A DNA stretch of 64,000 nucleotides from Dendrobates tinctorius. Its lineage: Eukaryota. The DNA lies in contig NW_027361788.1 of assembly GCF_039654945.1 (NCBI RefSeq), positions 6,634,001-6,698,000 on the forward strand, written 5' to 3'. Positions 1 through 64,000 of the stretch are shown here, one piece after another. Position numbers and translations under genes: made by a program. Below the pieces are notes generated by a model. The model did no database searches, was not told where the DNA came from, and saw only the letters and a list, made by a program, of their open reading frames with translations. The stretch's first letter is position 1. Every line of letters begins with the position of its first letter.

Positions 1-774
1 AGTTGCGCTGGAATCGCGGGAGCTAGATCACGCAGACGACTGCCGGAGCCCCTATGAAGGACACATGACCCATAAACAAGGCACTTTCACAACCTCTTTT
101 TTGAGCTGAAGAAAATTCTTGTTTCCTAATTTCACAGATTTCAAGGTAAGTGTGCCGTCATCATCATATGGACGTTCGTAATTCTGCTTTTAGCCTGGAA
201 TCACAAATGGCAGGTTTTGATGCAGTTTTTTTTTTTTTTTTTAGCTATAGTCATTGATGGATCCAAGATGTGACAATATTGCAAAATAAAAATTGCAATT
301 GTGTAGGTCCATTGTCTACCTTACCTGACCAAAAATATGCGATTATCTAATGTGCACTACGTTCTGTCTGCATTATGGTGCCTGAAATCCATTCTGGAGG
401 GGGGATACTTGCAAGGCATTCAAATTAAGTGGTTAGATAGATTTCATTATGTTCATGCGTGTGGACACTTTTAGAAGAGTGCACAGCGTATAAGCTAGGT
501 ATATATGGAATGAACCTTTTGGTTTCAGACACCGCTCAAAAATCTGGAACAATTTTGAAAAAATCAATTCCGTGTCCAAGCATCGGCTATTTGGTTGCAG
601 GTCTTAATCAGATCTTACTGATTCACCTCCTAGGGGAAAATGAATCAAATTGTATGTCCTTTTATATATATATTTTACTCCATTATTTCCACAGCCCTGT
701 ACATATATTATATCGGCGCTCTCCCTATCAAGGCTGCAGTGCTAACCACTGAGCCACCGTACTGCCCAAGTTGT

Positions 775-1063
775 ATTATTAGTAGTAGTATTATTGTTAG
801 TAGTAATATTATATATTTATATATAATAATCTTTATATAGCGCTTTACAGTTTGCACACATTATCATCACTGTCCCCAATGAGGCTCACAATCTAAATTC
901 CCTATCAGTATGTCTTTAGAGTGTGGGAGGAAACCGGAGGAAACCCATGCAAACACGGGGAGAACATACAAACTCCTTGCAGATGATGTCCTTGGTGGGA
1001 TTTGAACCCAGGACCCCAGTGCTGCAAGGCTGCAGTGCTAACCACTGAGTCACCGTGCTGCCC
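775..1063 (-). mobile_element. tRNA-derived SINE, with an internally deleted second copy at about 670-767
   Basis: Minus strand begins GGGCAGCACGGTGACTCAGTGGTTAGCACTGCAGCC...GGGTTCAAATCCC (Pol III A and B boxes). Body and AT-rich tail run toward 775. The head sequence recurs at 729-767. Confidence 0.8.
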
Positions 1064-1704
1064 TATATTTAAGGCAAATATGGAAGAGAGCATAAAGACA
1101 GAGAAACTATAACGTTCAGTTAACGGATTTTATATTTGTGATAAAGTGTCATTAGTTTACATCAGGTACATTTATAAGCACTGCACCGGCCGAGGAAGCA
1201 AAGTTTTCAGAGAAGCCTCCAGTTTGCAACGGATCCGTTCAAAACTGCAAAAAAAGCTCAAAAGCTCTATTAATAGATGGATCTGTTTAAAATAAAACCT
1301 TTTTAGGTTTTTTGTTTTAATATCCACTGGCATCCTCCTTGGGCAGAGGCCTCACGCCATCGATTCGCTCATGTGAGAGAATTGGGCCGATTGTGCAAAA
1401 ATCCTCTCGGATAAAACTCTGATGGTGTCAGTGCACTTTGCTTTGATTCTCCCACATGTGAGAATCGGTGCACAGATGGGGAGATGGAGGGCTTAATTTC
1501 TCCATTGACGCTGCGAGTTCATCAGATTGCACTCGGATGACATCAGAGTGCAGTCCAATGTTTCTCACTCACCCATAGACTGAATCGGCATGAGCGAAAA
1601 ATTGCAGATTTGATCTGTGCCATATGATAACACTCATCCTAGCGCTATGTGGTAAAACTCTGCATAGCATTCAGCTATGATATACTCGTGTGAGCAAACC
1701 CTTA

Positions 1705-1999
1705 GGCCTCTTTCACACTTCCGTTTTTGACAATCAGTCAAGATCCTCCAATTTTGGAAAAAAACTGATCCGCCATTTTTCTTTGCGGATCCGTTTTTTC
1801 CCCATTGACATTCATTATTGGCGGATCCTGACTGATTGCCGTCCGTTGCATCCGTTTTTTTGAGGATCCGCCACAATGTTAGTGTCCGTCAACATCCTCA
1901 AAGATTTCCAAACGGAGCTTGCAACGTTTTTTTGGCCGGCGGATCCTCCAGACACTGAATTAACCCCAAAATCTGTCTGGGTGCCGGACAAAAAAAAAT

Positions 2000-2055
<56 letters not shown>

Positions 2056-2197
2056 TCTCCTTTAAATTTCCTCATTTTCAGGATCCGTCTAAAAACGGAT
2101 CCTGTGCCATCCGTTCACATCAGTTGAGAACGGATCCGCTTGTCTGCCTTTTTGGTGGATTTTAACTGATGCAAATAACTGAAGTGTGAAAGAGGCC
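1705..2197. mobile_element. PIF/Harbinger-type MITE
   Basis: TIR GGCCTCTTTCACACTTC...GAAGTGTGAAAGAGGCC, TTA on both sides (1702-1704, 2198-2200), internal CGGATCC subterminal motifs, (CT)n at about 2000-2055. Confidence 0.85.
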
Positions 2198-2201
2198 TTA
2201 A

Positions 2202-2601
2202 AGGGAATCTGTCAGAAGATTATTTCTATGTAATCTGACAACAGGGTGGGGTAGAGGCTGAGACCCTGATTCCAGCGATGTGTCACTTTAGTTTGCTGGG
2301 TGCAGCAGGTGTGATACAATAGGTTTTCTCTGTTGCATATCTAGCAGAGTTCGGAATGCTCAGCTCTGTATTACCCTGCCCACACCACTGATTGGTAGCC
2401 TTGTGTACAATGTATCAGTGCTGGGGGAAGGGTTGGACCAGGAGGCACAAGACACCTAGTCTTGTAGTAATGATCTCCTGCAGATTTTATTGAAATGGCA
2501 AAATACAGCCCAGTAAATAAAACATCACTGGAATTAGGATCTCTGCCCCTACACTATGCTGCTCTCAGATAGCATAGCAAAAACTTCCGGACAGATTCCC
2601 T
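2202..2601. mobile_element. TTAA-target MITE (T2/Kolobok-type)
   Basis: TTAA-AGGGAATCTGTC...GACAGATTCCCT-TTAA. A related copy lies at 7245-7660. Confidence 0.82.
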
Positions 2602-3749
2602 TTAAGAATTTTGTGACATAAGTTTTATTTATAGACACTTTGAGACCCATAAGGTTTTTTTTTTATAAATGTATGCAGCTGCATCATGGCTCATTTTTTA
2701 TTTTTTCGCCCTGTATATCACATTGATACAGTTCTGGGGTATTTATGACATTTTGATCAGTATTTTTTTGGACATAATTAGAAATGTTTTTAACCCCATG
2801 GATCCAGTGCTGACCTCTCCTGCTTCAGTGTTCAGGTGATTAGAAGAATGCATCATTGGATGTGTCTCAGTAGCACTCTTCAGGTGTACCTTACCGCTGC
2901 AGCCAATTATTATTATAGCGCCATTTATTCCACAACACTTTACACGTGAACCATCTGAAGCCAATCTGTAAATTCCTAATGGAGCAGGCATTGCACTCGA
3001 TCTATGGGGCTGCCAGTAAAGGATTATGCCTCCCCATTTATTTTATTTAAAAGCATCCTTGCCTTGTTTTTTACAACCACTTTAGATGATTAAGTCATGA
3101 CATAACTGTTATCTTAGATTGTGCTAAAGTAATAGTGTATAAATGTATAGAGAATCAAGACACATGAAGACTTCATGGGCGGTGCAGTCTGGAGGCTGGG
3201 AAGCTACAGGTTGGAGAAAACGTCTCTACAGTATGGAAATAATATGCAGAAGTGTTCTGGTCATAATTAATGAAACGCCTGGTTTGTGGTCACTACTACC
3301 CAATTCCAAAACCTATTCTAAATTTTATTTTCTATTCTCTTTTCCCTTTTTTGCCTGTCATTTTGTAAAACTGTGGCCCTTATAGATGGGGGAGAAAGGG
3401 TCATTTCCTATTTACATTGCTTACATTTATTTGGTTTGAATATCCATTATAGAAAACTTATTGTAACCTTGGAAAAGCACTTGAATATAGCATTCTTTAA
3501 AAAAAAAAAAAGGTGCCACTTCATGCATGGGTTGTGTATGGTACGTCCGCAATGCCCCATTCACGTCAAAGGAGCTGGACTGGAAATCTACACGGCCTGG
3601 AGTTGGGTATGGTGATGGTTTTGCTAGAAAACAGATTTTTTATTTGTTTCTGAATTTTGTTTCTTAGTGATTTCGGCCTACCCTTTTTTAAGCAGATTTT
3701 GAATAATTTGCAGAAAAGCTTGTTACATTGGCACCTGTCGTGGTGTATA

Positions 3750-4440
3750 CACTATATGGACAAGTATTGGGTCGCTTTATAGGAAATCCCATTTTAAATT
3801 AATAAACCTTCTGAACGTTTTTGAACAAGATTTTTGAAAGGTTTGTGTGAATTTTTGCTCCGTCATCCAGCTCCGTATTTGTGAAGTCTGTTCTAGTTCT
3901 TCCCAGAGGTGGTGGATAGAGTGGTGGTCAGGGCTCTGTGCAGCCGGTCGTGAGCTTCCAACCTCAACTCCACACAGTGTCTGTATGGAGTTTGAGCACT
4001 GGGCATAGTCATGGAGAACCAAAAAGAACCTTCCCCAGAACAGTGCCACAAACTTGTAAGCAACAATTGTCCATAATGTCCTGGTATCTATAAGCATTAA
4101 GATTTCTCTTTACCGGGACAAAGGGGCCGAGGCTGAACCCTGAAAAAAATCTTGTAGTATTATCCCTTGTTCAACAAACTACATCGGGAAAAATGCAGTC
4201 AGGGGGTAACGTCCTCCTGGCATTCACCAAACCAAGACTCATCCATCAAATGCCTGATAATGTGCTATCCATCACTGAAGGGAAGTGTTCTGTGTAGAGT
4301 CCAGCGATGGTGGCTTTACACCACTCTATCCAACACTTGGCATTGTGCTCGGTGATGTAAGGCTATGTGCAAGCTCCTGGTGGGGGCACTGTGTTTGTGA
4401 TTATTTAAATACCAGAAAAGAAAATTTATAATATAATCTA
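3750..4440 (-). mobile_element. Decayed Tc1/mariner remnant
   Basis: TA-CACTATATGGACAAGTATTGGG terminus. Minus-strand peptide PAAQSPDHHSIHHLWEELEQ resembles the Tc1 motif WPAQSPDLNPIEHLW. Right boundary approximate. Confidence 0.55.
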
Positions 4441-4854
4441 TCAGAAAAACATTCACCCCCCCCCTCCACTTATGAGACACTTCTAACTCCTCATTCACTC
4501 TTGGAGCTCACTAGGAACACAATATAAATCTGCGTGTTCTTCAATCCATTATCAGTTAGCACTCGGACCACTGTTATGTAAAGGGGCAGTGCTGATTACT
4601 TTTTTTTTTCTTTTCACTGACAATATGTTAAAAAATTTCTCAGATTGCTGCGAGAAAAAAATTGGACGCCTTACAGAGCCACAGTACAGCATTACAAATT
4701 TTATGAATACTTTGTAATCCTGTAGCATAGGAAACTGTAAATGGTCCTGTAAGTTAATTAATAACTGCTGATTCAAAAATAACAAAATGTATATGGACTG
4801 CACATGATAGGAGAGAGAATATCGTCCCATTATTCTGGACGATTGATTATTTAA

Positions 4855-5423
4855 GGGTGGTTTCACATTAGCATTTAAGGCCGCAGCATCGGCCTGCGCA
4901 CGGCCGCTGCTTAGCCCCGCCCCCTGCCGTGCCTCTGCCGGTAGCTCCGCCTACGGGCGCATGACCCTGCATGCGTCCTGCGTCCCCTATCTTTAGCACT
5001 GGGGACGCAGGCCGTGTGCAGGTATGCATTTGGCGGTGCATGCGTTCTTTTGACGGGTGCGCCGACCAGCGCCAAACGCAACCTGTTGCCATTTGGTGCG
5101 CTCGGCACACCGTCAAAAGGACGGGTACCATCCGCCAATTGTTCTGCTTTCTTTTCGCATGGTGTGCACAACCACATGCGGGAAGTAAGCTGAACAATAC
5201 ATTCCTATGGGTGCGGGATCGCCGCGATTCTGCAAAATTAATGAGCATGCTGCGTTTTTTACCGCGAAGCGATTCCGGCGTGGTAAAAACCGCAGCATTA
5301 GCACAGCATTGTGGAATCCCATAGGAATGCATGGGATGCTTATTTTTCGTGTTTTCGCGGCAAAATCGCGCTGTTAAAACCGCCGCGGAAATGCGAAAAA
5401 AAACACCACGTGTGAACTCAGCC
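4855..5423. mobile_element. Harbinger-type MITE (CpG-rich, possibly composite)
   Basis: TAA-GGGTGGTTTCACA...TGTGAACTCAGCC-TTA, imperfect TIRs, GC-rich interior in AT-rich surroundings. Confidence 0.6.
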
Positions 5424-5528
5424 TTAAAGTCAGTCTTGTTCTGACCAATAGGGTTTGCTGTCTTAATGAGAGATTACCACCATCTATGGAAACCCAAGAG
5501 GGGAAGTTTGAGTAGTAGAGTGAAAGTA

Positions 5529-5561
5529 CAGTGGCTTGTGAAATTATTCACCCTCCCCCCA

Positions 5562-5596
<35 letters not shown>

Positions 5597-7221
5597 TCCC
5601 CTTGGCACTTTTGCAAAGTCACAGCCTGTTATTTCACTGTTTTTTTTTTTTTTTTTGAGGATCTGCACCAATTCATATACAGAACATGCCTACAACTGAA
5701 CATTTTAACCAATAGGACAAAATAACTGAAAACTTCAGTGTACATAACTGTTCACCCCCTAGAGTCAGTACTATTTTTGTGGCAATTACAGCTGCAAGTC
5801 GCTTTGGATAAGTCTCTGAGCTTTCCACATCTTGTGGCTTACCTTTTTGCTCATTGCTCAAGGCAAAACTGCTCCAGCTCCTTCAAGTTAGATGGTTTCC
5901 TTTTGGTGAATGGCAATCTTCAAGTCTGACTACAGATTCTGAATTGTATTAAGGTCTGGGCTTTGACTCTGATGTCCTCCTTGCCTGGGCTGAAAGTTTT
6001 GGTGGGCGCCCTCTCTTGGCAGGTTTGTTGTGGTACCATGTTCTTTCCATTTGATGATATGGATTTAATAGTGCTTTGGGGATCATCAGAGATTGGGAAT
6101 TTTTTTTATAACCCAACCCTGACTTGTATTGCCCCTGACTTGTTTGGAGATCTCCTTGGTCTTTGTGGTGGTGTTTGGCGATCTTCTTGGTCTTTGTGGT
6201 GATGTTTTGAGATCTCATTGGTCTTCGTGGTGGTGGTGTTTGGAGATCTCCTTGGTCTTCATGGTGTTGCTTGGAGATCTCCTTCTTGATCTTCGTGGTG
6301 GTGCTTGGAGATCTCCTTGGTCTTCGTGGTGGTGTTTTGAGATCTCTTTGGTGGTCATGGTGGTGTTTGGAGATCTCTTTGGTGTTCATGGTGGTGTTTG
6401 GAGATCTCCTTGATCTTCGTGGTGGTGTTTGGAGATCTCCTTGATCTTCGTGGTGGTGTTTGGTGATCTCTTTGGTGTTCATGGTGGTGTTTGGAGATCT
6501 CCTTGGTCTTCATGGTGTTGTTTGGAGATCTCCTTGATCTTTGTGGTGGTGTTTGGAGATCTCCTTGATCTTCGTGGTAGTGTTTGGAGATCTCCTTGGT
6601 CTTTGTGGTGGTGTTTGGAGATCTCTTTGGTGTTCATGGTGGTGTTTGGAGATCTCCTTGGTCTTCATGGTGTTGTTTGGAGATCTCCTTGATCTTCGTG
6701 GTGGTGTTTGGAGATCTCCTTGATCTTCGTGGTGGTGTTTGGAGATCTCCTTGGTCTTCGTGGTGGTGTTTGGAGATCTCTTTGGTGTTCATGGTGGTGT
6801 TTGGACATCTTCCTGGTCTTCATGGTGTTTGGTTAGTGGTGCCTCTTGTTAATGGTGTTGCAGCCTCTGTGGCCTTTCAGAAAAGGTAAAATGTATATAC
6901 TGAGAGACATGTGACACTTAGATTGAACACAGGGGGACATTCTGTCACTAAGCATGGGACTTATGAAGGTAATTATTTGCACCAGAAATTTTTAGGGACT
7001 TCGTAGAAAAAGTGGTGAATACTCATGCACATGACAATTTTTAGTTATTTGAATCTGTAAATTTAATTCATGCCTATATTTTTCTCACTTCACCAACTTA
7101 GAGTATTTAGTGCTAACACATCACGTACAAATCTGATTAACAAAATAAATAAATACACACAAATTGTAATGAAAACATAGGTAAAAAGTCAATGGGGGAT
7201 GAATACTTTTGCAAGCCACTG
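5529..7221 (-). mobile_element. Defective Tc1 transposon with an internal 31-bp minisatellite
   Basis: TA TSDs (5527-28, 7222-23). TIR CAGTGGCTTGTGAAATTATTCACCC / GGATGAATACTTTTGCAAGCCACTG. Minus-strand transposase remnant KSGLGYKK...GRPPKLSAQARR. Confidence 0.85.
6141..6830. repeat. 31-bp tandem minisatellite, about 22 copies
   Basis: Unit TGGTGGTGTTTGGAGATCTCCTTG(G/A)TCTTC(G/A). The GAGATCTC core recurs every 31 nt (e.g. 6431, 6462). Confidence 0.95.
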
Positions 7222-7244
7222 TATGCACATATGCTTCCGCTTAA

Positions 7245-7660
7245 AGGGAATCTGTGTTAGATTTATGCTATGTTATCTGACAGCATTATGATGTAGAGGC
7301 AGAAACCCTAATTCTGGCAATGTATCACAACTGCTGCACTCAATGAACTATCAGTTTTCTCTGCTGTAGATCTAGCAGAGCTCTGAATGATGAACTCTGT
7401 ATAACCCTGTCCCCTTCCCTGATTGTCAGATTTCTGTGTACACTGTGCATAGGCAGAAAGCTGCTAATCGGTGGGGGAAAAGTTGGACCAGGAGGCACAA
7501 GACACTTTGTCCTGTAGTGATGATCTCCTGATAATAAAACATTGATTTGTATTATAACAGAAACACAAGACCTATTAAATGATATCACTGAAATGAGGCT
7601 CTCAGGCCCTATATCATGCTGTTCTCCGATCACATAGCAAAACCTGCTGACAGATTTCCT
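7245..7660. mobile_element. TTAA-target MITE (T2/Kolobok-type), second copy
   Basis: TTAA-AGGGAATCTG...CAGATTTCCT-TTAA. Internal sequence is homologous to 2202-2601 (e.g. GTTGGACCAGGAGGCACAAGACAC). Confidence 0.82.
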
Positions 7661-10600
7661 TTAAAGAGACCACGTCAGCAGGTTTTTAGACCCTAAGGTA
7701 AGGTCATCTGTGTAAAGTCCTTGTAATATTGATGGCATCTATTCCTTTGCATAAGTCTGTGCTTCTGTTTTATAGACATCCATCAGCAAATTGTCATGCA
7801 AAAAAGCCTCAAATACAGGGGCCTTGGTCCTGCACTTGCAGCTCTTTGGCCACTGTCCCTTTTCCCACACTTGCTGCTGGTCTCCGGTCCGTGACTGACG
7901 GGAAACTTTTCTGTGCTATGTTCCTCCACCAGAGACATTGCGCAAGTGCCATTGCTCACCACTCCCAGGATGGTGCAGAGACAGGCCCCCAGCGCTTGCC
8001 AATTTAATATCTATAAGTGAAGGCTCAGACGTCCGTATCACTCAAACGGAGATCGCAAAAAAAAGCTCAGACTGGCCAGAGTGTCTCAGCATGTATTTTA
8101 ATGGAGCTGTCACGCTTTGGTCAGTAGAGCTGCTGGCCAGTCTGAGCATTGTGTTGCGATCCTTATCTGAGTAGTACGGCTGTCTGACAAAAATTGAGGC
8201 ACGGACTTATAAAACAAAAGGGATCGACGTCATCAACGTTATAAGGACTCTATATAGATGACATTAGTTTGAGGGTCTAAACACATGCTGACTGGCTTAA
8301 TTTAATAGTGCTGGATTCACAGCACAGTGCTGGATTCACAGCTACACTGCCCAGTACTGTTGTATAATGTTCTCCATGCAGCTGATACTTCTGAGGGTGC
8401 ACTAAATAGAGAATGGAAGGCAGGAATTCCTCATGTCTCTGTATGCTGTATATGCGAGACATCACACAGGATATGGTCCCTGTGCAAGAACGATACATGG
8501 GCCCTTTGCAGTGGAAATGCTCATCGTAATGCAAAATTCCACCTGCTTTGGAAGGGGAAGTTGACCCTTTTACCTCTTGGGCACCAATGATATGTCTTCC
8601 CCTGGAAGATGTGATGGTAGCTAGTCTTCACACAGCGGCTCAGTGGCAACTAAAAATAAGCGACTGAGAAAACAGTTTCAGGATAAAAGTATATAACGGC
8701 CAAACTGTGTTCCTCAAAAACGCACACGACGTATACTGAAGCCACCTGAAGTGACTGGCACGCTTCCAGCTTAATGACTGAGTAGCCATTTGGCATCGCA
8801 GACGAGCAGGAAACAATATAAAGCTTGTTCACATGATTGTCTATTTACAGACTTTTTGTTTTGCAATTCTGCGTTTTAATGAATATTTTATATGAAACCG
8901 ATCTTCCGTCGTGTATTAAAACAAAACCTATTGCCTGAACCTTTCCGTACAACCGGCAGCTAATGAGCCGAACGTTTATGAATCTAAAGTTGCCTCATTT
9001 ACAGCAAGCGCGAGTGTTAAATGGCTCCGTAAGGTTGCAGAGCGATTCTGATCATCTCCATTGTGAGCGCAGAACTTGTATTGTTTACTGGATCTTTTCT
9101 TTTGTTGCACTGGAAAGGAAAAGGCATCTGGTTGCTGGGAGATAGCAGCCGTCCAGTAGAGCAGCGCGCAAGATTTATGAGACATGCCAGTGTGTTTTTT
9201 TTTATTATTTTTTTTTATGCTTTTCACAAGCCACTATGTAAATTTTGCATATTCCACACTCCTATCTCTGTATAAGCGGGCACATTACTCCCGATATATC
9301 ACTGTTGCCGTAGATATTGATAAATATCTGCAACTGAAAATTGGTTCCACTCATCTAAATGGGGTTGTATCTGATGAATGAGCCACTTGCAGAACTTTTT
9401 GCAGCAAACGTGTAACGTGTGAATAATACCCTTGTGATTGCTTTACAGATTTTCTAAACTAAATGCAACAGAATTCTAAAGCGATTTATGGCAGAAATTT
9501 TCACCAAGATTTAAGTTGACCCCTTTCCTGTTTGTTTCTGTGAAATCACACCCCTTGTCAGTTTTTTGCTATTTTTAAACCAAATAGCCAGATATTAGTC
9601 TAATATTGATTTAAAAAAAATTAGTCTGATTAATAGTTGAAGACTGTCCAGTCTAATTTTGCATTGTCGCCCAGGCTTTGGATCCTAGTGGAGCCCAAGA
9701 GGTTCCTTTTTTCATATATGAAAAAACAGCAATAATTGGGGCCTTGTTGGAGATTTTGCGTTGAGGCCGACGAGCTTCAAGTTGCACCACTGAATCCATC
9801 CTCCCCCATCTCCCAAATGTAGTCTGTTCTCTGTTTTTCCTTTTACTGCATTTTTCACATTGCCTTTTTTATTGGAAAAGGAGCGGCAACATTTTTACTA
9901 GCCAAAAGGATAGAAGAAATGTGAAGGAAGCCTAAGCTGGTTCCCACGGCATTCGGCATCACATTCACATGGCTGTCCCAGGCTTCAGATGGAAAAACGG
10001 GGTTTAGATGTGGACGAAACGGACACAATGCTGAGATTTTTTTAGAGAAAAAATGGGGGTGCTTAGAGCTTACCACACTTGTAAGATTTGAGCCCATGGG
10101 AGGCAAAAACCGTCGGGTGCCATGTCTCCAGCTGGTGCAGCACAGCAACCATAGAAGGAAAAAGAGGGAGTTCAGCACTTCCAGCAGCTCAATAAATAGT
10201 GTCTAGGCAGGACTAGACAACGGGAAGTGATGTCAATAAAAACAGTGTCTTATGGGAGCAATCAAATGATCCCTCAAATGTTTCAGTGGCCTGATTGGAG
10301 ACTGTGGAAATCTAGAAAAGGCAGTGAGTTCATTGCCCATTACTGTTTTTTTTTTTTTTTTTGAGGCTGGATATGTACTTTTCCATTTTCTTTATGCCAC
10401 TGCTATCCATTCCTTACACTAAAGCCTGTGCACTCCCCACCACATTGCACGGTAAAATGGTTGGGAGACGGTTGGTGTGCAGTTCTCTAACCTTATTATT
10501 AAGGCACATCCTATTAGAGGCCAGCGAAGCATTGGATGGCTAGCTTGGCCACTGTTCTATCCACATGCAACAGCCTTTCTAGCATAAAAAAAAATGAATA

Positions 10601-11099
10601 AAGAAAAAAAATAAAATCTCAAAAGACATCTACAGAAAGGGGAATTATCATCCTCATGTTGAACATACAGTATAGAAACTAATTATAACTGGGGGAGAGA
10701 GAAACTAATTAAAAGAGGGAAAGTGAGAGAGATGACACTTCAATCTCCTTTGTAGAAAGGCCCCCCTGCAATGAATGGGTAATTACCACAGGAAGATTTG
10801 CTGGGAAGAAGGCACCAAGGCTGAGATTCGTTTATGCAGAAACAGGCAAGTATGCTTCCAAACCTCTGATCAAAGAATCTTTCTGTGAAGTTTTGGAGAC
10901 AGTGGTTAGTGATGAATATTGGGGTTTGCATTGATCCGATATTTATAGGATACATTCTCGGCGTCCTATCGAGGGATGAACATAACCCATTCACTCACAT
11001 CACTGGAAGAACATTCTAATCCCTCCAACTTAATATCGCCCCAATGGATTATGCAATCAATGTCAAGTTACACATGCATACATGCACATACATATTCAT

Positions 11100-11440
11100 A
11101 CCCCGGCTGTTATCCGTGACACTTTCCTCTTGCCATCTTGCCCATTGTAACATCAGTCTTCCAACACTTAACCTCTGATCCTCTAAAGACCTTCTCTCCT
11201 CCATACTTATAGCTCCACACCCAATCAGCTCCACGACTTCGCCTGAGTTTCCCCCATCCTGTGCCCCAACACTTTCGATAATCCATCACATTTGTAACTT
11301 CCAGACTGAACTTAAAAAAACATCTCTTCAAGAAAGCTATAGCCTGCAATGACCCTGCTGCCACCTAACCACCACTGAAAATGCTACAAAACCCCCAACC
11401 TACTGCCCCCTTCCCCATTATCCTGTAGATTATAAACCTG
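11100..11440 (+). mobile_element. L2-type LINE 3' end remnant
   Basis: Degenerate ORF2 C-terminus (...TTCCAGACTGAACTTAAAAAAACATCTCTTCAAGAAAGCTAT, i.e. F..nLK.HLF.KA) followed by 3'UTR-like sequence. An opposite-strand LINE/SINE tail with (AAT)n lies at about 11785-11960. Confidence 0.55.
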
Positions 11441-13014
11441 CAATAATAAGTTGGAATGTAGTTTGGTCACGTTTTGGGGAAAAAAATATTTTAACTGTAA
11501 TATGGTATTTTTGTTGATTTCCTGCTTACTCAAAAATGGGGATTTTGTTGATTTCCTGCTTACTCAAAAATGGGGATTTTGAGCTAATATTTTATAAATA
11601 CATTAATTTTTGACACTACAATTTTATTATTTGTGCTAAAACTTGAGATAAATGGAAATGGATTTGAAATTGACTGGACCATTAGGGATTTCAGGATAAA
11701 AGCACTTGTTAAAATTTGCATTGCAAAAAATATTTGCAGTTTGTGGTCAATATTGCATGATATTGCTGTGCAGTGATAGATGGGATAATAATAATAATAA
11801 TAAATTATACTTCTATAGCGCCGACATATTCCGCAGCAATTTACATTTCAGAGGGGATTTGTACAGACAATAGACATTACAGCATAACAATAATCACATA
11901 GATCATAACAGATACCAGGAGGAATGAGGGCCCTGCTCGCAAGCTTACAGTCTATGAGGAAAACGGTAGACACGAAAGGTGGGTGGTAACAATTGCCCTG
12001 ATTGTATGGACCAGCCATAATGTTAAGTGTGTAACAGTACAGACACAGAGGGCTGGCACAAAGACATTTGGAGAGTATAGGCTAAAATTTAGCCTATATT
12101 AAAAAATAGGTATCTTTTTAGAGCTTTTATGGTCAAAGATTTTGGTGGCATTCCCCTTCCTACATTTACCTCCAACTTAATTTTTTTCTTTCTGTTTGAG
12201 GAGTTTTGTATATTCACACCTGCTTACTGTCTCTCAAACGTTCTGTTTGGCTTCTCATTACCAAGAATAGTGCAGTATGCCGCAATGTTTTTTATTTTTG
12301 CCATGAAAATGAAGAAAACCCTGCTTAGGCAATTATACGTCAATGAGATTTGTAGGGCATTGTGCGAAGACTTCTGTTGTAAATGGGTCTTTGTAGCACA
12401 AATCACAGCTAGGCATTTCATTCTTCCATTCGTCTTTCGTACAATGGCTCCCTATGGACTCAATCAGGGCCGGCACAAGGTATTTTGGTGGCCTAGGCAA
12501 ATATAGCTGATGGCCCCCTCACTCCCCCATTGAAAGCCTAGCCCCAACTAAAGGAATGGGTCAGAGACTAAGGAAACAGGACCCCTAACACCTCACCCCC
12601 TTCTTCTTCCAATGAGTCAGGTAACAAGCTATCATGACTGCTTTCGCTGGAGTTGTTACCCCCTTAAAAAAAAAAACAGCAGAAGTTAAAATACATTTAT
12701 TTTTTTTAGGGGTGAGGCTCAACAGGGAGTGGTTTTCACAGTTAGATATGATTTAACATTGTTTGCTGACAGTTTACACAATACAAGGGACAAATGGTGA
12801 TATTCATCCCTGACCTCCTATATTTTAAATGTCAGACCCAAGGATAGTCCTGGAAACTAATATAGCTTAACTATAATGAGGGCCATATGGTTTAAATTCA
12901 GGTGTCCAACATTTGGTGGATATCCTAATTGAACTTAAACGATCCCCTGTCATAGATAAAGGGATATGTATGATGGCTTTTATGTTAGTCATGCAGCAAA
13001 CAGTTTTCAACAAA

Positions 13015-15250
13015 GCTGATGGTGGTTCTGATGCCATTTTCCTGTATGTATTGTGGTTCTGCTGACGACGTATTCATGTACTGATGGTCGTTCTGGTGTT
13101 ATATTCATCTACTGATGGTCACTGTGAAGACATAGTCATGTACTACTGGTGGCTCTGGTGGTGTAATCATGTAGTGATGATGGTTCTGTGCTCTCTTCAC
13201 CACCAGAACCATCATCAATACATGAATACGAAATTAAAATTACCATCCATACATAAATACAATACCAGAGCCATCAATAGTACATAAATATAGCACCAGA
13301 ACCATTAACAGGAAATACATGGATCACCAGAACAAGAATACATCACCGGAACCACCAGAAGTTCATGAAGAAGACACCAGTGCCACTATCAGTACATGAA
13401 TAAGGAACCAGTGTCACCATCAATACATTGAACACATCACCAGAAACATAATCAGTACATGAATACATCAACAGAACTACCATACACTCCCTGACAGAAG
13501 TTATGTCGCTTTTCCATGTTATTTAAATAAAAGCTTATAACCTGACGTTAAATTCATCCATTGGTTGTATAAATTATTCTTTTGAAAGCTGAAACCCTCT
13601 GAAATGTGGTTTAGGTTAAGAAAATAGAGTGGCATCAATGCAGAAATATTGATCATTTAATGGACACAGAATGGTCAGATTTTGGCAAGACAAAAGTTTT
13701 GTCGGCCACAGAAAGTAATGTGATATTCAAACAAATAATTAACTTAAAATACAAATATATGTTGCATAACATTGGTGAATGAAGTTGTGGTGCTATTAGA
13801 GTCATATTTAATATTTTGTGTGACTTCAATGAGCTTGAAGAACTGCATCCAAGCGGTTCAACAATGATTCTTACAATTTATTAATGAAGTCATCAGGAAT
13901 AGCAAAGAATGCAGTCTTACATGCCTCCCAGAGTTCATCTAGATTCTTTGGTTTTGTTTTCCAAGCTATCTCTTTCATCCTACCCCAAACATGCTCAATG
14001 ATGTTCATGTCTGGTGACTGGGCTGGCCAGTCCTTGAGCACCTTAATCTTTTTTTTGCCTGAAGGAACTTTGTTGTAGAGATGGATGTATAAGATGGAGC
14101 ACCATCCTGCTGCAGAATTTGACCTCTTTTATGATTTGGAATATAAGAGGTAGCTAATAATTTTTGATATTTTAGGCTATTGATATTGCCTTCCACCTTG
14201 CAAATGTTTCGCACACCCCCATACTGAATGTAACCCCAGACCATGATCTTTCCACCACCAAATTTAACTGTTTTCTGGATGTATTTTGGATCCATACAGG
14301 CTCCAGTAGGTCTCCTGCGGTATTTGCGGCGGCTGTGGTGTAATTCTACTGAAGATTCATCAGAGAAATCTACCTTCTGCCTCTTTTCCAGCGTCCATCT
14401 GTTTAGCAGGCTGTGGGACTTTGCAAATGCCACACTTTTTTTTATTTGCCTTTTGTTTAGTGCTGGCTTCTGGGCACTGATTCAACCATCGAGGCCATTT
14501 CGAGACAGAATCCTACAAACTGTTCTAGTTGACACAGGGACTTGAGGTGACCAGGCCTGTTGGAGATCTGCTGCAGTGGAAGAGGGGCTTGCTTTGGATT
14601 TTCTAGCCAACAAACGTTCCTCCTGAGCAGTTGTCTTGCGGGGTCTGCTGGACCTGGGCTTGTCAAACACATCTCCAGTCTCTTTGAATCTTTTTTAATT
14701 CTTTGTACTTGACACTGAGACACATTAAAGGTGCCAGCCACCTCTGCAGTGGATCTGGTCTTCAGCCTCTTGATAATCCAGGCTTTGGTAGCAAGGTGGA
14801 TTTTTGGCATGTTGTCAGAGCTCAAATTGCAGCTCAGTTTATTTTTATACACACCCACTAATTAACCGATCATTTACTGAGCACAGGTGAGGATGTAAAC
14901 TAGGATTGGGTGCATTATATGATCAGGCGACAAAACTTTTGTCTTGCCAAAATCTGACCATTCTGTGTCCATTAAATGATCAATATTTCTGCATTGATGC
15001 CAATTTATTTTCTTAACCTTAACCACATTTCGGATGTTTTCATCTTTCAAAAGAATAATTTATACAACCAATGGATGAATTTAACGTCAGGTTATAAGAT
15101 TTTATTTACACAACATGGATAAGCAACATAACTTCTGTCAGGGAATGTAAGTACATAAATGAGGCACCAATGCCACCATCAGTACATGACTACATCACCA
15201 GAGTCACCAACAGTACATGACAATATCACCAGAACTACCATCAGTACTGG
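13015..15250. repeat. Degenerate about 31-bp tandem array in head-to-head orientation, split by the Tc1 insertion
   Basis: Units like CATCACCAGAACCACCATCAGTACATGAATA at 13197-13482 and 15150-15250. Reverse-complement units (TATTCATGTACTGATGGT.GTTCTGGTG) at 13015-13190. Confidence 0.7.
13485..15147 (-). mobile_element. Full-length Tc1/mariner transposon, about 220-bp TIRs, frameshifted transposase (DD35E-like)
   Basis: TA TSDs (13483-84, 15148-49). TIR CACTCCCTGACAGAAGTTATG / CATAACTTCTGTCAGGGAATG, with inverted identity extending 13485-13705 vs 14927-15147. Minus-strand pieces MPKIHLATKAWIIKRL, RPRKTT, DFSDES, TVKFGGGKIMVWG, QQDGAP, WPAQSPDMNIIEHVWG. Confidence 0.93.
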
Positions 15251-15371
15251 ACTAAATCATGAAGCTTTGCACAGAAATCCATTGTGATGTCAACTCAGAC
15301 CCATATACAATTGTATCTCATCAACCTACAACTCCAAGTATGCCATTAGAGAGAATCTGTGATGTAAAATA

Positions 15372-15885
15372 ACAAAATGAATCCAAACAACCCTGAGGAT
15401 AGGGGAAAAAAGGGAACAGCGCCGTGCACGATCTAAGTGCAGTAGAAACTAGGTGTAAATTGCATGCTTATATAACTGCACTCACCTAGTCATAGGCGAA
15501 AATGAAGCATTGAAAGGGGATTCTACAGGAATCCAAGGGGAACGGCCTGCAGCTCGGCTGACTGGGCACACGGAAAAGGCCCTCAGACATCCGTGGTAAA
15601 ACAATAGATAGCAAGGAAAATCCCAGTATGTAGCCGGCATTCCCGTATAGAGATTCTCATAGATGTTATAAAAAAATCAGCTTTTTCGAGGTAAAAAAAA
15701 TACAGGACAACGCTTTGGACTCCTACACCCTGGAGTCTTCTTCAAGTCATTAAAAAATAAATAATGTATCAATGCGTTATCCTGTAATTTTTTTTACCTC
15801 AATAAAGCACATGTTTATATATAACATCTATGAAAATCTCTATACGGGAGCGCCGGCTACATACTGGGATTTTCCATGCTATCTA
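15372..15885 (-). mobile_element. Short Penelope-type inverted pseudo-LTR element with a degenerate hammerhead
   Basis: 10-bp direct repeat ATGTAAAATA at 15362-15371 and 15886-15895. Inverted arms 15605-15713 / 15774-15885. Minus-strand GAC-TTGAAGA-AGACTCC-loop-GGAGTC-CAAAGCGTT-GTC at 15706-15748. Confidence 0.65.
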
Positions 15886-18149
15886 ATGTAAAATATCTAT
15901 TAACCAGCAAGAAAGGATTGTAGCTGCAGGCGGCTGTGAAACTCGCTTTGCATACTATTTGATATACTGTCTATTTATGTCTGCTTTTCCATCTGCTTTT
16001 CTATTCTGTACAGCAATGGGCTTTGGACAGCGCAATGTCACTGCATCGTGCCATCCGACGTCCCTTGCGTGCGCCTTCTCCAACAAGGTGCAGGCCAGGA
16101 GTAGTTCGCATTTTACTGGAGTTCCCGGCAGAGCATGAGGCTTGACACTCTTGCTTGTTTACTCCTGTAACTGTGAGAGGACGCAGGGCTGTAGTCGTGG
16201 CTCTCAATTTGGGTGTTGTTGCATACTGGCCCTCAGTCACACAATGTCCAGTTGTAGCGTACCTTTTTTTCCACTTCCCCGTCCGTCTGGATCCTCTCCA
16301 GTCCACTGAGGGTTTTTTTCTTGGGGTTCCACACAAATAGAGACAGAGTCAAATTCCAGCTTAAAACAAACGATTTTACTCAATTCCTTTCTCAGCTCGT
16401 CCAGTTCACATATAGGTGCAGCACAAGATACTTCACAAGACACAACATTTTCTGTCCCTGTGCTGTCCCTCACTTCTTCAGGAATATTGCAGGGTCACAC
16501 CATTGTCCCTGGTACCAGAGCATTCTGTCTGACCAGTCTGACTAACTGTAGAAGTTCCTGGTCCATTTCGCCCTGGACACACAGGCGTCTTCCTATGTAG
16601 CTGACAGCCACCATGACAAAGCTGCCCTGTATTTCTTGGTTTCACTTGGCTTCACTAGCAATCATTACTTCTAGGCCCTGGACTAGCTGGGCTCCTTTAC
16701 TTGCAATAATGTTACAGGGCTCAACTGCCCTGTCTGGGCTCCCAGACCCTACTAACTAAAAACAGGAAAACCTTCTAGCTTATCCAAGTTGGCCCCTCCT
16801 AAGTTAACTAGTTCCTTTCCTACACCTATTGTTATAATACACTGCCCCCCTCTAGTGGGCTAATCTACTCACTACACTTTCCCTACAATACAATATATAT
16901 GTATACACATTGCACTACACAACAGCATTACATTTCACAGTAAGTTTACCAGTTGTCCAGGAATGTAAGAACACAGACAAGGAGGGAGAGTGGGCACAGC
17001 TAATCCCTGCCCACCCCTTACATAACCGGCGGCGCTCATAGCAATTGTCTTTGCGTCTGATAGACGAGGGTACAATTGCATGCAGGGAGGGAGCGATGGC
17101 TGGGGCGCAGACAACGGGGAGAGTGGTGTCAGTAACTGACACTGCTCACCTGAGAGCCTGTGTCCTGCCAGCCACTGTGCTCAATGCACTTTTTTTTCTT
17201 TCAACTTGTGCTCCTCCCTTGAGGGAAAAAGGAGGTAGCTCTCTAGGCTGGTGCCTGCCCCTTGTTCCTCCCCTGGACCAGATTAATTGTTAATAGGTCT
17301 TATTTAATTGAAAAATAGCACTGTTCCAACTTAAAACTGGTTGAATATCATATGGCTCTTGCATATTGATTATGGCTTCCAATCAACTGCATTTAAAAAA
17401 CCTCCCACCATAGCTCAACAGGTCCCATTGACCTTTAATGGTTGTTGACAAGAATAGTACTGCATATATTAATGCTAATGTGAACATAGCCTTACATTAC
17501 CTGTAGCTTTAGAATTTATTTTTCTCTAGCTGTTTGTTGTTGCCTCCATTTAACGACCACATAATGCCATTCGATTGTCCAGGTAGACCACATTGACTTA
17601 TAATGGGTGTTGCATTGCCAATGAGAAGAGCTGCAAGCTCTAATGTAAATGTGAGCATAGCCTGATATTAAATGATTATGACTCTGCTTATATATGCATT
17701 GTGGTTTCCATTAGGCCCTCATATATCGGAGTTTAGAAGTGCCCAATGGACCCCATTAACTTATAATAAATATTGTTGTGTTGACAGCAAGTATAGTGCT
17801 GCATGCTCAAAGTAAATGTGAAGGTAGCGTTTCACTTATACTACCTATATCTTAAGGATTATTTCTTTCTCTAGCATTTAATGTTTGAAAGAAAAGTGAA
17901 TATTGTCATTGAAATGCAGGTTACCAACCTGGTCATATTCCTTAGAAAACTAGTCATTTCTGGCTTGCATTGTTTACTAGCCTGTGATTTTCTCTGGAGG
18001 ATGACTGTGTGAATGGCAAATATATCAATTCTTGGTGAAGTAAGTTTTCATTAACATTCTCCAAATTCCCCATCTCTTTATCCATGCTTTTTTTTGTGAA
18101 GTCGCAAGATTTTCTACTTTGTTTTGATCTATGTTTTCTTCTCCCAAGC

Positions 18150-18215
18150 ATGAGATCACAAGGCTTTATCTCTGCAATTGTCGACATCCTGAAGATTCTA
18201 TTCAACATCTTGATG
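18150..18215 (+). CDS. ADGRD2: Adhesion GPCR (ADGRD2/GPR144-like) first coding exon, signal peptide
   Basis: ATG at 18150 gives MRSQGFISAIVDILKILFNILM (22 codons, hydrophobic), then donor GTAAGT at 18216. Phase 0 joins the next exon to make a signal-peptide-like MRSQGFISAIVDILKILFNILMVCGVCIC. Possible upstream acceptor TTTCTTTCTCTAG ends at 17874. Confidence 0.7.
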
Positions 18216-18989
18216 GTAAGTTAGACATTACTATTTTAAGGGGAAGAGTAAATTCCATCTGTACAAATGAACCTCTACTAACCCTACTTCTGTGGTAGCA
18301 GCACATTGCTGTTCTCGGTCCCTAACCCATCTTATAATAAGCCACATTTTAAAATGCATCACTCATGGTAGAACTTTAATTTCCTCGCTCCTCTTGCATT
18401 GACCAAATTGCGCTGTCCACCCGATTGCTTTGCACTGTCTACCCGATCGCTTTGCGCTATCTACTCGATTGCTTTGCTCTGTCTACCCGATCACCTGGCA
18501 CTGGCCACCCGATCGCCTGGCACATCCTCCAATCTTTACTTTCTCTGTTTATGCCATAAATGTCTACTAGATGTGATCCCACATCTTCCCTTGCTTGCTG
18601 TATTCAGAACAACCATAGCTGTGTGGAGAAAACAAGCACAAATGTGGCCACCTCTTTCATTGTGGTTGAGCACCCGTCAGAACAGGAACTTAGGGGGACC
18701 CTCATTATGGAGATAATTGGTGGTCTTAGAAGAGGCATCTAGTAGATAAATGTCATTCTGCAGCTATGCCATAAGTGAAAACCATAATGATCCTATGGCA
18801 ATTTAATCATATCGTGATCAAGAAGTGTTTTAACAACATTATTAATAAAACCAATTCTTCATTGACTATAAATATTAAAACCATACATGAATGTTCTAAA
18901 AAGGTGCCCCAAATCAAAACAGAAGGGTTATACAGCGCAATAATGGATTTCCCAGTACACACAGTTTAACAATGCTTATAGATAATTTG

Positions 18990-20830
18990 GGCAGACACCT
19001 GGATGTTCGGGTTCGGCTGAACAGTTACAAAAAGTTTGAGTACCAGAACAGTACTCGGTACTAAACCCGAACCCGTGTCCTATTCACTTGAATGGGGGGC
19101 CCAAACATCTAGTATTTGCCATGCTGTCATGTGCATGACAGCGCGGCAAACACTGCTTCTGTTCAGTAGTAAAATCATCACCGCAGGTCAGAGAGCCATG
19201 GTTTCTATGTTGTCAAAGACAGCGTGAGTGTGCAGCTGTGATCGGGAGGTATAAAGTTAACCACCGGTCACTGGTGTCGACTGAAGGGAGTATTCATTAG
19301 CCGGCTCCTGCTCTTTAAATAAAAAAAATAAATAAAAAAAACGGCATGGGTTCCCCTGTATTTTTGTTAACCAGCCAGGCAAAACTCAAAGATGGGGGAT
19401 GCAACCTTCAACTGTCCGCTTCAGAAAGGCTGTTTATTCAGAATAGAGGGGTCCCCATGTGGGGAGGTTGAACTGACAGACAAGTCTGCCTGTGGAGAAA
19501 GGCAGAGGGATAGCGCAGTATAGGCTGAGATACAGAGAAAGGGGTGTCATGTGGTAGTTTGACCATTAGAGGGCAGTGGGGAGTGTAGGAGAGAGTGACT
19601 GTGTAACTGCCATGGGTCAAAGTAACTGCCATTGGTCAAGGTAACTGTCAGGTGATAGTGGGCGGAGCTACCAGGACTGGGAGTATAAAGGCTGAGGGAA
19701 GGTTCTGGAAGGTCGAGTCAGCCAGGGGAGCTCACTAGAGAGGAAAATCTGCCGTAGAGAGAAAGACGGTAAAAGCCTTCAGAGAGTAACTGACAGTGGA
19801 GACGGTCACGGGGGGTGATCCAAAAGGACAGTAGCCGCAGACGGAGACAGTCTGGGGGTACCAAGTGGACGGTGTACTTTGATGGGTGAAATGCTGTGGT
19901 GGAAGTGCCTAGGGCAGCCACGGTGGGAAGAGCCACAAAGGACGCCACGACGGTGAAACTAAGAAGTGAAGGTACCTGGGTCTGTGAGCAAGAGAACAAT
20001 GAAATTCCTGTGATGAAGTGCTGTGGTCGTCAGAGAGGTGGCCAATAAAAATGGACCTTTTGAATATAACTCCTGTCTCTGTCTCGTGTCTGTCGGCGGC
20101 AAGAAGTGGGTTACCCCCATTCCTGTTGGATCATCACTCCCCCCACCTATCCTACACCCATGCCATATTTTTTAATTATCTAATTAAATTAAAAAAAGGC
20201 ATGCGTCCCCCCCCAATTTTGATGACAAGCCAAGCTAAAGCTGGCAAGTGGGGTTCATATTTGTAGGGTTGATATCACCTTTGTATTGTCCGGTGACATC
20301 AAGTCCATGGCTTAGTAATGGAGAAGAGTCTATAAGTCACCTATCCATTAATAATCCTAGAGTTATATGGTAAATAAAGACACAGCCAGAATTAAGTCTT
20401 TTATTTGAATTGAAACAAAACACAGTTTTCCATTTATATATAAAAATGACAAACACAGTTATACTCACCTAACACCTGATTCTACTGAATCCTTTGTATC
20501 CTGTAATCAAACTAAAATAAAAAAAACAATATCCCTCACCTGTCTGTCGTTCTGTCCCACTCTGTAATCCATGTCTGGAGGATTGAACAATTTTCAACCT
20601 GCACGGTGCCAAGATGCTACCGTCCAGGCTGAGAACCACTGGTGAATGAGCTGCTGCGAGTGCAGTAACAGTGGCTATCGATGACGTCATCGAGGTTACT
20701 GCAGGTCACTGAGGATGCATTCCCAGCTGGCCAATGAACTGCGATGACCTCTCCACTGTCAGAAGGTCTCAGAGTGCAGAGGCGAGTTGAGTTCATCGGA
20801 AAAATTTCAATGCGGTGAATTTGAACCTGA
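18990..20830. mobile_element. Non-autonomous hAT-like element (decayed), host of a solo LTR
   Basis: GTTCGG/CCGAAC subterminal motifs and CCTATTCACTTGAATGGG core, as in the hAT ends at 32487 and 41652. Host sequence continues across the LTR (GGGTCCCCA|CCCATGCCAT). Boundaries approximate. Confidence 0.5.
19458..20156 (+). mobile_element. Solo LTR (699 bp)
   Basis: TGTGGGGA...TCCTACA termini, 4-bp TSD CCCA (19454-57, 20157-60), GC box GGGCGG at about 19660, TATAAA at 19684, AATAAA at 20044. Confidence 0.8.
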
Positions 20831-21408
20831 ACAGTAGCATGATTGTGATGTCACCAAAGGTCCTGAACCAGTCTCTACACTAGAAGCTTCACTGATAATG
20901 CTATTATGAGTGAAGCTCCTGCTGTAGAAGCTAGGGGTCCCAAGGGCCTGGTCTGCCCTGCCCTAACACCGGCCCTGCAAGCCCAGCTACAGAGGTGCAG
21001 TGATGATGCCAAAATGAGCGGCACGCATGCTTGAGATTTGCATGAGTTAGTGATGAGGCCGGCTCATAAAAATGTTATCACTCCCACTGGGGTGCGAGAG
21101 CATGGAAAGAGGGCTGACTCTTCTGGGAAAACCAACGCCCCATTGACTATTCAAAGCCCTCAGTAGAAATCAAAAAGCTGAGGTTAAAATGGCTTTATTT
21201 AAACATGGATTTCAGAGAATAGTATCATACAGGACTAGTTAGAAGGGGAATTTAGTCATATATATGTTAACACTTGCTTGGTTGGAGGGGACCTGTTAGG
21301 TTCCCTTTAAACATATATTTTTCAGCCAGAAATTCATATAGAAACGAAGCCAAGTACAAAGCTGCATTTGAATATTTTATATTATTAATTCCATCCATTT
21401 TGTTACAG

Positions 21409-21466
21409 GTGTGCGGTGTTTGCATCTGCTGGAATAAGCTAGAAGTAAACCAGACCAGTGTTGCCG
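21409..21466 (+). CDS. ADGRD2: ADGRD2-like coding exon 2
   Basis: Acceptor TTTTGTTACAG, donor GTAGGT, 58 nt, phase 0 to 1. Encodes VCGVCICWNKLEVNQTSVA(G), including an N-glycosylation sequon NQT. Confidence 0.7.
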
Positions 21467-22603
21467 GTAGGTAGTTCCCCCAGTTTCCCTTCATATACTT
21501 TTGTAAGGTGATGTTTCTTGGTCTTTTTTTGGTCTTACATTATACAATGTGCATATTGGAGCAGGTTTCTTACTTTGTTGAAGAGGCAAAGAAAAATTAC
21601 CAAGTGATGTACACGAACCACAGTTGATGAATGTGTATATAGACAATATTAATAAAAACCAAAGAAAATATAGCAAAAATAATATTTATTATAAATTCAG
21701 ACACAATATGCGACTACAATGAATAAAAAACATGTAAAAATGTTATAATATGACAAAAGGCACCCGTAGGTGTATTAATACTCTAATAGCATATTATATT
21801 AATCTCACCACTGTACACAAGGGGTTTTTGTATAGAATGTAAATTCGGCATAAATAGTCAAGTCCCCAAATAAAGCAACAGAAATGTGTAAAAGTGCAAA
21901 GAAAAATATATATTTATAAATGCAATAATAAAATTGACAAATGTGACTGTATCCAAATATATTATAATATAATACTCAAGCTAGGAATCAAAATCTGAGT
22001 GCAGTTAATTTTTATCTGGGTGCTTCCACAGCCAGCAGCTGATTAGCGTGTCACCAATTTGATATTGCAGACTTGACTTGATAATATCTCATCAATATTG
22101 TATCACCTGACAAATCCTTTAAATCCCTTTTATTTTGGGCTAAAAAAAATTGTTGCATTTAAGTTTAATTTTTTAATTTTGCTCAATTTTTAGTTTTTAC
22201 ATTTATTTGTTCCCCTGGACATTGTTTGCTGCAGAATGAGTAGTCTAATAACCAGCTTGCTGGTACTTTGGTGTTTTTTATTGTTTTAACTAACTTTTTA
22301 TGACCTCCTGTGTGCTTATTTATGACCACAGACCACATCCAAGGAGAGCTAAACTTTGATGTGGTCAGAAGTTAAGTCAGAACAAGCTCAATGATGGATT
22401 TCTAGTGAATTCATTCCGCATCCAGTAATTCGCAGGGATCCATAAAATCTGTGCAAAATGTTTACTGAAACCCAATCCCAATTTTTTTAATCCAAAATAT
22501 AAGCATTAAAGTAGCAGAAAATGTAACTAGTCACTTAAGATGTTCATATTCTTTATTAAATTGACAGGTACAAAACACATTATTTCAATTCTTTTATTTC
22601 CAG

Positions 22604-22801
22604 GAGCTAAATCCTTTGATAATTTCATTGAAACCAGTCACGCAGTATACGAGTATGTCAGCAAACCGCATAGTTACAAGCAAGCTGAAAAATACTGTGA
22701 GTACAAATTTGCATCTCTGCTTTCTGAAACAAGAACATTGCAGGACCAAGCTGGAAACTTAGTTCAATTCCCTATTTGGCTGAAGGAGGAGAAGAAGCCA
22801 G
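22604..22801 (+). CDS. ADGRD2: ADGRD2-like coding exon 3 (N-terminal half of a C-type-lectin-like fold)
   Basis: Acceptor TTTTATTTCCAG, donor GTAAGA, 198 nt, phase 1-1. Encodes GAKSFDNFIETSHAVYEYVSKPHSYKQAEKYCEYKFASLLSE...FPIWLKEEKKP, resembling the recalled GPR144 N-terminal segment (Y..V....SW.QA...CE..F..L). Confidence 0.8.
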
Positions 22802-22953
22802 GTAAGATCACATTGGTAGATAACTTGTCATGTTATATTAATAGTAGTCTGAAAGAGGTTTACACACTCAACATTGTAATTGCAACACTAACAAGAAAGT
22901 CAGGTTATTATGGATGGCTATTATAGACATGTTAACCCCTTTAAGATATGAAA

Positions 22954-23275
22954 GAGCAAGAAAAAAACAGCTCACCCAGGCTGTAGTTGTTATGAAGCAA
23001 AGATTCCAAGAGACCACTTGTGAATGACAAAGAAAAGAAGCAAAATTCAGCTTCATAGAATTCAAAAAAGTTAAGGACAGCTAAAAACACAATACATTTC
23101 ATGGATGGATACAGCAATGCGTTTCAAACACACACACTGCATTGTTTATCAGAGCTGTGAAAAAGAAACGCAGTTTGTGTGCTTGAAACGCGTTGCTGTG
23201 TCCTCCAACAAAATGGATCATTTTTATTAGCTGTCCTTGAATTTTTTTTAAAATTTTCTGAAGCTGGATTTTTCT
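22954..23275. mobile_element. Short Penelope-type palindromic element with two degenerate hammerhead cores
   Basis: Inverted arms about 23041-23152 / 23159-23272. GAAACGCGTT on + (23185) and CTGATAA...GAAACGCATT on -. Candidate TSD GATATGAAA at 22945-22953 and 24330-24338 (beyond the CR1 insert). Confidence 0.55.
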
Positions 23276-23276
23276 T

Positions 23277-24313
23277 CTAATTTCCTTCTATGACAGAATC
23301 ACTGACTGGGTGGATCAGGGAAATGCTGTAGATATAGTATATCTTGACTTCAGCAGAGCATTTGACAAAGTATCTCACACCATCTTTACTGAAAAAATGA
23401 CTAAGTATGGTATGGAAAAGGCAACTGTTAGGTGGATTCATAACTGGCTTAGTGATTGGACCCAAAGAATGGTCGTAAATGACTGCACATCCAGTTGGAA
23501 GAATGTGTCAAGTGTGGTACCACAGGGTTCTGTCCTGGGCTCTGTATTGTTCAACATCTTTATCATTGATTTAGATGAAGGAATTGAGGGTACACTGATT
23601 AAATTTGCTGACGACACAAAGCTAAGAGGGATAGCTAATACTAGAAAAAAGATATAGAGGATTCAAAAAGATATTAATAAACTGGAGCAGTGGGCAGCAC
23701 CTAACAAAATGTTTTTTAACAAGGAAAAATGCAAAGTACTACATTTGGGCAATAAAAATGAAAAAAGCATATACAGAATGGGAGGAATAGGGCTAAGTGA
23801 GAGCACATGTGAAAAAGACTTGGGTATACTAATAGATCATAAACTGAACATGAGTCAACAGTGTGATGTAGCAGCAAAAATGGGATGTATTAACAGGTGC
23901 ATACAGTCTAGATCACATGAAGTCATTATCCCCCTTTACTCCTCTTTGGTCAGACTTCATCTCGAATACTATGTCCAGGTTTGGGCACCTCATTTTCAAA
24001 AAAGACATCAACACATTGTAGAATGGTCATCTGTATTCTCATTTGCACAAGGAAATACTAGAAGCAATGGGATGAAACTGAATGGGAGGAGACACAGATT
24101 AGATATTAGAAGAAACTTTTTGACAGTGAGGGTGATCAATGAGTGGAACAGGCTGCCACGAGAAGTGGTAAGTCCTCCTTCCATGGAAGTCTTCAAACAG
24201 AGGCTAGGCAGACATCTGTCTGGGATGATTTAGTGAATCCTAATTTGAGCAGTGGGTTGGACTGGATGACCCAGGAGGTCCCTTCCAACTCTACCATTCT
24301 ATGATTCTATGAT
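23277..24313 (+). mobile_element. 5'-truncated CR1 LINE (ORF2 reverse-transcriptase C-terminus, pseudogenised)
   Basis: [49 protein letters not shown]1 3' tail CCTTCCAACTCTACC(ATTCTATG)2ATT. Frameshift, stop and internal deletion. Confidence 0.95.
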
Positions 24314-24338
24314 TTTTTTTCTCCTACATGATATGAAA

Positions 24339-24905
24339 ACAAACGTCAAAAAGAAGCACTTTAACTACGGCCAAAGTAACCAATTTAAAATATAAGTTCA
24401 TTGAAAATTCATAGAAAATAATATATAAAATGTAAGACAAAATACCACAGGTACAGAAAAAAGAAAAGTGGGCACATCGGGGAATAAGTAATAGCCATAA
24501 CAGTTTACAAAACTCCAAGTAATAAACAGTGTCCGTTGATACAGACACTGAATGGTAATCAATTACCACATTGTACATAAACATTTTCAATGTGAGTACA
24601 GCATTAGTCCAGTATTCCCTAGTACATACAGCACATTATAATTACAGTCACAGGGAAAATGAGGATATATTCTCAATGCGTCAGAAAGCAATGGATAATA
24701 GGACAGATCGCTTTGCTCCATTTCCTAGAATATAACCGCATAGTTGCAGAAGTACATACAATATAACATAGGTGTAAGGCAATGCAGCACAGTCAGAAGC
24801 CTATTATGTAACTCAAGGACAAAAGGAGGTATATTTACCTGAGGGCAGCAACCGGGGACCCACCACACCCAACGCGCATTTCTCTCTGAAATTCTTCGTC
24901 ATCCT
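24339..24905 (-). mobile_element. Penelope pseudo-LTR remnant
   Basis: Minus-strand TGACGAAG...GAAATGCGCGTTGGG degenerate hammerhead near 24868-24902, then a splice-donor-like CAGGTAAAT and a T-rich tract, as in the other Penelope-type pieces. Confidence 0.45.
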
Positions 24906-26567
24906 ACTTGACATGGCCAATTTCTGTTTTTGCATTTTTGTTGTTTTCCTCTCCTTCCCAGAGCCATAACTTTTTTAAAAATGTTTTGCCCACATAGCCA
25001 TATCAGGCCTTTTTTTTTGCAGGAGAAATTATACTTTTAAATTACACCATTCATTTTACCACATTGTGTGCTGGAAAACGGGGGACAAAATTCCTAGTGC
25101 AGAGGAAAAATAGTGAAGAAACTGCAATTCTCACATTTTTTTTTTTTTAATTGTTTTTACGGTGCACATCAGTACAATTAAGGCAATGATAAACATGTCC
25201 ATGCTTATTTTAGTGGTGAAGACACAGAACGGTTTTATTTTTCAGTCAGTGGAGCTGTGTGATGTCTTATTTTTTGCATGACAAGACAACGTTTTTGATA
25301 ACATTTTGAGATGTAATGTTTTGATTGCTTTTTGCAGCATTCTTTGTATTTTTATTACCTTTCTTTGGTTACGGTGTTTACCAATCGAGTTAATAATTTT
25401 TACATTTTGATAAATGAGACTTTTATGAATGCGTTGATACCACATGTGTATTTTTTTCTTTATTTTTAATAAGACAAAAAGGGGGGTGATTTGAATGCTT
25501 TATTTTTTTTATTTTTTTTTTTACTGTTCTGTACACATTTTAGTTCCCTTAGTGATTAAAGCTGTGATCATCAGATCACTTGTATTTATATGGCGATGCC
25601 ACAGCATTGCTGCATATAGTGAAAACCATGGCCCCCTTTGAAGCCTGGCCACAGTTTGTGTTTCAGGGGACCTATGTAATGACAAGCATGGGGTTAGTCA
25701 ACAGACCATCCTGCTGTCATAGTAATCCATCAGCAACCCATTATTACATCATGGGCGTGCTGATGGGTGCATGGAATGTCGTGCTCCCCTGTTTGTGCAG
25801 AGTTTGACAATGACATTTAACAGGTTACCAATCATGCGCTGTGCTTGAACTACCCATGATTGTTAGAGGCAGGGTCCTGGCTGTAATACACAACCATGAC
25901 CTGCTGAATATGGGGCTTTATACACCTGCTACTGACTTGCGCTGTGCATGAAGGGAGGGGTTAGCGGTGCCATCCATGAAGGGGTTAATGATATGCAAAT
26001 GATGGAATGGAAACAAAATTTTCCAAACATCTCGATTTTGTCCAGTATTGCGTATAAGCGCCATGAACAGAAATTCCCGAACTTGTAGCCTTGGTTGCTT
26101 GTTCTTGAGGCTCCCTGTGCAATTTCCCACCAATAACTTCCCAGATGTGCTCAATGGGAGACTAGTCCGGAGACCCCACAATCCATGTTTAGACTGCTTA
26201 CAGAATCACGAGCAACGTGCAGACTGGCGTTGTGTTGGAAAAGTGCTCCTTTGACACTTTGGAACAATCGCTGTAACACGGGTTCTACCACCATCAATGT
26301 AACTTGGAGCTGCTATTGTGCCTGGAATTAAGACTACAGGAATCCAGTTATCGAACATTGACACTGTAGTCCTGAAATAATGATGACCCATATGGCGCTG
26401 CCCACGTGTGGGTTTTTTAAGATTTGAAGGATTGCGCATAGTGATATATTGTGTACTCCAATTAAATGTCACATATCTCTATTTCAAGCATGATTGTTTT
26501 CACACAAACCATCAGAAGCCCTTTGTGCCACATTGTCCTACAAGCCAGATGCCCAGCTACAGGTTCT

Positions 26568-26871
26568 TGTTGGCATATGCAACAGAAATGGACTTATTGT
26601 TTATGTAAAGGAGGACTTTACACTAGCCTGACAGCAGATGGCGATAGTGTGAAGTTAAATGTTTGCTGTATTTTGGGGAGGGAAATTCTCTCTTGTTTTT
26701 GTTACTTTTACTTTCGCTTTTGACTTTATTATACCAGCAGCACGGGCTGTGTGCTTCTGAATTCTTATCTCATGTTTACCCATATGAAGTAAATACTATT
26801 TACTGAAGATACCTTGCTCAGTGAAGCTCTCTGGTGTATCAGTGGATTATCAAAAGATACTCTCTGCTACA
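26568..26871 (+). repeat. Copia 5' LTR
   Basis: Direct repeat of 42245-42515, with about 13 substitutions and two indels counted by eye. Confidence 0.95.
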
Positions 26872-27994
26872 GGTTATGGGTCCAGACACCAAGAACAGGA
26901 GATAGTCCCAGACACCCAGGAGATAAATCCAGGCACCGGAGAAGCAGATAAGATAAAACCCAGTGAACGGAGACTGAAAAAAAAATCCAGATACAGAGGG
27001 ACAAAGGAATTTATGACCCAGGAACTGGAGGACCGCACACTGGAGATCATTACAGAGAATCACCACACACAGGATATACAGGAACTCTCAAGAAGAAAGA
27101 AGAATATCTTCATAAAACAAGTAAGATTATATAAAAATGATGTGCAGCACTTAGCTAAAACTCACAGTAGCTATGCTGAACAGTGAAAATTATCAGTTAT
27201 GGAAATTCAAAGTAGAGATGTTGTTATCTAAACATGATTTATGGGAAGTAATTACTACAGATAGACCTGATGAAGATAATCAGACATGGGATAGAAAGAA
27301 TAGAGAAGCTAGAGCCACCATTAGCTTATTAGTGGATGATGCTCAATTAATACACATAAGAAATGAAGAAACAGCGAAAGGAATGTGGGACGCATTAAGA
27401 AAATTATATGAAAGACCCAGTTTAAATCACAAGCTATTTCTATTAAGAAAGCTTTACAGTATGAGACTGAGTGCAAATGACGACATGCAGAAGCACATAT
27501 TCTCAATGATGGAAGTAATATCACAGCTAAAGTCTATTGGTGAAGACATTAAAGAAAGTCATGTAGCAGAAATATTATTGTGCAGTTTACCAGATTCGTG
27601 TACAGCCTTGATAAATGCCCTAGAGACAAGACCAGAAAAAGACATCACATTAGATTTTGTGAAAACAAGACTAATAGATGAATATCAGAGAAGAAAAGAA
27701 CAGACAAATGATTCCTCTACTGAAAAAGACAGTGGAAACACTCTTAAAGCTACAGAATTTAAAAAACCCTATAATAAAGAGAATGTTTCAGATGTAAGAA
27801 AAAAGGTCATTTAAAGAAAGACTGTACCATATGGAAAGCAGAACAACAAAAAATACAACATAGAGAGCTTACACAGAAAGTGAAAAACACAATTTCCGAT
27901 TCATGTGAGAATAATTGGAATGGCACATTTAATGTAACAGACAAGAAATCATCACTTGGTTTATTAATTCAGGAGCAACGAGTCATATGACAAG

Positions 27995-28801
27995 TGTTAG
28001 GGCTAGCGGAACACACCAAATAATAAAATAATAGTAAGGTGTGTTCGCAGCCCAGGGTCCACCGTGCAGGGGTGGTAAACTGCTGCTTAGTAATGGTGGA
28101 AGTATAAAGCAGTGTACAAAAGCGGTCACAGAACTCTGCCCCAAGGACACAAGGTCAGAGTCCCTCTAGACCTTCTGAGCGCGCGTCGTCGCACCTGTGG
28201 ACGCCACTATAGATGCTGACTATGGATTGACGAGCACGCGCACTGTGGACACTGATGCCTGTCTCAGACTCTGTCCTGCCGACACCTAAGCCTGGGCGCA
28301 TAACAGGCTAGGCTGCACAACACATGGGTACCAAGGGTAGGGGTTTCTTAATGAGTCATTCACCAGAGACATTCATACATGCATACGACACTCACTCCTC
28401 ATAGTCTGATAATGCAGTCCATACTAGCGCATGGCCGAGCGGCCATGCAAACCTTTTATTGCTGCGTCCTTCCGGGGCCTTCCTGACCTTTCTGATGGTC
28501 CAATCCGAACTGGAGGAAGGACCTGAGCATGTGACCACCGATCACCAATGAGAGATCGCCCCACGGGCATGCTCAGTGGACCAAAAGGAGGACTGGAGTA
28601 GGTCGCTGCTGACCAGCATGTTTTGCTATAGCTGGGCCAGAGGTGGCAGCAGCAACCAAACCAACAGAGCTGGTTTGAGCAGAATGCCGGGATCGACGAG
28701 TCTGCTGAGCAGGCTCCTCTGTGGCCGAAGAGGAATGGGAGACCACCGGATGCAAGGCTCGGGACTCCCGCTGTGAAGCTACAGGAACCCGACGCCTAAC
28801 A
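27995..28801. mobile_element. Solo LTR (807 bp) inserted in the Copia protease region
   Basis: TGTTAGG...CCTAACA inverted termini. Flanks ACAAG and ATGAG fit a 5-bp TSD ACGAG after CpG decay. Removing it restores SGATSHMTSDKNFF. Confidence 0.85.
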
Positions 28802-29552
28802 ATGAGTGACAAGAATTTCTTCACTGATATTGATTTAGATAAGAAGGAAGCCATTTATCTTGCAGATGGAAGCAAAATAACCGCAGAAGGTATAGGCCAA
28901 GGTATGATAAACTGTTCAAACAAGTTTGGACAAGATTCAAAGATACTTCTACAGAATGTGTTGTATGTTCCAAAATTGGCAGGCGGATTGTTATCTGTGA
29001 AGCGTTTAACAGCTAAAGGACTCACTGTAAAATTCAAAGACAATGAGTGGCAATTCTAGCAGGAAACAAGGTGATAACCAATGTCAAGGCAGATGAACAA
29101 TTATATCATCTTGACACACCAAAGGAACAGATGAAGGTATGTTCACATGATCACAAGAACTGTATTCATGTGTGGCATGGATATCTATGACACAGACACC
29201 CTGACAGTATAAGGGAACTACAAAGAAAAGAATTGACAAAAGATGTAAAGATATCAGATTGCTCAATTACCGTAAGATGTGAATGTTGCATAAAATCTAA
29301 AGCCACAAGAATGTCTATTCCAAAAGAAAGTGAGATGAAAAGCAAAAGACCACTTGATTTGGTGCATACTGACGTGTGTGGACCCATGCAAGTGACAACA
29401 TCAGGAGGAAATAGATACATGGTGATTTTCATAGTTGACTACTCAAGATACACAGTCACATACTTAATTAAGAATAAAAGTGAAGTTTTTGATAAACTTG
29501 TAGACTATGTAACAAGGTCGAGTAACAGATTTCAAAGGAAACCAATTGTCAT

Positions 29553-30836
29553 TGGGTTGCCCTCTCACACCCAGGGCAGCGGGGTACTCGGTACAGGGCC
29601 AGTGTCAAGGCGAGAATGTGTCACAGCAGCGGTGACCCGGTCTGTGGCCCTGGGCGCCCAATATCAATGGCGGTGATGTTAATGGTGTTAAAGTTTATTA
29701 GAATAGTTCGTGACGCCACCCTTGGTGTTTGGCAAGTAAGATGTTGAGCCATCGCTGCATGCAGATCCGCTGGGACTGATGGTGTGGTGCATCAAAGATA
29801 GTGTTGCTCCCCACAGGTGGAGCTGTAGTCCCTGGGCTGTCTAGGTGCAATGTATGCGGAGAGGAGCAGAATGGTATAGATGTTGCTACCCAGGTGTAGC
29901 GGTGCTGGAATAACTGGAGGACATCAGGGTGTGCGGTTCCAAGGCTTTACTTACTGTTTGCAGTTCACACACACGCCGCCTCCGTACTGTGCTCTCCAGG
30001 TCAGGGCTCCAGCCAACCTCCAGGCCAGATAGGGTTCTCCCTTCCACACTCCGCCAATATGTACCTTCACTGAACGACTCCTCCAATGCACATTTAGGTG
30101 TGAAGCACTCCAGTACTTAGTTACCCTGGAATGCCTCTCTCTAGGTGTTCCTAGTCTCTACTTGTATGACAAACAGCTGTAGCCTGCTTCGGGGACTCCT
30201 CACTGCGTCCCGGCTCTCTATTCAGTTGCTGTTGTGTCCCAAGTCTATGATGGGAGCAAGGCGTTAGCGGCTCACTACTCCTCCGGTGTCTGTTGCCAAA
30301 CATAAAGATCCAATCAACCTTGGGGACCGGGCCCCGGCCTTTGCGCTCTGGACTGGAAGGGTTCTCTATCTTTCTTCAACCAGCTTCCCACTGTCCTTCT
30401 ATTCTCCTTCGTTCCGATCTGTTCTCTCTCTCTTATGGTTATCAATCTTATCAGTCTCTTTCTCTGGTCTTTCTCGTGTCAGCAGCCCAGATCACTGGGA
30501 CCTGCTGCAGCACGTCCTTCAGACACCCATCTTCTCTCTTCTCTCTCCAACTAACCAACCACCAACCAACCTCTAACTCTCACTCTTCCCACTCTTTTAT
30601 ATCATCTCACTCCACCCGCCTCCCAGCACATCTCGTGTTACGAAGTAGGGTTCCACGAGGGGTGCTCTGCTAACCCCCAGCCTGAAGCTGTTAGGTGGCC
30701 CCACTGAACTATCCTGTGTGAGGAATGCAGGTGTCGAGTGTGGTCAGGAGTTCCCACCTTACCTGGATGGTGGGGCACTACACCTTAGGAGAAGGTGAAG
30801 TACCTCTGTGGCGACTGAAGCCTCAGGGGCGCCACA
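29553..30836. mobile_element. Solo LTR (1284 bp, Gypsy-like) inserted in the Copia integrase
   Basis: TGGGTTGCCC...GGGCGCCACA termini, 4-bp TSD TCAT (29549-52, 30837-40). Removing it restores RKPIVIRSDNGGEF. Confidence 0.88.
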
Positions 30837-32817
30837 TCATCAGAAGTGATAATGGAGGTGAATTTACAGGTGACAACATAGAAAACTACTTAAGACAGAA
30901 TGGAATAGAACACCAGAAAACTGTTCCGTACACACCTGAACAAAATGGAGTAGCAGAAAGGAAAAACAGAACTCTGACAGAAATGATGAGATGTATGCTG
31001 ACAGATTCCAAAGTACCAGAGAAATATTGGGGTGAGGCAGCAATGACAGCTGCATATCTACAGAACAGACTTTTTTTCAGAAAACTGAAGAAAACTCCAT
31101 ATAAACTGTGGCAAGGTATGAAACCAAGTGTCAATCATTTAAAAGTTTTTGGATGTAAAGTTTTTGTATTCATTCCAACATAAAAACGTTCCAAACTTCA
31201 AAACAGATCCATGGAGGGAATATTTGTTGGATATAGTGAAAATTGCAAGGGATACAGAATCCTAGATCCCAAAACAGACAGAGTCATGGTAACAGTGTGA
31301 CATTCATTGAGGATCTAAATGAAGACACTATGATTTCAATTGACTCAAGAAGTATCTGATGAGAAAGTAGTTGAAATTGATGAAGAACAAAATACTGAAA
31401 ATGAAGAAATACAACTACAAACAGACACAGAACCAAGACGTTCAATGAGAGAGAACAAAGGTAAACCACCAAAACGTCTCTCATACAAGACAAGCACAAG
31501 TAAAATTTATGAACCTACATCTTCTGAAGCCATATCTAAACTCCCTAAAGAAGAAGCTAATAAATGGATAGAAGCAACAGAAATGAAATCCATGCATGAC
31601 TCAAATACATGGACACTGACAGATTTGCCAGAAGGAAGAAAAGCCATAAGATGTAAATGGATTTTTAAAGTAAAATACCAAACAGATGGCACACCTGAGA
31701 GATACCGAGCAAGACTCGTAGCTAAAGGGTATTCTCAAAAATATGGAGAAGACTATGATGAGACATTTGCTCCAGTTGTCAAGAATACGACAATAAGAAC
31801 TTTACTTACAGTTGCAGCAATGAAACAGATGGAACTGATACATCTGGATGTAAAGACAGCATTTTTGAATGGAGATTTAACAGAAGACATTTACATGGAG
31901 CAACCTCCAGGATTCAAAGATTAAATAAACTCAAACAAAGTTTGCAAACTACAGAAAACCATATATGGTTTAAAGCAAGCAGCTAAAACATGGAATGACA
32001 AAATCACGGAAGTGCTTACAAATGAAAATTTTCAAAGAAGCTAAGCTGATCCATGCTTGTACACAAAAAGGCTGATGAATAGATGGATTTATGTACTCAT
32101 ATATGTAGACGACATTTTGATTTGTTCTAAACAAGAAAGGGATAAAGAAAACATTCTAAAAGTCCTCAAGCAACATTTTGAAATCAAAGACTTGGGAAAT
32201 GTGAAACAGTACCTAGGAATACAGATAGAAAGAGAAGAAGATGGAAGTTTCCTACTGAATCAAAATCACATGATTCAAGACATAACAGAAAAATTTGGAT
32301 TGAAGGATGCAAAAACAGTAAAGTCTCCAATGGAAACTAATCTTAAAGAGATGAATAGTGAGAAAAATATGCTACCAAATAATGAAGAATACAGAACAGC
32401 AATAGGAAAGCTACTGTATCTAGCAACTGTAACAAGGCCAGACATCACAGCAGCAGTAGGAATCCTGAGTAGAAAGGTGTCAAAACTAGAGATGAGCAAC
32501 TTTGCCTTTTTTAGGGTCGAGTCGGGTTTCATGAAACCCGACATTTGCAAAAGTCAGGTGGAACGAAATCGGCCGACTATAGGGAAAAGTCGGAGGCCGA
32601 CTGAAACACGAAACCCAATGCAAGTCAATGGGGAAGCAAAGTCGGCAGGGAGTGGAGGACAGTAAACACACCTACAGTGCCCATTTCAATGCCAAAAACA
32701 TCAATTCTTATTAGTGAAGCTTGTCAACCTTAATTTACTTCATAATAATAGTTACGCATTGAAAACTGGGGGTTATTTGGCTAAAGTTGTGGCGGTGTAG
32801 GGCTGGCTCCAGGTTTG

Positions 32818-33595
32818 CATGTGCCCTGGGCCAAAGACTGTCACTGCGCCCCTTTAACACATACCACAACTCATGATGCTCTGATACGGCACAGAAATAT
32901 AGGCATAGTACAATGGCAAATACTTCACTGCTTACATGACTGATCTATTTTAAATTGTACAATAGCTCAAAAAAGGACAGTATATTACTCCATACAGTAT
33001 TATGGCCACCACATTGTGCGCAATACAGAATAATGAGCCCATATATTTCTCCATACAGAATAATTGGTCACATATAATGTTCCATACAGTATATGATGAG
33101 CTCCATATAATGCTACAGTATATGATGGTCACTATGGATGATGCTCCAGTGTGTTATGGAACCAAATAATGCTCCATATATAATGGGCCCCATTTCTAAT
33201 GCTCCAGTGTATAATGTGCCCCATAGATGCTGCTCCAGTGTCTGATCTGCCCCATTTATAATGCTCCAGTATATGATGGGCCTCATGGATAATGCTCCAG
33301 TGTATGATGGGCCCAAATAATGCTCCATATATAATGGGCCCCATTTCTAATGCTCCAGTGTATAATGTGCCCCATAGATGCTGCTCCAGTATCTGATCTG
33401 CCCCATTTATAATGCTTCAGTATATGATGGGCCTCATGGATGATGCTCCAGTGTATGATGGGCCCAAATAATGCTCCATATATAATGGGCCCCATTTCTA
33501 ATGCTCCAGTGTATAATGGGCCCCATAAATGCTGCTCCAGTGTCTGTTGTCCCCCATTTGGAATGCTCCAGTATATGATGGGCCTCATTTTTAAT
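32818..33595. repeat. Nested MITE-like fragment with about 30-bp subunits in a 151-bp higher-order repeat
   Basis: Starts TAGGGCTGGCTCCAGG. ATAATGCTCCAGTGTATGATGGGCC-type units. Near-identical translations recur with a 151-nt offset (track ORFs ending 33132, 33283, 33434). About three higher-order copies at 33135-33590. Confidence 0.8.
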
Positions 33596-33597
33596 TA

Positions 33598-34970
33598 TCC
33601 CAGGCATGGTATATGAAAAGAGCTCCATGGAGTAATCCGAAGTGTGTGCTGCCGCATCCTTCACTTTTGGTGTGGGTGAAGGACACAAGGAAAGGGGTTG
33701 CTCCTGACCAGAAGTCTGCACTGATGACTCAGTGCTTGCATTTTTTTAAACTTCAGAAGAGGAGGTGATAGAGCTGGAGGCTGTTTCAGCAATGAAAGCC
33801 AAAAACAGTTCCTGATGCTCCGGCTTTAAAAGCAGTCTACCTACTCCCAGAAAAGGGAACCAAGTTACAGGCCATCCGGAGTTACACCATGATGCAGGCT
33901 CAACACCTCCTGCCTTAGCTGCTATTGTGTTTTTGGCACTACCTGCAGATGCACCACCACCACCATCAGTACCAGGTGGCCCCCCACGCCCACGTCCGCG
34001 TCCTCTTCCACCTTACTTCCTCATGTTTTGGAAAATGGACCCAAAATACCAGCAGATATATTGTACTGTATCAGAAGCGTACAGCTCTATACAGTCTAGG
34101 GATAACAGTAAATCTCCGTACATATGTGATGAGTCATACACAGATGCTCACAGGCTCAGTATGGCTTACACAATAAAATAAAAAGTTGAAAAAGGGTACA
34201 GTATCACTAGATACAAGGTATATATAGTATAGTGTAAACATTATGAATCTCCATATATATTTCAGGAGGCAGACACAAACGCTCTCAGGCCCAGTAAGAA
34301 TTACACAAGAATATGAAAAGCTGTAAATGGGTAATGTAACACAAGCGTACAGCTGTATACAGTGTTGGGGTAATCTTAAAGCTCCAAATATATTTTCGGA
34401 GTAACAGACAGACGTTCACAGGCTCATTATGGATTACACCAGAATCTAAATAGCAAAAAAGGTTACTGTATCAGAAGGGTACAGCTGTATACAGTGTTGG
34501 CCAAATTTGAAATCTCGGTATATATTTCCGGAGTCACCCTCAGACGCTCACTCAGTCTGGGCTTGACCATAATAAAAAATGTTGTAAAAAAGGTACTGGA
34601 TAACAAGATAGCAAGTATATATATTATAAGGTACAATTGAAATCTCCGTATATATAGTCCCGTAGTCACGCTCAGACGCTTACTCAATAAGGATTTGACC
34701 GTAATACTAAATGTCGAACAAAGGTACTGTATAACAAGATACAAGCTGTATCGAGTATAGGGTAAAAATTGGTATCTCCGATTCACCGTATATATAGAAG
34801 GCATAAACCACACACGCTCACTCACTATGGATGATACCATAATAAAAAATTTTGAGCAAAGGTACTGTATCAGCACATACCAGGAAAAGAAAAAGGGAAA
34901 GTTATTCGAAGCGTACAACAGTAAACAGTGTTGTGGTACTTTTAAATCTACGTATATATTTCAATCTCAG
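33598..34970 (-). mobile_element. Diverged second copy of the hAT 5' region (transposase N-terminus plus about 120-130-bp repeats)
   Basis: 33598-34024 aligns with 39516-39936 (MRK.GGRG...LLKPEHQE...KVKDAAAHTSDYSMELFS). Upstream degenerate repeats (GTACTGTATCAGAAGCGTACAGCT) resemble those at 39970-41050. Confidence 0.85.
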
Positions 34971-34974
34971 TAAG

Positions 34975-35570
34975 CCAGTCCAGACTCTCCGCTACTGGAA
35001 ACTACATGGATACAAGTACAGACGGAAAGTTGAGTGTTAGCAGAAATTTGGGAATTACTCATCACGGGAAAACCTCCCAGTAGATGTTGCAGAGGCGAGG
35101 CAGACCCTCAATTACTGTGTCTGTTGAGACAGCGAAAACCGTTCTTTGTGAAGAAAGGATTGCTTTATCGCAGTAGTGTGGATCACATCACCGTTACTCA
35201 TCTCCATCAAATTGTGATCACGCGGAGAGATGTACCCATGGTCCTCACTGCCTATCATGATGTGTCTGGTCATTTTGGAGTGCAAAAGACAGAAGCCACA
35301 GGCCATAGGCGATTCTATTGGATTGGCATAAGAGGAGACATTGAAAAATGGTGGCAGGAATGTCACACATCTGTGACTATCACAACTATGAAAGGTGATC
35401 ATAAAGCACCACTGCATCCGCTTGTAAGTTGACATCCATTACAAATGGTAGCCATTGATCATCTGAAGGTAGAGGCCAGCAGGACAGGCCATAGCTACAT
35501 CTTAACCATCATCGATCAATACACCAAATTTCTAGTGGCTGTCCCTGTGAAGGATTTAACTGGCCAGACT
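34975..35570 (+). mobile_element. Gypsy integrase fragment without LTRs
   Basis: AYHDVSGHFGVQKT...RRFYWIGIRGDIEKWWQEC (zinc-binding domain), then APLHPLVS*HPLQMVAIDHL...YILTIIDQYTKFLVAVPVKD (start of the rve core). Confidence 0.88.
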
Positions 35571-35984
35571 ACACAGCGGTGGAGCAGGGAGAGGTAAGTA
35601 TTGCAACTTGCAAGTGCTGTGGCCATGACCAAGCAGGGGGGGCACACTTGTGGGCAATGGTACTGGCACAGGGCTCCTCATAGTACGCTGGTGTGTCTGA
35701 CGGCGAGTGGGCCCCCCCGTCAGAGACACTGTATTGTACTATGAGGGGCCCTGTGCCAGTGCCGTCGACCATCAGTGGGCCCATCCACCTTTTCAGAGCA
35801 ACGGCACTTGCCTGGGTGCGCCAGATGCTGACCCCAGCCCTTGGGGGGGTGGGCAGCCCAGTTAGGGAGGTTTAAAAAATGGCATATGTTGATGTGTAGG
35901 CTGGACATTCAGCTGCTGCAAGTGGCAGAATTGGGCAAGTCTGAGGAAGAGGAGGACAAAAGCAAGGCAGTTTTCTGGCAACCT

Positions 35985-38900
35985 ATGTGTCATCAGGGGA
36001 AGGTGGCACAAAATCCTTTGAAACCCATGCATGGTTCATTTTAACGAAGGTTAGATCATCAACATTTTGGGTCGACAGACGGGTCCTTTATTCTGTCAGG
36101 ATTGATCCAGCAGCACTGAAGACTCTTTCAGATAACACACTAGCAGCAGGGCAAGCCAGCTCCTGTAAGGCATAGTGTGCCTGACGAAGCCACCTAGAGT
36201 GGAGACACGCGTCGGGTCCCTCCACTCCGCCTGCTCCACTCCACTCCACATGGGTTTTGTATTTTGCTGATTTGCATATGTGCTGACTATTGAGGGCAGC
36301 TATCTTTGCCTTTTTGACCCCCTCTAGCCCCTAATGGTTTTGATTATGTGGGTTATCTGTATACTACATGCCTGACCTAAGTTTGGGGTATCTATATTCT
36401 CAAAGGTGGTTTACTTAGATTGCATTGCCTTTATCTTTCATGTACTCTATTTGAACAAGACATTCTTTGGGCTATGTTATTCTATGTATGGTAATCTATG
36501 CTATCAGTGTTTACCCCTTTTTCGGCTGGAAATTCATTCCCCACTATAATTACATATTGTTTATTTCTCTAACTCATGTATGGTTCAATGTTTCTATTTG
36601 TGGGTATATATACCTTTTATTTGCGGATGCTGTTTACGGACCTAGGGTTATATGTATTATTCCCGGGGGGGGGGGGGGTGTTTTGGTAGCAGGTGGTCAT
36701 GCTCTATTATGAGTGCTGTGTAATTTGTGCATGTGTCACATGTGTGACCATTTTTTAAAGTTTTTAACATTTTCTGTGTCTGTTTCTCTGTGTCCAATAA
36801 AATTTGTATTTTATATGCTATTTCCTGCCCAGGGTGATCCCCTGTTTGTGGCCTATTTCTTTTTTATTTTTTGTTAATTACTTGCAGTGGTATAGGTCAA
36901 GATTGGATCCCCTTAAATAGTTCGGAGGTGCCCCCGTTCTTTGGCTTCTACTTCCAATATTATGTCTAGGTTCTCCTGTGGCATGATGTTGTGTAATTTG
37001 CCTTTGTAGCGTGGATCGCGGATGCTGGCCAGCCAGTAGTCATCATCCCTCATCATTTTGGCAATGCGGGGGTCCCTTTTTAGGATCTGCAAGGCATAAT
37101 CGTACATGTGGGCCAATGTTCCATGTGTCAATAATGCACTGCCACTGCTGGGTGGAGGAGCACTTTCTGGCAAATCCACATCCCTACAGTCATGCACAAA
37201 CACTGTACCTGACCTTGGAACGCCAACATTTTCTCTTGCCCCCTGAGAAGCATCCTCCTGCCCAAAATAATCATCCCCCTCATCCTCTTTCTCTTCTTCC
37301 TCCACCTCATCCAGGACAGTTCCCTGACCAGACAATGGCTGACTGTCAGCAAGGCTTCCCTCCTCCTCCTCCTGTTCCTCCTCCACTGCAGACGCCAGAT
37401 CCTTAATGTGCATCAAACTTTGCATGAGCAGACGCGTAAGTGGGATGCTCATGCTTATGATGGCGTCATCTGCGCTTACCAGCCGTGTGCATTCCTCAAA
37501 ACACTGAAGGACTTTAGAGAGGTCTTTCAGCTTTGACCACTGCACACCTGACAATTCCATGTCTTCCCTCAAACTGCCTACCCGTGTATCCTCCCACAAA
37601 TGCATTACAGCCTGCCTCTGTTCGCACAGCCTCTCAACCATGTGCAGGGTGGAGTTCCACCTTGTTGCAACGTCTATGATTAGGCGGTGCTTGGGGAGGT
37701 GGAGCAATCGCTGCAGCTTCTGCATATGAGTGGAGTGGACGTTTGAGCGACGGATGTGTGAGCACAGTCTTCGCACCTTATGGAGCAGGGATGTTAACTC
37801 TGGATAATTTTTAAGGAAGCACTGCACCACAAGGTTCAAAGTGTGAGCCAGGAAAGGTATGTGTGTGAGTTTTGCACAGGCTATGGCTGCCACAAAATTA
37901 CGGCCATTATCACTGACTACCTTGCCTGGCTCAAGATGTAGAGTGCCCAGCCATGACTCAGTTTGTCGCTGCAAGTAGTCGGCCAGTACCTCCACGGTGT
38001 GTCTGTTGTCGCCCAAAGACATCATCTTTAACACAGCCTGCTGACACTTACAACTAGCTGTTCGATAATGGGACACCTCATGTGCAACACTGCCAGCTGC
38101 GGATGGAGTGCTCGTGCGACGGCGCTCTGTGGACGAGCTTTTGCTTATGGAGGAGGAGGGTCGAAAGCCTTCAGCCAACTGTTTCCTATACCGTGGGCTA
38201 GGCAGCATTGTACCACCGCCACTGTCCCCTGTGGAGCCTGCATCCACCACATTAATCCAGTGCACAGTGATGGACACGTAACGGCCTTGGCCATGCCTAC
38301 TGGACCATGCATCTGTTGTGAGGTGCACCTTTCCACTCACTGATTGCTTGAGTGCATGGACAATGCAGTCTTTCACATGCAGGTGGAGGGCTGGGATGGC
38401 TTTTCGAGAAAAAAAGTGCCGACTGGGTAGGTCATAGCGTGGGACGGCGTAGGCCATGAGCTCACGGAAAGCTTCGCTTTCAACCAAACGGTAGGGCATC
38501 ATCTCTAATGAGATTAGTTTGGCGTTCAAACACAATGTACGCGGATGAGAGGATGAGTACTTTCTTGTCCTACTCAGAGTGTCTGGTAGGGTGAGCTGGA
38601 CGGGAGAGCTGCATATGGGGGAAGTAGTGGTGGACCAGACGGAGTGAGAGGGGGTTGGTGATGGTATTGGTGGTGATGGCCTAGATTCAGTGTTGTGTTG
38701 CAAAACCATTGTGATTCCCTGAGTGCTTTGGCCTTGCAACGACACCTCAACATTTAGTGCTGGTGGTGTGCTTAATGGTGGCGGTGGTCTGACAGTTGGG
38801 GAAGTGATGGAGCGTTGCTGGCTACCTTCAGTCGGAGCAGGTGCACATGTGCTACCTTAGGTTTTGTAGTCCGTCCACGCTTGCAAGTGCATGTTGAATA

Positions 38901-39936
38901 AATGTCTAAGCATGCAACTGGTATTCAAATTTCTGAGTTGTTTACCTTGGCTAAAGGTCCTTCCGCACTTCTTACAGGTAACCTTTGCCTCATCAGTAGG
39001 ATTTTGGACAAAGAAGTGCCACACTGCACTCTTTCTACTATGGTATACATTTTCTGGCCTTGCACGCTGTGCTAAGTTGACCGTCTGGCCAAGCTGTCCT
39101 GCAACTCTTTTAGTTTTTGGTCCACGTTTTTGGACAGCTACCGGCCTGCCAGATAACCGCTGCTGCGATGTCAATGCCTGCTGCGGATCCTTCTTCTTAT
39201 CTGAACTATTGCCAGCGCCACCCTCCTCCCCCAATGGATGCCAATCCGGGTCAAGAACTGGGTCATCCATCACCTCCTCTTCAAAGTCATCTGCACCTTC
39301 CTCTTTACCTTCCTCTGTGTCACCTTGTAAGGTGGTATAGTATGTGGGAAGGGGCACCTGAGTTTCATCAGGTTCAGATTCTGGCTCAGTAGACGGCGAG
39401 GGCAATGTAGTGCTCTGGGTCAATGTACCAGCAGAATCATCTAGCAGTGGCTGTGCATCAGTGCACTCCATGTCAGATTCATCTTTTACTGGGGAATTCA
39501 TGATTTGACTGGATAACCCAGGCATGGTGTGTGAAAAGAGCTCCATAGAGTAATCTGAAGTGTGGGCTGCTGCATCCTTAACTTTTGGTGGGGGTGAAGG
39601 ACACAAGGAAAGGTGTTTTTCCTGACCAGAACCCTGCACTGACGACTCTGTGTTTGCAGCTTTCGAACGTTCAGAAGAGGAGGCAATAGAGCTGGTGGCT
39701 GTTTCGGCAATGTACGCCAATACCTGTTCCTGATGCTCTGGCTTTAAAAGCGGTTTTCCTACTTCAAGAAAAGGGAACCTTACTGGCCTTCTTGGGCCAG
39801 ATGGTGATGCAGGCTGCACACCTCCTGCCTTAGCTGCTATTGTGCTTTTGTCAGAACCAGTGGATGCACCACCACCATCAGTACCAGCTACGCCCCCTTG
39901 CCCACGTCCGTGACCTCTTCCACCATACTTCCTCAT
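35985..39936 (-). pseudogene. hAT transposase (BED finger, DDE core, dimerisation domain), disrupted
   Basis: ORFs 39936-38857 and 38745-36913 are in the same frame, separated by one TAA. BED finger SAVWHFF...CKKC...MLRHLFNMH; HLTTDAWSS, VVSDNGRN, LAHTLNL, DVATRWNST, DPRYK. After an insertion/deletion the C-terminus LACPAASVLSERVFSAAG...RTRLS..NVDDLTFVKMN lies at about 36180-35985. Confidence 0.92.
36180..36955 (+). mobile_element. Penelope pseudo-LTR fragment interrupting the hAT transposase
   Basis: Begins CCTGACGAAGCCAC-CTAGA-GTGGAGACACGCGTC (degenerate hammerhead), then a T-rich tract. hAT coding sequence stops at both edges. Confidence 0.6.
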
Positions 39937-39969
39937 GTTTGGGAAATTGTACCAAAAATACCAGCAGAG

Positions 39970-41050
39970 AGATGGTACTGAATGAGGAGCATCCAGCTGT
40001 GTAAGGTGTATTTAAAAAATTAAATCTACGTATATATTTTGTTAGTCACTGATGCTCTCCCAGTATGTATTTGACCGTAATCCAACAAGCAGATATACGG
40101 AACTGTATCAGAAGTGTACAGCTCTATATGTTTTTTGTGTAACGAACAATCTCCATATATGTATTTACGGAGAGTCACACACAGACACTGACTCTGTATA
40201 GATGTGATGTGACTGTAATGCGAACGGCAGATATACAATACTGTTTGAGAATCGGACAGCTCTATACGGTGTCTGTATTGAAAATTGTCAATCTCCGTCT
40301 ATTTTTATACAGAGTGACACACGCTGTCTCTGTATAGTTTTGACCATAATCAAACAGCTGATATACGAAACTGTTTGAAAAGCTGACAGCTCTATACGGT
40401 GTAGGTCTGGAAAAATGGAAAATCTCCTCGGCTTGTTTTTCCAGAGTCACACACAGATAGCTTCTATTTATCCGTGATAACAGCCGGTACACGGTAGTGT
40501 GTGAAGAGTGTACACCGCTATACGGTGTCTGTAGGGAAAATTGTCAATCTCCGTCTATTTTTATACGGAGTGACATATGCTGTCTCTGTATAGTTTTGAG
40601 CGTAATCAAACACCAGATATACGAAACTGTTTGAAAAGCGGACAGCTCTATAAGGTGTAGGTCTTGAAAAATGGAAAATCTCCTCGGCTTGTTTTTCCAG
40701 AGTCACACACAGATAGCTTCTATTTGTCCGTGATACCAGCCGGTACACGGTAGTGTGTGAAGAGCGTACACCGCTATACGGTGTCTGTATGGAAAACTGT
40801 CAATCTCCGTATATTTTTATACGGAGTGAGTCACGCTGTCTCTGTATAGTTTTGACCATAATCAAACAGCTGATATACGAAACTGTTTGAAAAGCAGACA
40901 GCTCTATACGGTGTAGGTCTGGAAAAATGGAAAATCTCCTTGGCTTGTTTTTCCAGAGTCACACACAGATAGCTTGTATTTGTCCGTGATACCAGCCAGT
41001 ACATGGTAGTGTGTGAGGAGCATACACCGCTATGCGGTGTGTGAAAAAAA
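39970..41050. repeat. hAT subterminal tandem repeat, 256-bp period (dimer of about 128-bp units)
   Basis: CTATACGGTGTCTGTA..GAAAA.TGTCAATCTCCGT recurs at about 40262, 40518 and 40774. Track ORFs 40262 and 40518 are near-identical. Confidence 0.9.
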
Positions 41051-42244
41051 TGAACGCTCGGTAACACACCAGAACAAAATAATAAAAGTTGGAGTGCTTT
41101 GAAAAAAGCAGTTTGAACAGCAGTGTGCACACAGCAATGCAGCTGTCAGGTAGCCTTAAAAGGCAGCCTAATCACCACCAGCACTGCTGCACACAACAAA
41201 AATCTTCCCCTTTCACTGCACACTAACTGTACAGTGAAAAGCGCTATCAGCCGAAGCAATTCTTTATTCTTCTTCCCTGCCTAACGCTCTCCCTTATTCA
41301 GAATCACCAGCAGCACCTCTCCCTTTTCTAAGATTGGCAGAAGTAAGATGGTGGTTGGCGGTCACGGCCTTTTATAGCCACTGTGATGCCACACAAAGCC
41401 AGCCAATCACTTCAATGCCCTTCTCTAAGATGGTGGTGGCCACTGCCCATGTCATCGCGTTGCCCACAGTGTGCGTCCTCCATCATTGGCTGAGAAAAGG
41501 CGCTGAAAGCATTATTTGAAACGCGACTTTGGCGCTCGACTCGGCGACCTCAAGGCCGACCTCACGCTATGGTCGGGTTTCGATCGGCGAAACCCGACTT
41601 TGGCGAAAGTCGTCGATTTTTGAATCTGACCGACCTGTTCCGCTCAACTCTAGTCAAAACCAAATAAAGCTGACTGGAATGCTGTAAAGACAGTAATGCG
41701 TTATTTGAAAGGAACCAGCAACGTTAAGCTCAAACTACCCACAAGTGATAATTGCATTTTAACAGGATACGTTGATGCAGATTGGGCTGGAGATCCAACT
41801 GACAGCAGATCTACCAGTGGACATATTTTTTTCCTCTCAGCTGGACCAATAAGTTGGACAAATAAGAAACAGTCAATTATGACACTGTCTTCAACAGAAG
41901 CAGAGTATGTTGCAGCAGCACATGCAAGTCAAGAGGTTCTGTGGTTAAGACAATTGTTGACAGACTTAGGACAACCACAGTTGGAACCAACAAAATTGAA
42001 AAAGGACAATCAAGGATGTCTTGTTCTTGCTCAGATGGAAAGAGTCAATCCAAGAACCAAGCATATTGATGTGAAGTATCATTTTTTGAGAGATCATCAG
42101 GAATAAGGAGTCTTGAAATTAGAATATTGTCCTACTGAAGAAATGACAGCAGACATCTTCATGAAGGCGTTGAATGCTGATAATCACCAGAGACTAATAA
42201 AAAAGTTGGGTTTGATTGAATAAGTCCTTACTGTTGAGAAAGGG

Positions 42245-42515
42245 TGTTGGCATATGCAACAGAAATGGAATTGTTTATGTAAAGGAGGACTTTACACTAG
42301 CCTGACAGCAGATGGCGATAGTGTGAAGTTAAATGTTTGCTGTATTGTGGGGAAGGAAGTTATCTCTTGTTTTTGTTACTTTTACATTCGCTGTGTGCTT
42401 CTGAATTCTTATCTCATGTTTACCCATATGAAGTAAATACTGTTTACTGAAGATAACTTGCTCAGTCAAGTTCTCAGGTGTATCAGTGGATTCTCAAACG
42501 ATACACTCTGCTACA
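42245..42515 (+). repeat. Copia 3' LTR
   Basis: Direct repeat of 26568-26871, lacking about 30 bp internally. Preceded by a polypurine tract and followed by the TSD GTTCT. Confidence 0.95.
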
Positions 42516-43614
42516 GTTCTCCCTTGACTTCATGCCACTGCCATCAAAGACTATCATGATGGAAGCTGGCAAAGGAGGTCTAGCTTCTTCAGCGATCAGT
42601 CAGACTTTTAATCATGATGCAGTAATAGCTGTAAGTTGGTAGGGAGGCCACTTTGGCAAAACCATGAGGAGACCTTCACAAGGGAAATGTAATTGTGTCC
42701 CTGGATCTGTTTTTAAATACAAGGCATGTTGCTAATGATGCAATGCGAACCCTGCATGATCTAAACAAGCTAATATGGCCTGCAGTGTCTCCAAACGAGC
42801 ACATCTGGGATGTCACTGGCCACCAATTTCAAAGGGAGCTGCCAGCAGCTGATCTTTATTAATTGCTTTCCCATGTGTAGGGACGGGCGGACCGGTGGAA
42901 GTTTGGCTTCTGGTATCTGACCCAAACTTTTTAAAAAGTTCTGTTCGGGTACCAAAAGAGTACCCAAACTTCCACCCAAAACAGAATCCATTGAAAATAA
43001 TTGATAACCGAACTGTAAGAAAAAAAATCTATCTTTCTCTTTCTCCTCTGCGCCACCACGGATTTACCCTGTTTAATAGAATTCAGCGCTGAAGAACATT
43101 CCTCGTAACCGTGATTGATTTCTGCATGTGGCCCTCATACTTGATACTGAATTAAATGAGATGTTTTTAAAACTTAGTTTCCATTTCATAAATTACATAT
43201 TCCGTAATTTCCATAAATACACCACTTTTCCTTGATGGTACTGCAATTTCAATGTTGAGCATGGTATCTAGTAAGACTCTAGCAGCAAGATTTCACCTTT
43301 CCAGCTAATTATGTGCGCATGTAGCCCTTTCAAAGTCACATCCAGCAATCCCTTTACATGGCCAGTCCTTTTCTCCATAACTTAGAAATCAGCATTTGAA
43401 TTAATATGCCAATGAAGCTGAAGAGCTATTTGTAGATCTGAAGCCTCTGTCACTCCAGCTCTGTTCGCCACCCAACACCCAGTCCTCCTGCTTAACGGAC
43501 AGCGTCCATTCTGTGTGACTTCAGGAAAAGGTGTATTTAGTCAAGCAGAAGGAGGCATGTGGTAATGTACTCCGAGACTTGCATGTACTTAATGTTTTTT
43601 TCTTCTCTTTTTAG

Positions 43615-44250
43615 AGCTGCGGCCACTTACTGCTTTGGTTTTTGAGCAGAGAACTGATACCAAATATGCCAAGTTAATGGCAACCTTCCCGTCTTTTCAT
43701 GACATCACAGTTTGTGCCCATATACAGTGGGACAACACAAGCAAAGATTTTGAAACTGTCTTCTCGTATGCGGTGAAGAATTTCATCAATGAGTTTCAGC
43801 TGCGTGGGATGAGCGATGAGGATGGGTTTGTTCGGTTTGCGGTCATAATTCACGGCCAACATTCAGGGTTTTCTTCTATATTCTCTAATGATGGACAATG
43901 GCATCACATCTGCATAACTTGGCAAAGACGGAATGAAACCATGAGTCTGTATGCGGATGGTGGATGGAAAGTCTCCTCCAAGATCTCTGCATCAGAGGAC
44001 ATCATCATGGGGGGCATCTTTATCATTGGACAGGATCAAGACTCTTACGGTGGGACATTTAAAGAAAAGGAATCTTTTAGCGGTAATATCACTAGTCTCA
44101 ATGTCTGGGCGAAGGTTCTCAGTCAGGACCAGATACAAAGGCTGTCACTATGCCATAAACTGGAGCAGGACATTGTCTTTGGATGGACCACCCACAAACT
44201 GGAAATTGAGCCTACACTGAAAAAACTGCAGGTGAACTCTGTCTGTTCAG
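43615..44250 (+). CDS. ADGRD2: ADGRD2-like coding exon 4, pentraxin (PTX/LamG-like) domain
   Basis: Long polypyrimidine acceptor ...TTCTCTTTTTAG, donor GTATGA, 636 nt, phase 1-1, open frame. Carries the pentraxin signature WHHICITW and GGIFIIGQDQDSYGG...FSGNITSLNVW. TVCAHIQWD, QLRG and IIHGQH match GPR144 as recalled. Confidence 0.92.
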
Positions 44251-45609
44251 GTATGAGGCAGCTGGAGGGGTTGGGGAAGTTATTATGCTTTCTAGAAGGG
44301 AATTTTAGGTAGCCAAGAGTTTTCCTGTTTTCATCTTTTAGTGCGAAACTTTCAAATACACTCCATTTTCATGGTCATTGCTTGCAGTCAGTGAATAGGA
44401 ATATTCGGGGTAAAATCTTGTTCTGATAATGTTACGCCAACACTGATACATCTTTCACTATGAGAGTTTTGGCCGTCTTAAAGGGGGTATTCTGAAAACA
44501 TGATTTTGGTGGCCTGCTTTTTTCAATAGGGCATTAATGTCATTTTGGAGGGGTTCAACTACTGAATAATTAACCAAAAAGCACCTTCTCAACTGGCGTG
44601 AATAGTTTAATCCCTAAATTGGTGTGAATATTGTAGTCTCTGATAAAAACAGTGGAGGAGAAAAGCGCAAAAATAGGGCCTTATTCGGTAATAATAATCA
44701 AGGATGGCATCCATATGTGTTACACTGATCCCCGATTGTGTGTTTGCTACAGAGCAACCGGTGATTTTCCCAAAAAAATCTATACATAAAAAAAGGAAAG
44801 TTTGTGGTCTGTAAGATGCTCAGATTATTTGTCCTTTTTGGACCAATATAACTAATTCACTTGTATTAAAATATTCAATTTTTTGCATCACACACACCAC
44901 ATCATTTATTTCTATATTTTCCCATTCTTCCTCCCTCAGCTTTTATGTGTTTCCTCGATCTCAGATCCAACATCTCCTTCTAGCCTCATGAGTAAATGAC
45001 CACCACTGCTTTACTTCCCACGCGTTTCAGTGTTCGAATTAGGGAAATAAGATAAAAAATATATTTTTCTCCACAGGAGTAGTGAAGTATAAGAAAAGAA
45101 ATACAATGTATATAAATATAAACCAATGGCGCAAAACCGTGCAGCACCGGAACACAAAGCAGCAAGTATTAAAAACAATCCGCCACTCAAATTGTCTCAG
45201 TGAAAATAATAATAAACCTTATACAAACTTGCGCTGGTAGAATGTGTCCTGATTAGATGGGAGATATCTTATGGGGAGGTCTGTTACCTTACTGAGGCTT
45301 AATACGATGAGCCCAGAGAGACAGAAGTCCAGGTCCTTCACAGAGAAACTCCCCGGCACAGCGATGAATAGAGTTGCTGGAGCTAAAAGGTACTACCTCT
45401 TAGCTTGCCGCCGTCCCGGCCGGTGACTGGCGTGCAACTGGAGGTGTGTATCGGCAGGCTGTATAGATGCCAGCCGCCGCTTACAAAAACATGCCTGCAA
45501 GGTCCGAGAGCGCTGAAGGACCTTGCGTGACGTCACAGTCACGTGGGCAGTCACGTGACAGGCAGGAAAAACGCTAGGAAGCGCTAAAGGGGCCAAGAAA
45601 CACTAATAG

Positions 45610-45651
45610 ATGCTACGCGTTACGGAATTCACTGATTCCTTCTTCAGGGAT
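45610..45651 (-). ncRNA. Mirror hammerhead motif
   Basis: Reverse complement of 47785-47826 with one helix I mismatch (GCAT for GGAT) and the same GTAA core variant. Confidence 0.7.
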
Positions 45652-45719
45652 GGCCCCCTGAAACAGGAATAACCCTTATATAGCCTCCAGTGTATATCCT
45701 CTATTAACAAAACATCATA

Positions 45720-46488
45720 TTAAGCATTAAAAGCAAATAGCTCAATTTCACTGTTTAGACCATTTGGGATCAGAGTATTTAATTCAAAAATCCATTTGCT
45801 CTCTATCCTGGACATTTGGTGGATAAAATTGCCTTTCCTAAAGCTTCTTTTAACAATTTGAATCCCAGTCACTTTAGTGTCCCTTAAAGAGCTCCCATGG
45901 TGTATAAAATAGTGATTAGAAAGGGGGTGACCTGTAAATTTATTACAGATATTACGTAGATGTTCCCCAATTCTAACGTTTCGGGGACGTATAGTTCTAC
46001 CTATATATAATTTGTCACATGGACATGTGATGCAATATATCACCCCCTTCGTGTCACAGGTGATGAAATCACGGATCTGAATCTCCATGGACTTATTCAC
46101 AATCGAGAGTTGTTTTTTGCTGCCTAATTTTTTGCAAGATGCGCATTTTTTGCAGGGAAAAAAACCATTTAGTGGCTGATGTAAATGAGAATTGGGGCCT
46201 GGTGTTGGTATAGAAATAGAAGGGGCTACCAGATTACTCAAATTATTTGCCCTTCTAAAGATAAACCTAGGGCGAGCTGGTAATGCTTCCCCTATGATTT
46301 TATCATTTTTCAAAATACCCCAGTGTTTATTCACAATTTTTCTAAAAATATGGCTTTTTGAATTATACTGGGTGATAATAGGAACCTCATCTATAATAAG
46401 GTTTTCTTTATTTTTTATTTTATGTCTAAGGAATTGTTCCCTCGGTATGTTCCCAATATATTCCCTGGTAGCTCGCAGGGCTTGGGTA
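45720..46488 (-). pseudogene. Mirror copy of the Penelope GIY-YIG region
   Basis: Track ORF 45720-46334 matches the last 204 aa of the + ORF except for a few residues (e.g. E/Q, F/Y). Confidence 0.9.
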
Positions 46489-46549
46489 ATATTCTTGAAT
46501 TGGGTTGAAATTGGATTTCTTTTTTAGACCGGTATGTTGATAAGGGTCT

Positions 46550-47716
46550 ATGGAGGGCAGGCTGCGCGCGAATCTGGTACTCTGGCACCGCTTCATAGAT
46601 GATATTGTTTTTATTTGGTCTGGCGGGCCTACTCTTTTAGCTGATTTTATTGACGAATTGAATAAAAATTGTTATTTTTTAAAATTTACTGCAACGACAA
46701 GCCTCACGGAGATTAACTTTTTAGATTTAAAATTTTTTATTGAGGATAACACTATCCAGACACGATTATTTCACAAACCTACTGATTCAAACAATTATAT
46801 TTCATTAGAAAGTTGTCATCTCCCAAGTTGGCTTCTGAATATCCCAAAGAGCCAGTTTATACGGGCCCATAGAAATTGCTCCAAGTCACAGGATTACTTA
46901 ACTGAAGCTGAAACCCTAATTAAAAAATTCTGCCAAAAAGGATATGATACCCAAGCCCTGCGAGCTACCAGGGAATATATTGGGAACATACCGAGGGAAC
47001 AATTCCTTAGACCTAAAATAAAAAATAAAGAAAACCTTATTATAGATGAGGTTCCTATTATCACCCAGTATAATTCAAATAGCCATATTTTTAGAAAAAT
47101 TGTGAATAAACACTGGGGTATTTTGAAAAATGATAAAATCATAGGGCAAGCATTACCAGCTCGCCCTAGGTTTATCTTTAGAAGGGCAAATAATTTGAGT
47201 AATCTGGTAGCCCCTTCTATTTCTATACCAACACCAGGCCCCAATTCTCATTTACATCAGCCACTAAATGGTTTTTTTCCCTGCAAAAAATGCGCATCTT
47301 GCAAAAAATTAGGCAGCAAAAAACAACTCTCGATTGTGAATAAGTCCATGGAGATTCAGATCCGTGATTTCATCACCTGTGACACGAAGGGGGTGATATA
47401 TTGCATCACATGTCCATGTGACAAATTATATATAGGTAGAACTATACGTCCCCGAAACGTTAGAATTGGGGAACATCTACGTAATATCTGTAATAAATTT
47501 ACAGGTCACCCCCTTTCTAATCACTATTTTATACACCATGGGAGCTCTTTAAGGGACACTAAAGTGACTGGGATTCAAATTGTTAAAAGAAGCTTTAGGA
47601 AAGGCAATTTTATCCACCAAATGTCCAGGATAGAGAGCAAATGGATTTTTGAATTAAATACTCTGATCCCAAATGGTCTAAACAGTGAAATTGAGCTATA
47701 TGCTTTTAATGCTTAA
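46550..47716 (+). CDS. Penelope-like RT C-terminus plus GIY-YIG endonuclease (5'-truncated, open)
   Basis: WHRFIDDIVFIW, INFLDL, LFHKPTDSN, SCH..IPKSQFIR..RNCS, Cys knuckle CKKCASCK, GVIYCITCPCDKLYIGRT.R...RIGEH, ESKWI...PNGLN. The annotated Met is internal to the native ORF. Confidence 0.9.
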   Translation: MEGRLRANLVLWHRFIDDIVFIWSGGPTLLADFIDELNKNCYFLKFTATTSLTEINFLDLKFFIEDNTIQTRLFHKPTDSNNYISLESCHLPSWLLNIPKSQFIRAHRNCSKSQDYLTEAETLIKKFCQKGYDTQALRATREYIGNIPREQFLRPKIKNKENLIIDEVPIITQYNSNSHIFRKIVNKHWGILKNDKIIGQALPARPRFIFRRANNLSNLVAPSISIPTPGPNSHLHQPLNGFFPCKKCASCKKLGSKKQLSIVNKSMEIQIRDFITCDTKGVIYCITCPCDKLYIGRTIRPRNVRIGEHLRNICNKFTGHPLSNHYFIHHGSSLRDTKVTGIQIVKRSFRKGNFIHQMSRIESKWIFELNTLIPNGLNSEIELYAFNA

Positions 47717-47784
47717 TATGATGTTTTGTTAATAGAGGATATACACTGGAGGCTATATAAGGGTTATTCCTGTTTCAGGGGGCC

Positions 47785-47826
47785 ATCCCTGAAGAAGGAA
47801 TCAGTGAATTCCGTAACGCGTAGGAT
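47785..47826 (+). ncRNA. Minimal type I hammerhead ribozyme motif (core variant GUAA)
   Basis: Helix I ATCC/GGAT, core CTGAAGA, helix II GGAAT-CAGTGA-ATTCC, GTAA in place of GAAA, palindromic helix III ACGCGT, GTA cleavage triplet. Located in the Penelope 3' pseudo-LTR. Confidence 0.75.
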
Positions 47827-48356
47827 CTATCAGTGTTTCTTGGCCCCTTTAGCGCTTCCTAGCGTTTTTCCTGCCTGTCACGCGACTGCCCACGTGACTG
47901 TGACGTCACGCAAGGTCCTTCAGCGCTCTCGGACCTTGCAGGCATGTTTTTGTAAGCGGCGGCTGGCATCTATACAGCCTGCCGATACACACCTCCAGTT
48001 GCACGCCAGTCACCGGCCGGGACGGCGGCAAGCTAAGAGGTAGTACCTTTTAGCTCCAGCAACTCTATTCATCGCTGTGCCGGGGAGTTTCTCTGTGAAG
48101 GACCTGGACTTCTGTCTCTCTGGGCTCATCGTATTAAGCCTCAGTAAGGTAACAGACCTCCCCATAAGATATCTCCCATCTAATCAGGACACATTCTACC
48201 AGCACAAGTTTGTATAAGGTTTATAAGTATAAGAAAAGAAAGACAGTCTTGTAACAGTACATTTATTGCATGACATTTTTGTATAATAATTTATTTTGTT
48301 ATGTTTTTAAATTCCCTCAATTTCTATGTGTCTAGCGGTTTATTTATTTATTCTTA

Positions 48357-49633
<1,277 letters not shown>

Positions 49634-49808
49634 TATATACATTTACAAACTTTTTTTCTCACTTAAATCGCATCATGTGTCTACCCTATGAACTCACATC
49701 ACATCTGACACATCACATTGTCATGTGTCTCTCTTTGCACTCTTTTTTTCCCCCAAAATGTTCATCTAAATAAATTTTTGGGAACCCTGTATATGCATAT
49801 GGTTTTTG

Positions 49809-49848
49809 TTTCCTAAAGAAGTGGGCTACACTTCGAAACGCGTAGAAA
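49809..49848 (+). ncRNA. Degenerate minimal hammerhead motif
   Basis: TTTC-CTAAAGA-AGTG-GGCTA-CACT-TC-GAAACGCGTA-GAAA: helix I TTTC/GAAA, core CTAAAGA (CTGAAGA with G>A), intact GAAAC, palindrome ACGCGT. Confidence 0.6.
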
Positions 49849-50017
49849 AAAAACCCAAAAAACATTGTTTTCAATTATCTCTGACATTTGAAATTTCTTC
49901 ATCAGCTGACAGCACAGATAGAGACCACAAACTTATAATTTTTTTACGTATGTGAAAAATGGACTGTCGTCAGTGTGTAGTCTCTCTCCATGTTCTCTCC
50001 ATCAGTCAGTGAAAAGA

Positions 50018-50220
50018 AGTTATTGTTTGCCAAGATGTCGGTACACCTGGAGGCTCGTAGATTGAGCTGAGTTAGTTTGCCAAGATGTCGATGCACCAAG
50101 TGCCTCATAGATTGAGCTGAGTTATTGTTTGCCAAGATGTCTCTACACCAGGCGCCTCATAGACTGAGCCAAGTTATTGTTTGCCAAGATGTCGGTACAC
50201 CAGGTGCCTCATAGATTGAG
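50018..50220. repeat. 52-bp tandem repeat, four copies
   Basis: CAAGATGTC at 50031, 50081, 50133 and 50185. Unit AGTTATTGTTTGCCAAGATGTCGGTACACCAGG.GCCTCATAGATTGAGCTG. Confidence 0.9.
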
Positions 50221-51129
50221 GTGTGCTTTTGTTTTTCAAGATGTCTGTAATCTAGTACCTCCAAGATTAAGCTGTTTTTGTTTGTGGAAATTTGACAACA
50301 GTTATGTGGTTGAATCTGATAAAAAAAAAATGTTTTCAAACTTCCATCTCTCCCATTTTGTCTCTGAATAATGTTGTTTCTTCTGAGAGCAAAGGGCTTT
50401 CTGCTTAAAGGAATTCTGTCAGCACAGAATGACTGTTCAAACTGTCCCACTGTTTCATACTTTATGGTGAGGCCAATCATTTAAATATACCTTCACACCT
50501 ACTTTTTCCTTCTATCTCCACCCTCCAATCCCCTTCTTTGACAGCTCTGGCTTCATAAGGTCAAAGGAAGGTGGAGATAGATGGAAACCAAGCAGATGGA
50601 AAGGTGACACTTAAATGATTATCCACATCATGGCGCACCAAGTGCCTCTACTTGGTTTGAGCAATCATTCTTGGCTGACAGTCTGTTTAAAATATTTCCG
50701 AATCTACTCACAGGAATGTGCTGCACAACCTGGCCAAAGTCCCTTGCACCATCTAATTGTTCCCCTGAGAGAATACTCTTTACGCTTGTCCTCTGTTACA
50801 TGGTACACTATTACACCTCAGCCACAATCAGTAGGATGAAACTGAGCTGCAGTACCAGGTGCAGCCATTACAAAATGCATTCACTTGCAGATTGGTATAG
50901 CGGGTTCTACACTTTTCCTGTATTGGCCACTGTGAGGAAAATAATTGGCTGGCAGCAGCTTCCCTACCAGCAGAGAGAGACTTCATTTTAAGTGTGTTTT
51001 TTTGTTAACTTAATAAAATCTTGATAACTACAGAGGCATATAAGATTCTAATGCCAAACTGTGCCATTATTCTGCTAATTTTGAGCAATCCTCTGGGTTG
51101 TCATTCTAAAAGATGACATTTTTCTTCAT

Positions 51130-52170
51130 CTTCTACTTTTTAGCAAAGGTCTGAAGGTTTTGATGCAACATTAATTGATATTTGGAACTGTTTAGAATTC
51201 CCTCCACCTGAACTAAAGCCCCAATTCCAGCTGTCGAAAAACAGCCTCAAAGCATAATGCAGTCTCCACCATGCTTTACTGTGGGTATTGTGTTCTTTTG
51301 GTGATGCACAACGTTGGCTGTGCAGAACACGGCTTATGGCCAAAAATTTAACCTAGATCTCATCGGACATAATGCATTTTCAGCGTGGTTTTGCAGACTT
51401 GATGTCAATTTGGCAAAAGAAAGCCAACTTTGAAGCCTTTTCTTACTATTAAAATAATATCAGTCTTGCACCCTATCCCACAGATGACACATATGAATGC
51501 TTGTTGTCACATGCAGCACACAATCAGTACTAGCCAAAAATTATTTCAGATCCTTAAATGTTGCTCTAGCCCTCTTTTGCCTCCCTACCTATTTTGTTCT
51601 TGTCTTTTCATCAATTTTTGAGGGATGTCCAGTTTTAAGTAATGTTATTATTCTGCTTAATTTAAGTGACTTATTGATGACATCGTTAATGTTCAAAGGT
51701 AAATCTAATACCTTGGAAATTTTTTGTACCCTTCTCCTGTCTGATAACTTTCGACAACGAGATCCCCTTGTTGTTTTTTCAGCTGTTTATGAATCATAGC
51801 TTTTGCTGTAGACTGCAACTAAGAAAATGTCAGGAAAATTCTACTAGAACAGCAAAACTTTATATGAGATTAATCAAAATCACTATAAATGATGGCAGCT
51901 GTGTATTTACTACTACTACTAATGGCTTATTCTAAACACAACCACATGCCCAGGTATAAGAGGGTGTTCACACTTAAGCAACCAGATTATTTTAGTTTTG
52001 TTTTTATTTTTCATTTCAAAACTATTTCAGTTTATTTCTCAACGGATTTGTTCACATTATGGAAGACAAAGGTGGAAAAAGTTATGAAATGGTTCTTTTT
52101 GGTATGATTTTTTTTTCCACATGGCAACTTGGAATCTTAACAAGGGTGGCTAGACGTTTGTTTAAGCCCA
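51130..52170 (-). mobile_element. Highly decayed Tc1 remnant
   Basis: Minus-strand PTVKHGGDCIML..CF...G.GALV..EG motif around 51200-51290, with Tc1-like 5' sequence toward 52170. Boundaries approximate. Confidence 0.55.
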
Positions 52171-52352
52171 ATCTATGGTCTATGCATTTTTTCAGCGCTT
52201 CTGGTGGCCTGAAGCAATTTTTTGGAGCTGTTTGGCTACTAAGAGCGGCCCTGTAGCTGTAGTGTACTGCCATTAAATCTGTCAGATTAATATAATATTT
52301 TACATAAGATTATTTGCCCCTGTAATTGTTTTTTATTCTTTACGGCATGTAG

Positions 52353-52451
52353 GAAATTCAGCAAAATGTCAAATTCTGCAAAACCGCGAAGGTGACACCA
52401 ACTACACAACGTGTTGGACTGAATTACCATTTGTCTGCAATCACCAAAAAG
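52353..52451 (+). CDS. ADGRD2: ADGRD2-like coding exon 5 (C-terminal half of a C-type-lectin-like fold)
   Basis: Acceptor ...ATGTAG, donor GTAAAA, 99 nt, phase 1-1. Encodes GNSAKCQILQNREGDTNYTTCWTELPFVCNHQK. Cys spacing resembles the post-PTX segment of GPR144 (C...C....PF.C). Confidence 0.78.
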
Positions 52452-52823
52452 GTAAAATTTAGAGATTCTATAAATGTTATTCTTTGTTCAGAAAAAAATA
52501 CTTTTGGTTGCGCAGCTTTTCTGAAAGTTTTTTTTTTTTTTTTTAAACTTTGTTTTGATTCACTTTTCTTATTTTGTGTAATTGTTTTGAGAAATGACAT
52601 CCTCAAAATCTAAAAATAGTGGCTCTTTTTTGCTTTGTAAAACTACTGTTCCATCAATTCTGATCTAAATTTAAAATGGGCCATGGACCGGATAATTATG
52701 CATTGAATGTGGACTCAGACTTTGGATTTATGTTTTACATGTGCCATAAGCCATGGATGGTTGGCTAGACAGACCACATAGCACTTTCCCTTACCAAAAT
52801 CTTTTTATTTTTCTTTTCCCTAG

Positions 52824-52912
52824 AGGTCTATAAGCAGTTTCAAAATGCCAAAACGACGAGTCGCGAACAATCTTTTGCTAACAGAGTAAATATGATTGCA
52901 AATCGAAGTGTG
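52824..52912 (+). CDS. ADGRD2: ADGRD2-like coding exon 6
   Basis: Acceptor TTTTCTTTTCCCTAG, donor GTAAGT, 89 nt, phase 1 to 0. Encodes EVYKQFQNAKTTSREQSFANRVNMIANRSV, similar to the recalled GPR144 E.Y...Q.A...RVN..AN..V. Confidence 0.8.
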
Positions 52913-53362
52913 GTAAGTTTTTGTGTTTGTAGTTACTTTTCTATTGTTGGTTCTAATGTTTCAGCATTTACAGATATAGCAGTCACCAAAATGATTAGCG
53001 ACCCTCTATTGTAATGTTGTAGTATGCCATAGAAATCCATGCTATTACTTCGGGGCTGTCAGAGGTCTCAATGATTTAAAAATAACTCAAATAACTCAAT
53101 TATCAGCTACAGTTTATGAAATTACAATACTGACAAATTATTACGTAGCATCAAGAATTAATTGACTTTCTCAGGAGCACGGCGCTGCTAGCTCCAACTT
53201 GGCTCTTGTTAGATTATTATCTACAAAGTGACTGAAATCTGTGATGTTATATTTAATAAATATTTGTTTGCATTTTTTTCGTATATGACATCACAGATTT
53301 GTCTTTCACTTTGCAGAAAAGGATTTAACAAAGGCCAACTTGGCGCTAGTAGTGTGTATGTA

Positions 53363-54027
53363 CAGTGGGGAAAATAAGTATTTGATACAATGCTGATTTT
53401 TGCACGTTTTCACACCTACAAATAATGGAGAGGTCTGTCATTTTTATTGTAGGTACACTTCACCTGTGAGAGACAGAATCTAAAAAAACTCCAGAAAAGC
53501 AGATTGTATTATTTTTACATAATTAAAATGCATTTTATTGCATGAAAGAAATATTTCATCACGTACCAACCAGCAAGAATACTGGTTCTCACAGACCTGT
53601 TAGTTTTTCTTTAGGATGCCTTCTTATCTACACTCACTATCTGTATTAATTGCACCTGTTTGAACTTGTTACCTGCATAAAAGACACCTGTCTACACATT
53701 CAATCAATCACACTCCTACCTTTCCGTCATGGCCAAGACCAAAAGAGCTATCTAAGGACACCAGGGACAAAATTGTAGATCTGCACAAGGCTGGGATGGG
53801 CTACAGGACAATAGGCAAGCAGCTTGGTGAGAAGGCAACTGTTGTCTTTCTTCCATTTTCTAATAATTGTGCCAAGAGGACTATCAATCTTCCTCGGTCT
53901 GGGGTTCCATGCAAGATCTCACCTTGTGGGGTAACGATGGTTCTGGGAAAGGTCAAGACTCAGCCCAGAACTTCACAGGAGGACCTGGTCAATGATCTGA
54001 AGAGAGTTGGGACCACAGTCTCAAACA
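53363..54027 (+). mobile_element. Tc1 transposon 5' half (truncated)
   Basis: TA-CAGTGGGGAAAATAAGTATTTGA terminus. ATGGCCAAGACC at 53729, then [28 protein letters not shown]...[12 protein letters not shown]...[21 protein letters not shown]. Confidence 0.85.
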
Positions 54028-54689
54028 TGCAAATCAAAAAAGCATGTTTAACGCGAAACTGCCGTAGTCCTGTTTCTTGTCTGCATGCCTGCACTTATCC
54101 TGCCCTCACAAACCTTGTCCATGTATGCTTTTCTAAAATAAAGGACTTAGGTTTTTATTATACGGTCAAACGCTTTTTTCCTTATTTTTTGGACAGTCTC
54201 AAACATTGCTATTAGTAACACACTACACCGTTATGGATTAACATCCTCCATTGCATGCAAGTAGTGATGATCGAGCACGCTTGTCACTGCTCGGTGCTCG
54301 CCCGAGCATCGCTGTACTTGTGATTCTCGGAGTTCGACGAGTATTTCCGGGATTGCTCGGCGGGAGTTTGGGTCCCCGCCCTGCATGATTGGCACTCTTT
54401 AGAGCGCCAATCAACATGCAGTGATTGTCTGCCACAAACTGTAATGCTGCAGCCATATTGGTTGTGGCACTACAGTGATTGATTGGGCGCACAGCGTCAT
54501 TATGTCTATAGTAGTCTGGACGCCGCCCTGCTCATCACAGTCTGCTCTGGACTCAGTCAGTGTAGGGAGAGTTGCTGCTGAGATAGGAAGAGATTTGCAA
54601 TTTTATTAGTGTGGGTATACTATCTGTAATAAACAAGTCCATCTCAACCAACAGACCTTCTGAGGATTAATCAAGGTGTAAATAGGTAT

Positions 54690-54957
54690 CAGTGCTAGGC
54701 AGACAGGCAGTGTATGTGGGTATATAGATATCAGTGGCAGGTAGGCAGTGTATGTGGGTATATGGATATCAGTGGCAGGCAGGCAGGCAGTGTATGTGGG
54801 TATATAGATATCAGTGGCAGGCAGGCAGTGTATATGGGTATATAGATATCAGTGGCAGACAGGCAGTGTATGTGGGTATATAGATATCAGTGCTAAGCAG
54901 GCAGGCAGTGTATGTGGGTATGTAGATATCAGTGTTAGGCAGGCAGGCAGTGTATGT
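54690..54957. repeat. 36-41-bp minisatellite, about seven copies
   Basis: Unit GCAGTGTATGTGGGTATATAGATATCAGTG(GCAG)n. Confidence 0.9.
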
Positions 54958-55206
54958 TGCCCACTTTATTGCATATAGCAAGATGGTCTATTCCAGTACT
55001 GTCTGCTGCTGTTACCTATTACAGATATTTATATATATAGTCCCAGGTACCAGGGGCCAGGAATAATTTTTTTGGGATCTTAATACTGATTATTTTCTTT
55101 AAAAGCAATCCAGAGCACACCGTTTTTCTGCTCCATTTGCTTGTTGGCAATGCAGAATACAGCCAGATCCTTTCTATTTTACAGCGTAAAAATCCATCTA
55201 TTTTAA

Positions 55207-57191
55207 TCCCTTTCTGACATTAGACGGACTATCCTGTCCATGTGCCCTGGGACTTACTGCCCATGGACGGGATAGTACGTCATGTGCGATCAACCGCGCT
55301 CATGGGGGTGAGTGGCTGATCGCGGCTGGGTGTCAGCTGATTCTCACAGCTGACACCGGCACTAAGTGCCAGGAGCGGTCACGAATCGTTCCTGGCACTT
55401 TAACCCCCAGAATAAGATTGCAGCATTCCAGAACCGGCAGAGGGACTGACATCCGATTTTTCAGACCTGAGAGACTTCCTGTCATGCGCAATGATGACCA
55501 GGAAGTCTCTCGGGTCAGTGTATAGAAGCTGCAGCACTGACAGCTTCTATAGCATGCAGATCTGTATGCAATAGAAGCGATCAGCCTTCATAAAATGAGT
55601 GTCCCATAGTGGGACAAAGTGTAAAAGTAAGAATTAAATAAAAAAATTTTGTTAAAATAATTGTAAAAATATTTTTAAAAAATAATAATAAAAAAATCAA
55701 TATTTATTCCATCAATAAAAAATTATATTTATTTCCATTTTCGCGTTAGGGTTGGTGCTATAGCTAGTGTTAGCGTTGGGGCTAAAGTTAGGGTTGGGGC
55801 TAAAGTTAGGGTTAGTTTTGGGGCTAAAGTTAGGATTATGGTTATGGTTGGGATTATGATTGTAGTTAGGGTTGGGATTAGAGTTACGGGTATGTTAGGG
55901 TTAGGTTTGTGGTTACAGTTGGTATTAGGGTTAGGGATTGTTGGGGTTAGGGTTGGAGTTAGTATTAGGGAGTTTCCACTGTTTAGGCACATCAGGGGCT
56001 CTTCAAATGCGACATGGCATTTGATCTCAATTCCAGCCAATTTTCATTGAAAAGTCAAACGCGCTCCTTCCATTCTGAGCTCTGCCATGCACGCAAACAG
56101 TGGTTTACCCCCACAACTAGGATATCAGCATACTCAGGACAAATTGCACAACAAGTTTTGGGGTCCAATTTATCCTGTTACCCTTGGGAAAATAAAACAT
56201 TGGGGGCGAAAAGATCATTTTTGTGAAAAAAATGATTTTTTTATTTTTACGACTCTACATTATAAACTTCTGTGAAGCACTTGGGCGTTCAAACTGCTCA
56301 ACATACATCTACATAAGTTCTATAGGTGGTCTACTTTCCAAAATGGTGTCACTTGTGGGAGATTTCCACTGTTTAGGCACATCAGGGGATCTCCAAACGT
56401 GACCTGGCGTCCGATCTCAATTCCAGCCAGTTTTGCATTGAAAGTCAAATGGCGCTCCTTCCCTTCCAATCTCTGCCATGCGCCCAAACAGTGGTTTACC
56501 ACAACATATGGGGTATCAGCGTACTCCGGAAAAATTGTACAACAACTTTTGGGGTCCAATTTCTTCTGTTACCCTTGGTAAAATAAAACAAATTGGATCT
56601 GACATAAATTACTTGTGAGAAAAGTTAAATGTTAATTTTTTTTAAACATTCCAAAAATTCCTGTGAAGCACCTGAAGGGTTAATAAACTTCTTGAATGTG
56701 GTTTTTGAGCACCTTGAGGGGTAAAGATTTTAGATTGGCATCACTTTTGGGTATTTTCTGTCATATAGACCCCTCAAAATGACTTCAAATGTAAAAATGA
56801 GAAATCGCTGGTCAACTTTTAACCCTTATAACTTACTAGAATTTGGTTGCAAAATTGTGCTGATTTAAAGTAGACATGTGGGAAATGTTACATATTAAGT
56901 GTTTTATGTGACATATATCTGTGATTTAAGGGTATGAAAATTCAAAGTTGGAAAATTGCGAAATTTTCAAAATTTTCACCAAATTTCCATTTTTTTCCAC
57001 AAATAAATGCAAGTCATATCAAAGAAATTTTACCACTATCATGAGGTACAATATGTCACGAGTAAACATTGTCGGAATCACCAGGATTCATGGAAGCGTT
57101 CCAGAGTTATTGCCTCATAAAGGGACAGTGGTCAGAATTGTAAAAATTGGCCTGGTCATTAACATGCATACCACCCTTGGGGGTAAAGGGG
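55207..57191. mobile_element. piggyBac-like non-autonomous TTAA element with internal TTAGGG-like repeats
   Basis: TTAA-TCCCTTT...AAAGGGG-TTAA (55203-06, 57192-95), internal about 390-bp duplication (TTTCCACTGTTTAGGCACATCAGGGG at about 55973 and 56363), GTTAGG-like array at 55745-55970. Confidence 0.8.
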
Positions 57192-60100
57192 TTAAATGGG
57201 TTTGGCCATCATACGGTACACATCTCAGTGTGTTGAAAATTCTGCAATTTCTGGCCTACTGTTAAATTTTTTGTTATAGTGTCTTAGATAAGACACCAGT
57301 TTGCTGAAAAAAAACCCCATTTGCCTACAGGTCAGATATTTTAAGCTGGGGTTTTCCCCTCACACAGATCACATATAAGTTTGCTCCAATGTCAGCCATT
57401 TGTAGTGAACATTGAAAATATTGCACTCCATTTAAAATGGGCAAGGCGAGTGGCAAGGGGACATGAAAGTGGATGTGATGGTAATGGTCTTCTCGCCCGA
57501 CTTTCCTATCCCAATTACTAGAGGACCGCAGCAGCACACCACTATTGAACCCAGAGCAGTGTCAAAAGTTTGTTGGTTGAATAGTGGATAATGCTTCCAG
57601 TCACTTTTCTGCCTCCACCACTACCACCCTGTCTTCAACACAGTAAAGTCTGAAGAGCCATGAGTCTGGACCGCATATTCCTCACCCTAATCCTCCTTCC
57701 TCCCACCATGCCGAGTGCCCGGAGACAGCTGATCCCACACTTGGACACTCCAAGGAGCTGTTCACTTTTCCATTTATAGATCCGGGCCTCTCGCCCGGGG
57801 CAAGAGGAGATCGCATGTAGCGATGCCCAAATATTGGAGCAGTCATGGTCACACAAAGGTGACGGGGAGAAAGTGTCACAAGAAGTGGACGAAGATGAGA
57901 CACAATTGCCAGAAAGTCAGGAGGAGGACCAGGGTGTGGAAGTGGAGGATGAGGTGGTGGATGATATAGTAACTGACCCAAGCTGGCAAGAGGACAGCAG
58001 CACACAGTGGGAAGGAGCTGTAGCACCCCAACAGGCAGGAAGAAGCAGTGTGGTGGCTACAGACAGAAGGCAGGCAACCATTCCCGGTAACACCAACACG
58101 GCAGAAGATACCAGTACAGCTGTTAGGTCTTCTGGTTGTTTTTAAAGACTCTGCCGATATCCCCAAAAAGGCAATTTGCACCACCTGCCAGGCAAGCATC
58201 AGCAGGTTTAGCAAAACTACTAGCGTGACCACCACCAGCATGATCAGGCACATGGCAGCAAAACTCCTGACTTTGTGGGCCAAACCCCAGGGTCCAGGAA
58301 CAGTGTCTGCGGGTTACACCACTTCTTCCACTGTTGTGCGTGCAAGCCAATACCCTGTCCATGGTGCATGCGAAGATGCCTCCTGCCCTGCACCTGTCAT
58401 TGCACACACTCAACTAGCAACATCAGCAAGCACGTCCACGTCCTTGTCCCAGCGCAGCGTCAAGTAGTCCATACCCCAGTCTTTGGAATGCAAGCGCCAA
58501 TACGCCCAATACGCAGCCAGCGCCCCACAGGCCACACTACTAAATTCACACATTTATCGATTGCTTGCACTCGAAATGTGGCCTTTTAGACTCATGGAGA
58601 TGGAAGCTTTCTGCTACTTGATGGCGGCGGCCATCCCTCGGTACTCGGTCCCCAGCAGCCACTATTTCTCCCGGTGTGCCGTCCCCGCATTACACAAGCA
58701 CATGTCCCACAACACTAACCGTACCCTCAACAATGCACTTACTGGGAAAGTCCACCAAACCATGGACACGTGGACAAGTGCTTGTGGGTAGGGACAGGTA
58801 CATCTTGCTGATGGCACACTGGGTTAACATATTGAAAGTCGGGACCCAGTCGGACTTTGGGATGGAACACGTCCTCCCGATACTGAGGATTGCGAGCCCT
58901 ACGTCAATCAGGGTTGCTCTCACAGTCTACTGCTCCTGCACCTCGTCCTTCTCCTCTTCAGCCTCCATCTTCGAAATGATCACATCAGTCACAAGGTGGA
59001 AGCACTGCAGCACTGCCTCAGCCAGGGGTGACGCTTGTGTGTTGACAGCCCCCATCTATCTCCCCCTGGGCCTCCCTGACGATTTGTGCCAAATTGTTTG
59101 GTATGTATTTAACAACTCTGCGCTTTTGTGTGCATACTTTTTTTATGATTACGCATGTGCTTGATTCATGTTAAGCCATGCTGTGGCACTTTAGGATTGG
59201 CTGCATGGGGAGTATTTATTAGTTGTAATTTTGATTAAAATAGTATGATAATTAATTGGGGTATTTATGTCCCCACACCAGCGCCCTGTGTTCTTTAGCT
59301 GGATTCACTTTGTGGTGTTTTTGCCTTTTAAACCTCTAAATGTATTTAATAAAGCATTTTTCTGCTAATTCTTTGATCACAATATGGACTGTGAGATCTT
59401 TTTTTGTCTTTTGTATGTTAATGCTGAAGAGTTGTGGACAGCTCTGAAAGAGCAGGCAGATCTGTGGCTGACACCGCTGAACCTACAGCCAGGCATGGTC
59501 GTATGTGACAATGGCCACAACCTGGTGGTGGCTCTGAGGCGAGGCGAGCTCATACATGTACCATTCCTTGCCCATATGCTTAACCTCGTTGTTCAGTAGT
59601 TTCTAAAGACCTACCCAGAGCTGCCAGATCTGCTTGTGAAAGTACGCTACCTGGGTGCCCATTTTAGAAAGTCAGCTACAGGTTCCGCCGCTCTTGCCGT
59701 GCTTCAGCAGCGTTTGCAGCTTTCCGCTCACTGACTGGTGTGTGATGTCCCCACTCATGGGAACTCTACACTGCAGGTGTTGGAAAGGATTTGTGAGCAG
59801 AAGAGGGCAGTTGTTGACTACCAGCATCAACAAGGCCGTTGGTATTCAGTTCAGACTCCACACATAAGACCTCAGGAGTGGACCTCGATGTCAGACATAT
59901 GTACCATCCTCCGAAACTTTGCGGACTCTACCAAGAAGGTGAGTGGTGATGATGCCATAATTAGCATCACCATCCTGCTTCTCTGTCTTCTGAAAAGCTC
60001 TCTGCTCTCAATCAAAGTGGTTGCATTGCAGGCAGAGCACAATGAGATGGAGCAAGGAACCATACATGGTGATTGCACACAACCCATCCTCATCTCATCC

Positions 60101-60509
60101 CAACATTGACTGGGTGACAATAAGGAGGCGGAGGAATAATAGGAGCTTCTTTCATGAGCTGTAGATGGTACTACAAGCACAACTGTCATACTGTCTGCTC
60201 AGCGTAGATGGCCTGAGGACAGGGAGGAGGAGGAGAGCATGGTCAGTCGTCCTCTTGGTGGAAGTCTTGCCTGTTAGCAGTCTAGCACGCATGGCTGAAT
60301 TTGTTACGCTGCCTTTCCCATGACCCTCACGTCCTCAAAATTTTGGGTGACAGTCATTACTGGTTGGTGACACTTCTAGACCCAGGCTACAAGGAGAACT
60401 TTCTATCTCTTATTCCAGAGGCAGACAGGTTATAAAAAAAATTCCCATCTGCCGCCAGAGCTTTCAGAGGTCACAGTTCACCACACAAAGAAGGAAATAA
60501 GGAGAGCCG

Positions 60510-61250
60510 GCAATACAATCAATACTTATAATAAAATAATATAATGTAAGATCATATATATATATTAATTAATTGCCAGCAAAATGGAAATACTATAGGG
60601 ACAGTCGTAATTTAACTAAAGAAAACACACAAAAGACAACACGACCACCATAAGTCCCAGAATAGAGTATAATGTTTATTATTACAATCAGATAACATCA
60701 GGTATTAAAACAGATATCAATATATGGAATATAACGATCTTTTATACATATATTGAAGAAATTGTATCAGAAATATGGGCAATACTACCCCTATAGGACA
60801 TACATACATCTAGCAGTATACAGTTGTAAAAATTGTGCAAAAAAATAAAAAATGAAAATAAAAATAATAATAATAAAAATTATTATATAAAAATAAAAAA
60901 ATGTATAATATAAAATGTGACACTATAAATTAGTGACGTGTATCATGATTTATAATAAATATGCATTGCAAAAAAATCAGTGCTCATATATCATATGTGG
61001 ATCATTGAATAAAAATGTGCCCAGTGTAATTGAAAAATAAGTGTCAGTATGTCTATGCAGACCATACAAGTGTAAAAACTGCAAAAGGTGTCAAAAAAAG
61101 ATCTGTATGTCTGCTGACCAGGAGAGCGATATCCCATAAACAATATCAAAACCATAAGTAATGTATAACTTACAAAGTGTGCTGTATAAATTAATCCTGG
61201 TCTCCTGGGATAGATGCCCTGCCCTGACGCGCGTTTCAGCGCTAAGCCTT
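60510..61250 (-). mobile_element. Penelope pseudo-LTR remnant
   Basis: Minus-strand GAAGGCTTAGCGCTGAAACGCGCGTCAGGG (3' half of a hammerhead) at about 61222-61252, followed by a long T-rich tract. Confidence 0.45.
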
Positions 61251-61375
61251 CTGGGGTTCCCCCATCAAGTATGGGGCCAGTACCTCTGTCCACTGCTCTG
61301 GCAGGAGTTTCTCCCTCTCGACGACCATTTCAAACACTGTCTGGAAAGCTTCAACTTTGCGAATTCTCCGTTGCA
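61250..61375 (-). mobile_element. Gypsy (Gmr1-like) gag fragment
   Basis: VEAFQTVFEMVVEREKLLPEQWTEVLAPYLMGEPQKA matches the Gmr1-type capsid motif EA(F/Y)L..FER.A......QW...LAP.L.G..Q.A. Confidence 0.7.
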
Positions 61376-61690
61376 GAATCTTCAACCTCAACAACGCAAT
61401 TCTCCACTGCTGTCTCTTCAGCTTCAATATTGCAATGCTCCAGAGCAGTTTCTTCAGTCTCAACACTTCAATTCACTGCAGGTTCTTCAGCTTTAATATT
61501 GCAGTTCTCCTGTGCATGTTCTTCAACCTCAACACTGCAATTCACTGCAGGTTCTTCAGCTTCAACATTTGAATTTTCCAGTGCAGATTCTTCAGCCTCA
61601 ACACTGCAATTCTTCACTGCCGGGTCTTCAGGCTCAACACTGAAATTATCCAATGCTGGTTCTTGAGCCTCAACACTGCAATTCACTGCA
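61375..61690. repeat. 33-36-bp tandem repeat, about nine copies
   Basis: Unit TTCTTCA(A/G)CCTCAACACTGCAATTC(TCC)ACTGCAGG. Confidence 0.85.
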
Positions 61691-62505
61691 TAGGCAAACA
61701 GTATGTGAGTACCATCTTCCTTATAATGGGAACATTACTTTCAGGTGGCCATCCTGCACGTCTGTTCAAAAGGTTATTGTGGTGTGTCTAAAGTTGGGGC
61801 AGGACAGGCCTTTGCATTCAATGCATAGGCAAGCAGCATGGGAATACCAAATTCCTAATAATTGGAACATTGCTTTCAGGTGGCCATCCAGGACATCTGT
61901 TCAAAGGTTTACTGGAGTGCGTCCAAATTTGGGACAGGCCTTGCATTCACTTCATGGGCAAACAGTATGGGAGTACCAACTTCCTAATAATGGCAACATT
62001 TCTTTCAGGTGGCCCACCTGTACGTCTGTTCAAAGGGTTATTGTGGTGTGTCTAAATTTGCGGCAAGGCAGGCCTTACATTCACTGCACAGGCAAACAGT
62101 ATGAGAATACCAAATTCCTAAGAATAGGAACATTGCTTTCAGGTGGCCATCCTGTATGTATCTTCAAAGGGTTATTGGGATGCGTCCAAATTTGGGGCAG
62201 GCCTTGTATTCACTGCATAGGCAAACAGTATGGGAGTACTAACTTCATAATAATAGGAGCAATGCTTTCATGTGGCCATCCTGTATGTCTGTTCAAAGGG
62301 TTATTGTGGTGCGTATAAATTTGGAGCAGGGCAGGCCTTGCATTCACTGCGTAGGCAAACAGTACCAAATTCCTAATAATGGGAACATTGCTTTCAGGAG
62401 GCCGTCCTGTACGTCTCTTCAAAGAGGTAATGGAGTGCTTCCAAATTTTGGGCAGCCCTGTCACTCACTGTATAGGGGACCCACTGTTTAATAATGGGAA
62501 CAACA
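61680..62505. repeat. About 125-132-bp tandem repeat, six to seven copies
   Basis: CATTCACTGCATAGGCAAACAGTATGGGAGTACC...AATGGGAACATTGCTTTCAGGTGGCC recurs at about 61680, 61815, 61945, 62078, 62207 and 62341. Confidence 0.9.
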
Positions 62506-62931
62506 GCGCATAGCCGGCTGATGGCTCTCTAAGAATAGTGAGGGCTGACTACTGGCCCTTTAAGAATAGTAAAGACAGCCTGATGTCCCTATAAAAATAG
62601 GTTTTGTGACTTTCAGAGTCCCTCCTTCATAATTGAAACAGGATGTGTCTGATGATGTGTCACACACCACATGGCCAGATAAGGTTGTACAATACTAAAA
62701 TGACATTTCTCAGTGAAAGCATTTGTCTTTGTTGAAAACAATGCTAAAGTTGAGAAATGCATCAAAAACGCTACGCGTGAACATAGCCCAAGGTGTGGAG
62801 GAGCATTTCTGTTTTGGTTATTTATTTTGCCTTATATACAAATCATTACCCTGAAAAGGATGTTCCTTAACATATTGCCCAGGACAATCGATTTTGTTTT
62901 CGTTTTTGTATGTTTTATTGTGAGTCTTTAA

Positions 62932-64000
62932 GCCCTTTACCCCCAAGAGTGGTTTGCATGTTCATGACCGGGCCAATTTTTACAATTCAGACCACTGTCC
63001 CTTTATAAGGTAATAACTCTGGAACACTTCCATGGATCCCGGTGATTATGACATTGTTTTCTTGCAACATATTGTACTTCATGTTAGTGGTAAAATTTCA
63101 TTAACCCTAACCCTAATGGGAAAATGGAAATAAATACATTTTTTGTATTTTATTATTTTTCCCTAACTAAGGGGGTGATAAAGGGGGGTTTGATTTACTA
63201 TTTATGGTGGGTTTTTATTGTAAAAATAGTTTTTGCATCACCACATTTTGAGAGCTATAATTTTTCCATATTTTGACCGACCATGTCATGTGGGGTCTTA
63301 TTTTTTGCGGGACGAGTTGACGTTTTTATTGGTACCATTTTTGGGCATATGACATTTTATGATAGCTTTTTATTCTGATTTTTGGGATGCAGAATGAAGA
63401 AAAAACAGCATTTCATGAATTTCTTTTGGGGGGTGCGTTTACACCGTTCCACGTGTGGTAAAATTGATTAAGCGGTTTTATTCTTTGGGTCAGTATGATT
63501 ACAGCGATACCTCATTTATGTCTTTTTTTATGTTTTGGCGCTTTTATGCAATGAAACAATTTTATATAAAAAATAATTATTTTTGCATCGCTTTATTCTG
63601 TGAGCTATAACTTTTTTACTTTTTTGCTGATGATGCTGTATAGTGGCTCATTTTTTGCGAGACAAGATGATGTTTTCAGCGGTACCATGGTTATTTATAT
63701 CTGTCTTTTTTATCACGGGTTATTGCACTTTTTGTTCGGCGGTATGATAATAAAGCATTATTTTTTGCTTTGTTTTTTATTTTTATTTTTTAAGGGGTTC
63801 AATAAAGGGGTTAACTAGTGGGACACTTTTATAGGGCAGGTCGTTACGGATGCAGCGATACCAAATATGTGTACTTTTATTGTTTTTTTTTTATTTCCAA
63901 AAAATGAATTTATTAGGGAATATTTTTTTTTTTATTTAGCGATTTTTTTTTATAAATTATTTTTACACTTTTTTTTTCACTTTATTACATTGTCCCAGGG
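62932..64000. mobile_element. piggyBac-like TTAA element, opposite orientation to 55207-57191, running off the window
   Basis: TTAA at 62928-31, then GCCCTTTACCCCCAAG.GTGGT..., the reverse complement of about 57020-57191. Contains TAACCCTAACCCTAA at about 63102. Confidence 0.8.

Follow-up and report, generated by a model that had tools for sequence, protein, structure and literature searches.

ADGRD2 (GPR144) is an orphan adhesion GPCR whose ligand is not known, and its domain list in reviews consists of a pentraxin, a GAIN and a 7TM domain. The pentraxin-like domain of the receptor had already been recognized (PMC10687090), and the ADGRD2/GPR144 papers searched give this domain as the only one of the ectodomain. 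Precomputed Pfam lists for ADGRD2 hold only Pentaxin, Laminin_G_3, GPS and 7tm_2, or mark Lectin_C as "faint". In mouse, ADGRD2 is a pseudogene (PMC13197933), and the receptor is thus little studied. Two other adhesion GPCRs, ADGRG6 (CUB-PTX) and ADGRG4 (PTX), also carry a pentraxin-like domain at the N-terminus, and their domains are arranged in series. In ADGRD2, in contrast, one domain is most probably nested in the other: we have high confidence that the head of this receptor is a compact C-type lectin domain (CTLD) into which a complete pentraxin is inserted straight after β2, where the long loop begins. The CTLD homology of both halves, the insertion point, the conservation among vertebrates and the predicted packing come directly from our computational analyses. 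None of the papers searched describes a lectin domain in ADGRD2/GPR144 or an earlier case of a folded domain placed in the long loop of a CTLD. The terms "C-type lectin", "CLECT" and "CTLD" are absent from the portion searched of an adhesion GPCR survey that appeared in Pharmacological Reviews in 2026.

The locus lies in a 64,000-nucleotide stretch of Dendrobates tinctorius DNA, hereafter the window, and its features are collected in Table 1. The window sequence confirms the three phase 1-1 exons described in the earlier note, with the pentraxin exon between the two peptides quoted there. In each of exons 3, 4 and 5, the first base is codon position 2 and the last base is codon position 1, and the three exons joined together encode 310 residues free of stops. 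We assign them to the N-terminal part of an ADGRD2 orthologue, judging by their collinearity with proteins named ADGRD2. In tblastn, Ascaphus truei ADGRD2 matches exons 3, 4 and 5 collinearly (E 1.6e-15, 3e-81 and 3e-6, respectively), and its residues 359–397 match exon 6, the helix of which lies at 314–320 in the orthologue model. The closest proteins all carry the source name ADGRD2, and come from Ascaphus, Podarcis, Pseudonaja, birds, teleosts, rays, chimaera, lamprey and hagfish. The window stops upstream of the exons for GAIN/GPS and 7TM. According to the ORF list, intron 3 carries a reverse transcriptase, a copia-like gag/integrase/RT and a hAT transposase, and the Ascaphus query gave no ADGRD2 tblastn match within it. 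In four public runs, RNA contigs span only exon 4 within the stretch, from 43613/43615 to 44250/44251 with zero depth in the flanking intron, and bear 48–164 extra letters from outside the stretch. They are thus spliced RNA, joined at the boundaries of exon 4 given here.

Table 1. Exons and introns of the ADGRD2 N-terminal region in the window (a slash marks the splice site; domain assignments are predicted)
Feature	Position	Strand	Description	Assignment or basis
Exon 3	22604..22801	+	198 nt, ttccag/G ... CAG/gtaaga, phase 1-1	CTLD N-terminal half
Intron 3	22802..43614		20.8 kb, full of transposon remains	ORF list
Exon 4	43615..44250	+	636 nt, 212 codons, tttag/A ... CAG/gtatga, phase 1-1	Complete pentraxin domain
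Intron 4	44251..52352		8.1 kb, Penelope-like and Tc1/mariner remains	ORF list
Exon 5	52353..52451	+	99 nt, tgtag/G ... AAG/gtaaaa, phase 1-1	CTLD C-terminal half
Exon 6	52824..52912	+	Stalk start after CTLD, helix "EVYKQFQN...", phase 1 to phase 0	Sequence and tblastn

Exon 4 encodes a full pentraxin domain in one exon. It matches Pfam Pentaxin (PF00354) at 8.4e-30 over profile positions 2–187 of 194, and the PDB sequences of NP1 (1.6e-24), NP2 (2.6e-24) and CRP (1.7e-18) over the full pentraxin domain. The likeness to NP1/NP2, CRP and SAP includes the motif G-Q-[DE]-Q-D-x-x-G-G, which is kept in exon 4 as G-Q-D-Q-D-S-x-G-G and aligned with the G-Q-E-Q-D of neuronal pentraxins. We take this region of pentraxins to belong to the Ca2+ site. 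The H-I-C-I-T-W of exon 4 agrees with the PROSITE pentraxin signature at 7 of its 8 positions. Structural comparison of the Ascaphus orthologue model gave a Z of 28.4 against neuronal pentraxin 1 (6ype; rmsd 2.2 over 203 residues), and the ADGRG6/ADGRG4 ectodomains matched with Z of 21.9 (8b55) and 21.4 (6v55). Unlike NP1/NP2, CRP and SAP, the ADGRD2 pentraxin is neither free nor C-terminal, and is anchored in another domain at either end.

The structural elements of this other domain are divided between exons 3 and 5. Exon 3 contains β0/β1 "VYEYV", α1 with the single Cys of the exon (C1), α2 and the I-W-L strand of β2, whereas exon 5 contains β3 with C2, β4, C3 and β5 "LPFVC" with C4, its three Cys being C5, C20 and C28. 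The element order, the four Cys, a WIGL-type β2 and a "PF-x-C" β5 are shared with canonical CTLDs (DEC-205, PLA2R, CLEC10A and snake-venom snaclecs), in which C1–C4 and C2–C3 form the disulfides. The ADGRD2 domain differs from them in that an insert of about 210 residues interrupts it after β2, and in that its long loop is reduced or lost. The remaining core is similar in size to compact CTLDs such as Link modules.

The proposal that exons 3 and 5 are two halves of one CTLD, with the pentraxin at the long-loop position, is borne out by matched Lectin_C stretches, by profiles against the PDB and by co-folding. Pfam Lectin_C (PF00059; curated cut-off, 22.6 bits) passes its cut-off in ADGRD2 of Leuresthes (31.8 bits), Eptatretus (32.1) and Petromyzon (34.2). 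In these teleost, hagfish and lamprey proteins, the match consists of two stretches flanking the pentraxin, which correspond to profile positions 2/3–46 of 107 on the N-terminal side and 52–106 or 55–106 on the C-terminal side. A profile built from window exon 3 and its orthologues, 16 N-halves in all, matched 145 PDB sequences; all 60 of those listed are CTLDs, aligned at chain residues of about 10–75. The E-values include 2.4e-6 for CLEC10A, 3.8e-6 for rhodocetin and 3.6e-25 for DEC-205, single-CTLD chains ranging from about 2e-6 to 1e-3. Correspondingly, a profile of 14 C-halves, including window exon 5, matched 53 PDB sequences, of which 52 are CTLDs, at the last 30–50 residues of the domain, with E-values of about 3.5e-3 and up, multi-CTLD chains reaching 1.4e-8. 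Furthermore, 93 of 100 matches in an ESM Atlas feature search with exon 3 fell in the Lectin_C set. Window exons 3 and 5 searched singly gave no Lectin_C match in Pfam (E<=10) and no PDB sequence match, in line with the claim that standard scans miss this architecture. For the window's own exons, the case for a CTLD rests on orthology and predictions.

Structure prediction also brings the two halves together. Co-folded as two chains, the window exon 3 and exon 5 peptides gave ipSAE values of 0.73, 0.72 and 0.73 against 0.02 for the best control, with at least 97% contact agreement between runs and a partner pLDDT of at least 81. The contacts with the lowest errors include Cys31–Cys28 (C1–C4, 0.6 Å) and those of E16/Y17/V18 with P25–C28 (β1–β5), errors of both being below 1 Å, together with those of I57/W58 with Q6–L8 (β2–β3). 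A C1–C4 contact in the split CTLD is thus predicted, at conserved positions, and the conserved C2 and C3 would form the second disulfide. Of 78 solved complexes, 51 pass the mark applied to the co-fold, as do 2 of 108 mismatched pairs. A pass may come from the model's memory of CTLDs, and shows likeness, not folding of this copy. In the AF2 model of Ascaphus residues 52–372 (pLDDT 84), a CTLD-like order of elements is found on both sides of the pentraxin. When exon 3 was modelled alone, CTLDs made up most of the top 50 among 48,161 chains, the absolute scores of the fold matches being low for this 65-residue half (best Z 5.1). The fold search with the whole orthologue model returned a list filled by pentraxin/LamG-type matches, in which the closed CTLD was unmatched as one domain and which is silent on the lectin part, and an atlas search returned ADGRD2 and pentraxin clusters only, with Lectin_C absent among the families listed.

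Some of these features would also suit an ancestral CTLD that the incoming pentraxin disrupted, leaving flanks which now serve only as linkers or pentraxin extensions without a lectin fold. The pLDDT is only 51–78 in parts of the N-half in the AF2 models, and the tetrapod sequences have decayed, as seen from the lack of a Pfam match for the window pieces, a Tyr in place of the family Trp in α1 of the window, and the loss of the long loop. However, the four Cys, whose conservation in vertebrate ADGRD2 was a point raised in the earlier note, are invariant in the window and in 14 orthologues from lamprey to bat, and the α1 Ala, the β2 Trp and the β5 "PF-x-C" are also kept over this range in the orthologue alignment. 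Such conservation is unexpected for linkers, and the sub-ångström errors of the predicted β1–β5 and C1–C4 contacts likewise speak against relic halves, which we consider extremely unlikely.

In the sequences compared, the nested CTLD and pentraxin are kept together from lamprey to mammals. Part of the long loop (W-x-D-G-S ... F-x-N type) still follows the pentraxin in lamprey, hagfish and atheriniform teleosts, which places the insertion point at the long-loop start and suggests that the loop was shortened later; the loop is gone in the window, other tetrapods and cartilaginous fish. The exons of the teleost gene are divided in the same way, with phase 1 at both ends of the C-half exon and at the junction of N-half and pentraxin, which was located with mismatches allowed because locus and protein are not quite identical. 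In the annotated teleost model, the donor of the pentraxin/C-half join lies a few codons further downstream. Shuffled extracellular modules are as a rule phase 1-1 symmetric. A pentraxin exon of this phase was probably shuffled into an intron, in phase 1, of an ancestral CTLD at the N-terminus, an event that would predate the agnathan/gnathostome split.

The symmetry of exon 4 had also been read as a potential splice switch, in which the exon is a cassette skipped at times, yielding two heads: a CTLD with pentraxin and a contiguous, compact CTLD of 98 residues. The reading-frame part of this proposal stands, as exons 3 and 5 join without a stop and with the frame kept; moreover, the co-fold predicts that the halves associate without the pentraxin. 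The switch itself is unsupported: the pentraxin lies between the halves in all 19 annotated isoforms or entries (11 from Podarcis, 4 from the atheriniforms Leuresthes/Odontesthes and 4 from Paramormyrops), the RNA contigs found in the search at exon 4 all include this exon, and phase 1-1 symmetry alone is no pointer to skipping. We regard the switch as very improbable. If it were true, regulated skipping of exon 4 would let a single adhesion GPCR present either of two distinct heads for ligand binding.

Returning to the single nested head, we propose a model for its assembly and function. Exon 3 supplies β1-α1-α2-β2 and C1, and exon 5 supplies β3-β4-β5 and C2, C3 and C4, and the two halves most probably close around the pentraxin through β1–β5 and β2–β3 pairing and the C1–C4 and C2–C3 disulfides. 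The EPN/QPD and WND motifs are absent in the window and in the orthologue sequences read; the window has neither a long loop nor W-N-D, and lamprey has G-R-W-E-V at the G-x-W-N-D site. From this loss of the loop and of the EPN/WND motifs, we infer that the lectin part does not bind Ca or sugar, and the domain is better viewed as a lectin-like scaffold than as a predicted sugar binder. The presumed Ca2+-site motif of the pentraxin is kept, which makes the pentraxin the likely ligand-binding face. In this arrangement, the lectin part would act as a disulfide-clamped pedestal that no longer binds Ca or sugar and would present the pentraxin where the lectin's own binding site would be. A pulling force on the head would then pass via the CTLD and the stalk to the GAIN domain.

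In summary, these results add to ADGRD2 a CTLD which, as far as found, is new for any vertebrate family-D receptor. The split CTLD represents a class of architecture overlooked by per-domain score thresholds. For expression and structural work, the nested head sets the construct boundaries, since a "pentraxin-only" construct would split a folded domain. It would provide a clear case of exon shuffling leading to a domain-in-domain architecture that is stable from lamprey to mammals, and suggests both a mode in which the ligand site may be presented and a route by which force may reach the GAIN domain.

In a translated search of the window, the ADGRD2 (GPR144, an orphan adhesion GPCR) of the frog Ascaphus truei maps in order on exons 3, 4 and 5, with 64% identity across the pentraxin exon; on this sequence comparison, the window thus covers the 5′ portion of a probable ADGRD2 orthologue. 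Fragments of ADGRD2 from birds and one snake are the nearest protein matches (50–56% identity), and an exhaustive search added full-length, source-named ADGRD2 of A. truei, lizard, teleosts, rays, chimaera, bat, hagfish and lamprey. Direct reading of the sequence confirmed the exon positions and phases assigned in an earlier note: each of the three exons opens on the second base of a codon and closes on the first base of another, and is therefore phase 1-1. Exon 3 encodes one cysteine and an I-W-L strand, and exon 5 encodes three cysteines and the C-terminal end L-P-F-V-C. Exon 4 codes for an entire pentraxin domain (Pfam PF00354, 8.4e-30), the nearest solved relatives being neuronal pentraxins 1 and 2, whose matching motifs align with its G-Q-D-Q-D-S-Y-G-G and H-I-C-I-T-W, both retained. 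At 44140–44250, within or at the end of this exon, lie two more near-invariant cysteines, in S-L-C-H and S-V-C-S-G (C249 and C280 in the orthologue alignment A1), which probably form an extra disulfide closing the pentraxin near the point where the chain returns to the lectin domain.

Features of the window by position
Feature	Position	Strand	Remarks
Exon 3	22604-22801	+	phase 1-1, AG acceptor, GT donor
Exon 4	43615-44250	+	phase 1-1, AG acceptor, GT donor
Exon 5	52353-52451	+	phase 1-1, AG acceptor, GT donor
Next exon	52824-52912	+	frame carried on into stalk
Tandem protein-like repeats	5949-6900	both	'HHEDQGDLQTPPRR...' on -, 'LEISLVFVVVFGDL...' on +
Intron 3 element remains	23310-24233, 27173-32665, 41696-42106		
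Non-LTR reverse transcriptase ORF remains	23310-24233		intron 3
Copia-like element		+	intron 3; gag, integrase, RT, RNase H pieces
Diverged hAT-type transposase ORF set	36913-39936	-	610-aa ORF and 359-aa upstream ORF
Second diverged hAT-type transposase ORF set	58000-60500	+	
Penelope-like element	45085-48241		inverted duplication

Among the transposon remains, the copia-like element appears to have been split by further insertions, and the Penelope-like element carries the same 204-aa C-terminal (GIY-YIG-like) ORF on both strands, at 45720–46334 and within 46550–47716. Strong GC and AT skew marks 6001–8000. About 150–270 bp upstream of exon 4, at 43341–43480, RNA contig depth reaches hundreds to thousands in all four public runs, with many differing flanks and one opposite-strand joint, probably representing a highly repeated transcribed element (SINE/MITE-like) outside the gene's mRNA.

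The two flanks of the pentraxin in ADGRD2 constitute one split C-type lectin-like domain (CTLD), on which Pfam matches in orthologues, PDB profiles, cysteines and structure predictions all agree. Searched by themselves, the two halves from the window match no Pfam or PDB sequence directly, having diverged too far, and precomputed Pfam lists give Lectin_C as absent or 'faint' for ADGRD2; standard scans can indeed miss this architecture, as had been anticipated. More conservative orthologues pass the curated Lectin_C cut-off of 22.6 bits (Leuresthes, 31.8; hagfish, 32.1; lamprey, 34.2), always in two stretches around the pentraxin, which cover profile positions 2/3–46 of 107 before it and 52–106 or 55–106 after it. 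The pentraxin thus interrupts the profile between about 46 and 52, right after the WIGL-type β2 strand, in line with the long-loop position proposed in the earlier note. Searched against the PDB at E ≤ 1, a profile of 16 N-halves headed by the window's exon 3 matched 145 sequences; the best 60 of 145 are all CTLDs, and the profile aligns to the N-terminal 60–70 residues of CTLDs (CLEC10A, 2.4e-6; rhodocetin, 3.8e-6). A profile of 14 C-halves headed by exon 5 matched 53 PDB sequences, 52 of them CTLDs, aligned to their last 30–50 residues. Furthermore, the vertebrate ADGRD2 alignment suggested for the four lectin cysteines showed no variation at C1 (in α1), C2, C3 and C4 among 14 sequences spanning lamprey to bat, nor at the α1 alanine, the β2 tryptophan being nearly invariant.

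AF2 modeling of the Ascaphus region (pLDDT 84) yields the CTLD element order on both sides of the pentraxin; a fold search with the whole model was saturated with pentraxin and LamG matches. With exon 3 of the window modeled alone in AF2, nearly all of the best 50 of 48,161 chains are CTLDs, the best Z being 5.1 (PLA2R CTLD7); low values are to be expected of a half-domain of 65 residues. Supplied as individual chains, the peptides of the window's exons 3 and 5 co-fold with ipSAE of 0.72, 0.73 and 0.73 (best control, 0.02), passing a mark reached in 51 of 78 solved complexes and 2 of 108 mismatched pairs; contact agreement among runs is at least 97% and partner pLDDT at least 81. The most certain predicted contacts, Cys31–Cys28 (C1–C4), E16–V18 with P25–C28 (β1–β5) and I57/W58 with Q6–L8 (β2–β3), correspond in the model to canonical CTLD wiring, and support the proposal that exon 3 supplies C1 and exon 5 supplies C2–C4 of one lectin domain. 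This pass could stem from lectin folds that the model has memorized; likeness to the lectin fold is the very point under test here.

In the four runs, contigs span exon 4 only (43613/43615 to 44250/44251); they show zero depth in the adjacent intron and extend by 48–164 letters that map elsewhere. Thus, they derive from spliced RNA that includes exon 4 and uses these boundaries. The pentraxin is also kept in all 19 annotated isoforms or entries compared (11 from Podarcis, four atheriniform from Leuresthes/Odontesthes, four from Paramormyrops), and phase symmetry like that of exon 4 is usual among shuffled extracellular modules. Accordingly, it is very improbable that exon 4 skipping acts as the splice switch envisaged earlier, although the frame is kept as claimed (98 residues for the 3+5 join and 310 for 3+4+5, neither with a stop) and the two halves are predicted to associate without exon 4.

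In lamprey, hagfish and atheriniform teleosts, 25–40 residues with a W-x-D-G-S ... F-x-N pattern, with which the lectin long loop usually begins, lie between the pentraxin and C2, whereas only about five residues do so in the window, other tetrapods, cartilaginous fish and a mormyrid. The pentraxin was thus inserted at the long-loop start and the loop trimmed later, resulting in a compact CTLD with the pentraxin at the site of the long loop. Exons are divided in the same way in the teleost gene, with a phase 1 N-half/pentraxin junction and a C-half exon in phase 1 at both start and end; this fits an origin by exon shuffling before the agnathan–gnathostome divergence, in which a phase 1-1 pentraxin exon would have entered an N-terminal CTLD at one of its phase-1 introns. 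At the Leuresthes tenuis locus (L001, 5225–5245 and 8184), the annotated ADGRD2 extends a few codons beyond the donor homologous to that of exon 4 (C-Q-G followed by gt); a simple join there is also in frame, and the downstream join may reflect either alternative donor use or a choice made in annotation.

In full-text literature searches, ADGRD2/GPR144 was nowhere described as having a lectin domain, and no earlier case emerged of a folded domain set within the long loop of a CTLD. For this receptor, a structural study of pentraxin domains in adhesion GPCRs gives the pentraxin only (PMC10687090), as does the available part of a 2026 consortium review (PMC13197933). The pentraxin domain, the lectin domain type and the receptor are already known; as judged by full-text literature only, the nested arrangement and the lectin-like domain in ADGRD2 are new, and the discontinuous fold may already be visible in InterPro, Gene3D or AlphaFold DB. 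Reading of the ADGRD2 sequences revealed no EPN/QPD or WND motifs; thus, Ca/sugar binding is not predicted for the lectin part. The CTLD would form a rigid, disulfide-clamped pedestal presenting the pentraxin as the putative ligand-binding face, and would transmit tension to the stalk and GAIN domain.
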